This document shows, piece by piece, positions 1 to 64,000 of a DNA stretch of 64,000 nt (position 1 is the stretch's first letter; every line of letters starts with the position of its first letter). This DNA is from Eledone cirrhosa (Eukaryota). The stretch is from the NCBI GenBank assembly GCA_964016885.1, contig OZ024740.1:155248001-155312000 (forward strand). The letters run 5' to 3'. The notes beneath the pieces are model-generated. The model had not been told where the DNA came from. It did not search any database and saw only the letters and a list, made by a program, of their open reading frames with translations. The position numbers and the translations under genes were made by a program.

Positions 1-675
1 TGTGAAACAACAACAACAACAACAACCAGCTGACCTGCTGTGAAACAACAACAACAACAACAACAACCAGCTGACCTGCTGTGAAACACCAACAACAACA
101 ACAACAACCAGCTGACCTGCTGTGAAACAACAACAACAACCAGCTGACTGCTGTGAAACAACAACAACAACAACAACCACCTGACCTGCTGTGAAACACC
201 AACAACAACAACAACCAGCTGACCTGCTGTGAAACACCAACAACAACAACAACAACCAGCTGACCTGCTGTGAAACAACAACAACAACAACAACAACCAG
301 CTCACCTGCTGTGAAACAACAACAACAACAACAACCAGCTGACCTGCTGTGAAACAACAACAACAACAACAACCAGCTGACCTGCTGTGAAACAACAACA
401 ACAACAACAACCAGCTGACCTGCTGTGAAACAACAACAACCAGCTCACCTGCTGTGAAACAACAACAACAACAACCAGCTGACCTGCTGTGAAACAACAA
501 CAACAACAACCAGCTGACCTGCTGTGAAACAACAACAACAACAACAACCAGCTGACCTGCTGTGAAACAACAACAACAACAACAACCAGCTGACCTGCTG
601 TGAAACAACAACAACAACAACAACCAGCTGACCTGCTGTGAAACAACAACAACAACAACCAGCTGACCTGCTGTG

Positions 676-714
<39 letters not shown>

Positions 715-1100
715 CCAGCTGACCTGCTGTGAAACAACAACAACAACAACAACCAGCTCACCTGCTGTGAAACAACAACAACAACAACAACAACCAGCTG
801 ACCTGCTGTGAAACAACAACAACAACCAGCTGACCTGGGCTGAAACAACAACAACCATTTCACCTGCTGTGAAACAACAACAACCAGCTCACCTGCTGTG
901 AAACAACAACAATAACAACAACAACCAGCTCACCTGCTGTGAAACAACAACAACAACCAGCTGACCTGCTGTGAAACAACAACAACAACAACAACCAGCT
1001 GACCTGCTGTGAAACAACAACAACAACAACAACCAGCTGACCTGCTGTGAAATAACAACAACAACAACCAGCTGACCTGGGCTGAAACAACAACAACAAA
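1..1100. repeat. Minisatellite, unit CTGTGAAA(CAA)nCCAGCTGACCTG (20+3n bp), roughly 28 copies, running off the window start
   Basis: Directly visible tandem array with a variable CAA tract. The unit length is not a multiple of 3, so the ORFs over it are artefacts. Confidence 0.97.
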
Positions 1101-1163
1101 CAAACAGCAAACAAACAAAAATAAACAAAGAAAAAAGCAGCTGTGATAACAACTACAACTTAC

Positions 1164-1306
1164 CTGCAGATTGTAAAATAATGAAGAAACTGAAAGAATT
1201 TTTTTCTCCATGGGAAGCCAGGTAAGCACAAGTGAGACAAAGCAGGGCATTAATCCAGATAGTACCATAGAGCATACTTATAGGGATGTTGTCAGCAATA
1301 AATAGT
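1164..1306 (-). CDS. Exon G (last in window) of a multi-pass membrane protein gene, NEF1-like; 5' boundary uncertain
   Basis: Donor CAG|GTAAGT at 1164/1163. Stop-free frame LFIADNIPISMLYGTIWINALLCLTCAYLASHGEKNSFSFFIILQSA. U12-like branch TCCTTTAC at 1323-1316. Must start in phase 2 to join exon F. Confidence 0.7.
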
Positions 1307-1583
1307 ATATCATTGGTAAAGGATGATAATGTATGTTTCTGTGTTTCATGTGTGTTTCCCCTTCTCTACGGAGATTTCTTTTACTAATAAGTGTGTCAAC
1401 ACCCATGAGAATATAATGTAAAAAAACAGAGAGAGAGAAAGAAGAAATGAAGTACAAACACACACTCACATACATAAACACATGCACATGTGTGTGTGTG
1501 TATATATATATATATATGTTCAGATCTAGCTGTCAAAACAGCCGAAGCTCAGCTGTTGGGGTCCTGAATCTTTATTTATTTAT

Positions 1584-2084
1584 ATCATCATCATCATCAT
1601 CACCGTTTTACGTCCGTTCTTCCACGCTAGCATGGGTTAGACGGGTTGTCCTGTTGTGGGCAGTGTCTGGTCGGCTGACCATGCCTTGCTCATACAGGAA
1701 CTGATTTGGCTTGATTTCTACAGCTGGATGCCCTTCCTAACACCAACCTCATTTACAGTGAGTGCTGGGTGCTTTTTCGTGGCGCCTACACGTCCACTTT
1801 ACAGTGTGGGCTGGGTGCTTTTTTGCCGTGGCACCTCCACGACCACCTTGCAGTGGGGGGTGTGGGGGCATATTGTCTATATGCTTCAGCTTGTACCCAT
1901 GGGAGGTCGGGTACTCTGTATTACTGCGTGACGCCAGAGGTCACGGTCATGTGTCATTGTCTTTGAGAGGTGTAATTGGGTAAGGTCGGCTTTTATCACC
2001 TCATCCCAGGTCATCTTGGGTCTTCCCACTCCGCGGTTTCCATCGACTTCTAGTGCTCTGCACCTTTTTATGCAGCTGTCATCC

Positions 2085-2089
<5 letters not shown>
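1584..2089 (-). mobile_element. RTE-clade LINE family A, 5'-truncated 3' end
   Basis: C-terminal ORF GRPKMTWDEVIKADL, near-identical to 33185-33680. (GAT)n tail, ends in (TA)n. Confidence 0.95.
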
Positions 2090-2116
<27 letters not shown>

Positions 2117-2121
<5 letters not shown>

Positions 2122-2775
2122 TATGAGCACTCGATGCTCTTACAGAGCAGAGTATAATATCACATAAGAAACGGAGAATCAGTGGTGCGACGAATAAAAT
2201 TTATTAGAGATATTACAATCATTTCTCTGGCGACCAGCTCGAGGCACGATCGATGCAATGATAAAACCTGACTCTGAAATCGCAAGATCCTCAATATGTC
2301 TCGATTCTACGAAGCAGAGTTTCCAAATGTCCAGTTACATCCACTGCCTTCACTGTGCAGCTTAGATCCTGTTGTTTTCATTCTATGAGTGGTCAAGAAT
2401 TGTACACGTTATCGGTATTTTTGGCCACTCACAACCGATATAAGAAACAACTTTGATTGACAGGTGGCAATTGAAAGGAACCAAATATACGACGGTCGTG
2501 AGTGGCCAAAAATACTGATGACGTGCTCAATTCTTGACCACTCATAGAATGAAAACAACAGGATCTAAGCTGCAGAGTGAAGGCAGTGGATGTAACTGGA
2601 CATTTGGAAACTCTGCTTCGTAGAATCGAGACATATCTGAGGATCTTGCGATTTCAGAGTCAGGTTTTATCATTGCATCGATCGTGCCTCGAGCTGGTCG
2701 CCAGAGAAACGATTGTAATATGTCTAATAAATCTTATTCGTCGCACCACTGATTCTCCGTTTCTTATGCGATATA
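2117..2775. mobile_element. Foldback Penelope-like pLTR remnant, arms about 2158-2437 and 2492-2773, in (TA)n
   Basis: About 280-bp inverted repeat around a loop of about 55 nt. Contains a hammerhead motif. Related sequence at about 38930-39030. Confidence 0.8.
2629..2725 (+). ncRNA. Type I hammerhead ribozyme with extended (62-nt) stem II
   Basis: Stem I AGACATAT/ATATGTCT (8 bp), core CTGAGGA 2637-2643, stem II base TCTTGCGA/TCGCCAGA, GAAA 2706-2709, short stem III CGATTG, cleavage triplet GTA. Confidence 0.75.
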
Positions 2776-2785
2776 TATATATATT

Positions 2786-3047
2786 CCTTTAAGTTTGATG
2801 GTTCACCACTGGATAGAGCTGGTCATTCCATATAGCCAACCATGATGTAATATTAGAAAAAGCACTCAATGTTATGCAACTCATTCATCTTTGACATTTA
2901 ATCTTGTTGGTGGTGCGAGAACGAAGTTAGTTATTATTAAGTAAAATGACAGGAGGCCAGCCTGATGAAATTCCTTCAAAGTGTTTGCTAAAATAAATCT
3001 TTGAAGGAATTTCACCAGTCCAGCCTCCTGTTATTTTACTCAATAAT
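2786..3047 (-). mobile_element. PLE pLTR remnant with short terminal inversion (family of 9478-9995 and 43975-44310)
   Basis: Shares CCACTGGATAGAnCTGGTCATTCC with the other copies. Hairpin 2933-3047, flanked by (TA)n. Confidence 0.7.
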
Positions 3048-3270
3048 ATATATATATATATCAAGCGTTAACCTAATATATCCCTTTCATATACTGTACC
3101 GATTGTGTTGTTATTTCTGTTTACCTTTTACATATATATATACTAGCATGGAAGATAGACGTTAAACGATGATGATGATATATATATATATACACATACA
3201 CACACATAAAGTTGTGGGTACAAAGAAAAGGAAAGGGCAATCAATACATAGTGTGGGTTGAGTATTTATA

Positions 3271-3780
3271 TTAACAGTTTGACTTAACTCCACACTCCCA
3301 GTTTACCTCTATGTTATATGTCTCCATCTCCTCTTCTTTACTGTCAAAGTAGGATTTCTCTCTACTTGCCGTAGGTTGTCTTAGCTTCCAGATTTTCCTT
3401 CTCCAGGCTGGCTTTTGTCTCTTAGTCCTTTTAGCACTTATTCTAAGGTCACTGACAGAATGTTGGGACATATGTACATTTTTCCCCTGGATGGGTTTTG
3501 GCATTAACAACTATTTGCTTGTCCTGTTTTCTGGGGAGAAACAGTTTGACACAGAACTACTGTTGACTTGGTTTCTACAGCTGGATGCCCTTCCTAATGC
3601 CAACTACATTTACAGTGTGTACTGGGTGCTTTTTGTCATGATACCTACATGACCACTTTACAGTATGTACTGAGTGCTTTTTACATGATACCTACACAAC
3701 CACTTTACAGTATGTATTGAGTGCTTTTTACATGATACCTACACAACCACTTTACAGTATGTACTAGGTGCTTTTTGTCA
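3271..3780 (-). mobile_element. Degenerate RTE fragments: endonuclease-linker piece (SDLRI...WRRKIWKL) and a 3' UTR with four ~41-bp tandem units
   Basis: ORF 3271..3510 resembles the RTE post-endonuclease region. 3570-3780 matches the RTE 3' UTR module. Confidence 0.65.
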
Positions 3781-3916
3781 AATATAAACAAAATAGTAAC
3801 AGAGAAATAGTTGTGCATAAAACAAAAAAAAAATTCATATAATTTTAATATGCTGACTGGTAATGACCATGGTGTTTATCATGATTAAAAAGGAGTTGGC
3901 TTAATTTAAAGGATAC

Positions 3917-3993
3917 TTAATTGCCCAGGGCACTCTGGATATCCAGAAACTGTGAAGCAATGAAAGACCTGCAAATCCTGCTAGGGAAAAACT
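3917..3993 (-). CDS. Exon F of the NEF1-like membrane protein gene (77 nt, phase 0 to 2)
   Basis: Acceptor TCTTTTTATAG. Translates SFSLAGFAGLSLLHSFWISRVPWAI. Donor GTATCCTTT (U12 consensus). Phase fits exon E. Confidence 0.8.
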
Positions 3994-4559
3994 CTATAAA
4001 AAGATATGAATGAGTGAAATAAAATTAGAAGGAGCACAAAAATGTAAATGGTAACAATAAATATAATTTTAGTGACTGTCAACAACAATAACAACAAAAT
4101 AAGTACAATGACAACAATAGCAAATAGCAATGATAAATATTTCTAACATAGGCACATAGCCAGTAATTTGAAGAAGAGGAAGTCAATTGAATCAACCCAG
4201 TACTTTACAGGTACTTTATTTTATCAACTTCATGCTGTTATATCCATTATATTAACTAGTTGTAGCCTGGGGTTTTCATTAGGACACACAGAAACACACA
4301 CACACACTTTTTTTCAATATTGACAAGATTTGCACTTAAAATTCCCCCCACCCCGAGCGAGGTGGGGTGTCAGGTGACAACACTGTCTACCTGTCTATTT
4401 ATCTTTCACACTCACACACTCTCTCACTGTATTCTCCTCTCAACAACAACCTGTCATTATAGTGAAAGTCTTTTTTTGAAGTCTGTGTTGCATTGCCTAT
4501 ATATTGAAGGACATAGAAACACACACACACACACACAAAAACTCCATACCATATAACCT

Positions 4560-6265
4560 AGAGGACAATAGGAAATTCTGGCATGACAACCTAATGGGAC
4601 ATGTAGTTGGAGCAAGATGCCTGCCAGACAGAGGGTGACCAGACTGAATGTGGTTAGAGCCATTAAAGCCAAAAGACAGGCGTGGAAAGACCGGAAAAAT
4701 GGGGGCAGCTAAGAGAGAAGCAAGTATAAGCCGCTCAGAGAGATATTGAAAAAAGAAAGTTTGCCAATGTCTTGCGACGTCAGATCAAATACGTGAAGTG
4801 TTTCGCATTGCAAAGTAGTGTGTTAGTGAGAATTGGGTTGTTGTTGGGGAAAAGTGTGTTAGAAATGACTCCGGTGCACCTTAGCACAATTGATGCTCAA
4901 AAGAAAAATGTCTGGAAATGTTACTATGAGAAACTGATGAATGTAGATAATGAATGGGAGGAGGAGAGACTACTCCCAACTGATTCACAAGAAAGGAACA
5001 GCAATTGAATATAACAGTTATAGGATCAAAGAAGCAATTAAAGAGATGATGAATGGTAAAGCTGTCAGAACAGTTTCTGAGATGCTAAAAGCATCAGCAG
5101 AAGTAGGAGTTGACTAGGAAGTAGGAGTTTGAACTAGTAACCTACATAGTCAAATCAGATAATACAAGCCGAGTCATATCCAATTACTGATGCAGCAGTA
5201 CAATCAGAAATTGCTATAAGGGCTCAGGTGATGTTCTAGAAAGGAGCAACTATAGGGGAATAAATCTAATAGATCAAGTTATCAAAGAGACAGAAAGAGT
5301 TATAGTACAGCTAATTAAGGAAATTACAGTAAAATTAGATGAGATACAGTTTGGTTTCATGTCTGGGAAAAGTACTTAGTGAGGCAACTATAAGAAAAGC
5401 TCCTAGGAATCAAAAGGTCTGAGAGTAAACTTAGCCAAAACTAAAGTGCTAGTAAGTAGGAAAGAAGATAGGACCCTGATTCCCTCAAGAAAGTGGCTCT
5501 GCTCAATATGTAGAAAAGACGTGGGCATAAACTCTATACGATGTAGTGGAATAATAGGTAGACTAACAGGAAGGGAAGACTTTGTATGTAGGGATAATCG
5601 AGGGGAAGAGTGTCAATTATATAAATCTCTTTCAATCAGAGGAAGGATCCATAGAAGTGGTTGATAATGTCTGTTATCTAGGTGACCTCATTAGCAGTGG
5701 AGGAGGGTGCTCTGAGAACAAAATAGCTAGAATAAGAATAGGATGGAAAAAGTTTAGAGAGATACTCCCACTGTTGACATAAAAAGGTTTCTTCCTATGT
5801 AAAAAGGATGACTGTATGACACCTGTGTGCAAAGTGTGATGTTGCGTTGTAATGAAACATGGGCTGTGATAGCAGAAGACATGTGTAGACTGGAGAGAAA
5901 TGAAGCAACCATGCTTCATTGGATGTGCAATGTAAATGTGAGATAAAGGCAGAGCTTGGATAAACTGGGGGAGAAATAGGTTTAAGAGGAATCCGAAGTG
6001 GCATGTAAGAGAGAAGACTGCGTTGGTATGTGATGTGCATGGATGATGATCAATGGGTGAAGAAGTGCCAGGAAATCCCAGTGGAGTGAAGCCACAGTAG
6101 AGATAGACCAAAGAAGACCTGAGCAGAGGTGGTGAGAGCTGATCTCAAATCGCTGAGACTCAGAGATGGCGAAGGAATACAACAAGTGAAGAGATGCTGT
6201 GCTAAGGACCAGTCCAACCTATGCAAGCATGGAAAAATGGACATAAAAATGATGATGATGATGGT
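4560..6265 (+). mobile_element. Old degenerate RTE LINE, internally deleted, many stops
   Basis: Fragments WKCYYEKLMN, KWLCSICRK and CYLGDLISSGGGCSE..RIRIGWKKFRE are homologous to ORF 31470..33389. (GAT)n tail. Confidence 0.9.
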
Positions 6266-6432
6266 GATATATACATACACACACACATACTTATACACTT
6301 ATACTCATATATATATATATATGAATGAATGAGTTGATAATTAACAGTACTCCTTGTAATGCACAGCATATCTATGTGTGTGTGTGTAGGTATATATATG
6401 TATGTATATGTGTGTATGTATGTGTGTATGCA

Positions 6433-6475
<43 letters not shown>

Positions 6476-6508
6476 ATGAAGATGGGTAGGTAGGTAGATA
6501 TGGTTTAC

Positions 6509-6684
6509 CTTAAATCGAATGCTACTGAGAAAAACTCCAAAAGCAACATGTGCAGTAATGCCAGCTGGTAACCAAGGGAGATAATGTGACGTGAGCCCAT
6601 AGTGATTTAGGATTGGGTAACAAAGGAGTGTTGTAATCATACCACTTAGCCATCTGAGTCGAACCACCAGCTGGTAGGAAACTC
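6509..6684 (-). CDS. Exon E of the NEF1-like membrane protein gene (176 nt, phase 1 to 0)
   Basis: Acceptor TCTACTTTCACAG, donor AAG|GTAAAC. (G)VSYQLVVRLRWLSGMITTLLCYPILNHYGLTSHYLPWLPAGITAHVAFGVFLSSIRFK lies within ORF 6341..6739. Confidence 0.88.
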
Positions 6685-6994
6685 CTGTGAAAGTAGACAA
6701 AAGAGAGTCTGTTAGTATCAACCATAACAATGTGTGCATGTGTGTGTAAGTCCTTAAAATCTACACACACACATATACAAAGAATGCATTTTCTATCTCA
6801 GTCATGTTGTTACTATAAGAAGTTTGCTTTCCAGTCACAAAGTCCTAGCTTCTAACTCTACCTTTGCTCCTGTAAATAGTTATTTCTCTAAAGCCAGTCA
6901 TACATTTAATTATGTATGTTGTTTGTACATATATGCTGAGTAATTACATCCTAGAAATAAATGATTAAAATATCATTCTTATCTTTAAGCAGTG

Positions 6995-7257
6995 GAGACT
7001 TCTGGTGTCCTTGGTCCTAATTGGCTACCTTCAGGTGTGAGCCTCGCGAGCTGGAATGGCTCTTCCAATGTGTCCCCCTCACCATCCACTGGAGAAATAC
7101 GTTTTCTACTCTGTCCACCAGAGCCATGGGGTGGCAACACGTGGGCCCCTATTTGCTTATAATAGTGAGAGATGGGGTGAGTGAGAGAGATGGAGGCAGT
7201 GACAGTGGGAATTTGATTCCATTATGGTCAGACCTAATATATATGTATATATTTATT
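6995..7257 (+). mobile_element. CRE-like (restriction-like endonuclease) non-LTR 3' remnant; second copy 36325-36628 on minus
   Basis: EPRELEWLFQCVPLTIHWRN resembles the RLE C-terminal LFQRLSxxIQRGN motif. Two dispersed copies. Confidence 0.6.
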
Positions 7258-7854
7258 GTTGAACAATCATTGCTGACTTTTCATCACTTCCATAAACTAT
7301 AAGGTTCCTCTTATATAAACCATCAATTTATCGAAACACAGATTTCCCAGTTTGTACAATTGTTCATATATCCAGTAATTCTGATATATACAACAAACCA
7401 ATCCTGGACTCCAATAATTAAATACATTCAACACTATAGCCAGCACATGTCCACAAGTATAAAATATCTTGAAAACAATCTTCCATTATACTTTACAGAT
7501 GTATTGTGTCTATGCATTTGGGAAAGCTACACAGATTAAAAAAAAAAAAGTAGTTGATCACCAGATCAGACCAAGATAACAATGTTTTCATTGGTCCTTT
7601 CATTACTGACACTATTTATAATTTCATGAGAGTAATTGGCTGCTGTATCTCGCAAACTTAAGAGAACTCATTCTCATCTGGCTAAGATATATTTCAAATT
7701 GGATAATAGATTTATCAAATGCTTCTAGTCAAATTATCCTTTAACCCATTTGTTGCCATATTTCAAATAAAAGATACTCCCTATGATTTTTTAAATAATC
7801 AAGAATTTGAAGGGATTTAGTAATATAACAATCTCATTATGCTGATGAGAGCAG

Positions 7855-8072
7855 TGGATTGGCAGCATCAGTAGAGCGTTGGACAATATGCTATATGGCA
7901 TAGAGTTACGGCCCTTTACGGTCTGAGTTAAAATCCCACCGAAGTTAGCTTTGCCTTTTATCCTTATGGGGTTGATAAAATAAAGTACCAGTAATGCACT
8001 GGGGTCGATTTAAAAGACTGTACCCTTCCATTCAAATTGCTGGCCTTGTGCCTAAAGTAGAAACACTTATTA
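7855..8072 (+). mobile_element. tRNA-derived SINE with Meta/Sauria-like central domain (representative of more than 15 copies)
   Basis: Core GAGTTCAAATCCCGCCGAGGTTRACTTTGCCTTTCATCCTTACGGGGTCGATAAAATAAAGTACCAG. Also at 9607-9790, 17630-17770, 27790-27945, 40890-41230, 41950-42040, 47500-48150 and 55983-56165. Confidence 0.85.
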
Positions 8073-9362
8073 AGATGGTGATTGAAGCATATTTTAACAA
8101 ATATAAAATTATGATGGAAGATTTTTAGATAAATATAAACACGTTAGAATAAACAGTTTTCTCCTGTAGAACCAGGGATGATTTCAGTATCAAGAGTAGA
8201 TACTAAGCGTGATGGCATAGCTGATTATGGAATGAATCTAACCCATACTAGCGCGGAAAATGGACGTTAAACAATGTTGACGATGATGATCTCTATCAGT
8301 TGTGACAATGAGCATTATCATTGTTAGATCAATGAAACAACCTGCTTATAGAATTAAGAGCTAAGTGGCTAAGCATTCCCCAGATACATGTAGCCTTAAT
8401 CTAATTCTCAGAGAGATTGAACATGACTCACTATGTGTCATGGCTGGCCTTTTGAATTATAGGTACAGTCAATCTGACATGCTTCCAAACAGTTTCTATC
8501 TACTCAATTTTAATCATAAGGCATGAATCGACCTGAGGTTATAGTAAAGGATATTTGTCCAATATGTCATCCAGTGGGTTTGAACCTAATGATTTTGAAG
8601 TGAACTCCTTACCCATTTGGCCACACTACGTCTACTAGTTGATTGTAGCAACTTCTAACGTATAAAAATTGTAGTAATCTGCAATTTCAAGGAGTTAATA
8701 TCCAACCATAGACTGCATAAATTGCCAGCTAATGAAGTCATTTCAACCATATTTTACAATAAGTGGAGCAGTGAAGTGTTAGCATCTCACACAATTCTAC
8801 TGTTAGTAATTAACATAACAATATCAGTCAATTATGGAATATTCAATGCTACATTGTAGAATGAGATAACTCTATATATCATGTGAAATAAATCCAATAT
8901 GGAATTATAATCACCATCATCATCCTCAACATCAGTATCACCACCACCTCTACTATCCCCATCACTATTACTTTATTTTCATTCTTCTCCTATTATTTCT
9001 TATAAAATATCAACTCTCTATGTTAAAGTGTAATACTGCTGAGATCTTTGATGAATTTATTATCCAGTTTGAAAGATACCTTAAAGTTCTGAAGCCAAAT
9101 AAGAATTATAAACTGGATTTATTTCAATACTACGAATATATGCATTTTGATAATAGGCACAAGCATGGCTGTGTGATTAAGTAGTTTACTTCAGAATCAG
9201 GTGATTTTGGTTCAGTTTCACAGCATGGAAACTTGGGAAGGTGTTTTCTGTTATAGCCTCATTAATGCCATGTGAGTGAATTTGGTACATTGAAACTGTA
9301 TAGAAGTCCTGACATTTTCATTTTCCCTTTGTTTATGTCCTGTGTGCCGCCCTATCATCATT

Positions 9363-9435
<73 letters not shown>

Positions 9436-9437
9436 CC

Positions 9438-9468
<31 letters not shown>

Positions 9469-9477
9469 TACATTTTA

Positions 9478-9995
9478 GTTTGGTGGTTCACCACTGGATA
9501 GAACTGGTCATTCCATATAATTAACCATGATGTAATATTAAGAAATGCACTCGACGTTGATGTTGAATCTTGGTGGTGGTGCAAAACGGAGTTAATTATT
9601 ATTGAGTGGATTGGCAGTATCGGTAGAGGGTCGGACGCCATGCTTTCCAGCATAGTTACGTCCCTTTACGATCTGAGTTCAAATCCCGCCGAGGTTGACT
9701 TTGCCTTTCATCCTTACGGGGTCGATAAAATAAAGTACCAGTAATGTACTGGGTAATTGCTGGCCTTGTGCCAATAGTAGAAATAATTATTATTGAGTAA
9801 AATGACAGGAGGCTGGACTGGTGAAATTCCTTCAAAGATATATTTCAGCAAACACTATGTACATTTCAGTGGCCAGGTGACGTGATGTCACTGGGATCAT
9901 ACAGAACCTCACCACTGAAATGTACAAAGTGTTTGCTGAAATAAATCTTTGAAGGAATTTCACCAGTCCAGCCTCCTGTCATTTTACTCAATAAT
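9478..9995 (-). mobile_element. PLE pLTR remnant with ~95-bp-arm terminal hairpin (9790-9995), interrupted by a SINE (9607-9790)
   Basis: Inverted arms TTGAGTAAAATGACAGGAGG. The SINE is flanked by duplicated ATTATTATTGAGT. Homologous to the hammerhead-bearing copy at 43975-44310. Confidence 0.75.
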
Positions 9996-10082
9996 ATATA
10001 TATATATATATATTAATTTATTAAAATAACAGATTAAAGTTTAAGCAAAGAATCGCTGCTTTCACCCATATATATATATATA

Positions 10083-10658
10083 TCATCATCATCATCATCA
10101 TCACCGTTTTACGCCCGTTCTTCCACGCTAGCATGGGTTAGACGGGTTGTCCTGTTGTGGGCAGTGTCTGGTCGGCTGACCATGCCTTGCTCATACAGGA
10201 ACTGATCTGGCTTGATTTCTACAGCTGGATGCCCTTCCTAACACCAACCTCATTTACAGTGAGTGCTGGGTGCTTTTTCGTGGTGCCTACACGTCCACTT
10301 TACAGTGTGGGCTGGGTGCTTTTTTGCCGTGGGACCTCCACGACCACCTTGCGGGGGGGGGGGGGGGGGGGGGGCATATTGTTTATATGCTTCAGCTTGT
10401 ACCCATGGGAGGTCGGGTACTCTGTATTACTGCGTGACGCCAGAAGTCACGGTCGTGTGTCATTGTCTTTGAGAGGTGTAATTGGGTAAGGTCGGCTTTT
10501 ATCACCTCATCCTAGGTCATCTTGGGTCTCCCCACTCCGCGGTTTCCATCAACCTCTAGTGCTCTGCACCTTTTTATGCAGCTGTCATCCTTCATACGCA
10601 TCACATGTCCATACCAGCGCAACCGCCTCTCCTGCACACAGCATTTGATTCCTCTTAT
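10083..10658 (-). mobile_element. RTE family A, 5'-truncated
   Basis: Near-identical to 33125-33680. (GAT)n tail, (TA)n flanks. Confidence 0.95.
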
Positions 10659-10726
10659 ATATTATATATATATATATATTATATAATATATATATATATA
10701 TATAATATATATATATAATATATATA

Positions 10727-13019
10727 TGCTGAGGAAAGAAAGTTCAAGCATGTTCTACAACGCGATGACCAAAAACGTGAGGTGTTCAGGATTGCTAGGC
10801 AATGCGTCAAGGAAAACCGTGATATTGTCGGGGAGAAGTGTGTACTAAACGACGATGGCACACTTGCCATCACCGACGCTGATAAGAAGGTAGCTTGGAA
10901 GTGTCACTATGAAAGGCTACTAAATGAGGAGAATAAATGGGAGAAAGACAGTCTCCCCCATATCGACCCAATAGAGGGACCAGCAGTGTTAGTCGAGGGG
11001 AGTATAATAAGTAAGGCAATCAAGGATATGAAGACGGGTAAGGCAGCTGGGCCTTCGGAAATAGTTGCTGAGATGCTGAAGGCATCTGGCACGGTGGGAC
11101 ACACCATGGTCACCCGCATAGTTAACCAAGTCGTACAGAATGGGGTTGTTCCGAAGGACTGGCATAGCAGCATCATCGTTAACTGTTATAAGGGTAAAGG
11201 AGACGCCCTAGATAGGAGTAACTATAGAGGCATTAAATTAATCGACCAGGTCATGAAGGTCACGGAAAAAGTAATAGCGCAACTAATCAGAGAGAGAATT
11301 GACCTAGATGAAATGCAGTTCGGGTTTGTGTCAGGCAAAAGTACCACAGACGCTCTTTTCATAGTACGACAACTACAGGATAAGTACCTAGCTAAAGGTA
11401 AACCCCTCTACTTAGCTTTTGTCGACTTGGAGAAAGCCTTCGACAGAGTCCCCCACTCCATTATCTGGTGGGCTCTTAGAAAACTAGGCGTTGACGAATG
11501 GCTTGTGAGGGCTATACAAGCCATGTATAAAGAAACAGTCAGCAAGGTTAGAATTAACAACGAATATAGTGAAGAGTTTAGCGTAAAAGTTGGCGTCCAT
11601 CATGGCTCTGTTCTCAGCCCCCTACTATTTATTATTGCCCTTCAGGCTATAACAGAGGAGTTCAAGACAGGCTGCCCATGGGAACTCCTATACGCAGACG
11701 ACCTGACACTCATAGCGGAATCAATGGCCGAGCTAGAGAAGAAATTCCAAACATGGAAGCACGGCCTAGAGTCAAAAGGACTTAAAATTAACCTGGCTAA
11801 GACCAAAGTTCTAGTTTGTAGGAAAGAAAACAAGGCGGCGATCCCTTCTGGGAAATGGTCGTGCTCGGTGTGTAGGAAAGGCGTAGGTAGAAACTCCATT
11901 TTATGTCCTAAATGCAAAGTATGGGTGCATAAAAGATGTAGTGGGATCACAGGTAAGCTAACTAAGAACATAGATTTTACATGTGGCCGGTGTTCTGGTG
12001 CAATAAGTAGCAGCAAGTGCCCACAAAATACTAGCTCTTTCAATTGCGCAGAGGGTTCTATAGAAATAGTGGACAGCTTCCGTTACCTGGGCGATAAAAT
12101 CAGCAGTCGGGGAGGGTGCTCTGAAAGTACTGTAGCTAGAGTCAGAACTGGTTGGAAAAAGTTCAGAGAGCTTATACCACTATTAGCTGCTAAAGGGTTC
12201 TCCCTAAAAATGAAAGGCAGGTTGTACGATGCCTGCATACGAACAGCAATGCTGCATGGCAGTGAGACCTGGGCATTGTGTGCAGAGGATATACGCAGAC
12301 TAGAGAGGAACGAAGCTTGCATGCTCCGCTGGATGTGTAACAGTAATATACGTGAACGGCAAAGCATAAACGAAGGAAAAAATTAGAGATAAGAGGGATC
12401 AGATGTTGTTTACTCGAGAGAAGGCTACGTTGGTATGGACACGTGATGCGCATGAAAGTCGATAGCTGTATAACAAAGTGCAGGGCAATAAAGATAGACG
12501 GTAGTCACGGAATAGGCAGACCTAGAAAAACCTGGGACGAGCTGATAAACTCCGACATCACACACTTACACCTCTCCAAGACAATGTCACTGGACCGAGA
12601 CCTTTGGCGGTACTCTGTAACAGAGAAGACCCGCCTTACCTAAATATATAGTAAAACCTACTCCAGCCAGTAGGCATCTCTAACAAATACACCCCGTCCC
12701 ACCACCACCACCCCCACCCCATCCACACCACCCCGTTCTATGTAAAGTTATGTTGGTGCCGCGCCATCCAGGCCGAAACAAATGAGATCGTGTAGGTGTC
12801 ACGACAAAAAAACACACAGTCCACGCTGTAATGTGGCCGTGTAGGCAACACGGTAAAAACCTCCCAGACCCACACTGTAAATGTGGTTGGTGTTAGGAAG
12901 GGCATCCAACTGTAGAAAACCTGCCAGACAGTCCTATGCGAGCAAGACAATCACTCTTGCCTCAAGTGGGACTACCCCCGTCCAAACCCATGCAAGTGTG
13001 GAACACGGACGTTAAACGT

Positions 13020-13050
<31 letters not shown>
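10727..13050 (+). mobile_element. RTE family B LINE, 5'-truncated, RT plus PHD finger, frameshifted near 12372
   Basis: ORF 10782..12386 has QFGF, AFVDLEKAFDRV, GSVLSPLLF and YADD. A 4-bp deletion relative to the copy at 37861-37890 breaks the frame. (GAT)n tail. Confidence 0.97.
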
Positions 13051-13054
13051 ATAT

Positions 13055-14275
13055 AGAACTAGAGAATAAATTCCAAACCTGGGAGCAGGGACTAGAGAGA
13101 AAGGGCCTCAAAGTCAACATGACAAAGACTAAGGTCCTTGTAAGTAGATGAGAAAACAGAACCCAGATCCCCTCAGGGAAATGGCCTTGCTCAGTATGTA
13201 GGAAAGGTGTAGGTAGGAACTCCATTCTCTGCCCCAAATGCAAACAATGGGTACACAAGAGATGTAGCGGGATCTCAGGAAGCTTAATTAAGAATGTAGG
13301 ATTCACATGCAGCAGCTGTGCTGAAACAGCAAGCAAACAGCCACAGGAAACAAGTACCACCAATCTCTGGGAGGGCCCTGTAGAAACAGTAGACAGCTTC
13401 TGCTACCTAGGTGACCGAATTAGCAGCGGAGGTGGGTGCTCAGAAAGTACAATAACTAGGGTAAGAACGGGATGGAAGAAGTTTAGGGAACTACTACCAC
13501 TGCTAGCTGCAAAAGGCTTCTCCCTCAGAATGAAAGGCAGACTGTATGATGCGTGTATCCGAACAGCGATGTTGCATGGTAGTGAGACCTGGGCGCTGAA
13601 GGTGGAAGACTTACGTAGATTAGAGAGAAACGAAGCCTGCATGCTCCGATGGATGTGTAACAGTAATATACGTGAACGACAAAGCATAAAGGAATTGAGA
13701 GAGAGACTGAGCATAAGAGGAATCAAATGCTGCGTGCAGGAGAGGCGGTTACGCTGGTATGGACATGTGATGCGTATGAAGGATGACAGCTGCATAAAAA
13801 GGTGCAGAGCACTAGAAGTTGATGGAAACCGCGGAGTGGGGAGACCCAAGATGACTTGGGATGAGGTGATAAAAGCCGACCTTACCCAACTACACCTCTC
13901 AAAGTCAATGACACACGACCGTGACTTCTGGCGTCACGCAGTAATACAGGGTACCCGACCTCCCATGGGTACATGCTGAAGCATATAAACAATATGCCCC
14001 CACTCCTCCCCACCGCAAGGTGGTCGTGGAGGTGCCACGGCAAAAAAGCACCCAGCCCACACTGTAAAGTGGACGTGTAGGCGCCACGAAAAAGCACCCA
14101 GCACTCACTGTAAATGAGGTTGGTGTTAGGAAGGGCATCCAGCTGTAGAAATCAAGCCAGACCAGTTCCTGTATGAGCAAGGCATGGTCAGCCGACCAGA
14201 CACTGCACACAACAGGACAACCCGTCTAACCCATGCTAGCGTGGGAGAACGGACGTAAAACGGTGATGATGATGA

Positions 14276-14279
<4 letters not shown>
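13055..14279 (+). mobile_element. RTE family A, 5'-truncated
   Basis: Near-identical to 32465-33680, with a CGA to TGA change near 13149. Confidence 0.97.
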
Positions 14280-14325
<46 letters not shown>

Positions 14326-14356
14326 TACACACACTATATATATATATATATATATA

Positions 14357-16476
14357 TTCTACACACACTACCAGCCCACGTCTGCAGCTCAAAGGAAGTC
14401 TTGGAGCGACTACACCATCTGGCGCCCAACACCAGAAAGGACAACGGTTATGCCTTCAGTCTTGATGTGGTCGCCCTTTATACCTCCGTACCAGCATCCC
14501 CAGCTGTCGACCTGTTGACCGAACGAGTCCGAGCATCTAACTTACACTGCTTCGAACTCACACACACGGACATCCACCAACTCCTCTCCTTCGTTGTGGA
14601 TAATGCACTCTTCAATTTCCTCGGCCACACGTACAAACAAATCTCTGGGCTACCTATGGGCTCTAGTCTGTCCGGCATACTTGCGATCTCGTACATGGAC
14701 CACCTGGAACGCAAGGCACTCAATACCTGCCAACCCAACGCCGTCGCCTTCTACTCCAGATACGTTGATGATATCCTGATACTTACTTCTTCCCGGGAGA
14801 TGGCGAATGAAATTCACCAAATCTTCAACGATACTGACCAACACATCGATTTCACCATCGAACACCCAGGAGAAGACGGGTCACTCGCCCTCCTCGACTT
14901 CCGTATCAACATCTCGGAAGAAGGAGACATAAACACCACTTTCTACCGCAAAGCAGCGTGCAAGGACTTATTTGTGCATTATAACTCAGCCCTCCCCAAC
15001 AACGCTAAGAGAGGCTATGTCCTAAATGAACTGACACGGATCACTAACAGATGCAGCGACCCGATGGGTGGTCTCACCCATACCACGCAATTCCGTAATC
15101 TACTCAGATCTAATGGTTATCCCAAGCGACTGATTAACGGAATTAGAGACCCCAGACCCAGTAGACTGACACCCACTAGAAAACTTAATATTAGCAGGTG
15201 CTTCTTTAAAATCCCCCACCTGAGTGAATATACCATGAACGCCATCCGCAGGGCCATACGGACGGAGGGACTTGACATACATTTGGCCCACACAGGACCT
15301 TCGCTGCGAAGATGCCTCTCCAACAAACCCTACGAGGCAGATGGGACGTGTTCCCTCAGCAACTGCCCGATACGGGGGGCAGATTGCCTACGCACCTATG
15401 TCGTATATAAGATTCAATGCGATAAATGTAACAAGTTTTACATAAGTAGCACCATCCGACCCCTACATGTTCGTATCAAGGAACATATCAACACCAACGC
15501 ATCTTCCTTCCGTAAACATATCCTTAAATGCGGAAACCCACAGGGTAGACCCTTGGTCACAGTCCTAACGACTGAACGCAGCATCGGATCCTTAAGGATA
15601 AAGGAAGCACTTGTTATTAAGAACCTCAGACCCCCACTTAACAACCGGGCTGAGAGAAATGAGCTGACATGGCTAACTTAACCATAATGACCATTCACAG
15701 CCTACGGCCTGCTATCTTCACACACACGCACGTATATGCATACCCATACGCATGCACACACACTTCTATATTTTACACGCACACATGTTTTTACAACCTA
15801 CCACCTTTCACACCCTTTGATTTCCAGCTTCTACAGCCCACTATCTTTCACACACAAACGCACTCACACATATACACACACAGTTACACACACACATGTA
15901 TACCCATACGCTTACACACACACACATCTATATTTATACACGCACACATATTTTACAACCTACCACCTTTCACACCCTTTGATTTCCAACTTCTACAGCC
16001 CACTATCTTTCACACACACACACACTCACACATATACACACTTACACTTATACACACACAGTCACACACACATATATATTTACATACACATATCTTACGG
16101 CTTTCACACGCTAACGCACCCTCTTGATTTAACCCATTTGGTCAGTAGCTTTTGCCACAGCTTATCACGCGCACGCACATTCTTTCCTTCGTTTAAATTT
16201 TAAATATTTTTCTCCCCATAACGGCATTCCTGTCTTAACGACATCACCACTTTCTCCGCTTGGCCTGTTTTCCCCCCTTTTGGAACTTTTCCCCCGTTGA
16301 TGGGCGTGAGCCCGAAATATTGGGATTAAATCTCTACTACGGTAACCCTTCTACCTTTGTTTTGTTTTCATCTTTGTCTCTCTCAACTTTCACTTTCACC
16401 TGTTTTTCCTATCTATATTTCACTTCCTACCTCGAGATTTCCCTTTGCATTGTTGTGGCTTTCTTAAATACGTATG

Positions 16477-16480
<4 letters not shown>
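14357..16480 (+). mobile_element. Penelope-like element (RT plus C-terminal GIY-YIG, Naiad-like), 5'-truncated, in (TA)n
   Basis: ORF to 15681 has SLDVVALYTSVP, GLPMGS, RYVDD, Cys knuckle CSLSNC and VVYKIQCDKCNKFYISST (YIG changed to YIS). CA-rich 3' region with an internal duplication, then pLTR. Confidence 0.93.
16290..16325 (+). ncRNA. Non-canonical minimal hammerhead-like motif in PLE pLTR
   Basis: TCCC-CCGTTGAT-GGGC(GTGA)GCCC-GAAA-TATT-GGGA. Topology matches a type I hammerhead, but the core differs from CUGANGA at positions 4 and 6. Confidence 0.55.
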
Positions 16481-16511
<31 letters not shown>

Positions 16512-16516
<5 letters not shown>

Positions 16517-16853
16517 GGCACATGACTTAGTGGTTAGAACATTGGCCTTGAAATCGAAAGGTTGTGAGTTCAATTCTCAGACCGGGTGATGTGTTGTTTC
16601 CTTGAGCAAGACACTTTATTTCACATTGCTCCAGTTTACTCAGCTGTAGAAATGAGATGATAGGGACTGGGGTCCATATCATTCCACTGCAAAGTGGCCG
16701 TGCAGGTGCCACGTAAAAAAAAGCACCCACCACTCACTGTAAATGAGGTTGGTGTTAGGAAGGGCATCCAGCTGTAGAAATCAAGCCAAAATCAGTTCCT
16801 GTCCCACCCTTGCAAGCAGGGAAAAAGCGGAAGTAAAATGAAAAAATGAAATG

Positions 16854-16855
<2 letters not shown>
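16512..16855 (+). mobile_element. tRNA-headed CORE-SINE with RTE-derived 3' tail (also 44330-44676, 46535-46920, 53352-53685, 58205-58327 minus)
   Basis: A/B boxes (TTAGTGG...GAGTTCAATTC), CORE-like CCTTGAGCAAGACACTT...CAGTTTACTCAGCTGTAGAAATG, and a tail shared with the RTE-A 3' UTR. Confidence 0.88.
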
Positions 16856-16884
<29 letters not shown>

Positions 16885-19839
16885 TATTTATATATGTATG
16901 TGTGTAATTTAGTTGCCACGAACAATACATCCCACAGTACATATATACTGCAAGAATGCTTGCAGTATATATCATACTTAAAATATAGTTTGGCTTGGCA
17001 TCAGAAACAGGAGACTGCTTTCTTTAAAAAATCTCATCCAACCCATGCAAGTATGGAAAAAGCAAACATGATGATGATGATGATGATGATAATGATAATA
17101 TAGAAATATATCAAAAGGAATCCCCAGATTATGAACAATATATATAAAGATATCAAATAAATGCATCATAAAATATGCATACATATTGCATAGAATAAAT
17201 ATATTAGCAAATATATCTGTCTATATATATATATTTATCTCATATCATAATATAAGATAAATATATTATGAAATATATCCTTATCTGTATGTTATGAAGT
17301 AAATATATTAAATACAGTGTAAGACTTCAATATAAAATATTTTTATTATCTAATATCTATTTCTATATCCTAAGAAATATATGTATTGCAATATATATGT
17401 AGATGTATATTATATGAAATAACATATATTTTGAAACCAGGAAATACTGTATTAAATTTGAATGCGTGAGTGATGTGCAAGTGTTTACATGCATGAATAT
17501 ATGAAGTTAAATATATATATGTTAATGAACGTGTGAGTGTGCTTGTGAATGTATGAATGAATGTATGTAGATGAATATACATATGTCAGTAAATGTATAT
17601 ATGTAGTTATGTTATCAGAGGTTGTGAATTGGCAGAGGCATTAGAATATTGGATAGAATCCTTTTTGGTATTCGTTCTGCTACTTTGCACTCTCTGAGTT
17701 CAAATCCCACTGAGATCAACTTTACCTTTCATCTTTTCAAGGTTCATAAAAAAAAGTAACATTCCAGTAATGGGACCATTGCATCCTCTGTATATTTTTC
17801 TCATCTCTCTACCACTCTTTCAACTTCTCTGTAAGAAATCAGCTGTGTTCAAACCTGGAGAGGGAATGGACTCTACCAGGTTTAAAGTGCCCAACACGTG
17901 CCGTACATCACAACAGTTCCCCTATGACTCCATCAGGAGTCCATTGATACAGCTATGTTATCATAAACCCAAATCCTAAATACTTCCTAAATGGTACATT
18001 AAATTACTGATTCATATCTCGCTAAAACCATACATACCAGACTCAAAGTTAAGGGTAGGAAACATTCTTATTTGATCAAGTTACATACAAGATATCATTT
18101 TTCTGATATAATTTTTCAGACTTTTTTTTTACTGCTTAACCAGAGAGAGAAATTCAGTGCCTCTGTCCCTTTATTTTTTCAGGGCTTCCAACATTGATGG
18201 GAGGAAAGGAGAAAGTTTTCCTTAAACCAGAGACCTGGCTTAAGTGTTTACAATAGAATGATTTCTGCTAAAGTCATCCAACGACCAGGAGGTGGTGTTA
18301 AACTATGTGGTAGATTAAGTCTGCCACCCAAAGAATTCAGAATGCAAAGACCAAGGTATCCCATCTGTGGCTCTAACAAGAGCTGGAACAAATGCCACAA
18401 TGTATTTTGTCTTACACTTGACAACTCTGTCAATTCTCTTTAGAAATAAGAGATTTTTTCATATTGCCATGATAAAATGTCCCTATCCAACTCTGTAAAG
18501 TGGTAGTGCCTACCCTATAAGCTGGCAGTGGTAGTGCCACAATAAAAAAAACACCCAGTTCACATTGTATGGTGATAGTGCTGGTGCTACAATAAAGGCA
18601 CCCAATCCAAGCTGTAACTGTGGAAGCACGGGTAACATGACAAAAGCCCCCAATTCACCTTGTAATTGTAGTAGGGGCAGAGTCATGATACAATGCTTCC
18701 AGTACACACTATAAAGTAGCTGGTGTTATGAAGGGCATCCAGTCAGAGAAACCAAGACACTAATGAAGCATACAGGCAAAACATGGTCTCCTGACCATTC
18801 TGTACGTGACAGCTTCTCTAACCAATGTAAGAAAAAAAAAAAATAGACGTTAAACAGTGGTGGTGGTGGTGATAATGATGTTGATGATGTTGACACAACA
18901 TTCATGCAAATAACCTAATACTACTTTAAAACAGAATTAGTTTCTCTTCATAATCCTATTTGTTTTGTCTGTTTTTTAAAAGCTGAGTCAGGGCGCAAAG
19001 GGCAGTGCAGTGTTCATGACTCTTGACTCTTTTCAGGATTTCCTAGTTAGGTAACAGGGAAGGAAGACAATATCCTCAAACCAGAGACATAAATCGAATG
19101 TTTGCAATAGATAGCACTCTCTGCTTATTTGCACCCAATTGCTAAGTGGTAGTGATAAAACAGGTGCTGAATTAAGTTTACCACCCAAGTAGGCCATATT
19201 AGGATTTGAAATCAGCATGCAAAGAACCAAATCAAATACCATAAGGTATCAAGTTTGACACTCTAAAAAATTCCTCCAATCCATAGCACTGGAGTGGTGC
19301 TTGATTTTAGTGACCCCGGAATGATGAAAGTCATGTTTGACATAGGCAAGACTTGATCTCAGAGTGATTGCAGTGAGGTGGGATGAATATCAGAAAGCAT
19401 TTTGTTTTATGCTCTAACACCTATGCCAATTTGCTACCTATTAAATTTCTTTTTAGGGCATAAAAGATTTTTTTTTCTTTTCATTATTTATATCACTACA
19501 ACATTTATGCAAACATACTTAAGGTGAGTGTAAACAACCTAATTCTGCTTTGGAACAAAAACTGGCTTCTCCTAATAACCTAAATGTAATTAATTCTTTA
19601 TATTCCCAGTCAGTCAGTTTCAGTTCAACAGGTGTATTTGTCTACTGAAAATAAAGTTGATATTCATACAAAGGCATACTTTGATCTATTGTAAATATGT
19701 ATCAAGGGAAAGTTGTTGATGTTGTTTAACCCCATGTCAGCACTAATGATGCAGTCATGTAATCAAAAGCCTTTCTGTATTTTTAAATGTATCCAGGACT
19801 GCATAGGAACGGGTATTCTGTGTATCCTGGGTATTCAGT

Positions 19840-20200
19840 CATTTGAACACAAGTGCTACAAATGGCTGCTACACTTGCATCTTATGCCAGATCTTTGTCA
19901 GATAGCAAGTCACCAAATGTCCTGGCAGACAAGACCACGTTCTGTTATAGGGAAAAGATGAAAGCTTGCTTAGTATCAACAGGTATGCACCCTTGTCCAA
20001 AACCATACTCCAGCTCCAGAGCACAGTTAAAGGAAGGTGAGGAAGAGGTAAATAGAGAAAACCCTGGTCCAAACACGTCAAGGAAGGACTGGACATATCT
20101 CAACAACATAGAAGGATCACTAGCAATTGCTGACTGCCAACACATCTAGAGTGTCACCCCAGACATTAGCTGCATCAGTTATGCAAAGATGATGATGACA
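19840..20200 (+). mobile_element. Old degenerate RTE 3' fragment (different subfamily)
   Basis: Traces of TIL..TVKGRxGRG and KDWT, (GAT)n tail. Confidence 0.55.
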
Positions 20201-20400
20201 TGATGTAATGCTTTTTTTCCCTTTTATTAAGACAAAATGGTGTGCTATTTCTATAGATTAGAGCAACTCTATAGAGGCTTGCTTGTTGGCACAGAGTTCT
20301 TTTGAAGAAAGCAGTATGTTCTGAGAGAAAGCTTGCTGTCTCATATAAAAAAAACGAACTGCAATATTATAATATTATAATATAATGAATATAATGAAAA

Positions 20401-20750
20401 TATTGTGTACAGTGCTCAGGTGCACTACAACTCATCAAAAGTATATGTATAGTACATAGGGTAATGTACAAATGTCAGGAAAATGAATAGAGCATGAGTC
20501 ATGATATACACATGCGTGTATGTGTATGGAAGGGGGACATCAGGTGTAGTTTTGGCGAATTCCGGGAAGCATGAGGGTTTTAAAGGATGCAGTGTCTCGG
20601 CAGCTAACAAATGACGCAGGCAGTTTGTTCCATGCTTCAGCAACTCTAAGCGTGAAAAAATGTTTCTGAAAGTCATGGGAGCTGTGCTGTTTTCTGACTT
20701 TGTAGGCATGTCCACGTGTGTTAGACACATGAAGATCAAAAAGGTGCTCA
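20401..20750 (-). mobile_element. CR1 LINE 3' fragment
   Basis: TRGHAYKVRK..FFTLRVAEAWNKLP. Same family as 49398-51395. Confidence 0.9.
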
Positions 20751-21095
20751 GTGGAAGTCCAACATTTTATGAAAACACTTCAGCTCAGTGTGTGTTATAG
20801 TAATTACCGGTATATGTGGTTTATAGCAATGTGAGATTATAACAAAATTATAATATATGAAAATAATATCAAAATAGTATGGTATGATAGATGTTTTGAT
20901 TTTGTTTTAGGTTTTATTGCTTAACTGTATGGATATTTAAACAAAGAGCTAAACAGATAGGTTGTTAGACAGAGAGAACGATAGACAGATCAACAGGCAG
21001 ATAAATAGACAGTTCTGCAGAAAAAAACATTAGTCACTTTGCATGAAGTATATCAATTTGAATGAAGAATCAGTGATAGAATAAGACACACTTAC

Positions 21096-21174
21096 CTAAA
21101 TGCTCTGTGAACTGCCTGATTGGGAGAAGGGTCGCCAGGAATACACTGGCACAGCTAACAAACACCATTTCAAT
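21096..21174 (-). CDS. Exon D of the NEF1-like membrane protein gene (79 nt, phase 0 to 1)
   Basis: Acceptor TGTCTATTTGATAG, donor TAG|GTAAGT. IEMVFVSCASVFLATLLPIRQFTEHL(G). Phases match both neighbours. Confidence 0.88.
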
Positions 21175-21203
21175 CTATCAAATAGACAAGTCTCAAGTTA
21201 ATG

Positions 21204-21258
<55 letters not shown>

Positions 21259-21798
21259 CAGTAGTAGTAGTAGTAATGATGATGATGATATGTGCATGTG
21301 TATCCACTGTTCTATTAACTATCATTCATACTTAAATATTTTTGAAAAGATGACATGGGATAGACACATCTGAAATGTTATTGATCATAAATCTGCTCAA
21401 TTAAATTTCCACAGGGAGAAAACAGCAACAATCTCAACATTTCAACACTTGCAATGCCATATGTCTAATGAAAGATACTGCCTATAGTGTTCAAATCATT
21501 TTTTAAATAATCAAAGATTTGGAGGGATTTAGTAATATAACCAACTTTCTCATTATTAAGGTCCTTGTGTAAATATATGATGGAAGGTTTTTAAAAATAT
21601 ATATAAACATTATATAAACAAACAGTTTTGTATCATAGAATTAGAGGCAATCTCAGGCAGTTTGTTATAAAAAGGGTTACAAGAGCTCTTGTGAAGGTCA
21701 TAAGATACAGGCTCTCTTCTTAAGACTAACTTATTCCAACACTAACAAAAGATAAAAAAAAAGAAAGATAAAAACAAAGACAAAAATAAACAACATAC

Positions 21799-21991
21799 CA
21801 GGAAACTTGCTGAGAAAATTGTGAGATCCTTTGACAAGATTGAAGCGGAGAAGAATAAGAATATTGGTGAAAATATGTATAAGAATGTCATGAGCCCTGT
21901 TAATAAAGGATCTATTATGTTGTCTTCTTGTCCCATGTGCATCCGGAAAGATGAGGCTGTAGGAACTAAAAATAACTGGAGAAGACCAAAC
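21799..21991 (-). CDS. Exon C of the NEF1-like membrane protein gene (193 nt, phase 2 to 0)
   Basis: Acceptor TTTCTTTTCCAG, donor CTG|GTATGT. FGLLQLFLVPTASSFRMHMGQEDNIIDPLLTGLMTFLYIFSPIFLFFSASILSKDLTIFSASFL. Confidence 0.9.
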
Positions 21992-22012
21992 CTGGAAAAG
22001 AAATAATAATAT

Positions 22013-22670
22013 TAATTGTTTCTACTTTTGGCACAAGGCCAGCAATTACCCAGTGCATTACTGGTACTTTATTTTATTGACCCCGTAAGGATGAAAGGCA
22101 AAGTTAGCCTCAGTGGGATTTGAACTCAGATCATAAAGGGACATAACTCTATGCTTCAAAGCATGGTGTCCGACTCTCTACCGATACTGCCAATCCACCT
22201 ATATATAAGAAATAATAATATTAATAATAGTTTTTTATATAGGCACAAGGCCAGCAATTTTGGGGGAGGGGAAAGTCGATTAAATCAACTCCTCCAGTAC
22301 GTTACTGGTACTTTATTTTATCAACCCCATAAGGATGAAGTGCAAAGCTAACCCCAGCAGGATTTGAACTCAGAACGTAAAGGGTCATAACTCAATGCTG
22401 CAAAGCATGGTGTCCAACATTCTATCGATTTTACCAATCCACCACCCTAATAATAATATTAGCCATAACAATAATTGTTTCTACTTTTGGCAGAAGGCCA
22501 GCAATTAACCCAGTGCATTACTGGTGCTTTATTTTATCGACCCCACAAGGATGAAACGCAAAGTTAACCTCGGCCGGATTTGAACACAGACCGTAAAGGG
22601 CCATAACTCTATGCATCAAAGCATGGTGTCCGACCCTCAACCAATACTGCCAATCCACTGCCCTATTACT
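22013..22670 (-). mobile_element. Three tandem Meta-type SINE copies abutting the exon C acceptor
   Basis: Three consecutive copies at 22013-22200, 22225-22445 and 22470-22665, with (TTA)n tails. Confidence 0.88.
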
Positions 22671-24120
22671 AATAATAACAATAATAGTAACAAGAACAAA
22701 GAAAATAATGAATAATAGAAACTGGTAGTATTGATAGTGCATCAGACAAAATGCCTTGCAGTATTTAGTCACAACTTTTTATAGAATCAAACCCATGACC
22801 TTATAATTGTGAGTGTAAAATCCTAACCACTAAGCTATGTGCCTTTACATGCAATTTTAGAGATGGAACAGTCAGTTATATCAACCCAGTATTTGGCTGG
22901 TACTTTATGATATTAGCCCAAATAGAAGGATGAATGACCTCCCTTGGTAACAATGAAGAGTGTTCTAGCTGTTTGATCAACAGGATAGCCAGCTCATGAA
23001 ATTAACATGCAAGTAACTGAACATTCCACTGACAAGCGCACTCATGATGTAGTTTTCAGGGAGATTCAGCATGTCACATTGTGTGATAAGAATGACCATT
23101 TGAATTCCAAGTATAACTCGTTTTTTTTCCAGCTGAGTGAATTGGAGCAACATGAAATCATGACATACTGCTGAGAGTCAAACTCATGACCTTATATCAT
23201 AAGCTGAGCACACTGACCACTAAGCCACCCAATTTCATACACACACACAGACATTCTCTCTCTCTTTCTCTCTGTCCAGCCAGTTTCATAGAATTATTCA
23301 ATCACCTGCCTCTGGCTGGTTTTCTGGGCAGGAAAACATTATAAAAACAATTACAACAAAAGCAACAACTAAAATAATCAATGATATTTTTAGATTAAAA
23401 TAATGTTCAATGTAGTTTAAACAGTGCATGTAATTGGAGAGTATTCTATTCTGTATTCTGTAGATTTGAATTTGATTTATAGAGAGGGAGGGGAGAAAGA
23501 GATCAAGAGTAAAACAGAGATATCTAAAGAGCAAGAATGGAGATGGAGGGAGAGAAAGAGGGTTTGAAGCAGAGAGATCAAAGAGAGATAGATGGAGAGA
23601 AAAATGGTGAGGGAAAATAAGAAAATTAGTTGTGATAATTGCAAAATGTAACTGCAATGCATATCTAAAAAAATCAAGAAAAAAAAATCCTCTCCAAAAA
23701 ACAGAAAAAAATTAAAAACAAAACAAAAACAACACACACACACCACAAACATAATTTAGATTTTTAAAAATGGCATGAATTAAGGTAAAACGGACAGCTA
23801 AATTATTTCAGAGATTTATTCTTCATTTAAAAAAAAAAAAAAATTCTTCTGTTCAGCTATGAAGAGCGAAATATTTAGCAATGTTTTTTGACTTTCCTTT
23901 TTTTTTTTTAGATGGGGTGGAATGATGTACAATGGGAGGGGGGAGGGGGGATATGTTATTTGTTAAATAAAGCAAAGCTAACAACAACAAAGTGTAAAAG
24001 AAAGAAAAAAAAACTCTTCATAATAAGAAATTAAAAGAATGTGGCAGTGGAAACAGAATAAAATAAATAACAACACTGAGTGATGTAAAATTTCAATAAG
24101 GTGTAGGTAAGGCTGCCTGA

Positions 24121-24349
24121 TTAACCCTTTAGCATTTAATCCGGGTGTATCTGGCCATAATTCTCTTACCTCTTTCAATTCAAACCAGCCATAACCGGCT
24201 GCTCATACTGATGTTAAGGTGTTGTTCTCAAAATAAATAATATCAAAATCCCGTAGATTCCATATTATATGAAATAATTATGAGAGGTAAAGCCTTTACT
24301 GTGAAAATATAATGGTAAATATAGGGTAATGTAAATGCTAAAGGGTTAA
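24121..24349. mobile_element. piggyBac-like MITE with TTAA target site
   Basis: TTAA-CCCTTTAGCATTTA ... TAAATGCTAAAGGG-TTAA. More copies at 39994-40519. Confidence 0.8.
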
Positions 24350-24486
24350 GGAATTTACTTCACAACCACATGGTTTTGAGTTCACTTCTACTACCTGGCA
24401 CCTTCGGTAGGGTCTTCTTTTTTAGTCTTGCTTTGACTAATGCCTTGTGAGTGAAATTTGGTAGACACAAAATGGAGAAGCCTGTC

Positions 24487-24518
<32 letters not shown>

Positions 24519-25589
24519 ATACATATGTATATGTGTGGATGTGAGAGAGTGTGTGTGTGTGTATGAGTATGTCCATACCTATATTTATATTAGTGTCTGT
24601 GGTTGTGTTTATTTCCTGTCACTTAGCAGTTCAACAAAAAAGAGATTGATAAAATAAGTGTTTGAGTTGAAAAAATTGTCAGTTAGATATGATTAACTAA
24701 ATCTCTATAAGGAGGTGCTCCAGTGACAATCTAATGGTTGAAACTGATAAAAGAATAATACAAAGTATATCCACAAGGCCAGAAATTTGGGAGAGAATGG
24801 TTAGTTGATTGAATCAACTCCAGCACATGACTGATATTTGATTTTATCAAACCAAGAAGGATGAGAGTGGATGAAATCCAAAGAAGTCCTTTGTAGGATT
24901 TAATCTCAGAATGCAAATGAGCCAGAACAAATACCACAAGGCCTTTATCTGACACCCTCTTCTTAAACAGACCTTGGATTAAACAACAGCAGCAGTAATG
25001 AGACTACAAAGAAACATTCACATGGTTACTCGATTTCTAAAAATAGCAGCTGGATCTCCTTAAAATCACACTTCACTGTAGATATGCTCGGATCAGGGGT
25101 GACCTGGGGCTAAACAACAACAGCAACAAACATCTTTTAACCAAGTTGAAATAAAATTAGAAGCTTCTTCTCGTATGAAATATATTATATAAAGCATAGT
25201 AAAATAAACCCCCAAAAAACTATAATAATCAACAATAAATAACAGACATGAAAATTATCAGTCAGCTGGAGGGAAGGAACGGAGTGGGGAGTTCTAAAAT
25301 TTCAAATTTTCTAATTATCATAGACAGACAGTAAAACAAATAAACTGATAATGAGATAAACAGGAGGATGAAGTCAGCAATTAAAGAAGTGAAAAAAAGA
25401 AAAAGAAGCAAACAAAAGAAAACCAACAAAAAATTGTTATACAGTGATTTATTAGTGTCCTCATCTTGGTTGTCATCATGATAATATACTATCTGGCCTT
25501 ATACAAGTAGGTGCCTGTCTCATTTGGTAATGTTCTTGGAATGTCATACCAAACCTTTTAAACAAACCATAAGGGTAGATTGATCTTAT

Positions 25590-25950
25590 TCCATTGTCAC
25601 AACAAAACAGCACCCAGTCCACACTGTGGTAATGTAGGTGTCATAACAAAAAGTGCTCAGCCCACACTGTAAAGTGCCCAGTCCACACTGCAAAGTGGTT
25701 GTATAGGTGTCACGACAAAAAGTGCCCAGCACATACTGTAAAGTGGTCATGTAAGTATTACAACAAAAAGCACCAAACACACACTGTAAATGTGGTTGGC
25801 GTTAGGAAGGGCATCTAGCTGTAGAAACCAAACCAAAATCAGTTCGGTGTGAGCGAAACATGGTCCTCCAACCTATCTCTCATAAAGGGACAGCTAGTCC
25901 TACCCATGCTAGCGTGGAAAAAGGAGGTTAAACGATGGTGATGATGATGG
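25590..25950 (+). mobile_element. RTE 3' UTR remnant with expanded ~42-bp tandem units
   Basis: Repeated CACACTGTAAAGTGG...AAAAGCACCCAG units, then GTTAGGAAGGGCATC and a (GAT)n tail. Confidence 0.75.
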
Positions 25951-28149
25951 TGTCCATGTCTGAGATATCCTCATATGAGTTAGTTGTTGAAGCAGAACAA
26001 ACAATATGACAAGTAACTAATAACTAATATGAGGATATCCAGAGCATGAACAATGGAATGAGAACAATTTACCACCATGGTTTGTATTAATATAAGAGGC
26101 TTTGTTAGTAATTCCTAAAACATTACTGAATATAATAAGTATCCAAAGAAGACAGAAGGATACAATGACTAAAGAGGACACCAGTCTTAATTATTTTGTT
26201 TATGATATATAAAAAAATAAAAAAATGCTTCATCTCAGAAATTCAAACAAAATTTAGAAAGAAAAAAAAAGATTAGAGAATTTAATTAAGTTCAGATGAA
26301 ATAACTCTGTCCACTGCAAACTATAAAAGGTAATGTACAAATATGTACATTATTTGACTTACACAAACTGTATGATACAATAAGCTGGGGTGTGTATGTA
26401 ACCATTAGAGCCAATAAAATATAATAGGCTGCAAAGATGCCAGATCGATGTCATAAAAAAAGAATGCAGCATTTTTATAAGATTGTGTTGTCCAAAATAA
26501 AAATTTAGCTAATAAATTAATATATTTATCTTCACATATACACATATATATGTACGTGTATATATATATATATACACACACGTTGAAGATAGACGTTAAA
26601 CGATGATGATAGAATATATACAGTTGGCTTTCCTGCTGATTTCTTTTGAATGAAACAGTTCTAGTCCTGTAGAAGCCATTTCTATATTAAATTTGATGTT
26701 TACACTCTTCTAATGTATTGAGTACCTTACTGTGGGAACCGCCCCCTACCCGATTGAACCTGGGATTCACACACATATATGTGTGTGTGTATATATATAC
26801 ATATATATATCAAAAGATTCCCTATAGAGTTGATGTCAGGAAGGGTATCCATCAGTAAAGCATTGTCTCAAAAAATCTGTCCTAACCATGCTAACATGAA
26901 AAAAAAAAACTGATGTAAAATGATCATGACTTTCTTCAATAAAATGAAAGGACACAATAGATGTTTTCAAGAAACAAGATGGTCATGGTTGGAATGCTGT
27001 GAGTCGACTGGATCAAGGCTGATTTGGGTCTCAAAAACAATAACCAAAACAATAAAAGAAGGAATTAAAAAATTGTCAAAAAATAACTTTATAAATTAAT
27101 AAAAATAAAATAAATTAAAGATAAGACAAAATGTAAAGAAAAAATGATTTTGAATATTGAGTAAAATTACCCCCACCATGACTACCATAAAAAATAGTGG
27201 TAGTAATAATGATAATAAAGATAGAGATTCAAGCATCACCACCACAGAATACAATCTTTATCAGAGAATCATTGATATTCTCTCTCTGCCTCTTTCTCTT
27301 TCCTCCATCTCTCACCCTCACTGTCCCTCTCTCTCCTTCCTTCACCCTCCCTCACACACATACATACGCTCTCCCTCAATCTTCAGTGTAAATTATTAAC
27401 AAGGTAGCTTGAGGACAGTTTTTGTGTTTCACATTAGTTTGGTAATTGCTTTCACAAAGGCCATGTTTTACTATTTTCATGTAATTCTTTTTCCCTGTCT
27501 ATTGAAAAATAATGAATGTTTCTACCACACACGTGCGTGTGTGTCTGTGTCTTTGTATTACATATGACACTACTGACACAGGTGGTGACATCTGTTTATG
27601 TCCTGCATAAACAGAAATCCTATGGTTCAAGGAATAAGTACATGGCATGGCATGGTTCCATAACTCTTGAGGGAGACGTTGGGCTGCCATATTGGCATAC
27701 AGCGTTTCTCGGGCATTATTTTAACATGGCATACAGCAGATTTCTTTCTGGAGAGAGGAAATGAGAAAGTGATATAGAGAAAGAATTTACCCCAGTACTA
27801 GCCTGGTACATTTTTTTTTATCGACCTTGAATGGATGAAAGGCAAAGTTGACCTCGGCGGGATTTGAACTCCGAGAGCAGGGAGCTGGAAGGAATATCAT
27901 AAAGCCTTCTATCCAACGTTCTATCGACTGTGCCAATTTCTTGCCAGTCAAGGAATAAGTACCATACTTTAAAAAAAAGAAGTAAGGGTTAACATCAGGG
28001 AGAGCATCATGTCATTGAACACTACTTAAAAAAAGTCTCATCCAGTCCATGTGAGCATGGAAAAAAAAAAAAACAGACAGGAAGTAAAAATGAAGCCCAT
28101 GAAGATAACAACAATGATGATGATGATAAACAACAGCCATCAAACATTA

Positions 28150-28530
28150 TAATATGCATAGTATCTAGAATACAAACAGGATGGAAAAAGTTTAGAGAGC
28201 TACTACTTTTGTTGGCAACAAATGGTTTCTCCATAAATATGAAAGGTTGGCTGTATGATGCCTGTGTATGATGTGCACTACTGCATGGTAGTGAAACATG
28301 GGCAGTGACTACAGAGGATATGTGAAGGCTAAAGAGAAGTGAAGAGATCATGATTTAATAGATGCAATATTAATGTGCGTGGATGACAAAGCATGGAAAC
28401 TGAGAAAGAAAGTGAATAGAAGAAGAATCAGATGTTATATGCTGAGCTGGTACGGGCATGTAATGTGCATGGATGATGATCACTGGGTGTAGACAAGCCA
28501 AACATCCCAGTTGACGGAAGACTTTGAAAG
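28150..28530 (+). mobile_element. Old degenerate RTE fragment
   Basis: GWKKFRELL, LYDAC and LHGSETW remnants. Confidence 0.8.
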
Positions 28531-28929
28531 GAATAATCCAATTATTGTTAGCAGCTTCAAAAATTCAGTCATATTACTCATTTTATAATAGAAAAAAGCA
28601 AATGATGATGATGTCGATGACAATGATGACATTGACGTTGATGACAACAATGATGATGATAATAAATGTTCACAATAATTAAAAATGATGAAATAAGGAA
28701 AAAAAAATCATAACGTAATTCCCCTAAATATATTCTCAGATATATTCTTTAAAAGATGTACCCAAATTGCTTTCTGTTAATTGGTAATCTCTCTAATTTA
28801 CTTCCTCAACTAATTCTTGGCTTCTACAATAAATGATTAGGAAAATTAGAGACAAAGGAAAGAAAGAAAGAAAGGGATAGAAAGGTGAAGGAAAGAAGAT
28901 GGAGAGAATAAATATATTTCGCAGCTGCA

Positions 28930-29366
28930 AGAATCTAAAGAGGTTGTTCTGTTGCTGTGCGTGTGTGTGTGTGGCTGTGAGTGTATATGTGTATATTTCT
29001 GTGCATCTGTGTGTGTGTGTGTGTGTATATGTGCATATTTGTGTGTATCTGTGTGTCTGTGAGTATGTATGTGTATTAGTGGATACTGTGGGTGTATCTG
29101 TCCGTGTTAATGTGTGTGTGTGTTTGTGTTAGTGTATCTGAATCTGTGTGTGTGTGAGTGTGTGAGTGTGTATATGTGTTTCTGAGTGTGCATGTGTACA
29201 TCTGTCTATGTACTTATATGTTTGTGTGTCTGAATCTGTGTATTTGTGTGTGTAAGTGTATGTACATATATATGCGTGTATGTGTCTGTATTTGTGTATA
29301 TAAGTATACGTATGTGTGTGTGTGTTTATAAGTGTCCATGTTCGTATCTCTGTGTGTTTCTGAATA

Positions 29367-29407
<41 letters not shown>

Positions 29408-29516
29408 ATGCGTGTGTGTGTGTGTGTGTATACATCTGTGTCTATGTACCTATGAGATTATGTACCTATGAGATTATGTGCCTGAATCAGTGTATTTGTG
29501 TGCGCAAGTGTATGTG

Positions 29517-29577
<61 letters not shown>

Positions 29578-29660
29578 TTCTGTATGTAGGTGTATGTATG
29601 TATGTATATATATATATGTGTGTGCATCTGTCTGTATTTGTGTAAGTGTATGTATGTATA
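28930..29660. repeat. Long compound (TG)n/(TA)n degenerate microsatellite
   Basis: Directly visible. Confidence 0.9.
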
Positions 29661-30752
29661 TTCCTTATATTTTTCTTTGTCAGTTTGTTTATTTGTTTGT
29701 TTAGTCACTTTATTGAGAAGAAATGGCAAATTGAACAACAGAAATTGCAACAATAAAATCAACAGCAACAGAAAAGAAATAAAATAAAATGAAACGAAGG
29801 AACCTCCTCCATACCCTCCCTCTATCAGAATAAGTAAACTACAATACAATGTTGTAATAATTAAACATAATACCAGATCTTAATTGAAAATCAGTTCAAG
29901 AATGGTAGGTATGTATAGGTATGTGTATGTATGTGTGTATATATGTGTGTGTGTGTGTGTGTGTGTGATGCATATATGCATAAACAAATATGTATGCACA
30001 TATAACTATACAAGCATATGCATGCACATATGTCTATCTCTCTCATATATATATATATATACACAAACATACACAGTCACATATAAGTGCACATGCATGT
30101 ACATCTCCCCCTCTCTCTCTATATATATATATATGTGTGTGTGTGTATGTATAAGTGTGTGTGAGTGTGCATGCATATTTAAATAAAAAATTCATTAATT
30201 TTTTTTTTTTCCTAACAGAAAGAATTAACGAGTTAGGTTCATAGATTAGCAAAACAACAAAATGATTTCGGAAAAATAAATGAACAATTAAATGATTTAG
30301 TTATGGAGGATCGACTAGCAAATCAATTAATTTGGGAGACTTAACAATCAACGCAACATCATCATGGAATGGTGGAGCTTAGCAACCAGTTTGATGAGTT
30401 AGCAGCAACCTCAAACCTTACTGAAACAGGCAAATTAACAACCAGTTCTATTTAGAGGAAGTAACTTAGCAATTATATTGTTGAAAAAGATGGTGAATTG
30501 GCAGAGTTATTAGAGCATTGGATTGAACCACCCACAGTATTTGTTCCGGCTCAATGTGCTCCGATTTCAAATCCCACTGAGGTCAACATTGCCGTTTTAT
30601 TCTTTTAGAGCAGGGGTTCTCAAAGTGGGTGCTACTGCCCCCAAGGAGCATTGAGAAGGTCCAGGGGGGGGGGGGCACTGGGGTCTAAGGCGGCAGTAGA
30701 GATGATATAATAGTATATTAACTATCAAATAACACATATTATATATATATAG

Positions 30753-31446
30753 TGGGGGGTAGATATCTTGTCTTTAATGCATAGAAATATCCGAGACTCC
30801 CAGCAGACAACTGATGAGGAAACCCCGCCCCCCGTTTTTACTTTCTTCTTATTCTTATTTTTAAGCCTAACTTAACTAGCAACTACACACCCAGTCCTAT
30901 TCTCTATATATTTTATCATGTTTTGCTGTGACCCATGTTCTCTCTCCTTCTACCTACCTATTTTGTTGCTATCTACTCTTCCCCCTCTTTCTTTCTCTCC
31001 CTCTCACTTTCACTCAACCTCTCTCTTCTAGCCATCTCATTGTTTCCCTCGCCTGACCCTCTAGCAGTTCTTTTCTCATTAACACTCACTGGGATCAGAC
31101 GTGTCTTTTCGCTCGTCCACACAATCTAGAACTTATGTTCAGTAATTGTTGTGGACTTTAATTTTCTCTCTTCGAATCGCTCACCCACTCTTTGGTTTGT
31201 TGTTTCCCATTTTTTTTCTCATTTCTCCTTTTTTCCCTTCTGTTATCCTATATTTTCTTTCTCTCCCTCCTTCGTTTTCCCAATAACTTACCTAGTTATT
31301 GAACGTACTGGGGGTAGATATCTTGTCTTTAATGCGTAGAAATATCTGAGACACCCAGCAGACAACTAATGAGGAACATCCCCCTCTTGCTTTCTTATTT
31401 TTAAGTATACCTTATCTAGCAACTACACAGCCAATTCTCTTCACAC
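30753..31446. mobile_element. Non-coding element with ~140-bp direct repeats in (TA)n, probable tandem PLE pLTR remnant
   Basis: TGGGGGTAGATATCTTGTCTTTAATGC... at 30753 and 31309. Pyrimidine-rich interior. Confidence 0.55.
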
Positions 31447-31495
31447 ATATATATATATATATATATAAATTGAGCATATATATATATAAATTAAG

Positions 31496-33680
31496 CACAT
31501 TGAGCCAGAAACAGGAGGTATTCAAGATTGCGAGGCAGTGTGTCAGAGATAGTTGTGATGTCATTGGAGAGAAGTGTATCCGGAATGATAAAGGTGAGCT
31601 TGCCCTCACAAGTGCTGAGAAGAAAGATGCATGGAAGAGTCATTATGATAGATTACTAAATGAGGAGAATGCATGGGAAGAAGAGACCCTACCCCACGTA
31701 GACCCTATAGAGGGACCAGCAGTACAAGTCAGCGGCAGCGTAGTAAGTAAGGCAATCAGAGATATGAAGATAGGGAAGGCAACCGGTCCATCGGGTATAG
31801 CTGCCGAGATGCTGAAGGCATCTGGGTCTGTAGGTCACACTATAACCACACGTATCGTTAACCAGGTAATACTAGAGGGGGCCATACCAAAAGATTGGTG
31901 CAGTAGCATCATTGTCAACTGCTACAAAGGTAAAGGCGATGCACTAGATAGAGGAAACTATAGAGGTATAAAGTTGATGGACCAGGTCATGAAAGTAACA
32001 GAAAGAGTTATAGCACAGCTGATTAGGGACCGGGTGAATATAGATGAGATGCAATTTGGGTTTGTACCAGGGAAAGGCACCACTGATGCCCTCTTCCTTG
32101 TGAGGCAATTACAGGAAAAGTACCTAGCTAAAAGTAAGCCACTCTACTTGGCATTTGTCGACCTTGAGAAAGCCTTTGACAGAGTTCCACGTGCAGTAAT
32201 CTGGTGGGCTCTTAGAAAACTAGGAGTAGATGAATGGCTTGTGAAAGCGGTACAAGCCATGTATAGGGGAGCAGTCAGCAAAGTTAGGATTGGCAATGAG
32301 TATAGCGAGGAATTTAGCGTACAGGTTGGGGTCCACCAGGGCTCTGTTCTTAGCCCTCTCCTGTTCATCATAGTCCTGCAGGCAATAACGGAGGAGTTTA
32401 AGACCGGATGCCCATGGGAACTCCTGTATGCTGATGACCTCGCACTCATAGCTGAATCTATGGTAGAACTAGAGAATAAATTCCAAACCTGGAAGCAGGG
32501 ACTAGAGAGAAAGGGCCTCAAAGTCAACATGACAAAGACTAAGGTCCTTGTAAGTAGACGAGAAAACAGAACCCAGATCCCCTCAGGGAAATGGCCTTGC
32601 TCAGTATGTAGGAAAGGTGTAGGTAGGAACTCCATTCTCTGCCCCAAATGCAAACAATGGGTACACAAGAGATGTAGCGGGATCTCAGGAAGCTTAATTA
32701 AGAATGTAGGATTCACATGCAGCAGCTGTGCTGAAACAGCAAGCAAACAGCCACAGGAAACAAGTACCACCAATCTCTGGGAGGGCCCTGTAGAAACAGT
32801 AGACAGCTTCTGCTACCTAGGTGACCGAATTAGCAACGGAGGTGGGTGCTCAGAAAGTACAATAACTAGGGTAAGAACGGGATGGAAGAAGTTTAGGGAA
32901 CTACTACCACTGCTAGCTGCAAAAGGCTTCTCCCTCAGAATGAAAGGCAGACTGTATGATGCGTGTATCCGAACAGCGATGTTGCATGGTAGTGAGACCT
33001 GGGCGCTGAAGGTGGAAGACTTACGTAGATTAGAGAGAAACGAAGCCTGCATGCTCCGATGGATGTGTAACAGTAATATACGTGAACGACAAAGCATAAA
33101 GGAATTGAGAGAGAGACTGAGCATAAGAGGAATCAAATGCTGCGTGCAGGAGAGGCGGTTACGCTGGTATGGACATGTGATGCGTATGAAGGATGACAGC
33201 TGCATAAAAAGGTGCAGAGCACTAGAAGTTGATGGAAACCGCGGAGTGGGGAGACCCAAGATGACTTGGGATGAGGTGATAAAAGCCGACCTTACCCAAC
33301 TACACCTCTCAAAGTCAATGACACACGACCGTGACTTCTGGCGTCACGCAGTAATACAGGGTACCCGACCTCCCATGGGTACATGCTGAAGCATATAAAC
33401 AATATGCCCCCCCCCCACCGCAAGGTGGCCGTGGAGGTGCCACGGCAAAAAAAGCACCCAGCCCACACTGTAAAGTGGACGTGTAGGCGCCACGTAAAAG
33501 CACCCAGCACTCACTGTAAATGAGGTTGGTGTTAGGAAGGGCATCCAGCTGTAGAAATCAAGCCAGATCAGTTCCTGTATGAGCAAGGCATGGTCAGCCG
33601 ACCAGACACTGCCCACAACAGGACTACCCGTCTAACCCATGCTAGCGTGGAAGAACGGACGTAAAACGGTGATGATGATA
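31496..33680 (+). mobile_element. RTE family A LINE, 5'-truncated with uninterrupted RT-PHD-C-terminal ORF
   Basis: ORF 31470..33389 has QFGF, DLEKAFDRVP, QGSVLSP, YADD and RLRWYGHV..GRPK..W. No endonuclease domain. (GAT)n tail. Confidence 0.97.
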
Positions 33681-33707
33681 TAAAGTAAAATTTAAAAATA
33701 TATCATA

Positions 33708-34541
33708 CTAGCCGCAGTACCCAGCGTTGCCTGGGTAGGTAAAATAATATCTGCTTTGATGAAAAGGTGTTGTTCTTAGCGACTGCTTCTTGATGACTCA
33801 TCTATGGCCACACACAGGCCATGCGGGGGAGGGTGGTGATGACCTCTATCACTGGGAAACGCGGGTGACTGACGAAGGGGCATGCTGGGGGAGGTGGAGC
33901 CGAAGTTTCGAATTTGAACGAAATCGGTTGAAAAATGGTTGAAAAATGTGGGAGCTAGAGCTGAAAAGGTGGAAATTTGAGCGAAAAGGTGGTATTTTTG
34001 AATATTTAAGCGGCAGCCACGCCGTTCCTGAACCAAAAAATCCAAAATGTAAAGCCACTTTAAGACATGAAATAATCAGATCTAGCATAGTGTAAAATTT
34101 GAACAAAGTAGGTTAAATAATGTGAGAGCTAGAGCCGAAAAAGTGGAAATTTGAATCTAAAAGTGGTATTTTTGAATATTTAAGCGGCTGCCACGCCGTC
34201 CCTGAACAACAAATGCAAAATATAAAGCCATTACAGGATGTGCAATGATAAATTCTATTTTGCTTTAAAATTTGAACGAAATCAGTGGCAAAATGTGGGA
34301 GCTAGAGCCAAAAATCTTATTTTTCGATACCTAAAAAAATGGTGCCCCCCTCCCCCCCCCCCATATCGATTTTTATCTGCAGAATGACCCCGGAATAAAA
34401 AAAACGATACGCTGATATATAGAAAACACTCCCCAATGACTAATCTATGAGCCTGTAAAGTTTCATGAAAATCGGCCGTAAGATGTACACACACACACAC
34501 ACACATACTTAATTTTATATATAATTTTATATATATACAGA
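33708..34541 (-). mobile_element. Non-autonomous Helitron
   Basis: Minus-strand 5' TC, 3' hairpin ACCCAGGCAACGCTGGGT then CTAG, no TSD. Internal ~170-bp tandem repeats and a (GT)n tract near the 5' end. Confidence 0.8.
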
Positions 34542-34657
34542 TTTATCTATACATAGTATATATCATATTTATTATATATAAATTAATGAGTTTATTTATT
34601 ATATATTATTTACAATTTGCGTGTAGGTAGGTCTTTTTGGAAATAGTGTTGGGGGGC

Positions 34658-35845
34658 GTGTCCCCGCTGTTCGTTGTTTTGAATATCTGCCTTTCGGTAG
34701 AAGTTGCAGTGGATCCCTCCCTGTTCCGTGATGTTGATTCCGCCTGCAGGGACCTGTTCGTCCACTACAAGTCTGCCCTCCCTAACACTGCTAAAAGAGG
34801 ATATATCACGAACGAGATCACGCGAATTAAAAACAGATGCAGCAATTCTGCGAGTGGTGTCACTGATACCAAGCGATTCCTCAAAGTGCTGGAGACAAAC
34901 AGGAACCCTGCCTCACTCACAGACAGAATAGGAGACACCAGACACAAGAGACAGAGAGGCACCCAAGGCAAGTGCTTCCTTAAAATACCACACCTGAGCG
35001 AGAATACCACCAACGCTATCCGCAAGGCTATACGGAGGGCCCCTCCCTGCGAAGATGCCTCTCCAGGAAACTCGGGAAATCAACTGACACGTGTTCCCTC
35101 AGAGACTGCCCGATGCACCATGTGAACTGTTGCCTATGCACATACGTCGTGTATAAGATAGAATGTAACAAGTGCAACCACTACCATATAGGTAGCACAA
35201 TCTGGTCGCTACACATTCGGATCAAGGAGCACATTAACACCAGGGCCTCGTCTTTCCGGAAACACACAACCAAATGAGGAAACAAAGACGGAAGGCCCAT
35301 TGTCACAATTCTAGCGACGGAAAGAAACGTCGACACATTACGAATCAAGGAAGCACTTTGGATCAAACGCCTAGGGCCACAAATAAATAACCGATCCGAG
35401 AGAAGCTAAATGAGGTGGTTAAGTAAACAAACGATACAACAACACACGCACACACACACACACACGCGAGACAGCAACACACGCACACACAGTAGTATTC
35501 CACCATACGAACATACAACACTGCTAATACAGACGAATGAGGCAACAACACACGCACACACTCACACACAAGCGAGACAACAACACACACACACACACAG
35601 TAACATTCACCAAACAGGCAGAGAATACTACCACCACCACGCACTACTCAACACTGCTAATACTGAAACCAGCACAGACAGACAATACAATGGATTGACA
35701 GCTAACGCCACCCCACTCCCACAATTAAAAGAACTATTTCGGCCGCCGACCTATACTTGACCGACCCCATTTCACGCGCACGCGCGCTCTGCTGAATACC
35801 TCAGATATTCGAAACAACAAACAGCGGAGGACACGTTTCGCACCA
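34658..35845 (+). mobile_element. Penelope-like element, 5'-truncated with inverted 5' pLTR piece, GIY-YIG remnant
   Basis: DLFVHYKSALP..KRGYI and VVYKIECNKCNHYHIGST..RIKEH. 34658-34690 is the reverse complement of 35802-35835. An internal deletion near 35035 shifts the frame. Confidence 0.9.
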
Positions 35846-37456
35846 GCTGTAGAAATCTAGTCAGAAACAGTTCTGTATGAGCAAGACACGGTCACCCAAC
35901 ATGCCTCTAATGACACAAACCCATCTAACCCATGCTAGCATGGAAAATAGACGTTAAACGATGATGATGATGATATATATATATTGGAATGGTCACACCT
36001 GGAACAACTTTAATAATAGTCTACTTGATCAAATAGAACACAGCAGGGCTGAATGGTTGAAAACTTAACTTTGTAATCGTGCAGTTTGATCCCACTGTGT
36101 GATATATTGCATAGAAGTTTTATCGTAACCTGTGGTCAAGCCAAACCTATTGTTTTTTTTTTTAAGGAGGTTGGAAAGCTTGGGTACAATTGTAGCTGTT
36201 GTTATATGTTCTCTTACCACTGCTTATAACTTTACATTAGTGTGTGTATGTATGTGTATATACATGTATATATATATGTATGTTTATACATGTATGTATA
36301 TCTATGTGTATGTATATGTGGTGTGGTAAATAAATATATACATATACATCAGGTCTGAACACAATGGAACCAAACTCCTACTCTCACTGGCTCCATATCT
36401 CCTGCTCTCCCCATCTTTCATTATTATAAGCAAATATGGGCCCACGCGCTGTCCGCCCCATGGACCCAGCGGACAGAATAGAGAAGGCGTTTCCCTGGTG
36501 GATGGTGAGGGAGATGCATTGGAAGAACCATCCAGCTCGCGAGGCTCACATTTGCTTGTAGCCAACTCTGTGCCGATGGTGGTGAGTAGGGAGGTGTTCC
36601 TGGGGCCAAGGACACCAGAAGTCTCTCCTGAATGAGTGAATTTGGGTAGATGGAAACTGTATGGAAAGCTTTCAGAGGATAAAAGTTGTAATTAGATCCC
36701 CACACCCTACATATCATGCTGATGGCTCTCTGTCATACTGATTGAATTTGAGAATTATGTTCAGAATTCACATGTCTGTGGGATACTCAGCGACTTACAC
36801 ATTAATCTAATGTGTTGGCCATTCCATTGATCAATCAACTAGAACATCTCATCATTGAAGCTCACAGAGGTCCATTTATTTTACTTGATCCAAGCTGACC
36901 TGGGGCTAAACAACAAGGCAACTAGCTAAAAAGAAAAGCTAACAGATGGTTTCTTTCAAGGAGGAGAAGAAGTAAAGCTTTTAATAACTATGTCTGCTGA
37001 CAAACTACTGCTGCTGTACTAGCCTTCACCTTCTCTTCTGCCTACTCTCCTCCCTCACACTTTTTATCTTCACTTCTACATTATTTCTATCCTTACCCTC
37101 ATATTATCACCCTTTATCCCTTTCCTCCTTATCTCTATAAACAACATCTCTCTCTCTTACCTTCATCTCCCTCTTCTTCTTTCTCCCCACCATTGTCTTC
37201 ATATATCTACCATTCCTTATCTCCTACTCTCTTTCCCTGTATTCTTCTTGTCTTTCTCTATCTTCATTCATCCCCCACTTTCTTGCAGCCCCTTGTCCCT
37301 TTAACAAATCCATTTTAGAGTTATGGCCATGACCCAAGTGGATTAAATTATCCACAGTTCAAATACAATGCAAACATCATGTGATAAGCATAATGAACTA
37401 CTGGTTCTATATATGTCACACACACACACTTATATATATATATATATATATATATA

Positions 37457-37826
37457 TCATCATCATCATCACCGTTTTACGTCAGTTCTTCCACGCTAGC
37501 ATGGGTTAGACAGGTTGTCTTGTTGTGGACAGTGTCTGGTCGGCTGACCATGCCTTGCTCATACAGGAACTGATCTGGCTTGATTTCTACAGCTGGATGC
37601 CCTTCCTAACACCAACCTCATTTACAGTGAGTGCTGGGTGCTTTTTCGTGGCGCCTACACGTCCACTTTACAGTGTGGGCTGGGTGCTTTTTTGCCGTGG
37701 CACCTCCATGACCACCTTGCGGCGGGGGGTGTGGGAGCATATTGTCTATATGCTTCAGCTTGTACCCATGGGAAGTCGGGTACTCTGTATTACTGCGTGA
37801 CGCCAGAGGTCACGGTCATGTGTCAT

Positions 37827-37857
<31 letters not shown>

Positions 37858-38547
37858 CGTGAACGGCAAAGCATAAACGAACTAAGGAAAAAATTAGAGA
37901 TAAGAGGGATCAGATGTTGTTTACTCGAGAGAAGGCTACGTTGGTATGGACACGTGATGCGCATGAAAGTCGATAGCTGTATAACAAAGTGCAGGGCAAT
38001 AAAGATAGACGGTAGTCACGGAATAGGCAGACCTAGAAAAACCTGGGACGAGCTGATAAACTCCGACATCACACACTTACACCTCTCCAAGACAATGTCA
38101 CTGGACCAAGAGCTTTGGCGCTACACAGTTATACAGAAGACCCGCCTTGCCTAAATATATAGTAAAACCTACTCCAGCCAGTAGGCATCTCTAACAAACT
38201 ACACCCCGTCCCGCCACCACCCCCACCCCATCCACACCACCCCGTTCTATGTAAAGTTATGTTGGTGCCGCGCCATCCAGGCCGAAACAAATGAGATCGT
38301 GTAGGTGTCACGACAAAAAAACACACAGTCCACGCTGTAATGTGGCCGTGTAGGCAACACGGTAAAAACCTCCCAGACCCACACTGTAAATGTGGTTGGT
38401 GTTAGGAAGGGCATCCAACTGTAGAAAACCTGCCAGACAGTCCTATGCGAGCAAGACAATCACTCTTGCCTCAAGTGGGACTACCCCCGTCCAAACCCAT
38501 GCAAGCGTGGAACACGGACGTTAAACGTTGATGATGATGATGATGAT
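37457..38547. mobile_element. Divergent pair: RTE-A 3' end (minus, 37457-37832) and RTE-B 3' end (plus, 37855-38547) around (TA)n
   Basis: High identity to 1584-1960 and 12345-13050. Confidence 0.95.
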
Positions 38548-38573
38548 ATATATATATATATACATATATATAT

Positions 38574-38631
<58 letters not shown>

Positions 38632-38632
38632 G

Positions 38633-38666
<34 letters not shown>

Positions 38667-39993
38667 TATATTCCTAAGGAATACAAATCATTGAGTGCTT
38701 TACATCTGTTTAAGTAAAAGTGAAAGAGTCAGTGGATTATATGATCAACCAACTTTCATCAACTGAATAATATATTTATGTATAGTATGTATAGGGAGTG
38801 TAACATGCAGTTGCTGTAGGTTCACCCAAGTGAGCACTCCATGCATAGATTCACGTCTATAATGAGCTATAGAGCTAAATAGAGTGTAAATATAATAATA
38901 AAAGGACGATTTGTTATGTCTTCATTACGTTTATTGAGTGGTGATGTGCATTTTGCTATTGATCAGCTCAAGGTTCTATCTGTATCGATCTGGCCTGACT
39001 CTGAAATCAAAAGTTCGTCAGACCTCTGCTGTGATATTGACAGCGTGAACATATAAAGTATAGGGTGTGTATCATGACCAGGTGGATCATAACCCACCAG
39101 GGTACTTAATAGACACACTTTAGACTGCATTCAAAACATAGCCAGTAAAGAGATTGGCAAAGAGTTGCTCATTAGGAACACACTACAGTACTACCGATAT
39201 TCTGTGTCCTCTCCCTGACTATTTTATCTCCACTACTATGACTTCTGTCCCTCTGTCCCTTGAACTAGCTACTTTACATACTAACCACCCATTGGTCAAT
39301 CTCTCTTCCCCTGTGGGTTAACTTTCTGGATGTTCTTCTCTCCCATCAGATCAGTTGTCAGGTTTTAGTAATAGGGTACTTCAAAGTTTTATGGTGTGTG
39401 TGTGTGAGAGAGAGAGAGAGCGAGAGAGAGAGAGAGAGACTTTGACAGGGATTTAAACACACAACATAGTAATAACTCAAATAAAACAAGAGCCCATTTT
39501 AGCAAGGCATAGTGGGGGGGGGGGGGGGTCCCCCCTGCAGCTTCACATCAATTTTTGCATGTTTGCATCAAACATAGCAGATAAAAGTAAATGGTAAATA
39601 TATTTCAAAAAGAGGAAATATTTCATTGTGGGAGAGGTAGCCATTTAAAAAACATATATATAAACTGTTATAATCATTTTCTGTTTATTTCATAGTGTGA
39701 ACATTTTTGTAGCACCTCCGGCACCAACACAATTCCACTGCATGGTGCAAATGGCCAAATTACAGTGATGCCATAAAAATATTGAGACTCCATCAAATGA
39801 ATGAAAAGTAAATATATAGATAAGTTTCAGAAAGCTGATACATTTGAAAAAAGGGTTCTAGCCCTGAAATATCATGTTGAAATATATTAGATAAAACATT
39901 ACTTTGTATATTTCTACTGCATTGTACCAGCTTTCTGAATCTTACCAGTCGTTTATTACATATCTCACAATGCTTTGTATTAACTATACTACT

Positions 39994-40519
39994 TTAACCC
40001 TTGTTCAAACCGGCCTGAATTCTCTACCGCTTTCTGTTGAAACTGGCTGTAACTGGTCGCTCAAACTGATGTTAAGGTATTGTTCTCAAAATAAATACTT
40101 TCAAAATCTCATAGATTCAATATTATGTGGGATAATTATGCGAGGTAAAGCCTTTACCATGAAAATATAATAGTATACATAGAGTAATGTGAATGCTAAA
40201 GGGTTAACTCTTTAGCATATAAACCAGCTGTATCTGGCAAGAAACCCCCCCCCCCTTTTGTTCAAACTGGCCATAACTGGTAGCTCATATTGATATTAAG
40301 GTATTGTTCTCAAAAGAAATAACATCAAAATCTCTTAGATTCGATATTATGTGAGATAATTATGTTTACCACAAAAATACAATAGTAAATATGGAGTAAT
40401 GTAAATGCTAAAGGGTTAAATAAACAGATATTATGTGAGATAATTATGTAAGGTAAAGAAAGCTTTTACCACAACGATACAATAGTATAGATGGAGTAAT
40501 GTAAATGCTAAAGGGTTAA
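39994..40519. mobile_element. Tandem piggyBac-like MITEs sharing a TTAA, plus a ~95-bp duplication of the right end
   Basis: GCTAAAGGGTTAA ends at 40208, 40419 and 40519. Homologous to 24121-24349. Confidence 0.78.
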
Positions 40520-40646
40520 ATAAACAGATTGTTGTGTTGTTTTTAAATGGCTAGAATGTTTCTTTTTTTATGTAAAGGTTTTAATTTCAAAATGTCGTTT
40601 CAGATGAAGTCATTTGACAAATATCTACATTAAAAAAATTGCTTAC

Positions 40647-40762
40647 CCAAAAGCTATGGTAAGATAAGGCAGCAGGCTTAGTTTTACTACAGACATCGTT
40701 GCCCATATCCATAATGCCACAGAGAGAGCAGGGTATGCAGTAAATAGCAGCTTTTCAATGGT
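40647..40762 (-). CDS. Exon B of the NEF1-like membrane protein gene (116 nt, phase 0 to 2)
   Basis: Acceptor TCTTTTTATTGCAG, donor TGG|GTAAGC. TIEKLLFTAYPALSVALWIWATMSVVKLSLLPYLTIAF(G). Not present in the ORF track. Confidence 0.9.
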
Positions 40763-43258
40763 CTGCAATAAAAAGACAATGGGTTCAATAAAACAAAAAA
40801 AAGAACATCATGACAACTGTTGTCATCAACAGCAACAAGCGATGACAACTGCTGCTACTACTACTACTACTACTACTACTAATGATAATAATAATTGTTT
40901 CTACTTTTAGCACAAGGCCAGCAAATACCCAGTGCATTACTGGTACTTTATTTTATCGACCCCGTAAGGATGAAAGGCAAAGGCCATAACTCATTGCATC
41001 AAAACATGACGTCAGACCTTCTACCGATACTGCCAATCCATAATAATAATAATGATTTCTGATTTTTTGGCACAAGGCCAGCAATGGGGGGGGGGGGGGG
41101 GGGAATTCGATTAAATCGACCCCAGCGCATTACTGGTGCTTTATTTATCGACCCCGTAAGGATTAAAAGCAAAGCTAACCTCGGCGTGATTTGAACTCAG
41201 AATGCAATGTGCCGTAACTCTATGTCGTATACTGCTACTGCTACTATTACTACTACTACCACCACCACTACTACTATGCTGCTGCCACCATCACTGCCAG
41301 AATTCTCTACTGCCTCACCAATCACATTTCTCCTGCAGACACCAATTAATAAATGTTCAATGTGAACAGCTCCCCTCCTATATATCAATATCACCAATTT
41401 CAGAGAGCCTACAATGGTCATGAGCACTGACCCTTCCTCCTAATCATCAACAGATGTATCTACATTCAATTATTTAAAAGTTTCAACCACTGAACTTAAA
41501 AAATTTTAGTCAAATTAAACTGACCACAAAAATAACTTTGGTACTTTTTCTTTTTTTATCAATCTTTATTTATCAAATGGCTAGTTCTATTGTCTCAATG
41601 TCTGAATACAACAAGGTATTTTTGTTCAACATGCTTATTTTACACCAATATATACTACACATACACACATACATAATGGACAGGTGAACCCAAATGTAGA
41701 TATTACAGATCTTATCACCAACATCATTTTACATCCATTTTTCCATGAGTGTAATGGTTGGGCAGATCCTCTTCAGTACATCACATTTAGTGGTCTTTTG
41801 TCATGTTGGAAACCCACACAGTTTTCACCTACCACCAAATTTCACTATGGTAGAAGACACTTGCCCTTTCTATTGCTCAGTAAGATCAGTCTTAAAACAA
41901 TGTAGTTGCAAAGTAAACTTCTTAACTACATGGCTATGTCTAGATATATAACTGTTTCTACTTTAGGCACAAGGCCAGCAATTACCCAGTGCATTACTGG
42001 TACTTTATTTTATCGACCCCGTAAGGATGAAAGGCAAAGTCAACAACACTCAATCTTATGTATATATCAAGTTATCTTTCAATCTTGTCTATCTAGTAAT
42101 CTTTCCACCAATCCTTAAAACCTGTGTTTCATTTGTGTAGATAATACTGATAGCTGTCAGCAGAGAAATTGTAAAGTGTGCTGAATGTGGTAAAAACAGC
42201 ACTGGGATAATCCCGAGAATATGTCTTCAAAGACTGGCAGAATGGATTAAACTTTGAGTTCAGGTGTGCTATAAATAGTGGTAAGGGATTTATAAATGGA
42301 TGCTTGGAATTTTTTGCAAGCTAGAAGCCAGTGTTGGTATTTGCATATAGTCCAAAAAGCATCATTTAATCTGCTTGAAAGGAATAATGACAAATCCAGT
42401 CAGTAGAAAGGGAAAGAGAAGATATAGACTGACAGGGAGAGAGGGGAGGGGAAAGGATGTAGGAAAACCAGATGGAAAGTGAAAGAAAGAGAGAAAGACA
42501 AATACTGTGATATCAATTAGTGTATCATTACATCTTAATGTTAAAGCAGCACTGGAGAATATCTTATTCTCATTTACACATAACAATGGTCATTCATGGA
42601 AGCATGAAAAAGTGGGAGAAAGAAATAGGAGATAAGATAATGAAAAAGACAATACATGAAAGAAGTAACATGGTTGTTTATTATGGCTGTCAATGGAATT
42701 CAATGCTGACCAAGTTCTTCAATTGTGGATCCTTTGATGAATATACACCTAACCCTTGATATACAGCTCCAGTTACAGACAAGCATATATAAACATTTGA
42801 TTCCAAGTTTTTGTTTAACCCTTTAACATTTACATTATTCTGTCAAATGTCATGTTTATCTATTCACATTATTTTGAGTTAATTATACTCAAGAGGGTTA
42901 TCAACTATATTTGTTTATAATTTTGTTAATTTTCTATGTGCAAACTTGAAGTTTTGTCAGTAGATGTTTAAAGACAGCCAAGTATTAATCAAAATATTTA
43001 CTAAATAATTTGCTCAACACAAATCTAACTTTGATTACTAAAGACAACTGTGTCAGATTTTTAAAGGAATATGTTGAAAAAATTAAGAAATGTGAATAAT
43101 GAATAAAAGATTAGGCTGTTGTGTTGTATATAGTATAATTTATAGTTTTACATCTAATGTACTAAATATATGTGTATTTATAGTAATATAAGGTGCAACA
43201 ACTTTATTATTACAAAACCATTTGTAAAACTTTTTAATGTTTACATTTGTTTACAATT

Positions 43259-43706
43259 CTGGTCTTAACCGCGGAGGCGACAGTTGCCCCGATGGCATTA
43301 CTCTCTTCCCATTTGAAGAAAATAGATCCCTCATCTGGGACGCCACATGTTGCGACACATTCTCCACCTCCAACCTAGTCGCTTTGGTCTTCCTTTCCTC
43401 TGTATTGCAGGCTGCCTCTTTGTACCAGTCTCCATCGAGACCTCAGGCATACTTGAACCCTGGACTGATGAGCTCCTCTACAAGATCGGAACGTCAGCAG
43501 CCCATCTGAAGAAGAAGCCCCGTGAGGTGGGGTGGCCGTTGCTGGCCATTGTCCATGGGGCACAGCCCCAGCATCACCGCACCCTAGGCCTAGAGCCCAT
43601 CACCTTCTCTCTCTACCCCTCCCATTCTTCTGTGATCCTAGAGCCCTTAACCTTCCCTTCATTTTCCATTTTTAAATATCTGGAGTGTTGTTATTTGAAA
43701 TAGATC
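43259..43706 (+). mobile_element. CRE-like RLE non-LTR 3' remnant with TSD TGTTTACAATT (relatives at 51790-51955 and 62280-62610 minus)
   Basis: PDGITLFPF..LIWDATCCDTF and FVPVSIETSG are PD-(D/E)xK RLE motifs. 11-bp direct repeat at 43248 and 43707. Confidence 0.75.
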
Positions 43707-43906
43707 TGTTTACAATTTTTTGATTTTTATTAATAAAATATATTTAGCTAAAAATTTCTGAAACAATTGATCACTGATGTCAATGATTGTTTATAAAAAA
43801 AATATTAAAAAATCACTCCATCCTACAGTGATAAGATTTAATTTGATAATGACGAAATTGAGACTGACAATGATGAGATTGTTAATGATAAATTTGATGG
43901 GGAAAC

Positions 43907-43974
<68 letters not shown>

Positions 43975-43978
<4 letters not shown>

Positions 43979-44310
43979 AATAAAAATCAGAGAACTGTCG
44001 TCCTCTCTGATTTTTCGGACCCATGGTTTTTACATATTCCTTTGTTATATTTCGAATACCTGATGATATCACCGGATTCATATGGAACCCGGTCATTGAA
44101 ACGATCATAGTATAATAAACCTTTCAAGGATTTACACCAGTCCACCCTCCTGTTATTTTTATTTATAATTAACTCCGTACTCGCACCACCAACTACACAA
44201 ATGAAGACGGGTGAACTGCACTACGTTGAGTACTCTCCACAATATTACACCAAGATTGACCATACGGAATGACCAATTCTATCCAGTGGTGAACCAACAA
44301 ACCTAAAGGT
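43975..44310 (+). mobile_element. PLE pLTR (solo) with hammerhead, in (TA)n
   Basis: Contains the ribozyme at 44056-44113. The 3' part matches 2786-3047 and 9478-9995. Confidence 0.75.
44056..44113 (+). ncRNA. Type I hammerhead ribozyme, canonical core
   Basis: ATAC-CTGATGA-stem II (ACCGG..CCGGT)-GAAA-CGATCA-TA-GTAT. Stem III is one change from palindromic CGATCG. Confidence 0.7.
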
Positions 44311-46288
44311 ATATATATATATAAATATAGTGTGTCAACTGGAGCAATGTGAAATAAAGTGTCTTGCTCAAGGAAACAACACATCACCCAGTCTGAGAAT
44401 TGAACTCACAACCTTGCAATCGAAAGGTTGTGAGTTTATTTCACATTGCTCCAGTTGACTCAGCTGTAGAAATGAGATGATAGGACTGGAGTCCATATCA
44501 TTCCACTGTAAAGTGGTCGTGGAGGTGCCACGGCAAAAAAAGCACCCAGCACTCACTGTAAATGAGGTTGGTGTTAGGAAGGGCATCCAGCTGTAGAAAT
44601 CAAGCCAGAATCAGTTCCCGTCCCACCCTTGCAAGCAGGGAAAAGGCGGACGTAAAATGAAATGATGATGATGATATAAAGGTGTATATGTGAGTGGAGA
44701 AGGAAAACAGGAATGAGGCAAAGAAAAAAAGTATTAAAAAAAACAATAGGAAGAAATCAAGATAAAAAGAAAGGCAAGTGGAAAGATCAAAGAAATAGAC
44801 TTGAAGAGGGAAAAGAAGATAGAATTAAAATCAAACAAGAAAAATAAATGTGATCTGTTTAATTAAGAGATCTAATCAACATTGTAAATATGATATAATC
44901 CTTATTTTTAACTAAAGAAATCTTTGTGACAGTGATCAAGGCAATGGCTAGACACAGACTTTTCTTTTTTCTTGTCACACAAATAATCATATATGATCAA
45001 CATGACAGAGCAATACCCACAGAATATTTTCAGGGCTCCCAAAACTAGATGGGACGCCTTTAGGATTTTCTTCTAGCTCTTGGAGTTCTGAGTTCAAAAC
45101 TCGCTGTAGTCTACTTGCATGTCAGACTTACAGGTCTACCAAATATAAACCAACTCTTTGAGTACATGGAAACTAGGAAAAGATTCAACAACAGAAACTT
45201 TTAGCTGTTTTACAGCTTCCCTTGTTTCCTCTTTTCATTTTCGTTTTCTTTTGCATAATCAGCCTCCCATTGGCCTTCAATATTTGAATAAATTTTCCCC
45301 CATTTTCTTTTTTTTTCTTTTAGTTTTTAGTTTATTTTTAGGTTTTGTTTTATTACTTGTCTCACTAGCTCTTTTTGATTACCAACTGTCATGGTTTAGT
45401 AGCTCCATATGGACATTTAAATTGAATAAATAAATAATCTGCAGCCCAGTTTAACACCACTACCTCACCCTCCAGTCCCTTTAGTGGAGTCGACTGTGTT
45501 AAAAATATCTGGGCCAGGCTTCTTGTTTGATGATACCTTTCTCCTTCCAATTCAACAATCTTGGCTGCTATTTCTAGCAAAACATGTCAGTGTGTAGCAG
45601 CTTCCTCCCACATAGGTTTGGCCACTTTATATTATTTCTACACAAAGTAGTGTTGGCTTCACCTAATCCTTATATTTTAGCCAATAATTTTCATACATGT
45701 TAACATATACAAAAATTATTCATTTGTATTCCATCTAATACATAGTAAGATAATTGTTTCTACTTTTGGCACATGGCCAGTAATTACCCAGTGCATTACT
45801 GGTACTTTATTTTATGGACCCCGTAAGGATGAAAGGCAATGTTAACCTCGGCGGGATTTGAACTCAGAATGGTAAGGGCCGTAACTCCATGCGTCAAAGC
45901 ATGGTGTCCGACCCTCTACCGATACTGCCAATCCACCGCCCTAGTAAGATAATAGCTATAAACATTCTTGTGATTGTTCTTTAGCTCTGAGGCTATGACT
46001 GATTAAGCAGAACTATAATCAAAGGCATACCAACTATGCACCTCCCACCTATTTTTCTCCCAAACATAGTGAATCTAAAATTACATTGTGATTCTAATGT
46101 GCCCTTCCTTTTTCTTTCAAGATAGTAGCGTTTCATTTGAGATTTGGCTGCTATTTCCAACTGGTTGAGCAACCATGTAAAAGCACACTTTTGTAGTTAT
46201 ACTATTGACAGATATCAACCTACATTTCAAGCAACGCACACACACAAACTCAGGTACAAGCACACAGGCATACACTCATATACTGTGT

Positions 46289-46332
<44 letters not shown>

Positions 46333-46933
46333 CGTGCATTAGGCAATAGAAATGGGAGAAATAGAATTCAATATTAAAAGAAGAGTATATATATTATTTA
46401 ATAACTGTAAAGTTATATATATAAGTGACTGAAGAGTCCTAGGGTTTCATGCCAAAGCACTTGTCAAACTTGACAAGGGCTTGACAGGAAACTCTAGGGC
46501 ATTGAGTCATATATATATAATATATATATATGTATGGAGGCACATGACTTAGTGGTTAGAGCATTGGCCTTGCAATCGAAAGGTGTGAGTTCAATTGTCA
46601 GACCGGGTGATGTGTTGTTTCCTTGAGCAAGACATTTTATTTCACATTGCTCCAGTTCACTCAGCTGTAGAAATGAGATGATAGGGACTGGGGTCTCTAT
46701 CATTCCACTGCAAAGTGGTCGTGGAGGTGCCACGACAAAAAAGCACCCAGCCCACACTGTAAAGTGGTCGTGGAATTGCCGCGGGAAAAAAAGCACCCAG
46801 CACTCACTGTAAATGAGGTTGGTGTTAGGAAGGGCATCCAGCTGTAGAAATCAAGCCAGAATCAGTTCCCGTCCCACCCTTGGAAGCAGGGAAAAGCGGA
46901 CGTAAAATGAAATGATGATGTATATATATACAC

Positions 46934-46966
<33 letters not shown>

Positions 46967-47031
46967 TTCTTTATTAGCCATACAGGCAATATTAGAATAT
47001 AATAATATAGTATATATATATATATGTGTGG

Positions 47032-47064
<33 letters not shown>

Positions 47065-48192
47065 GCAAACCCATTATTTGTCTCCTTATTTTTAAAACAT
47101 CACAGATTAAAAAGAAAAAAAAAAATTCCATGTAAACTCAATCGTGTACATCCATTTGGAATTCCTGAAAGATATGGTGTTGACATTTCCAATACTGCAG
47201 TGAACTTTTGAAATAATACCATCCTAGGTTTGCATTTGATGAAGACTCCACCAGGATTAAATAGAGCTCTGTGAAGACTCATCAAGATTAGTTATTGATT
47301 ATTCAAACCACATATGATGTTACTCCATTAAAATGATACAAATGACATTTTCTATCTTTGTTCTTGTTCTTTGCTTATTTTTTAGGCGGATGGGGCATGG
47401 TCAGCCATATTGTCATCTATGTTATTTTTTTTGTTGCTTTTGTTTTTAATATAATTAGGATTATGTTTCCAATGAAATTCTTGCTTTTGGTTATTAATAC
47501 CATGAAGTCAACTTTGTCTTTCATCCTTCTGAGGTTAATAAAAAAAAAGTACCAATCAAGTACTGGGGTCTATTTAACTGATTTACCCCTCCCCTAAGAT
47601 AGCTGGCCTTGTGCCTATGTTAAAATTAATATTGTGGTAAGACCATAAGGTCAATTTTGTCTTTCATCCTTCCGAGGTTAATAAAAAAGTACCAATCAAG
47701 TAATCACGTACTGGGGTCTATTTAACTGACTTACCACTCCCCCATGATAGCTGACCTTGTGCCTATGTTAAAACCAATATCATGGTAACACAATGAGTGG
47801 CAGAATCTTTAGAGCATCAGACAAAAGGCCTGGTGATATTTGAGCCAACTCTTTATATTTTTATTCCAAATTTTGCTGAGATCAATTTTGCCTTTCATCA
47901 TTCTAGAGTTGGTAACGGAGTTAATTTAATTGACTTTCATATCTCCACAAATTACTGACCTTGTACATAAATAAGAAACCATTATTAATATTAAGATATG
48001 GTGATGAATTGGTAGAACTGTTAATGTATTGGACAAAATGCCTTACAGTATTTGTTCCAGCTCTTTATGTAGTGAGTTCAAATCTTGCCGAGGTTAGCTT
48101 TGCTTTTCATCTTTACAGAGTTGATAGAACATAGTACCAGTAACGCACTGGAGTAAATTTAATGAGAGGTAGATAGGGAGAAAGAGGCTTAC

Positions 48193-48310
48193 CAAACAGA
48201 GTTCAAATTCTTCACATCGGAATGCAGAGAACTGTAATATAATCCAGCCACCAGTCAATAATATGAAGAAATTGGTAATGAAGATGAGAGCAACATTTAA
48301 CCAAGACAAC
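48193..48310 (-). CDS. Exon A (first identified) of the NEF1-like membrane protein gene (118 nt, phase 2 to 0)
   Basis: Acceptor CTTTGCTTTTGCAG, donor TTG|GTAAGC. LSWLNVALIFITNFFILLTGGWIILQFSAFRCEEFELCL. The GxWxxLQF...E..LF pattern is recalled from NEF1. Confidence 0.9.
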
Positions 48311-49397
48311 CTGCAAAAGCAAAGAGTAATCATCAAAAATATTGCATAAACTACAGTGTAATTAGAGGGAGTTTATTAGTAAAGCAAATGTCTTTAAAAA
48401 ATGCTTCACTGCGTATATGACAGTGTGCTTTTGAACATATAAATATTCACAGATATTAACACTATATGCTGTCACTATATGTACTGTTAGATTTCAATTA
48501 TTTAGACAAGAGGGCAGGGAATATTTTGTTTAGATAGATTTCTTTATTTACCACAAGAAGTGGGACAACTGATCTGATGATAAATAAAGTCATACTTAAT
48601 ATAATTACATTAGAAAAAAAAAACATGTACAATGTTTTATGAATTTTCTCATGTACTCTTGTGCAATCTTTAATGCCTAGACAAATGCCATGAACCAGTG
48701 ACTGACCCAATGGCAACCTATAACCAAAGATATAACTGTCCACAAAATAACATTATATTAATTCTTTTGATACCAAACTCCATGAAACCACCCTGTATTT
48801 ATGATATAAAACTGCTCATTTTAAAATGTTTATCCTTATATAAAAATATTCCATTATAATTTTATTTTAGAAATTTTTGTAAGTAACGTTCTAAATATCA
48901 GTTTACTAATTAAAAACTTAGTTATTTTATTAAATTCCTCCAAATATTTTATTATTTTTCAAAATTAATTGAAACACATACACAGTGGATTTCATTAGGG
49001 ATATTGTAATGAAAAGGGTGAGTTAAAATAAATACTAGGAGCAGCTAGAGCAGAGGTTCGCAAACTATTTGACTCCCTCCAAATGGCCATGTAATACCCT
49101 CAGCACTCCCCAACCCTATTTCCAGAGAGACCTGCCTACACACAAATTGTAAATAATATATAATAAATAAAATCGTTAATTTAGATAATAAATAATATAA
49201 TATATACTAGTATATGATCTCTACCCTTAGTCCCCAGCTCCCCCTTAGACCTTCTCAACCTCCCGCCCCCCTCGAGAGGGGAGGGGGGCAGCCACTTTGA
49301 GAACCACATGTATTTCACACAAAAGAGAAGTACCATGAAAAAAAAAAGTAAAAAAAATCATATAGAATAAACCTTTATAATAATAATAATAACAAAA

Positions 49398-51395
49398 TTA
49401 TTGTGTACAGTGCTCAGGTGCACTACAACTCATCAAAGGTGCATGTATGGTACATAGAATAATATAAAAATGTCGGAAGTGAATAGTGTATGAGTCATGA
49501 TATACATGTGTGCATGTGTATGGAGGGGGAATATTAAGTGTAGTGTTGGCGAATTTCGGGAAGCATGGTAGTTTTAAAGGATGCAGTGTCCCGACAGCTA
49601 ACAACTGATGCAGGTAGTTTGTTCCATGCTTCAGCAACTCTGAGTGTGAAAAAATGTTTCTGAAAGTCATGGGAGCTGTGCTGTTTTCTGACTTTGTTGG
49701 CATGCCCACGTGTGTTAGACACATGGAAATCAAAAAGGTACTCAGGGTTGTTGTTGGCAAGATGGTTAATAATTATGTGGGTGTTTACCAAGTCAGTTGC
49801 CAGATGTCGGAGCTTCAATGTATCCATGGCCAGGGAAGCAAGGCGTTCAGAGTATGGTAGATGCCTGATGGAGGGTATTCGCTTGGTTGCACATCTCTGA
49901 ACAGTTTCCAGGCAGTCAATGTTCTGAGCAAGATAGGGGTTCCAGACCAGTGATGCAAATTCTAAGTGTGGTCGCACCATAGCTATATATAGCTTTAAAT
50001 AGATAGCTGGAGAATGTCTGACAAAGGTCTTGCTGAGTGTTGCTAAGACACCCTCGGCCTTCTTGACAATTTTAGAGACGTGCTTCATCCAACGCAAATC
50101 GCTGCTGACAGTAATGCCCAGGTCACATTCACAAGAAGATTTCTTGATATTAGTGTTGTGTAGGGAGTATGTGGATGCTGGGTTTTTACTCCCAAAATGC
50201 ATGGTGGTACACTTGTCCACAGCCAACTTGAGTTGCCAGTCCGTGATCCATTGTTGCATTGTGTCCAGGTCAGATTGCAGGCAAGATCTATAGTGTTCAA
50301 GATCTGTCCTTTTTATCTCAAGGTACAGCTTGATGTCATCTGCATATTTCAGTACTGTGGCATTCTTTAAGTTGGCATCTATGTCATTAATATATGCCAC
50401 AAACAAAAGGGAACCCAGAACAGATCCCTGTGGTACACCAGATGACATCTCATATGGTGAGGAATGCTGTCCTAGAACCGTGACTACCTCTCTTCGACTG
50501 AAAAAGATCATCCTTCACACCCATTGCATAGAGTTTTGCCATAAGTCTTTTGTGTGGCACAGAATTGAAAGCTTTAGCAAAGTCAAGGTAAACAACATCA
50601 TGCATGAGCCACCATCAGTGATTAGGGTGATGTCTTCAAGAAACTCGATAAGTTGATCACAGCAGCTGGAGTTAGGGATAAATCCAAATTGCGAGGGCCG
50701 GATAAGACTGTGAGGGTTCCAGAAGTTCCAAAGTGATTCTCTGACACAGGATTCCATCAGTTTGGCAATGCAGCTAGTAAGACTGACTGGACGATAGTTC
50801 ACAGGTGATGTGCGGTCACCCTTTTTGAACAGAGGAATGACACTGGCAGTTTTCCACTGTTCTGGAGTAACACCATTGTTTAGACAGAATTGAAAGAAGA
50901 GTGAAAGCTGGTGCAGAAGGAAGTACCCACCATGTTTGAAAAGCAGGTACGTAACAACATCAAGACCAGGAGAGGCATGGTTGCGTTTATTTTTAAGGTG
51001 ATGTCGCATCATTGCAGGTGTAAATTCCATAGTTGTAATAGAATCTGATGTCAGAGGTGGTGATGGTACACTCTGGTCTTCAACAGTGAAAATGCCTGCA
51101 TAGCATTCAGCAATGAGTTCTGCACATTCCTTGGCATTGTCAGTAACCTGGCTTGTGTGGGGATTGCGAAAAGGACCAGCTGGAGAGTGAGGCTTCTGCT
51201 TTGAGTTAACATACTTCCAGAAGACCTTACTGTCAGGGTTGATTGCTATCTGCTGCTCAAATTCAAGTACTGCCTTTTTTGTCACCTGCTTGAGATGGTT
51301 GGATGATTTATTTCGTTTTATCGTATTGCTATCTGATTTATGCAGTTTGTACTCACGTTCAGCATTATGACGTTCTTTCCTGGTAAGACGGACTG
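49398..51395 (-). mobile_element. CR1-clade LINE, 5'-truncated, frameshifted RT
   Basis: NYRPVSLTS, QFGF, GVPQGSVLG, YADD, RPHLEFAS.VWNPY and TRGH. (TTA)n tail. Confidence 0.95.
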
Positions 51396-52829
51396 CTTAT
51401 GTAAAAGACATTTACTTATGTAAATGTTATTTACTGACCTCCCCCAGCTGGCTTTGGTCAAGTAGACTTTATGATCAAAGACATTCAAAACATGACCTCC
51501 CCATCCTTTTTACAAGAATTATCTACCTCAAACTACATTATCTATGATTTTTCTTCTTTTTACGACAGTGGGATGTGATATGAGGGAGATTTGGCTGATA
51601 TTTTTGAATCCAGGAAAATAGTCACAGAAGCTACTGAATATAACATGATTTTTTTCTCTCATTTTTTCTCCCAGATACATGTAATGCTATAATATAAATT
51701 GTTATTTTGTACAAATCATATATTGTTTGCCAGTTAATAAGTGACTTAAAATAGTATTTGTTTAATTACTTTAATTATTATTATTATTTAATCGTAAACA
51801 AATCTATTTCAAATAACAACACTACAGATATTTAAAAACGGAAAATGAAGGGAAGGGCAAGGGCTCTAGTCACAGAAAGATGGGAAGGGGAAGAGGAATG
51901 ATGATGGCTTCTGAGCCTAGGGCAGAGTGATGTTGGGGCTGTGCCCCTCGGGCAAGACCACATTTATGGTATTTAAGTGAAATTTGTGATTTTTGTTTGT
52001 GATTTTTTCCTAACCAAAACTGACATTTCCCTCTGAGACTTTATTACTGTTCAGTGATATTTTTAGCAAGTGAAATGACCTCACAGAGTCCCTTGTTGGC
52101 TCATAAAACCATTTTGTTCAATGACATAGTGCAAGAAAGAGGTGCAGAACCCATAAATTTGTAGGTCTTCTGAAACAAATGAACTCAAACTTGATTTATA
52201 TCATTTTTTTATCATTCTCTGATAGCAAAAATCTAGTTTGTTTCACACTGTGAAGGTGTTTCAAATTTAGCACTACTGTCTTAAGCATTGAAGCTGTAAA
52301 GATGTCAATAATAGACAGCTGATGACAGGGCAGGTTTTTATTTCTATTCATCATTCCATCCTTTCTGCCTTTTTTCAGCTTCTATGTACATTTTCTTAAA
52401 AATTCTGTTTGTTGCTAGAATCTCTGTACATTAAAAAAGAACTCTGTTACTTTCGAAAACATTATGCAATTTCTGTTCTCTCCTTATGTTCATTGTGTGT
52501 GTGTGTGTGTGTGTGTTGTTTTTACATCCACTTTCCTATGCTGGAACTTGCTGAGGCTATGTTTTATGGCTGGATGCCCTTCCTAACACCAACTCTTATA
52601 ACAGGAATAATAGAACAAAGAAGAAACAGAGAGGAGCAAGAATAGTCATTGAAGTCATAGAATGTGTGATGAATGAGCTTTGATGGTTATATAACCATCT
52701 GGTTACTAAATCAACCAAGAAATGGGTTAGTTACCCCAATAATATAACAGAAGTGAAACTAAAGTTGTACGTATGTTTTTCATTGGCAGCATAACCCTCC
52801 CAAAGTATAACACAATATATATATACATA

Positions 52830-54512
52830 CAGGTAAAATTCTGTTATAACGAATACCATTATAACAAATGTTTCAGTATAACAAAATTATTTTCAATCCC
52901 TAGCCACAAGCTTATTAAAACAGTGACAAAAGAATTTTGTTATAATGAAATTCATCACGAATATTTCAGTACAATGAACGGAAACTGAACTCCAAGCAGC
53001 CAAAATTCCTCACTATAACAACAACAAAAAAAACAATTTGGACACACTCATTCTCGCAGAATTGTCAACTAACCAAAATACTTGAACCCAAAATTGCTGC
53101 TTCAAATTCCCCACATGGTATTTTTTAGCTCAATCCAAAATTACTAATTTTTTTTCAGAACTGAATTGTTCATATGATTCTTCAACTGATTATTCTTACA
53201 TACCAATGCATGGATAAAAGTATCTTTCCGATTTGTAGATCTTTGTTATTACTCATCATTTAAATTCCTTAATATTCCAAATTTCAAATGAAAGAAGATT
53301 ATTCAAAAGAACATATCTGAAACACATACACACCTTTATATATATATATATGGGGGCACATGGCTTAGTGGTTAGAGCATTGGCCTTGCAATCGAAAGGT
53401 TGTGAGTTCAATTCTCAGACCGGGTGATGTGTTGTTTCCTGGAGCAAGACACTTTATTTCACATTGCTCCAGTTTATTCAGCTGTAGAAATGAGATGATA
53501 GGGACTGGGGTCCCTATCATTCTACTGCAAAGTGAACGTGTAGGCGCCAAGGCAAAAAAGCACCCAGCACTCACTGTAAATGAGGGTAGTGTTAGGAAGG
53601 GCATCCAGCTGTAGAAATCAAGCCAGAATCAGTTTCCGTCCCACCCTTGCAAGCAGGGAAAAGCGGACGTAAAATGATGATGATATCATCATCATCATCA
53701 ACGTTTAACGTCCGTGTTCCACGCTTGCATGGGTTTGGACGGGGGTATTCCCACTTGAGGCAAGAGTGATTGTCTTGCTCGCATAGGACTGTCTGGCAGG
53801 TTTTCTACAGTTGGATGCCCTTCCTAACACCAACCACATTTACAGTGTGGGTCTGGAAGGTTTTTACCGTGTTGCCTACACGGCCACATTACAGCGTGGA
53901 CAGTGTGTTTTTTTGTCGTGACACGATCTCATTTGTTTCGGCCTGGATGGTGTGGCACCAACATAACTTTACATAGGAGGGGGTGGTGTGGATGGGGTGG
54001 GGGTGGTGGGATGGGGGTGTATTTTGTTAGAGATGCCTACTGGCTGTAGTAGGTTTTACTATGTATTTAGGTAAGGCGGGTCTTCTCTATTACTGAGTAC
54101 CGCCAAAGGTCTCGGTCCAGTGACATTGTCTTGGAGAGGTGTATATATATATATATATATATATTTATATCATCATCATCATCATCAAAAAAAAAATATA
54201 TATATATATAAAATTATTATTATAACATAAAATACATAACTAAAAAATGATTTTAAGTTTTTGATGGTTTTTTATGCAAGTTTATAATATGACAGAAAAC
54301 AAACTAAGGAAACATATGTGAAATACATATTTAAATTTTATTTCATGATACAATCTTATTACAGGTATTGTTTCATTCATTTATTGTTTGATTTTTAAAT
54401 AAATAACAAACAAACACTCGATTTGTTTCAGTCAATCTTGTTATAAAGAACTTTTCGTTACAACAAATTTTTTTTAATACCCCATGAATTTCGTTATAAC
54501 GGAATTTCACTG
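52830..54512. mobile_element. pogo/Tigger-like non-autonomous DNA transposon with nested CORE-SINE and RTE-B fragment
   Basis: TIRs CAGGTAAAATTCTGTTATAACGAA / TTCGTTATAACGGAATTTCACTG, TA flanks. Confidence 0.75.
53685..54142 (-). mobile_element. RTE family B 3' end, tail-to-tail with CORE-SINE
   Basis: Reverse complement of 12567-13040. Confidence 0.93.
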
Positions 54513-54560
54513 TATATATATTGGCAGCATAGCCCTCCCAAAGTATAACACAATATATAT

Positions 54561-54603
<43 letters not shown>

Positions 54604-56257
54604 AATGATACATAAAATAGGTGCAGGCATGGCTGTGTGATTATGAAGTTCACTTTACAACCACGTGGTTGTACATTGGGTTCTCTTCCACTATGTGGCA
54701 TCCTAGATAACTGTCTTCTACTATAGCCTTGTATATATGTGTATGTATGTGTGCATGTCAGTCACTATAAACATCATATCAATGCAATTTATTAAGCTTT
54801 GTAACAACAGTTGTTTATGTCCCCCATAAACAATATGATCCCATCACCACTACCACCGCCACCTACAACAACAACAACAACAAAATATGCACCAACACAA
54901 ACACAAACAAAACACATGACCTTATAGTGACTCCCCCAAAAAACTCTCATTTCTTTTTAATTCTTGTCAATTCTTTAGAATACTATTGACCACCTTGCTT
55001 TCAAATACCCTGACATTTTCCTTAGTGAGATATACATATCTCTTCCACCACACACCCCTTCATTTTGGCCACCAGCTACCACTAACCACCACACATAACC
55101 ACATCTCATTTCTTAACTCAATTTCTGAAACCCAACTACCCAAACTTCACAGAATACAGGCTCTGGATCTCTCATTTGGCATATATACACACACACATAC
55201 CGATAGACAGTCACACAAGCTTATACACACATACAACTCAAACACACACTCATACATGAATACATACACATATACACACATGCATGTATATACATATAAA
55301 CACACACAAAAAAAACACACATATACACACTCCCATTGATGATACACAACATATACACACAGAAATGAAAAATAAAACCAATGATATGCACATACATAAC
55401 AGTACCAATGATAGATTTTGACCCTCCCTCCGCCTCCACCTATGCTAAATTACTTTCCTGCATACCTCAACCATCATCATAAAGCTCTTCTTTTTTCCCC
55501 TCAGTCTTCCAGCCTCTTTACCATGCTCTTTTTTAATGAAGTAGTAACGTCCAATACATTGAAACATTTATTTTCCTTTTCCAGCAAGCATAAAATTAAT
55601 AAGACTTTGTGATATTGTATCTGTTTTCATTTTATTTATCTTGAACCCTAACACAACCAAAATGTAATTAATAAACAGCGACCAGGAAGATAATTTCTGA
55701 TTTTTCTAAAGCACCCTTGATAATGGATGATAAATCAGAAAAATCTGGGGAGTAATAAATTACTAAGGTAAACATTTAGTCATTCTTTTTCTTTTATTTT
55801 CCTCTTTCTCCCACTTTTTGCCTTCTACCTCATCTCTACCCACTTTCACTTTCATATTCTTCAATGCTTTTAGAAGAGGTTCTGAAAGTGGCGCGCTATC
55901 ACCCAGGGAGGTGGTGATAGTGGTAGGTGGGGGAGGGGGGTAGAGGTGCTATAATAGTATATAAAATACTAAATGATACACATTGGCAGTATCGGTAGAG
56001 GGTCGGACGCCATGCTTTGACGCATAGAGTTATGGCCCTTGCCATTCTGAGTTCAAATCCCGCCGAGGTTAACTTTGCCTTTCATCCTTACGGGGTCGAT
56101 AAAATAAAGTACCAGTAATGTACTGGGTAATTGCTGGCCTTGTGCCAATAGTAGAAACAATTATATATAAATACAGTAAATTATAAAATATATAATATCT
56201 ATTTATATATACATAGTATATTATTTATTATATATAAATTAATGATTTTATTTATTA

Positions 56258-56884
56258 CTAGCAGTGGTACCCGGCGTTGCACGGGATAAGGTATTTTGGA
56301 ACGCGGGCCGCCAACAGACCTAATCGTGGAAAAACTGCATGTCTGGACAATATGTAAAGAAAATAAACTGAATACTTATGGCTGGATAATCTTTAAGATT
56401 TTCCTCGATGAAGCAGGAAAAATGCAGTATTTCACCTAATGCGGGCCCTAGGGGATCAAGAAAATGAATTTTTCTTATGTACATAATATGCCTCAAAATT
56501 TCGGGAAAATCGGCTAGACGTAACGCTTCAAAAGATCCCTAAAAAGCTGAAAAAATGAAGTTTTTCACCTAATGCAGGCCCTAACCCATAAAAAAGTTGG
56601 ATTTTCTTTGCTCACGGTATGAAGACGAGACTGACTAATACATAGCTACAATTTCAAGGAAATTGGTCTGATGTAACACCTAAAAAAACCCCTTAAAAAG
56701 CTGGAAAAAAAATTCACCTAATGCGGGCCCTAGGGGATCAAAAAGTTGAATTGTGCATAACACTCCCTGAAACATAAGTAATACACATGTAAAGTTTGAA
56801 AAAAATCGGTTGGGTACTTCTCGAGTTTTAGGGATTAAAACTCACACACACACAGACAGACATCCCCAGTTTTATATATATAGA
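56258..56884 (-). mobile_element. Non-autonomous Helitron inside the hAT-like MITE
   Basis: 5' TCTATATATATAAAA, 3' hairpin CCCGTGCAACGCCGGG plus CTAG, three internal ~140-bp repeats. Confidence 0.8.
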
Positions 56885-57673
56885 TATATTATTTACAATT
56901 AGCATGTAGGCAGGTCTCTCTGGAAATAGGTGTGGGGGACACTGAGGGTATTACATGGCTGTAAGGGGGGGGGGGGGGGGCAAAAGGTTTGAGATCCTCT
57001 GCTTTAAAGCAAACTACTACACCTTATATATATATCATCATTTTATGTTAGATTTTCCATGCTTGCATAGGATTAATAAAACTTCAACTAATTGCAAGCC
57101 TTCACATCTGTGAGGTTCAGCATCTTGAGATCACCTCTCAGAACTTCTGTTCAGGTCTTTCTTGGCATATCATCATCCGCACACATCACATGCCTATACC
57201 GGTGCAGTCCCACCCACAATATGTATATATATATATATATAATATGTATTTTATCTTTTAACTTTAATTTTATACCTAATTGTGTATGGTTGATGATATG
57301 TTTAATCGATTTCCACGTGCTATTGAAATGGTGGGTAAATATTCTATAGCTGTTGATCGCGAAGATGGCTGTTGTTTATTTATCTATTATTTCTTCATAG
57401 GTGCCTTTTAATCTTATAGTCTGGTTTAATTGGTTTTTTGTGTGGTTGATTATGCTAATTGGGAGAGGAAATGGTGTATATATCTTATCAAATGATTCTA
57501 TGTACATAATTTATAGTATATATATCATCAACATCATCATCATATATATATATATATATGGCAACCCATCTAACCCATGCTAGTGTCGAAAATGAACATT
57601 AAATGATGATGATGATATATATATAGATACATATATATATATATATACATACACACACACATATATATATATA

Positions 57674-58080
57674 TATATTAATAAAAGGAATTCAAACTTT
57701 GTCTGATTTATTCATTTTATTTATAATCCTTTAAAATTATAATGGTATTAGAATGAAATAGTATGGTAGAATATTAAATGTTAAGTGTTAATTGAACAAG
57801 TATTTTCATGCTTTCACAATCTTCAGGTTCATATTCTGTGGTGACAGTCAAGTTTGCAATTTTCGCAAACTTGACTGTCACCACAGAATATGAACCTGAA
57901 GATTGTGAAAGCATGAAAATACTTGTTCAATTAACACTTAACATTTAATATTCTACCATACTATTTCATTCTAATACCATTATAATTTTAAAGGATTGTA
58001 AATAAAACGAGTAAATCAGACAAAGTTGGAATTCCTTTTATTAATATAACCTTCTATACACAATCATACACACCCATGTA
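57674..58080. mobile_element. Foldback PLE pLTR remnant, ~183-bp arms, 7-nt loop
   Basis: Near-perfect palindrome centred at 57858-57864, with a hammerhead-like motif in each arm. Confidence 0.82.
57891..57929 (+). ncRNA. Minimal hammerhead-like motif (mirror copy on minus at about 57793-57831)
   Basis: TGAAC-CTGAAGA-TTGTGAAAGCAT-GAAA-ATACTT-GTTCA. Stems II and III are imperfect. Confidence 0.5.
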
Positions 58081-58323
58081 TATTTATTTATATATATATA
58101 TATATAAAGGAATGATCGACTTTCGTCAAATCGGACCGAGGGAACAATGTTTCCGTTGGTCTTTCCAATTGCTAATACTATCTATCGGTCGCAACTCCAG
58201 GTAGAAGGAGCAACGTGAAATAAAGTGTCTTGCTCAAGGACATAACGCATCGCCTGGTTCAGGAATCGAACTCACAACCTTACGATTGCGAATCCAATTC
58301 TCTAACCACTCAGCCACACGCCT

Positions 58324-58355
<32 letters not shown>

Positions 58356-58358
<3 letters not shown>

Positions 58359-59587
58359 GGTGCGGACGATATTTGTTCGCAATTTTCAACTGCTAATTTT
58401 ATGCAAATTTTTTTTTACTTCCATTGTCACTCTTGTCTTCATAAAAACAGTGACTATATTTCCATTATTTATTTTCAGAATAATTGATTATGAATAATTT
58501 TGAACCTCCAAATTTGTGGAAGAGACATTTGTCCTCCGCGCCGGGAGGACAAATAAGGAAATTTTAGACTTTCTCAGCGTCAGCAGGAAAATGGTGGAAA
58601 AGGTCAGAAAAGAATTAGAAGATTCTGGATTCGACTACGAAGCAACATCAAAGAGGAAAACACATGATCGACGATCTGACACCTTCAGGATGTCCGAATT
58701 CGTCGCTGAAGTTCAGGATATCATCAACAATGAACCTAGCAAGTTGATGCATGCCATTACAAGGGAGAAAGGCGTGGATGAAAAGCTCATTAGGCTGGTG
58801 GTACATGAAGACATTCGCTACGTTTCATACAAGATGAGGAAAGGACAATTTCTGTCAAAGGCGATGCAAGAAAAGCGACTGAAGCACGCAAAGAAGCTGA
58901 TCAACAAGTTGAAACACCCACTGGAGCCAGACATGCTGTGGTTTTTCTCCGACGAGAAAAACTTCTGCCAAGACCAGAAGATCAACTCCCAGAACAACAG
59001 GTGGCTCGCAGTCTCATCCAAAGACGTGCCCAGAGTCATGCAGACATAGTTTCCAGCGACAACATTGGTCTTAGGTGTCGTCAGCAGTCAAGGTGACATC
59101 ATGCCACCTCACTTCTTCCCTGAGGGCCTCAAGCTGAACACCGATGGCTACATCCGTGTGGCAGCATGACTCAGTGTCCTGCCATACCAGCCGAAAGACC
59201 CAAGCCTGGCTGTCAGAGAAGTTCGTCGACCACACTTCACCTGAAATCTGGCCTCACAGCTCGCCTGACTGCAATCCCCTCGACTTCTTTGTGTGGGGCG
59301 CAGTGGAACGAGACACCAACAGATCTAGCTGCAATACGAAAGACGATCTGAAGGCCAGAATCACAAGTGCCTTTAGGGGCCTAAGTCGGGGGACAGTGAC
59401 GAAGGCCTGTAGCCAGTTCCAAAGCCACCTTGAGGCCGTCATCAAAGCGGGTTTATCGAGTGAGATCGAAAGAACAAGTCATGAAGACAAACTGACCCAA
59501 GTTTGATAAATAAATCTTAAAAAATAAAACTACTGTGTTATTTTTTCCTAGATAGTAATCTTGCAAACAAATATCGTTCGCAACCTG
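58356..59587 (+). mobile_element. Tc1/mariner DD37D (maT-type) transposon, defective
   Basis: TIRs CAGGGTGCGGACGATATTTGTTCGCAA / TTGCAAACAAATATCGTTCGCAACCTG in (TA)n. WFFSDEK; QHD followed by 37 residues, ending NPL, then D. Stop at 59047 and an internal deletion. Confidence 0.93.
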
Positions 59588-59601
59588 TATATATATATAT
59601 A

Positions 59602-60241
59602 TGAGAGTATTGAAGTTTGCTTGAAGCATTGTGGAACAATAAGTAAATATCTTTAAGTCGTTTGGAAGCCTCGACAATGCAAATGGGTAAATCTCCAGGT
59701 AACAAGGTCCGGTGGTGGAGAGAGAGATGTAAGTGGGTGTACGTTGAGATGCGTGGTGTGTATAAGATGTGTGAGATGTGTAGAATGAAGGGAAGAGTAT
59801 AAAGGATAAAATAAAAATAACAACACAAGAGAGAGTTACCTTGGGAGAGATTTAATAGTCCCTATATATTTCGGATTCACATCCATCAACTGGGGTTTTT
59901 TTCCGGGGTGGGGGAAAAGGTATTCAAAACAACAAACAGCGAAGGACGCGTTCCGCACTTGTCCGACAGACAACCTTTTCCCCCACCCCGGAAAAAAACC
60001 CCAGTTGATGGATGTGAATCCGAAATATATAGGGACTATTAAATCTCTCCCAAGGTAACTCTCTCTTGTGTTGTTATTTTAATTTTATCCTTTATACTCT
60101 TCCCTTCATTCTACACATCTCACACATCTTATACACATCACGCATCTCAACGTACACCCACTTACATCTCTCTCTCCACCACCGGATCTTGTTACCCGGA
60201 GATTTACCCATTTGCATTGTCGAGGCTTCCAAACGACTTAA

Positions 60242-60247
<6 letters not shown>
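59602..60247. mobile_element. Foldback PLE pLTR remnant, ~275-bp arms (59647-59921 / 59973-60247)
   Basis: Near-perfect inverted arms. The loop TATTCAAAACAACAAACAGCGAAGGACGCGTTCCGCAC matches the PLE end at 35806-35843. Confidence 0.88.
59999..60034 (+). ncRNA. Non-canonical minimal hammerhead-like motif (mirror copy on minus at about 59860-59895)
   Basis: CCC-CAGTTGAT-GGAT(GTGA)ATCC-GAAA-TATATA-GGG. Confidence 0.55.
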
Positions 60248-60308
<61 letters not shown>

Positions 60309-60412
60309 CATATATATATAATAGTTAAAACAGAAAACAAAAAAACAAGAACGAAGGGAAGAGGCAGTACAAAATGTTAATATTAGGTTCATGCTTGAGA
60401 GTGGGGTTGGGG

Positions 60413-60448
60413 GACGACGTTTCGGGCATAAGCCCTTCATCAGGAGAA
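60413..60448 (-). ncRNA. Hammerhead core in a PLE-like fragment (about 60320-60790)
   Basis: CTGATGA-AGGGCTTATGCCC-GAAA-CGTC. Stem I does not pair in this copy. Confidence 0.5.
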
Positions 60449-60823
60449 AAGTGGGCAGGAAAAGAGTTCCGAGGGTGTGAGGGGGAGTGGTGGAAAGACA
60501 TTTAAGTAGAAAGACATTAAAAGGGAGGAAATCAATTTTTTAGAGGGTAAAAAAAATTAAAATGAAACAAGTGGTGAAGGGGTGTGAGGTGTGTAGGGGT
60601 GGTGGTGGGTGGATGGAGGGGCAGAAGGGAGAGGGAGACAGGGGGTCTGAACAGGGAGGGCGGAAGGTAGTGTGTGTAGGTGTATATGGGTGTGTGTGCG
60701 CGTGTGGATGGAGAGGGGGGGGTGGAGTCCGGAGGCTGAGTGTGTGTATGTGAGGATACGTGTGTGTGTGTGTGTTTTTGTGTGGTGTGGATGAGAATGA
60801 TTAAATTTATATTTATAACCCAT

Positions 60824-60863
<40 letters not shown>

Positions 60864-60900
60864 ACTGTTGTGTAACCACTTATATATATATATATATATA

Positions 60901-61683
60901 AGTGGTTACACAACAGTTAGTTCACCATACCGAGAACAATTGTTCCACCTTAGCGGTTCCTCAGATCATAATGGACATGGTTATACGGAACAGGAAGGAC
61001 AACCGTACGAACGCGCATGCGCAGAAACCGTCATTTCACACAGGTGATACTAGAAAGCGTGCGAGAGGTGTAAGGGAGATAACTGCGAAAGTCCGAAAAG
61101 TTTCTAGTTGATGATAAAATTAGGATGTTGTTGTGATTCAATCCGGAGCTTTGTAGCCACGTACGGTCCCTCAAGGACTCAAGTATACACTACTCCATTC
61201 AATGGAAAGCCATCACTAAGTCCAAGCCATACGCAAGGGAAAATCCGTTGTGTGGACTATGTATTGATGAACGAATAAATATTCTAAAGAGATTATGCAA
61301 TAGTGATTGCCTAAACATGAGAAATGAATTCTTCACACATTGTCCACACGTCTCGATACACCTCTTACATAACTACAAAGCTTCAGATTGAATCACAACA
61401 ACATCCTAATTTTCTTATCAACTAGAAACTTTTCGGACTTTCGCACCCTCTCACACACTTTTTAGTATTGCCTGTGTGAAATGACGGTTTCTGCGCATGC
61501 ACGCTCGTACGGTTGTCCTTCCTGTTCTGTATAACCATGTCCATTACGAGCTGAGGATCCGCTAAGGTGAAACAATTGTTCTCGGTATGGTGAACTAACT
61601 GTCGTATAACCACTTCTACCTAACTCGTCACATGGACTGAGTGCTCTACCACTACGGATATTTCCTTCCAGTGTTCTACCACT
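60901..61683 (+). mobile_element. 5'-truncated Hydra-clade-like PLE with ~250-bp inverted pLTR
   Basis: Arms 60901-61156 / 61373-61614. Spacer frame 61158-61391 reads SLKDSSIHYSIQWK..KPY..CGLCIDER..LNMRNEFFTHCPH (GIY-YIG C-terminus with CxxC..CxH). Confidence 0.85.
61547..61584 (+). ncRNA. Minimal type I hammerhead ribozyme
   Basis: CGAG-CTGAGGA-TCCGCTAAGGT-GAAA-CAATTG-TT-CTCG. Palindromic stem III (AACAATTGTT) as in PLE minimal hammerheads. Confidence 0.78.
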
Positions 61684-61779
61684 ATATATATATATATATA
61701 TAAACAATTATAGGATATTATCATTTATCTGAACTTGAATTATTTGTGAGAAAGTAATTAATGGTTGCTGCTCCTGCTG

Positions 61780-61824
<45 letters not shown>

Positions 61825-62002
61825 TGATGACTGCTCTAGTTGCAGGTGTTGTCTTATTGCTCAAATTACAATCCACTCTGAAACAAGTGACCTCTGTTGA
61901 CCAGTGAAATAAAAACTATTGAATACTTCCTAAGCAGGTCAGGTCATTGCAGTTTAAAAATATAAAGGGGGTGATGAATTATATTATCTTTGCATAAAAT
62001 AA

Positions 62003-62189
62003 TTGTTTCTACTATTGGCACAAGGCCAGAAATTACCCAGTACATTACTGGTACTTTATTTTATCGACCCCGTAAGGATGAAAGGCAAAGTTAACCTCGG
62101 CGGGATTTGAACTCAGAATAGCAAGGGCCGTAACTCTATGCATCAAAGCATGGCGTCCGACTCTCTACCGATACTGCCAATCCACCGCC
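62003..62189 (-). mobile_element. Young Meta-type SINE with 18-bp TSD
   Basis: ATCTTTGCATAAAATAAT on both sides. The copy at 45750-45942 has TSD TAGTAAGATAAT. Confidence 0.9.
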
Positions 62190-63281
62190 ATCTTTGCATA
62201 AAATAATACTATTTAATTGAAATGAAGAAAAAAAAGGGAATTAAGAAATGAAAGAAATAGAGAGGGAGGGATTCAATAACTCAATCTGAATGGTGTGACA
62301 AACAGAGTAGCAAAGGCATTGCTACAAAGAATGACCAGTGACACCTGCTGCAATAGCCGCCCCACCCCACGAGGTTCCTTCTTGAGGTGGGATTGCAGAG
62401 GAAATTAGCAGTGCAAGGACATCAGAGCTCTCTACTGGTGACTGGTGTGAAAAGGAAGTAATTGGTCAAGCCCTAGTTTTTGTTTCTCTTCCCTGTTTGC
62501 ATTGCAGGTGCTGAGCTTTGAGGACAGAAGCAGCGAAGTTGGAGGCAGAGAAGGAATCAACATGTTGCATCCCAGATTAGAGATATACCTCCTCAAATGG
62601 GAAGTGGGTTCTTCTGACAGGGGGGAAGAGAAGTTGCCAGCAGGACAGGAGGCGGGGTTATGAAGAACAGAACAGGGGTAGGGCTATAAATTATAGTTGA
62701 CCTCCAGCCTGATGGGTAGAGTTATGGGGGGGGGGAGGGGATTTTACACTCTTTAAGTCATTATTTCCTTCTTTCTTTTCTCTTCTCTTCATAGGTAGTA
62801 GGGTAGTTGCTTACTGTCAACATGCTCTGTGTGAGTGGTGTAAAAGGTGTGTTTATATTTGAGAGAGAGAGAGAGAGGGGGGGAGGGAGGGAGAGAGAGA
62901 GAGCGACCAGTTGAGTTATGGGGATAAGATGAAAGAGTGAGGCTATAGGAGAAAGAAGGTGGTCAAAATAGGTTGTAGGGATAAAGCACTGCATGTGTGC
63001 GTGTGTGTATGTGTGCATGTCTTTGTGTGTGTATCATAAGAATGATCAATAAAAAAAACCCACAGCTTCCCATTTTTTTATGGTCAGTTGAGGTCTTTTG
63101 AGACAAGAAAATTCAACATGGATAAGGTGGGACTTACATCAAATTATTATACATAAATTGATGAATAAAAAATCCTGTCTGGCATTCTGAAGTAGATGTG
63201 ACATGATTGTAGGGTGACATATATGATTATTATACATAAACATACTGTATATGCCATCAAATACACCCCAACTCTCTCTCT

Positions 63282-63309
<28 letters not shown>

Positions 63310-63312
<3 letters not shown>

Positions 63313-63387
63313 GGTGTCCTTCCAAAATGTATACATACTTCAACAGCATTCTAATCAAAGTGTGTATATATTTTTTTACCCATCCTG
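63310..63387. mobile_element. Tiny Tc1/mariner-type MITE remnant
   Basis: TA-CAGGGTG...CATCCTG-TA with imperfect ~30-bp inverted ends. Confidence 0.5.
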
Positions 63388-64000
63388 TATAGTTACACAC
63401 ATACAAACACATATATATGTGTACATGTGTGTGTGTGTTTATTGTATGTACACTTTAATTCAGTTATCAGTTACAAAACAAAAAACAAATTTCAAAACCA
63501 GAAAATAATAAAAAAGAAGGAAAACCCCACTTATTTTACTTAAAAGTTTAATCATTCATATTAATGCTGTTAATAGTATTGTGTGTGCGTGTATATCTCT
63601 CTCTCTATATATATATGTAGAGAGAGAGAGACAAATATACACACACACAATGTATATATATATTGATTGATTGTGAGCTACCAGTTAGACTAGTAAAACC
63701 ATATTCAGCCAAGTACTCAATACTTGGGAAAGTAGAGTGTATTTGATTGAATACATATAAAAATGAGAAAACTCATCGCTAGAACAGCTGTTAAAGTCAG
63801 CGATGGGCAAACATGCCAGAGAACAGAGGCCAGTGGTCAACATAGAGACAATCCACAAGGTGAGTGACAGGCAGATGAAATATAGAAATATTGAAAGAGG
63901 AAGAGGACAAGAAGTGCACAAGCACACATAGGTTACTAGAAGAAGGGAATGAAGAACGGTGATGTACAAGACAAGTTTACACACATACATCTCCATCCTC

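What the first reader, a model, noticed from the sequence alone, without database searches (positions are those of the whole stretch)
1164..48310. Hidden 7-exon animal gene resembling plant NO EXINE FORMATION 1
Seen: seven minus-strand exons over 47 kb whose phases chain exactly (2-0, 0-2, 2-0, 0-1, 1-0, 0-2, 2-1) into about 300 stop-free, very hydrophobic residues; six of the seven have AG acceptors, and the exon G start was chosen to fit the phase. Recalled from memory: GxWxxLQF-x5-E-x8-E-xx-LF, WAT and PxxSSF occur in this order in Arabidopsis NEF1, a membrane protein needed for pollen exine and lipid handling. Inference: this is an uncharacterised metazoan NEF1-family gene of unknown function. 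Its start and end were not found.
Basis: partly seen in the sequence, partly recalled or inferred. Interest (0 to 1): 0.7.

Follow-up and report, generated by a model that had tools for sequence, protein, structure and literature searches.

The report
Octopus pollen-gene cousin with odd intron
An octopod gene that is conserved across marine invertebrates encodes a full-length relative of the plant pollen-wall membrane protein NEF1 and likely handles lipids in internal membranes; one of its introns is likely cut by the rare minor spliceosome at unusual GT-AT ends.

Summary
Confirmed. The seven minus-strand exons are real (300 codons, no stop, phases as stated). They are coding exons 4-10 of a 19-exon, 265-kb, single-copy gene, the orthologue of Octopus sinensis LOC115211136 (932 aa; 274 of 300 identical). 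One junction (C-D) is seen spliced in a contig of this species.

NEF1 homology holds along the whole length: an animal profile scores Vanilla 'No exine formation 1' at 199.5 bits, controls at most 3.8. Relatives occur in molluscs, annelid, brachiopod, echinoderms, coral, plants, an amoebozoan, a diplonemid and a hemimastigote. The animal branch follows the species tree, so recent transfer is unlikely. The model has about 31 helices and no fold match.

The missing AG before exon G is explained. Intron F-G has a minor (U12-type) donor GTATCCTTT and a branch site 10 nt upstream, and likely ends in AT. Two other animal contigs carry the same donor at the same site; one has a canonical branch site and AG end. 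That junction was not read in this species' RNA.

Function is inferred: lipid handling in an internal membrane (about 0.4). Orthologues are already in databases as 'uncharacterized'. Moderate interest.

The parts
48193..48310 (-). Exon A (coding exon 4), residues 110-148; carries GxWxxLQF
40647..40762 (-). Exon B (coding exon 5), residues 149-187; invariant E151, WAT
21799..21991 (-). Exon C (coding exon 6), residues 188-251; PxxSSF
   Evidence: joined to exon D in a contig of X1
21096..21174 (-). Exon D (coding exon 7), residues 252-278
6509..6684 (-). Exon E (coding exon 8), residues 278-336
3917..3993 (-). Exon F (coding exon 9), residues 337-362
3908..3916 (-). U12-type 5' splice site GTATCCTTT of intron F-G
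   Evidence: same donor at the same site in L016 and L017
1307..3916 (-). Intron F-G, 2610 nt, likely U12-type with GT...AT ends
1316..1324 (-). U12-type branch site ATCCTTTAC (7 of 9 to TTCCTTRAY); predicted branch A at 1317, 10 nt before the AT acceptor (1308-1307)
   Evidence: U12 snRNA of this genome carries the pairing motif
1164..1306 (-). Exon G (coding exon 10), residues 362-410

Best explanation
This is the middle of an intact, single-copy octopod gene for a roughly 930-residue NEF1-family membrane protein, predicted to have about 30 membrane helices and likely to move or supply lipids (sterol esters or glycerolipids) at an internal membrane. Shown: the exons, the orthology, full-length homology to NEF1-named plant proteins, and one spliced junction (identity about 0.97). 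Inferred: inheritance from an early eukaryote with patchy loss, so that the plant plastid and pollen role is a later use (about 0.85). Inferred: intron F-G is removed by the minor spliceosome, with U11 reading GTATCCTTT, U12 reading the branch site, and the acceptor set by distance from the branch point at an AT rather than by an AG (about 0.88). Inferred and weakest: lipid handling as the molecular job, carried over from the Arabidopsis mutant (about 0.4).
For: Orthologue P0001, 274 of 300 identical. One locus in G000, ATG to TGA over 265 kb, 19 coding exons. C-D join in X1. Profile search: 148 hits at E<=1e-3 among 1.84 billion proteins; 16 of 20 looked up carry an organism name. Animal HMM vs Vanilla NEF1 199.5 bits over HMM 31-927 of 940, best of 114 shuffled or reversed controls 3.8; non-animal HMM vs P0001 176.5 bits, best of 126 controls 3.1. 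ESM Atlas first hit 'No exine formation 1' at 0.87, a lead only. Animal clade SH-aLRT 100 with molluscan classes and echinoderms grouped as expected; 9 of 9 intron positions shared with L016. Model pLDDT 91, pTM 0.79. U12 signals, conservation and machinery. GT-AT minor introns are a documented rare class, 7 of 66 non-canonical cases (PMC1557818, passages). The nef1 mutant alters tapetal plastid lipid and lowers sterol esters (PMC12346373 and PMC3220415, passages).
Against: No Pfam family for the NEF1-like region in 27 proteins scanned, so no tested sequence feature points to lipids. The functional evidence is one plant mutant, read only through reviews. Plant NEF1 is described as plastid-located, which cannot hold for an animal; the octopus N-terminus is acidic (11 D/E in 36 residues) while the plant ones are Ser/Thr-rich, and the G-[ML]-[KR]-x-[IV] tail of most non-animal members is missing in animals. 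The F-G junction was not read in this species' RNA. The branch site departs from consensus at 2 of 9 positions, and the A reported just before the acceptor of animal GT-AT introns (bioRxiv 10.1101/2022.09.24.509304, passage) is T here if that position is counted from the terminal dinucleotide. The tree is a quick, midpoint-rooted one with no AU test.
Confidence: 0.5

Rival explanations
1. Same gene and ancestry, but the protein is an ion or small-solute transporter or channel, and the plant lipid defect is secondary.
For: Polar and charged residues at or within hydrophobic helices are conserved from animals to plants and protists: E151 (100% of both groups), E415, K464, N766, Q135, D804 (helix limits). 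A review calls NEF1 a 'plastid membrane transporter' (PMC12346373, passage).
Against: Such residues can be structural salt bridges. The only reported phenotype is lipid-related.
Confidence: 0.22
2. It is a helical-repeat membrane scaffold that shapes or organises a membrane for surface-coat secretion, working in one pathway with DEX1 (an FG-GAP propeller with one membrane anchor). Plants co-opted the pathway for primexine.
For: The best, non-significant structural neighbours of the full model are alpha-solenoids and designed helical repeats. This genome also encodes a DEX1-like protein (PF23722 92-97 bits, FG-GAP repeats, C-terminal hydrophobic segment). Both are Arabidopsis pollen-wall genes (PMC3220415 Table 1).
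Against: Co-occurrence was seen in one genome only, on different contigs. Solenoid-like hits are usual for any all-helical model.
Confidence: 0.2
3. Animals gained the gene by transfer from a plant or alga.
For: Patchy distribution. The octopus profile's plant hits are distant, with nothing named from fungi or choanoflagellates among 20 looked up.
Against: Animals form one clade apart from, not inside, streptophytes. Coral, echinoderms, annelid, brachiopod and three molluscan classes have it. Plastid-free protists of three other supergroups have it. An old minor intron and 9 shared intron positions. A very early transfer into the animal stem is not excluded.
Confidence: 0.07
4. Intron F-G is an ordinary intron whose AG was lost by an assembly error, or the real acceptor is another in-frame site (for example 1312 or 1309).
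For: The junction was not read in this species' RNA. Two gene models of other octopods use other junctions (Argonauta K-Y-I-L-F, O. vulgaris N-D-I-L-F). 8 of 24 starts tested keep the frame.
Against: None of the in-frame starts has AG. Gene-model read-throughs in four other cephalopods put Ile (ATH) before L363, i.e. AT at the same place. 9 of 9 Logan cephalopod proteins that span the site, and the RefSeq models of O. sinensis and O. bimaculoides, read K-L-F. The donor is an exact U12 match, conserved in L016 and L017.
Confidence: 0.1

Closest known systems
Octopus sinensis LOC115211136 / O. bimaculoides LOC106878824 (uncharacterized proteins)
   Same: Direct orthologue: 274 of 300 identical over the window's exons; one locus in this genome.
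   Different: Database names give no family or function.
Plant NO EXINE FORMATION 1 (Arabidopsis At5g13390; Vanilla and Chara proteins named so by UniRef)
   Same: Collinear homology over nearly the full length, shared motifs, very hydrophobic multi-pass architecture.
   Different: About 18-20% identity overall and about 170 residues shorter; acidic rather than Ser/Thr-rich N-terminus; lacks the C-terminal tail of non-animal members; no plastid or pollen context. Arabidopsis itself was not compared.
Non-canonical U12-type introns with GT-AT ends (human and mouse DEADC1, SLC24A6; PMC1557818 Tables 2-3)
   Same: U12 donor, branch site close to the acceptor, non-AG end, mis-mapped by gene predictors, and end-switching between orthologues (GT-AG in L017, GT-AT in cephalopods).
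   Different: A mollusc example in an unrelated gene; the AT end appears shared by octopods and a cuttlefish; inferred here rather than read from cDNA of this species.

Membership tests
NEF1 sequence family | Significant collinear homology over most of the length to proteins named No exine formation 1 | tested here: met
   Vanilla 199.5 bits, Chara 171.3 bits; three collinear stretches across HMM 31-927 for Vanilla; best of 114 controls 3.8
NEF1 sequence family | Reciprocal match: a profile of non-animal members finds the octopus protein | tested here: met
   176.5 bits for P0001; 21 of 21 animal-clade proteins above 100 bits; best of 126 controls 3.1. The non-animal set was itself collected with the octopus profile.
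NEF1 sequence family | Large polytopic membrane protein (about 27 predicted helices in Arabidopsis, a recalled figure) | tested here: met
   31 helices of 13 or more residues in the model, all with a hydrophobic core; 21 by a strict hydropathy cut-off against 22 for Vanilla. Prediction only.
NEF1 sequence family | Best reciprocal hit to Arabidopsis At5g13390, or assignment by the PANTHER/InterPro family model | not testable with these tools
   The Arabidopsis sequence was not among the named hits; no PANTHER library is held; Pfam has no model for the region
NEF1 as functionally described in Arabidopsis (plastid, primexine) | Plastid location, with a Ser/Thr-rich non-acidic N-terminus | tested here: not met
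   Octopus N-terminus 11 D/E and 5 S/T in 36 residues; Vanilla 3 D/E and 26 S/T in 64; animals have no plastid. Composition only.
NEF1 as functionally described in Arabidopsis (plastid, primexine) | Loss changes lipid accumulation | not testable with these tools
   Needs a knockout; plant result seen only in review passages
U12-type (minor) intron | 5' splice site RTATCCTT | tested here: met
   GTATCCTTT at the exon F boundary fixed by homology; 2 of 4043 minus-strand GTs read GTATCCTT, chance per site about 4e-4
U12-type (minor) intron | Branch site like TTCCTTRAY close to the acceptor, without a pyrimidine tract | tested here: met
   ATCCTTTAC, 7 of 9, branch A 10 nt from the end; the other six introns score 5-6 of 9 at 21-34 nt; L017 has TCCTTGAC at 11 nt
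U12-type (minor) intron | Minor snRNAs present in the genome | tested here: met
   U12 128 bits, U11 two copies at 96 and 94 bits; U4atac and U6atac not searched
U12-type (minor) intron | Position and signals conserved in distant orthologues | tested here: met
   GTATCCTT at the same phase-2 site in 2 of 2 metagenome loci that reach it (L016, L017; L018 does not)
U12-type (minor) intron | GT-AT ends read from a transcript of this species | tested here: inconclusive
   No reads were obtained for this junction; the end is inferred from frame and from orthologous proteins
U12-type (minor) intron | Splicing depends on the minor spliceosome | not testable with these tools
   Needs snRNA knockdown or a minigene
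Known transporter or channel folds | Structural match to a solved fold | tested here: inconclusive
   best N-terminal row adenylyl cyclase 5 membrane region, Z 8.7, rmsd 5.2, 167 aligned, below the level trusted for helical bundles

The most novel reading that the evidence does not exclude
NEF1 is not a plant plastid novelty but an ancient eukaryotic 30-helix membrane machine with an undescribed fold. Together with DEX1 it forms a lipid and surface-coat export module kept in marine invertebrates and protists, lost from the usual model animals, and co-opted by plants for the pollen wall.
Probability: 0.2. Interest if true: 0.75.

Novelty: new member of a known kind. Interest (0 to 1): 0.45.

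Why it matters
NEF1 was published as a 'novel plant protein' and its molecular job is still open. Full-length relatives in plastid-free animals and protists mean the core job cannot be plastid- or pollen-specific. They also offer easier test systems (sea urchin, oyster, amoeba) and a short list of invariant residues (E151, S201, E415, K464, P592, N766). The confident model has no clear solved relative, which makes it a structure target. The minor intron explains why gene models of this gene go wrong in several cephalopods and gives a natural GT-AG versus GT-AT switch at one conserved site. None of this overturns a principle: both the family and the intron class are known.

Tried and rejected
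Pfam: no family for the NEF1-like region in 2 + 25 proteins (the RWP-RK and RVT_1 hits are on extra parts of two longer proteins).

Sequence search of the PDB with the 99-row profile: 2 weak rows (E 0.001 sodium-pumping rhodopsin, E 0.03 ALMT9), taken as composition matches. Foldseek found no match at E<=0.001 for the full model or for an N-terminal model of a natural fragment. VIA-wide best Z 9.8 (rmsd 13.2, 341 aligned, a designed repeat) and 8.7. This shows neither that the fold is new nor that it differs from known ones; the middle and C-terminal parts were not folded alone.

Complex prediction of P0001 36-898 with the DEX1-like C-terminal 137 residues returned no answer.

Word-based protein searches were insensitive: 2, 4 and 2 hits. 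No RNA holder was listed by record. The first metagenome scan found nothing. L018 matches only 26 residues and was dropped. No earlier findings of this scan. Ariizumi 2004 is not held.

An AC acceptor two bases downstream (start 1304) was rejected because it gives a stop. RTATCCTTT is not enriched window-wide (2 seen, 1.8 expected), so only its position counts. A second ATATCCTTT seven bases into the intron after exon 14 was rejected as a donor because the GT site fits the protein. Literature one search was badly framed and uninformative.
Full report
Observation. The seven minus-strand exons are at A 48310-48193, B 40762-40647, C 21991-21799, D 21174-21096, E 6684-6509, F 3993-3917 and G 1306-1164. 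Six acceptors are AG and all seven donors begin GT. Exon C found two proteins, from Octopus sinensis and Argonauta hians. The O. sinensis protein P0001 (932 aa) matches all seven exons in order, with 274 of 300 residues identical. The genome is 3.0 Gb; that it is an octopod is inferred from this identity.

The whole gene. P0001 gave 17 matches in G000, all on the minus strand of one stretch of contig C1 (that search used a stricter first look, so weak paralogues could be missed). One more short exon lies just beyond the window. The flanking stretches give an ATG at C1:155453141, a TGA after C1:155188084, and 19 coding exons over about 265 kb. The other 17 coding introns, read by eye from these outputs, have GT donors and AG acceptors. 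The window holds exons 4-10.

Expression. No run was on record as RNA. A 1176-nt contig of X1 carries exon D at its positions 99-178 and exon C at 179-372, with no differences and nothing between; contigs of X2-X4 run through the intron. So one of the six junctions in the window is seen spliced, in one study. The other five were not read. Full-length 932-residue ORFs on 3.1-4.6 kb Logan contigs of a related cephalopod cluster also point to mRNA (inference from contig length).

Family. A profile of four cephalopod proteins found 148 proteins at E<=1e-3, 73 at 1e-10 and 29 at 1e-30. I looked up 20 of them and 16 carry an organism. Animals: Mactra, Haliotis, Babylonia, Biomphalaria, Owenia, Lingula, Acanthaster, Lytechinus, Oculina. 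Others: Quercus, Vanilla, Chara, Closterium, Luapelamoeba, Artemidia, Spironema. The Vanilla and Chara proteins are named 'No exine formation 1' by UniRef. A 21-sequence animal HMM scores Vanilla at 199.5 bits in three collinear stretches over HMM positions 31-927 of 940, and all 16 non-animal proteins at 83.7 bits or more; the best of 114 shuffled or reversed controls scores 3.8. A 16-sequence non-animal HMM scores P0001 at 176.5 bits, the best of 126 controls at 3.1. Pairwise BLAST gives 30% identity over 226 columns at the N-terminus and a second, C-terminal hit. Arabidopsis NEF1 itself was not retrieved. None of the named hits is a vertebrate, arthropod, nematode or fungus, but 128 hits were not looked up, so loss in those groups is not established.

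Ancestry. In a quick ML tree of 43 long rows (901 columns; short fragments left out), 24 rows including all named animals form one side of a branch with SH-aLRT 100. Cephalopods, bivalves and gastropods group as molluscs (99) and echinoderms group (98). Streptophytes sit among the protists on the other side. The root is a midpoint and no AU test was run. L016, a metagenome contig closest to the Mactra protein, has nine introns at the same positions and phases as the octopus gene. Vertical descent from at least the cnidarian-bilaterian ancestor is well supported. Descent from an early eukaryote is the simplest reading of members in Amoebozoa, Discoba, Hemimastigophora and plants (supergroup assignments from my own knowledge), but a very early transfer is not excluded.

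The AG-less acceptor. Intron F-G (2610 nt) starts GTATCCTTT, the minor-spliceosome donor consensus (recalled), at a boundary fixed by homology; only 2 of 4043 minus-strand GTs read GTATCCTT. Its 3' end has ATCCTTTAC (7 of 9 to TTCCTTRAY) with the A 10 nt from the end and no pyrimidine tract; the other six introns score 5-6 at 21-34 nt. Of 24 exon G starts tested, 8 keep the frame, none has AG, and only 1306 (intron ending AT) gives K-L-F. K-L-F is what the RefSeq models of O. sinensis and O. bimaculoides and 9 of 9 Logan proteins spanning the site read. Other models stumble here: Argonauta K-Y-I-L-F, O. vulgaris N-D-I-L-F, and O. bimaculoides and Acanthosepion models that read into the intron. 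All four put Ile (ATH) before L363, so the AT is shared and not an assembly slip (inferred from codons). Three fragments and the Mactra model read Y-P-F/L at this point, the donor in frame. At DNA level L016 and L017 both have GTATCCTT at the same phase-2 site, and L017 ends with TCCTTGAC and an in-frame AG 11 nt after the branch A. U12 and U11 genes are in G000, and the U12 gene carries GUAAGGA, which would pair with 6 of 7 branch-site bases (pairing by eye). Sheth et al. report GT-AT as 7 of 66 non-canonical U12 introns, competent for splicing, often mis-mapped, and often switched between orthologues (PMC1557818, passages). Larue and Roy report that minor introns are well conserved in octopus (10.1101/2022.09.24.509304, passages; its tables are images and its supplements were not seen, so this intron may be listed there). 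The junction was not read in this species' RNA, so GT-AT remains an inference (about 0.88).

How it likely works. The model (99 rows, pLDDT 91.2, pTM 0.79) has a disordered acidic N-terminus and 31 helices of 13 or more residues with short loops. Conserved polar residues include Q135, E151, S201, E415, K464, N766 and D804. The structure searches gave nothing above the level trusted for helical proteins. The only functional data are from Arabidopsis, seen in review passages: a plastid integral membrane protein needed for primexine (PMC3220415), whose loss changes lipid accumulation and lowers sterol esters (PMC12346373). The original paper was not available. I commit to lipid movement or supply at an internal membrane (about 0.4), against solute transport (0.22) and a membrane scaffold acting with DEX1 (0.2). 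A DEX1-like gene is present in this genome, which keeps the last idea alive without showing any link.

Novelty. The orthologues are in databases as uncharacterized. All 19 papers holding 'no exine formation' and all 8 holding 'AT5G13390' are plant or algal studies by their search listings. I read passages of two of them, not whole texts, and most subscription journals are not searched. Automatic family databases may already group the animal proteins with NEF1; the Atlas features point that way and PANTHER could not be checked. One oyster paper mentions DEX1 by its plant name (PMC13280272, listing only), so such labels do reach animals. Verdict: a real gene, a new member of a known but unexplained family, with a likely new example of a rare intron class. 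Interest 0.45.

Noticed in passing
L015:1-1914 (G000:C4, about 248991761-248993674): DEX1-like gene: at least 637 codons in one open frame, FG-GAP repeats, DEX1 beta-sandwich (PF23722, 92 bits) and a C-terminal hydrophobic segment. DEX1 is a second Arabidopsis pollen-wall gene with an octopus relative.
   Followed up: partly
window 14230-15678 (+); a similar, broken stretch near 34631-35274 (+): Reverse-transcriptase ORF (RVT_1, E 3e-11) ending in a GIY-YIG-like stretch by eye; likely a Penelope-like retroelement inside intron D-E.
   Followed up: partly
window 10719-13976 (+): LINE-type reverse transcriptase with a PHD finger, and a second PHD-bearing fragment behind it; fragments of the same family at about 4700-5800 and 37800-38150.
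   Followed up: partly
window 49537-51396 (-): A further LINE reverse transcriptase in two frames.
   Followed up: partly
window 58504-59503 (+): Two ORFs that look like a Tc1/mariner-type transposase by eye; no Pfam hit at E<=0.001.
   Followed up: partly
window 1-1099: Tandem array of about 30 copies of a 38-base unit with variable AAC runs, starting 65 bases downstream of exon G.
   Followed up: no
window 22013-22200 and about 21430-21650: Very high-copy interspersed repeats; contig depth in the millions at 22000-22200.
   Followed up: no
L007 (intron after coding exon 14): An ATATCCTTT, the AT-AC minor donor consensus, lies 7 bases inside a normal GT donor; probably chance.
   Followed up: partly
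P0024: The Mactra orthologue carries an unrelated automatic name ('Pleckstrin y domain-containing A member 1') and its model appears to read into the minor intron.
   Followed up: partly

Follow-up and report, generated by a model that had tools for sequence, protein, structure and literature searches.

The analysed window is a stretch of 64,000 nt from the genome of the octopod Eledone cirrhosa. A gene on its minus strand carries an intron that begins with GT and ends with AT, the coordinates of which are given with those of the surrounding exons and splice signals in Table 1. When the Octopus sinensis protein was searched by tblastn against the sequence region around the window, its residues 84–932 fell on 17 exons, all on the minus strand, and residues 1–83 had no match. 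Joined with the GT–AT junction, the 17 exons form an open frame of 849 codons, which aligns to the O. sinensis protein with 770 identities, 78 mismatches and 1 gap. Fifteen of the 16 introns of the host gene are GT–AG, the sole exception being the phase 2 intron at 3916–1307.

Table 1 Features of the host gene and its GT–AT intron in window coordinates
Feature	Position	Strand	Details
Exon G	1164..1306	-	143 nt; contig match with 0 differences
Exon F	3917..3993	-	77 nt; contig loose end, tblastn and chain; 3′ end ...GCAATTAA
Exon E	6509..6684	-	176 nt; tblastn; depth fits 39 nt of exon E in the same contig
Upstream coding exon	21096..21174	-	tblastn, open chain
Upstream coding exon	21799..21991	-	tblastn, open chain
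Upstream coding exon	40647..40762	-	tblastn, open chain
Upstream coding exon	48193..48310	-	tblastn, open chain
Intron	1307..3916	-	2,610 nt, phase 2, GT...AT, U12-type signals; contig junction, phase and termini
U12-type 5′ splice site GTATCCTTT	3908..3916	-	best of the gene's 16 donors in predicted U11 and U6atac pairing
Predicted U12 branch site ATCCTTTAC	1316..1324	-	1 mismatch to TCCTTRAC; branch A predicted at 1317
3′ terminal AT	1307..1308	-	10 nt past predicted branch A; in frame; used in contig
AC	1305..1306	-	12 nt past branch A; out of frame; not the contig's site
AAG	1277..1279	-	40 nt past branch A; in frame, would drop 10 codons; unused in contig

The 849-codon frame encodes about 15 strongly hydrophobic segments by computation, and no Pfam family was found for 6 exons or for 3 full proteins. 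Judged by its sequence, the host gene (1164–48310 on the minus strand, plus flanks) is predicted to encode an uncharacterised membrane protein of the multi-pass type, which is a relative of plant NEF1. Relatives of the host protein were found in a wide range of marine invertebrates (molluscs, a brachiopod, annelids, a nemertean, echinoderms and cnidarians), and the weaker plant relatives are No exine formation 1 proteins (P0067, E 2.1e-11). The 30 proteins whose names were looked up included no vertebrate or insect sequence. The top Atlas hit for the host protein (0.87) serves as a lead only, and among the 8 papers found for the Arabidopsis NEF1 locus tag, no title concerned minor introns.

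The GT–AT junction and its U12-type signals

Our search of sequencing runs returned 8 public runs, with none on record as RNA. Run X4, the type of which is not on record, was judged RNA-like from its spliced contig. Half of the sampled 31-mers of 1160–1400 were present in X4, approximately the share expected from exon G alone. Over 1140–1430, X4 yielded a single contig of 2,171 nt at a depth of 15.4, which matches 1164–1306 with 0 differences. Its loose end behind 1306 is identical to positions 3917–3946 of exon F (30/30 letters), and the loose end on its other side begins the following exon, which lies about 33 kb downstream. On the 5′ side of the contig there are 116 nt, a length that would suit exon F (77 nt) together with 39 nt of exon E and agrees with the bin depth of 3.19. 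The intron thus removed starts with GTATCCTTT from 3916 and ends with ...ATCCTTTACCAATGATAT at 1307 on the minus strand. The cut cannot be shifted, since the last base of exon F is A where the intron has T, and the intron's opening base is G where the exon has A. We conclude that the spliced product, in one contig of one run, confirms the termini as GT and AT and the junction as 3917/1306, with the caveat that contigs drop rare isoforms. A first-pass annotation of the sequence had proposed splicing after the AT at 1308–1307 to give PWAIK-LFIADNIP, and exactly this junction is present in the X4 contig; skipping of exon F, which it had also considered, finds no place there, exon F being included. 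Of the remaining runs, the RAD run X6 had almost no cover of the site, and an X5 piece at 1330–1368 with 6 differences in 39 nt was taken to be a match by chance or to a repeat.

The donor GTATCCTTT at 3916 matches the U12 5′ splice-site consensus RTATCCTTT (PMC8199999), as the first-pass annotation had held when it called this a perfect U12 5′ site, and all of its coordinates check out. Predicted pairing with U11 (−6.1 kcal/mol) and with U6atac (−6.3 kcal/mol) is the best of the 16 donors of the gene, by small margins over the next best (−5.7 and −5.6 kcal/mol, respectively). The string GTATCCTT occurs 4 times among 448,001 positions (224 kb, both strands), which is 1.5e-4 of GT dinucleotides. 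Near the 3′ end, TCCTTTAC at 1323–1316 on the minus strand compares with a TCCTTAAC-like consensus. It has a single mismatch to TCCTTRAC, compared with 2–4 near the ends of the other 15 introns of the host gene, and is the only one-mismatch motif found within the intron; TCCTT[AGT]AC has a regional background frequency of 5.8e-5 per site. The energy of the predicted U12 duplex (−6.5) does not single out the intron, since 5 of the 15 other introns score stronger. There is no polypyrimidine tract at the intron's 3′ end: the pyrimidine share is the lowest of the 16 introns both at −12 to −3 (0.5, others 0.7–1.0) and at −60 to −21 (0.28, others 0.40–0.75). The genome contains U11 (2 copies), U12 (1 copy), U4atac (1 copy) and U6atac above the Rfam cut-offs. 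U6atac-like matches over the cut-off number 15 genome-wide, and in the best copies the 5′ splice-site box has the sequence AAAAAAGGAGA.

From these splice signals and the presence of the snRNAs, the minor (U12-dependent) spliceosome likely removes the intron. Termini alone do not decide the spliceosome class, since a conserved U2-type GT–AT intron has been reported in DGCR2 (PMC1557818). That precedent, together with a GT start acceptable to U1 and a branch–U12 duplex of no distinctive energy, is what speaks for splicing by the major (U2) spliceosome or a hybrid route. However, GTATCCTTT fits U12 perfectly and U1 poorly, the polypyrimidine tract that is present in the reported U2-type GT–AT cases (PMC1557818) is absent here, the branch-like motif sits at minor-intron distance, and donor read-through with YP[FL] recurs in the O. 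bimaculoides, Mytilus and Tegillarca models discussed below. We therefore consider a major-spliceosome or hybrid route very unlikely, although it is the rival that fares best.

Repeats surround these features. Within the intron, an inverted repeat at 2157–2774 (about 280 nt per arm, arms 96–97% complementary, MITE-like) would form a long hairpin in the pre-mRNA, which is a possible ADAR substrate. The intron after exon G holds a tandem array at 1–1085, built of approximately 38-nt units with (GTT)n cores, where an acceptor-like TTTCACAG in each unit precedes a donor-like sequence, either CAGGTCAG or CAGGTGAG. This array is skipped by the X4 contig. LINE-type reverse-transcriptase fragments lie in an upstream intron at 10740–13600 and 14400–15060, and several of the chance hits to RTATCCTT and TCCTTTAC trace back to their repeats.

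The intron end in protein models of other molluscs

Orthologues were compared as protein models, in which a junctional Lys (AAA or AAG) cannot tell a GT from an AT donor. Two metagenome scans for orthologous DNA gave 60 and 413 pattern matches, with no relative among them. In a decapod cluster of 15 members, 10 read PWSIK-LFLAD, 4 leave the site uncovered and 1, from Acanthosepion pharaonis, reads through the acceptor (FLNLSI-LFLAD), as does P0085; F-L-N in A. pharaonis is the expected encoding of TTCCTTAAC. An Octopus cluster of 6 members has K-L at the junction in O. sinensis and in one O. bimaculoides model, the reading of RefSeq for both species, with the site absent in 1 member, and K-L is likewise found in P0002. 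Other O. bimaculoides models read through the donor (KYPLT) or the acceptor (SSFTSDIL), and two residues are inserted at the junction in O. vulgaris (N-D-I-L) and Argonauta (K-Y-I-L). In a phase 2 intron that is read through, the two terminal intron bases and the first exon base form one codon, so that an intron ending in AT yields Ile, one ending in AG Arg and one ending in AC Thr. Ile (ATH) precedes Leu in all four species that expose the intron end, namely O. bimaculoides, O. vulgaris, Argonauta and A. pharaonis. The regional background is 8.7% for Ile, 0.5% for a branch-like tripeptide and 0.04% for both, where the tripeptide set was chosen after the data were seen and the species compared are related. 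These models suggest that the AT end is probably coleoid-wide, and old rather than a recent mutation.

A wrong assembly at 1308–1307, or a recent AG-to-AT or AC-to-AT change in the sequenced animal, would also place an AT at the intron end, and the first-pass annotation had listed both possibilities. We regard the chance of either as slim. All 22 sampled 31-mers of 1160–1400 were present in the short-read DNA runs X1–X3, and we estimate it to be about 98% likely that at least one of them spans the dinucleotide, although the three runs represent one sample that may be the assembly's own source. The case against an assembly error consists of this word share together with the orthologue models, in four of which, all coleoid, Ile is kept at the same place.

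An AG located 6 nt upstream of the intron end, and taken up by automated annotation, would be consistent with the insertions in O. vulgaris and Argonauta and with the Ser that replaces Asn in O. bimaculoides. Such an AG in Octopus and Argonauta would be in frame and would lie 4 nt from the branch. Use of another acceptor for the main product, be it this AG or the AAG at 1277 that the first-pass annotation had considered, draws on the AAG being in frame, on the two public models with inserted residues (NDIL, KYIL) and on rare isoforms being invisible in contigs; it is scarcely credible in E. cirrhosa, where the only contig has no loose end at 1277 and positions 1314–1313 read AA rather than AG. 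The same low standing applies to an artefactual junction: template switching was rejected because the junction has no repeated base, a retrocopy because 1150–1450 has one genomic match only, and RNA editing because A-to-I changes cannot make a G or C out of a T and exon G is matched by the contig with 0 differences.

Further from the coleoids, the Mytilus and Tegillarca models read PWKLA-YPF and PWRIT-YPF at the junction (background 0.017%), readings that an RTATCCTT donor in this position could produce; against this, YPF is likewise present there in a full-length model from Mactra, and the mature protein often has Tyr-x-Phe. A profile search for further read-through open reading frames returned P0066 only. 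Models P0158, P0001, P0159, P0160, P0163, P0066, P0029 and P0020, from several molluscs, are broken, read through or carry insertions at the junction, a pattern that may be a sign of a mis-annotated minor intron.

Choice of the 3′ end and known GT–AT introns

Past A1317, AT dinucleotides end at 5, 8, 10 and 15 nt and an AC at 12 nt. The AT at 10 nt is the only one of these in frame, the others leading to stops within 28–36 codons. For the AC, the stop falls at codon 29 of exons F and G, which bears out the first-pass remark that it has the wrong phase. Going upstream, the closest AG ends above the branch, 32 nt before the end of the intron, and going downstream the first one lies at 1278–1277; the first-pass annotation had described the U12-like branch at 1323–1316 as lacking a nearby AG. 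For U12-type introns, the branch-to-3′-end distance has an optimum of 11–13 nt and a range of 10–20 nt (PMC3584512, PMC8199999), so that the 10 nt counted here from the predicted A1317 lies at the lower edge of the range, with the proviso that counting conventions may differ. GT–AC minor introns are described as disfavoured (PMC3584512) and GT–AT is reported as productive (PMC1557818). By distance alone the AC at 12 nt would be preferred, unlike in the contig, and compatibility of the first and last nucleotides is therefore probably also needed. Dietrich et al. (2005) reportedly found that introns with a 5′ G can splice to a 3′ G or U but scarcely to A or C. The first-pass reading, which took U12 3′ sites to be set mostly by distance and rare termini to occur, is supported, with the refinement that distance is not a sufficient explanation.

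Taking the evidence together, we are highly confident that this is a real GT–AT intron, cut exactly between 3917 and 1306, that the minor spliceosome likely removes it and that its AT end is probably shared by octopods and cuttlefish. In the mechanism that we propose, U11 and then U6atac would pair with GTATCCTTT, and U12 would pair with ATCCTTTAC, bulging A1317; a polypyrimidine tract would be unnecessary. The 3′ end would be picked among A–N dinucleotides in a short window past the branch, and the last base would have to partner the first G of the intron, a role open to G or U and hardly to C. With no AG in reach and C hardly able to partner G, the AT at 10 nt would be used and the AC at 12 nt passed over. 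A slip to the AC (12 nt) or to one of the ATs at 8 and 15 nt would break the reading frame, with nonsense-mediated decay as the likely outcome. Choice of the 3′ end would then reflect a distance window and a filter on first and last nucleotides, with decay hiding out-of-frame slips. It is conceivable, though rather improbable, that selection has kept the AT since the octopod–decapod split so that a purposely weak acceptor for the minor spliceosome would throttle the NEF1-like gene. A T kept for long as the last base does not have to imply regulation, as only G or T seem to be tolerated there and few lineages have been sampled.

GT–AT minor introns, to which the octopod intron likely belongs, are a rare and already catalogued type. 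They account for 319 (0.433%) of conserved animal minor introns, compared with a single GT–AC intron (Larue and Roy 2023, PMC10639083, Table S1), and 4 human and 3 mouse U12-type cases have been catalogued (Sheth et al. 2006, PMC1557818, Tables 2–3); they have been grouped as G-type minor introns (PMC8280824). The GT–AT introns of DEADC1 and SLC24A6, which show human–mouse conservation (PMC1557818), resemble the octopod intron in their RTATCCTT donor, termini, cross-species conservation and mis-mapping by automated methods. The octopod intron differs from them in its host gene, its mollusc lineage, its one-mismatch branch site and the competing AC at 12 nt, and its conservation apparently spans a deeper split, that between octopods and decapods. 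The U2-type intron of DGCR2 shares the GT–AT termini, but introns of that class combine an optimal U2 donor with a polypyrimidine tract (PMC1557818), whereas the octopod intron has neither. Our search for literature on cephalopod minor introns returned PMC10639083 only. That survey includes GT–AT ends and O. sinensis among the species compared; the octopod intron is not named in the parts consulted, and its per-species tables may list the O. sinensis orthologue.

Existing knowledge of the minor spliceosome is unchanged by the octopod intron, which adds a transcript-supported invertebrate case of a subtype that makes up about 0.4% of minor introns. A GT–AT intron at this position would explain why public models are wrong, both those with insertions (O. 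vulgaris, Argonauta) and those that are split or read through (O. bimaculoides, A. pharaonis, Mytilus, Tegillarca). It would also provide a natural substrate in which AT, AC and, in some species, AG compete behind one branch site. By bypassing an AC at the optimal distance and, in Octopus and Argonauta, a probable in-frame AG, the site may serve as a natural invertebrate test of the first–last nucleotide rule.

Follow-up and report, generated by a model that had tools for sequence, protein, structure and literature searches.

A hammerhead-derived fold with altered core residues U4 and A6 in terminal repeats of Nematis-like Penelope elements of Eledone cirrhosa

Judged by sequence comparison, a motif repeated in the terminal repeats of Penelope elements (PLEs) in a 64,000-nucleotide stretch of the Eledone cirrhosa genome (the window) is a hammerhead-derived fold under selection, in which core positions U4 and A6 have changed. 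This conclusion is drawn from relatives with canonical or A3-U8 cores, together with core positions, paired stems and a palindrome that were kept despite neutral divergence.

The motif and its host elements

The earlier note had claimed an identical fold at three sites, and all three carry it, with core, stems, GAAA and palindromic stem III (Table 1). At the family A site, stem I is formed by TCCC (16290-16293) and GGGA (16322-16325), the core CCGTTGA starts at 16294 and is followed by an extra T, stem II is GGGC/GCCC with a GTGA loop and then GAAA, stem III is ATAT, and H17 is T16321. At the plus-strand family B site, stem I is CCC (59999-60001) and GGG (60032-60034), the core CAGTTGA starts at 60002, again with an extra T, stem II is GGAT/ATCC, stem III is ATATAT, and H17 is A60031. 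The CCC/GGG stem I described previously thus fits site B (3 bp), but site A has one base pair more (4 bp). Stem II shows the two compensatory pair changes noted before, and the cuts predicted after 16321 and 60031 agree with the hammerhead register. The mirror copy of the family B motif sits in a 283-nt inverted repeat. The flanks had been called diverged, which is borne out for the 120 nt upstream of the motif, where A-B similarity is at shuffle level, but not for TTAAATC and a donor-like GGTAAC site downstream of the motif or for an upstream hairpin, all common to A and B. The hairpin is predicted in families A, B and C, with one base-pair change between A and B.

Table 1. Motif sites, predicted structures and element parts in the window
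Feature	Positions	Strand	Remarks
Family A hammerhead-like motif	16290..16325	+	core CCGUUGA-U (U4C, A6U); predicted cut after 16321
Family B hammerhead-like motif	59999..60034	+	core CAGUUGA-U (U4A, A6U); predicted cut after 60031
Mirror copy of family B motif	59860..59895	-	predicted cut between 59863 and 59862
Predicted small C-loop hairpin immediately upstream of family A stem I	16270..16285	+	prediction only; predicted in B and C too
Predicted upstream hairpin of family B	59976..59995	+	prediction only
5'-truncated family A PLE copy (RT, Cys linker, GIY-YIG, 3' UTR, terminal repeat)	14356..16490	+	96.9% identity over 2136 nt to full-length L031; RVT_1 match
Open frame remnant (RT core, C-x4-C-x6-C linker, C-terminal GIY-YIG endonuclease)	14371..15681	+	
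Predicted GT-AG intron, 5' UTR part of family A terminal repeat	16342..16436	+	donor- and acceptor-like sites common to A and B
Older family B/C remnant (endonuclease part and 3' UTR), ending before the motif	34742..35843	+	
Inverted arm of family B terminal repeat, with ~40-nt tail	59599..59921	-	
Direct arm of family B terminal repeat	59918..60250	+	
Predicted GT-AG intron of family B	60055..60201	+	no spliced joint in contigs

Full-length copies of families A and B carry the motif in both terminal repeats, flanking the RT-endonuclease ORF. An intact 878-aa ORF lies between two motif-bearing repeats in three copies (L031, L188 and L189), which places the variant in recently spreading elements. 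The host PLEs have a C-terminal endonuclease and, by their sequence features, appear to be Nematis-like. The Naiad-like label given to them earlier had to be dropped: GIY-YIG is C-terminal in both L031 and the window ORF, and the alignment reads PSDKG, not DKA. Since the hosts are not Naiads, the gap of hammerheads in that group is not filled. They resemble Naiad elements (PMC8557442) in having copies among (TA)n repeats and inverted and tandem structures, but their domain order is reversed (in Naiads, GIY-YIG is N-terminal, before the RT) and they have DKG where Naiads have DKA. With the Nematis clade (supplementary alignments of PMC8557442) they share an RT, a short Cys linker and then a C-terminal GIY-YIG, and, as compared by eye only, the blocks SDKGxEF, xKTHK, IRPI and GLxMG..L..ILAI.YMD. 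The linker, C-x4-C-x6/7-C, is followed by the VVY-x-I-x-C of the GIY-YIG domain; it differs from the CX2-5CxxC of Nematis in that one cysteine of the CxxC is missing. Contigs aligned to A and B had no ends at the cut and no spliced joints; these contigs are not expected to show either.

An Rfam scan of the window gave zero hammerhead families among the 100 matches listed (E up to 1), the matches being spurious microRNA hairpins only, and canonical minimal hammerhead copies in the window were also missed. As anticipated in the earlier note, the variant escapes standard motif searches, both CUGANGA descriptors and Rfam.

Family consensus, conservation and covariation

The motif pattern matched 5,562 times in the genome (2759 + 2803), compared to 98 times (35 + 63) for a reversed-pattern control, which argues against chance. 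In a core-free search for families B and C, none of the 100 listed rows read CTGANGA, so the variant is the family consensus and not decay. A conserved noncanonical minimal hammerhead fold in PLE terminal repeats, proposed at the outset, is thereby confirmed as a consensus in thousands of copies. Families A, B and C have C or A at position 4 and U at position 6, and UUGAU is fixed in all three while position 4 varies. Their sister family E has the U4C change only, with canonical U4 in 32 and U4C in 68 of 100 listed copies; CpG decay as the origin of the canonical copies was ruled out, as a control CpG was intact in 98/100. In metagenome relatives, the core at the equivalent place in the element is canonical or A3-U8. 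In a quick tree, A, B and C grouped with support of 99, and together with E and P0001 with support of 100, within a set of relatives whose cores are canonical or A3-U8. Families A and B are distinct, as described, but they are sister families (67% protein identity) and therefore not independent.

Several other matches were rejected. The CCTGC(A/C)GATGGCGG variant family, obtained with a relaxed pattern, lies in apparent coding DNA, which we take to be Helitron-type, and is without the stem III palindrome. Matches to CCAGACGAGGTATC and GCGAAAGATCC were without a PLE protein match and resemble LINE coding DNA, and L037 was discarded as a chance match.

Four-fold sites differed at 148/263 positions between A and B and at 135/204 between A and E. 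Across about one substitution per neutral site, C3-G8, G5, A9, G10.1-C11.1, G12, A13, A14, A15.1-U16.1, H at 17 and the stem III palindrome were kept; by a rough estimate, the chance that the 11 core positions kept between A and B survived is ~1e-4. All 17 parsed motifs have the extra nucleotide after A9, the G10.1-C11.1 pair, an NUH site whose H17 is U, A or C throughout, and a stem III palindrome, of which there are five different versions. Three stem II types and two stem I types occur within the genome. Covariation, which the earlier note had proposed to look for, was present in an alignment of 16 motifs: 98.8% of 160 cells were paired (slid controls, 25-46%) and 8 of 10 pairs had changes on both sides, figures to be read with the caution that the rows were chosen by the motif parser, which inflates pairing. 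Conservation at the DNA level, as a promoter or endonuclease site, or leftover similarity from kinship, with the RNA fold irrelevant, would be in keeping with the relatedness of the families and with the conserved TTAAAT and donor-like site beside the motif. We nevertheless consider this very improbable because of the compensatory stem changes: stems I, II and III change letters yet keep their pairs among A, B/C and E, and the flanks and silent sites are near saturation.

5' junctions of inserted copies

In family A, 12 of 91 5' junctions fell at H17/G1.1, compared to 2.9 expected, making this the top 2-nt window of 56 nt. When family A was pooled over positions 25-43, 18 of 75 junctions were at the predicted cut (8.4 expected; P ~0.001), an approximately twofold excess. 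The signal was weak in an independent family A subset, with 6/37 (4.1 expected; P 0.22), and 12 versus 6.1 expected for -1 to +1 (P 0.013). Junctions were generally raised over positions 20-37, with the peak at H17 rather than G1.1, and control windows were read by eye only. Stalling of the reverse transcriptase at the fold, or microhomology at the G run, could be an alternative source of this pile-up. Family B had no junction peak in the 30 loci scripted per search: of 16 junctions in the first search, none fell at the cut and 3 at -1, and of 13 in the other, none and 1 (138 and 187 matches in total; the remainder of the 100 listed rows was read by eye). Family E had 4 junctions at the exact cut, but it is not a clean control, since only 30 of 185 loci were scripted and the pattern is offset by one base. 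Of 21 full-length copies, 12 reach past the predicted cut and none starts at it.

For the anole Poseidon element PAc, the single PLE hammerhead known to have been assayed together with its protein, cleavage depends on the presence of that protein and is dispensable for insertion in vitro (PMC11167929). A catalytically dead hammerhead might be kept as a structural handle, its junction and palindrome binding the RT-endonuclease protein, pairing two RNAs or influencing the adjacent splice donor. The family B result and the full-length copies that read through the predicted cut are consistent with such a role, as are the damaging effects of U4 and A6 changes in vitro, the U4C majority (68/100 listed) among spreading family E copies and the insertion of PAc without cleavage. 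However, the residues left unchanged are the catalytic ones (G5, G8, A9, G12, A13, A14 and NUH, with U, A or C at H17 in 17/17), which a handle would have no need to keep in full across ~1-2 substitutions per site, and family A has its junction excess at the predicted cut. We therefore regard a dead handle as a serious but unlikely explanation.

Comparison with known hammerheads and a candidate mechanism

The consensus of metazoan PLE minimal type I hammerheads is CUGANGAH-G..C-GAAAN-palindrome-NU-H (Cervera and De la Peña 2014, PMC4209133). The motif has the type I three-stem layout and, like them, lies in a terminal repeat and has a short stem I, an added nucleotide separating A9 from G10.1, the G10.1-C11.1 pair, a stem III palindrome and an NUH site, but differs in having C/A for U4 and U for A6 as a fixed family consensus. 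The portion of that paper available to us documents the extra U following A9 as a feature of PLE hammerheads, reports U3-A8 as the only core variant and describes canonical PLE minimal hammerheads as themselves slow. The PAc hammerhead (PMC11167929) likewise sits in a terminal repeat, at the ORF start or ahead of it, and offers a model for protein-assisted, dispensable cleavage; it overlaps the start codon, and its host is a Penelope/Poseidon element, whereas our motif is found 180-265 nt upstream of the ATG, precedes a predicted intron and has a core changed twice. The same two core positions vary in the viroid U4C and phage Bcep176 A6C hammerheads, described as slow but active (PMC3088659). 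Those are single changes with loop-loop or pseudoknot support, whereas here both positions are changed (A6 to U) on a minimal scaffold in thousands of copies.

We cautiously favor, as somewhat probable, a slow ribozyme assisted by dimerization and by protein: the terminal-repeat hammerhead of a Nematis-like Penelope lineage with positions 4 and 6 changed. Cutting after position 17 would be slow and would affect a minority of the element's transcripts, with the motif probably acting as a dimer and with help from the element's own protein. Two motifs may pair via the stem III palindrome, protein binding may replace the lost U-turn contacts, and cleavage would be a low-level side reaction unneeded for insertion. 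U4C would have come first and still segregates in family E; A6U would have followed before A, B and C split, and C4A in B/C. Besides the weak points of the junction data, two things speak against this reading: the low activity, without rescue, of single and double CUGA-turn mutants other than the C-G swap (PMC9901934), and a U6-A15.1 pair permitted by A6U, which in folding predictions zips the core with a probability of 0.33 in A and 0.16 in B, although zipped folds of comparable kind occur in canonical relatives. More tentatively, and as something possible rather than probable, this could be the first natural hammerhead lineage to cleave without the CUGA uridine turn, with a C(C/A)GUUGA-U core activated by dimerization and its own protein and reached via the visible U4/C4 intermediate of family E; that would imply hidden self-cleaving RNAs missed by all CUGANGA-based searches. 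We found no report of a U4+A6 double variant in literature whose coverage stopped short of the variants in Lünse et al. 2017.

Although nearly universal, PLE hammerheads are slow, and insertion did not require them in the one in vitro system. The families provide a natural graded series on one scaffold in spreading elements (canonical U4, U4C, U4C+A6U and U4A+A6U), and so a natural test of the purpose of the ribozyme. Cleavage by the double variants would mean that the hammerhead core can lose its U-turn when supported by a protein or a dimer, and that ribozymes are undercounted by motif searches; absence of cleavage would mean that the fold is maintained for a noncatalytic role, which would be equally telling for PLE biology.

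It seems improbable to us that a re-wired core keeps the hammerhead fully active, with new contacts made by U6, U7, the extra U and the C-loop hairpin upstream compensating for the loss of U4 and A6. In favor of this, UUGAU is fixed in A, B and C although position 4 varies, the predicted hairpin recurs in all three with its base-pair change between A and B, and an A3-U8 core is tolerated in the same clade. Against this, a pairwise mutational scan found low activity and no rescue in all single and double mutants of the CUGA turn, the C-G swap excepted (PMC9901934); even canonical PLE minimal hammerheads are slow (PMC4209133), and there is no sharp junction step at the predicted cut.

Motif and carrier elements

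The motif was present in the sequence at all three sites claimed for it by the earlier note, and the mirror copy of the site B motif was part of a 283-nt inverted repeat. A pattern count over the 3.0-Gb genome gave 5,562 matches, against 98 for a reversed control. The suggestion that standard searches would miss the motif was borne out, as an Rfam scan of the window reported no hammerhead. All 17 motifs had a palindromic stem III, of which there were five different versions, and none had G at position 17; with the extra base after A9, these features match the dimer-type PLE hammerheads in the portion of PMC4209133 available to us. Because the motif departs from the canonical PLE minimal hammerhead at U4 and A6, we classed it as a new variant that derives from this hammerhead and probably functions in the same way. 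We found no report of the C(C/A)GUUGA-U core in the literature searched; the core is also unmentioned in the available portions of PMC7229834, PMC6765202 and a 2026 retrozyme preprint, and that of PMC11014351 gave no term match.

Hammerhead motifs and other features (window positions, or locus handle and position)
Feature	Position	Strand	Description
Site A motif	16290-16325	+	U17 at 16321; stem I TCCC/GGGA; core C3 C4 G5 U6 U7 G8 A9 + extra U; stem II GGGC/GCCC; G12 A13 A14; stem III ATAT (hammerhead numbering)
Site B motif	59999-60034	+	A17 at 60031; stem I CCC/GGG; core C3 A4 G5 U6 U7 G8 A9 + U; stem II GGAT/ATCC; stem III ATATAT (hammerhead numbering)
Mirror of site B	59860-59895	-	
Family E motif			stem I CCT/AGG; core CCGAAGA + A; stem II GAGAT/ATCTC; stem III AATT
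A3-U8 motifs	L083:2078, L089:2307, L093:2159, L097:1567, L108:1241		same PLE clade, metagenome
Canonical minimal hammerhead	60416-60443	-	another abundant PLE family; CUGAUGA-A, GGGC/GCCC, ACGU; 200 nt from site B
Inverted fragment, third PLE type	60897-61618		CxLC and CxH motifs in its endonuclease end
Canonical-core hammerhead in that fragment	61547-61584	+	stem III an 8-nt palindrome
Decayed mirror hammerhead in that fragment	near 60966	-	
Further canonical hammerhead families, same genome	L034:260, L039:5866, L045:443, L071:1501		long stem II
Transposase-like frames	58504-59506		directly left of family B inverted repeat
LINE copies	10719-12386, 13152-13979, 31350-33389		RT with PHD-like finger

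Three full-length copies (L031, L188 and L189) had an intact 878-aa ORF and the motif in both terminal repeats. The site B family is a sister of the site A family (protein identity, 67%), and there is also a form C, distinguished by a GCGAA loop. Compared with the available part of PMC8557442, the carrier's domain order and its DKG motif led us to reject the Naiad-like identity proposed earlier. Its RT blocks and short linker are similar to those of the Nematis rows in the supplement of PMC8557442, a likeness judged by eye.

Conservation of the fold and its relatives

A core-free search anchored on the flank returned 4,056 rows, with some sites counted twice, and the CTGANGA core occurred in 0 of 100 rows among the matches listed, which supports the variant as the family consensus rather than decay. 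Other PLE families in the same genome have canonical cores (6,930 matches versus 102). Four-fold sites differed at 148 of 263 positions between A and B and at 135 of 204 between A and E, and the upstream 120 nt aligned no better than shuffles; 11 core positions were identical across A, B and E, for which the chance of no change, from A-B alone, is roughly estimated at about 1e-4. In 16 aligned motifs, 98.8% of cells were paired and 8 of 10 pairs had changes on both sides, as the claimed covariation of the stems predicts, with pairing down to 25-46% in slid controls; because the rows were picked with the motif parser, these figures lean towards structure. Identical core positions might also reflect DNA-level conservation or leftover similarity, which we regard as highly improbable beside the double-changed pairs.

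Family E (L201), found by protein search, is 56% identical to A, and downstream of its motif lie the same TTAAAT and donor-like site as in A and B. Among the matches listed (3,436 in all), position 4 was U in 32 of 100 and C in 68 of 100, and a control CpG was intact in 98 of 100, indicating that both forms are being copied. The at least 3,400 young copies segregating U4 and C4 (L234, L240, L201) offer a ready-made paired comparison. Separately, L318, L322 and two more rows are distinct family E insertions sharing one identical junction, with an inverted ORF start joined exactly at the predicted cut.

Of 74 metagenome loci, the flanks were inspected in the closest 22. Five (L079, L081, L085, L086 and L091) had a canonical core at the same place, and L095 had one 5' of the ORF. 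Five others had an A3-U8 core (AUGANUA) but were minimal hammerheads of the standard kind in all other respects, and four of the five formed one supported clade; the natural core-pair swap described in the available parts of the literature compared is U3-A8 only. One had U3-G8, and in the remaining 10 the locus ended early or the motif was not seen. The U4/A6 double change occurred in 0 of these 22, and L130, a distant locus, had U4C. A quick tree grouped A, B and C (support, 99), joined them with E and P0001, another sequence compared (support, 100), and nested them among the metagenome relatives. We infer the order canonical, U4C, A6U, C4A.

Evidence bearing on cleavage

In hammerheads, U4 and A6 are structural, and G8 and G12 serve the chemistry, in part as seen by mutational scanning. 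Natural U4C (viroid) and A6C (phage) forms are slow but still active, according to the available part of PMC3088659. In a pairwise scan of the CUGA turn, single and double mutants were all low in activity except a C-G swap (PMC9901934, in part); a re-wired fast core, which would accommodate both changes, thus seems unlikely.

As an indirect test, we asked whether 5'-truncated copies start at the predicted cut (H17/G1.1). Family A had 216 matches, of which we used the first 100; once 9 deletions were removed, these left 91 junctions over 56 nt. Of the 91, 12 fell at the cut, where uniform and microhomology-weighted nulls predict 2.9. With all 67 matches of a narrower search, the count was 13 of 61 (6.8 expected). 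Restricted to the 37 junctions that were independent of the earlier set, it was 6 (4.1 expected; P 0.22), or 12 (6.1 expected) when positions -1 to +1 were taken together. The pooled junctions gave 18 of 75, against 8.4 expected. Family B had no peak at the cut in the 60 loci scripted. Among 21 full-length copies, none started at the cut and 12 reached past it. The junction signal for cleavage is suggestive, in family A only, and reverse transcriptase stalling at the fold would mimic it.

According to the available text of PMC11167929, the anole PAc hammerhead cleaved only in the presence of its own protein. Insertion in vitro did not require this hammerhead, and no reads ended at its cut site. 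A dead hammerhead kept as a handle is possible, if doubtful: it would suit the family B junctions, and the family A excess speaks for cutting. We lean towards a slow, dimer- and protein-assisted ribozyme that would cut a minority of element RNAs. Stems I and II would fold in the element RNA, two motifs would pair via the stem III palindrome, and the RT-endonuclease protein would steady a core lacking its U-turn; the minority would be cut just ahead of the predicted 5' UTR intron, and most insertions would arise from uncut RNA.

Other observations

The endonuclease-end motifs of the third PLE type are Hydra-like by published description. We take the transposase-like frames, by resemblance, to be of Tc1/mariner type; Pfam gave no match on them. 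In run X5, which bears a second organism label, low-depth contigs match the A and B repeats, motif region included, and may represent a related species or carry-over.
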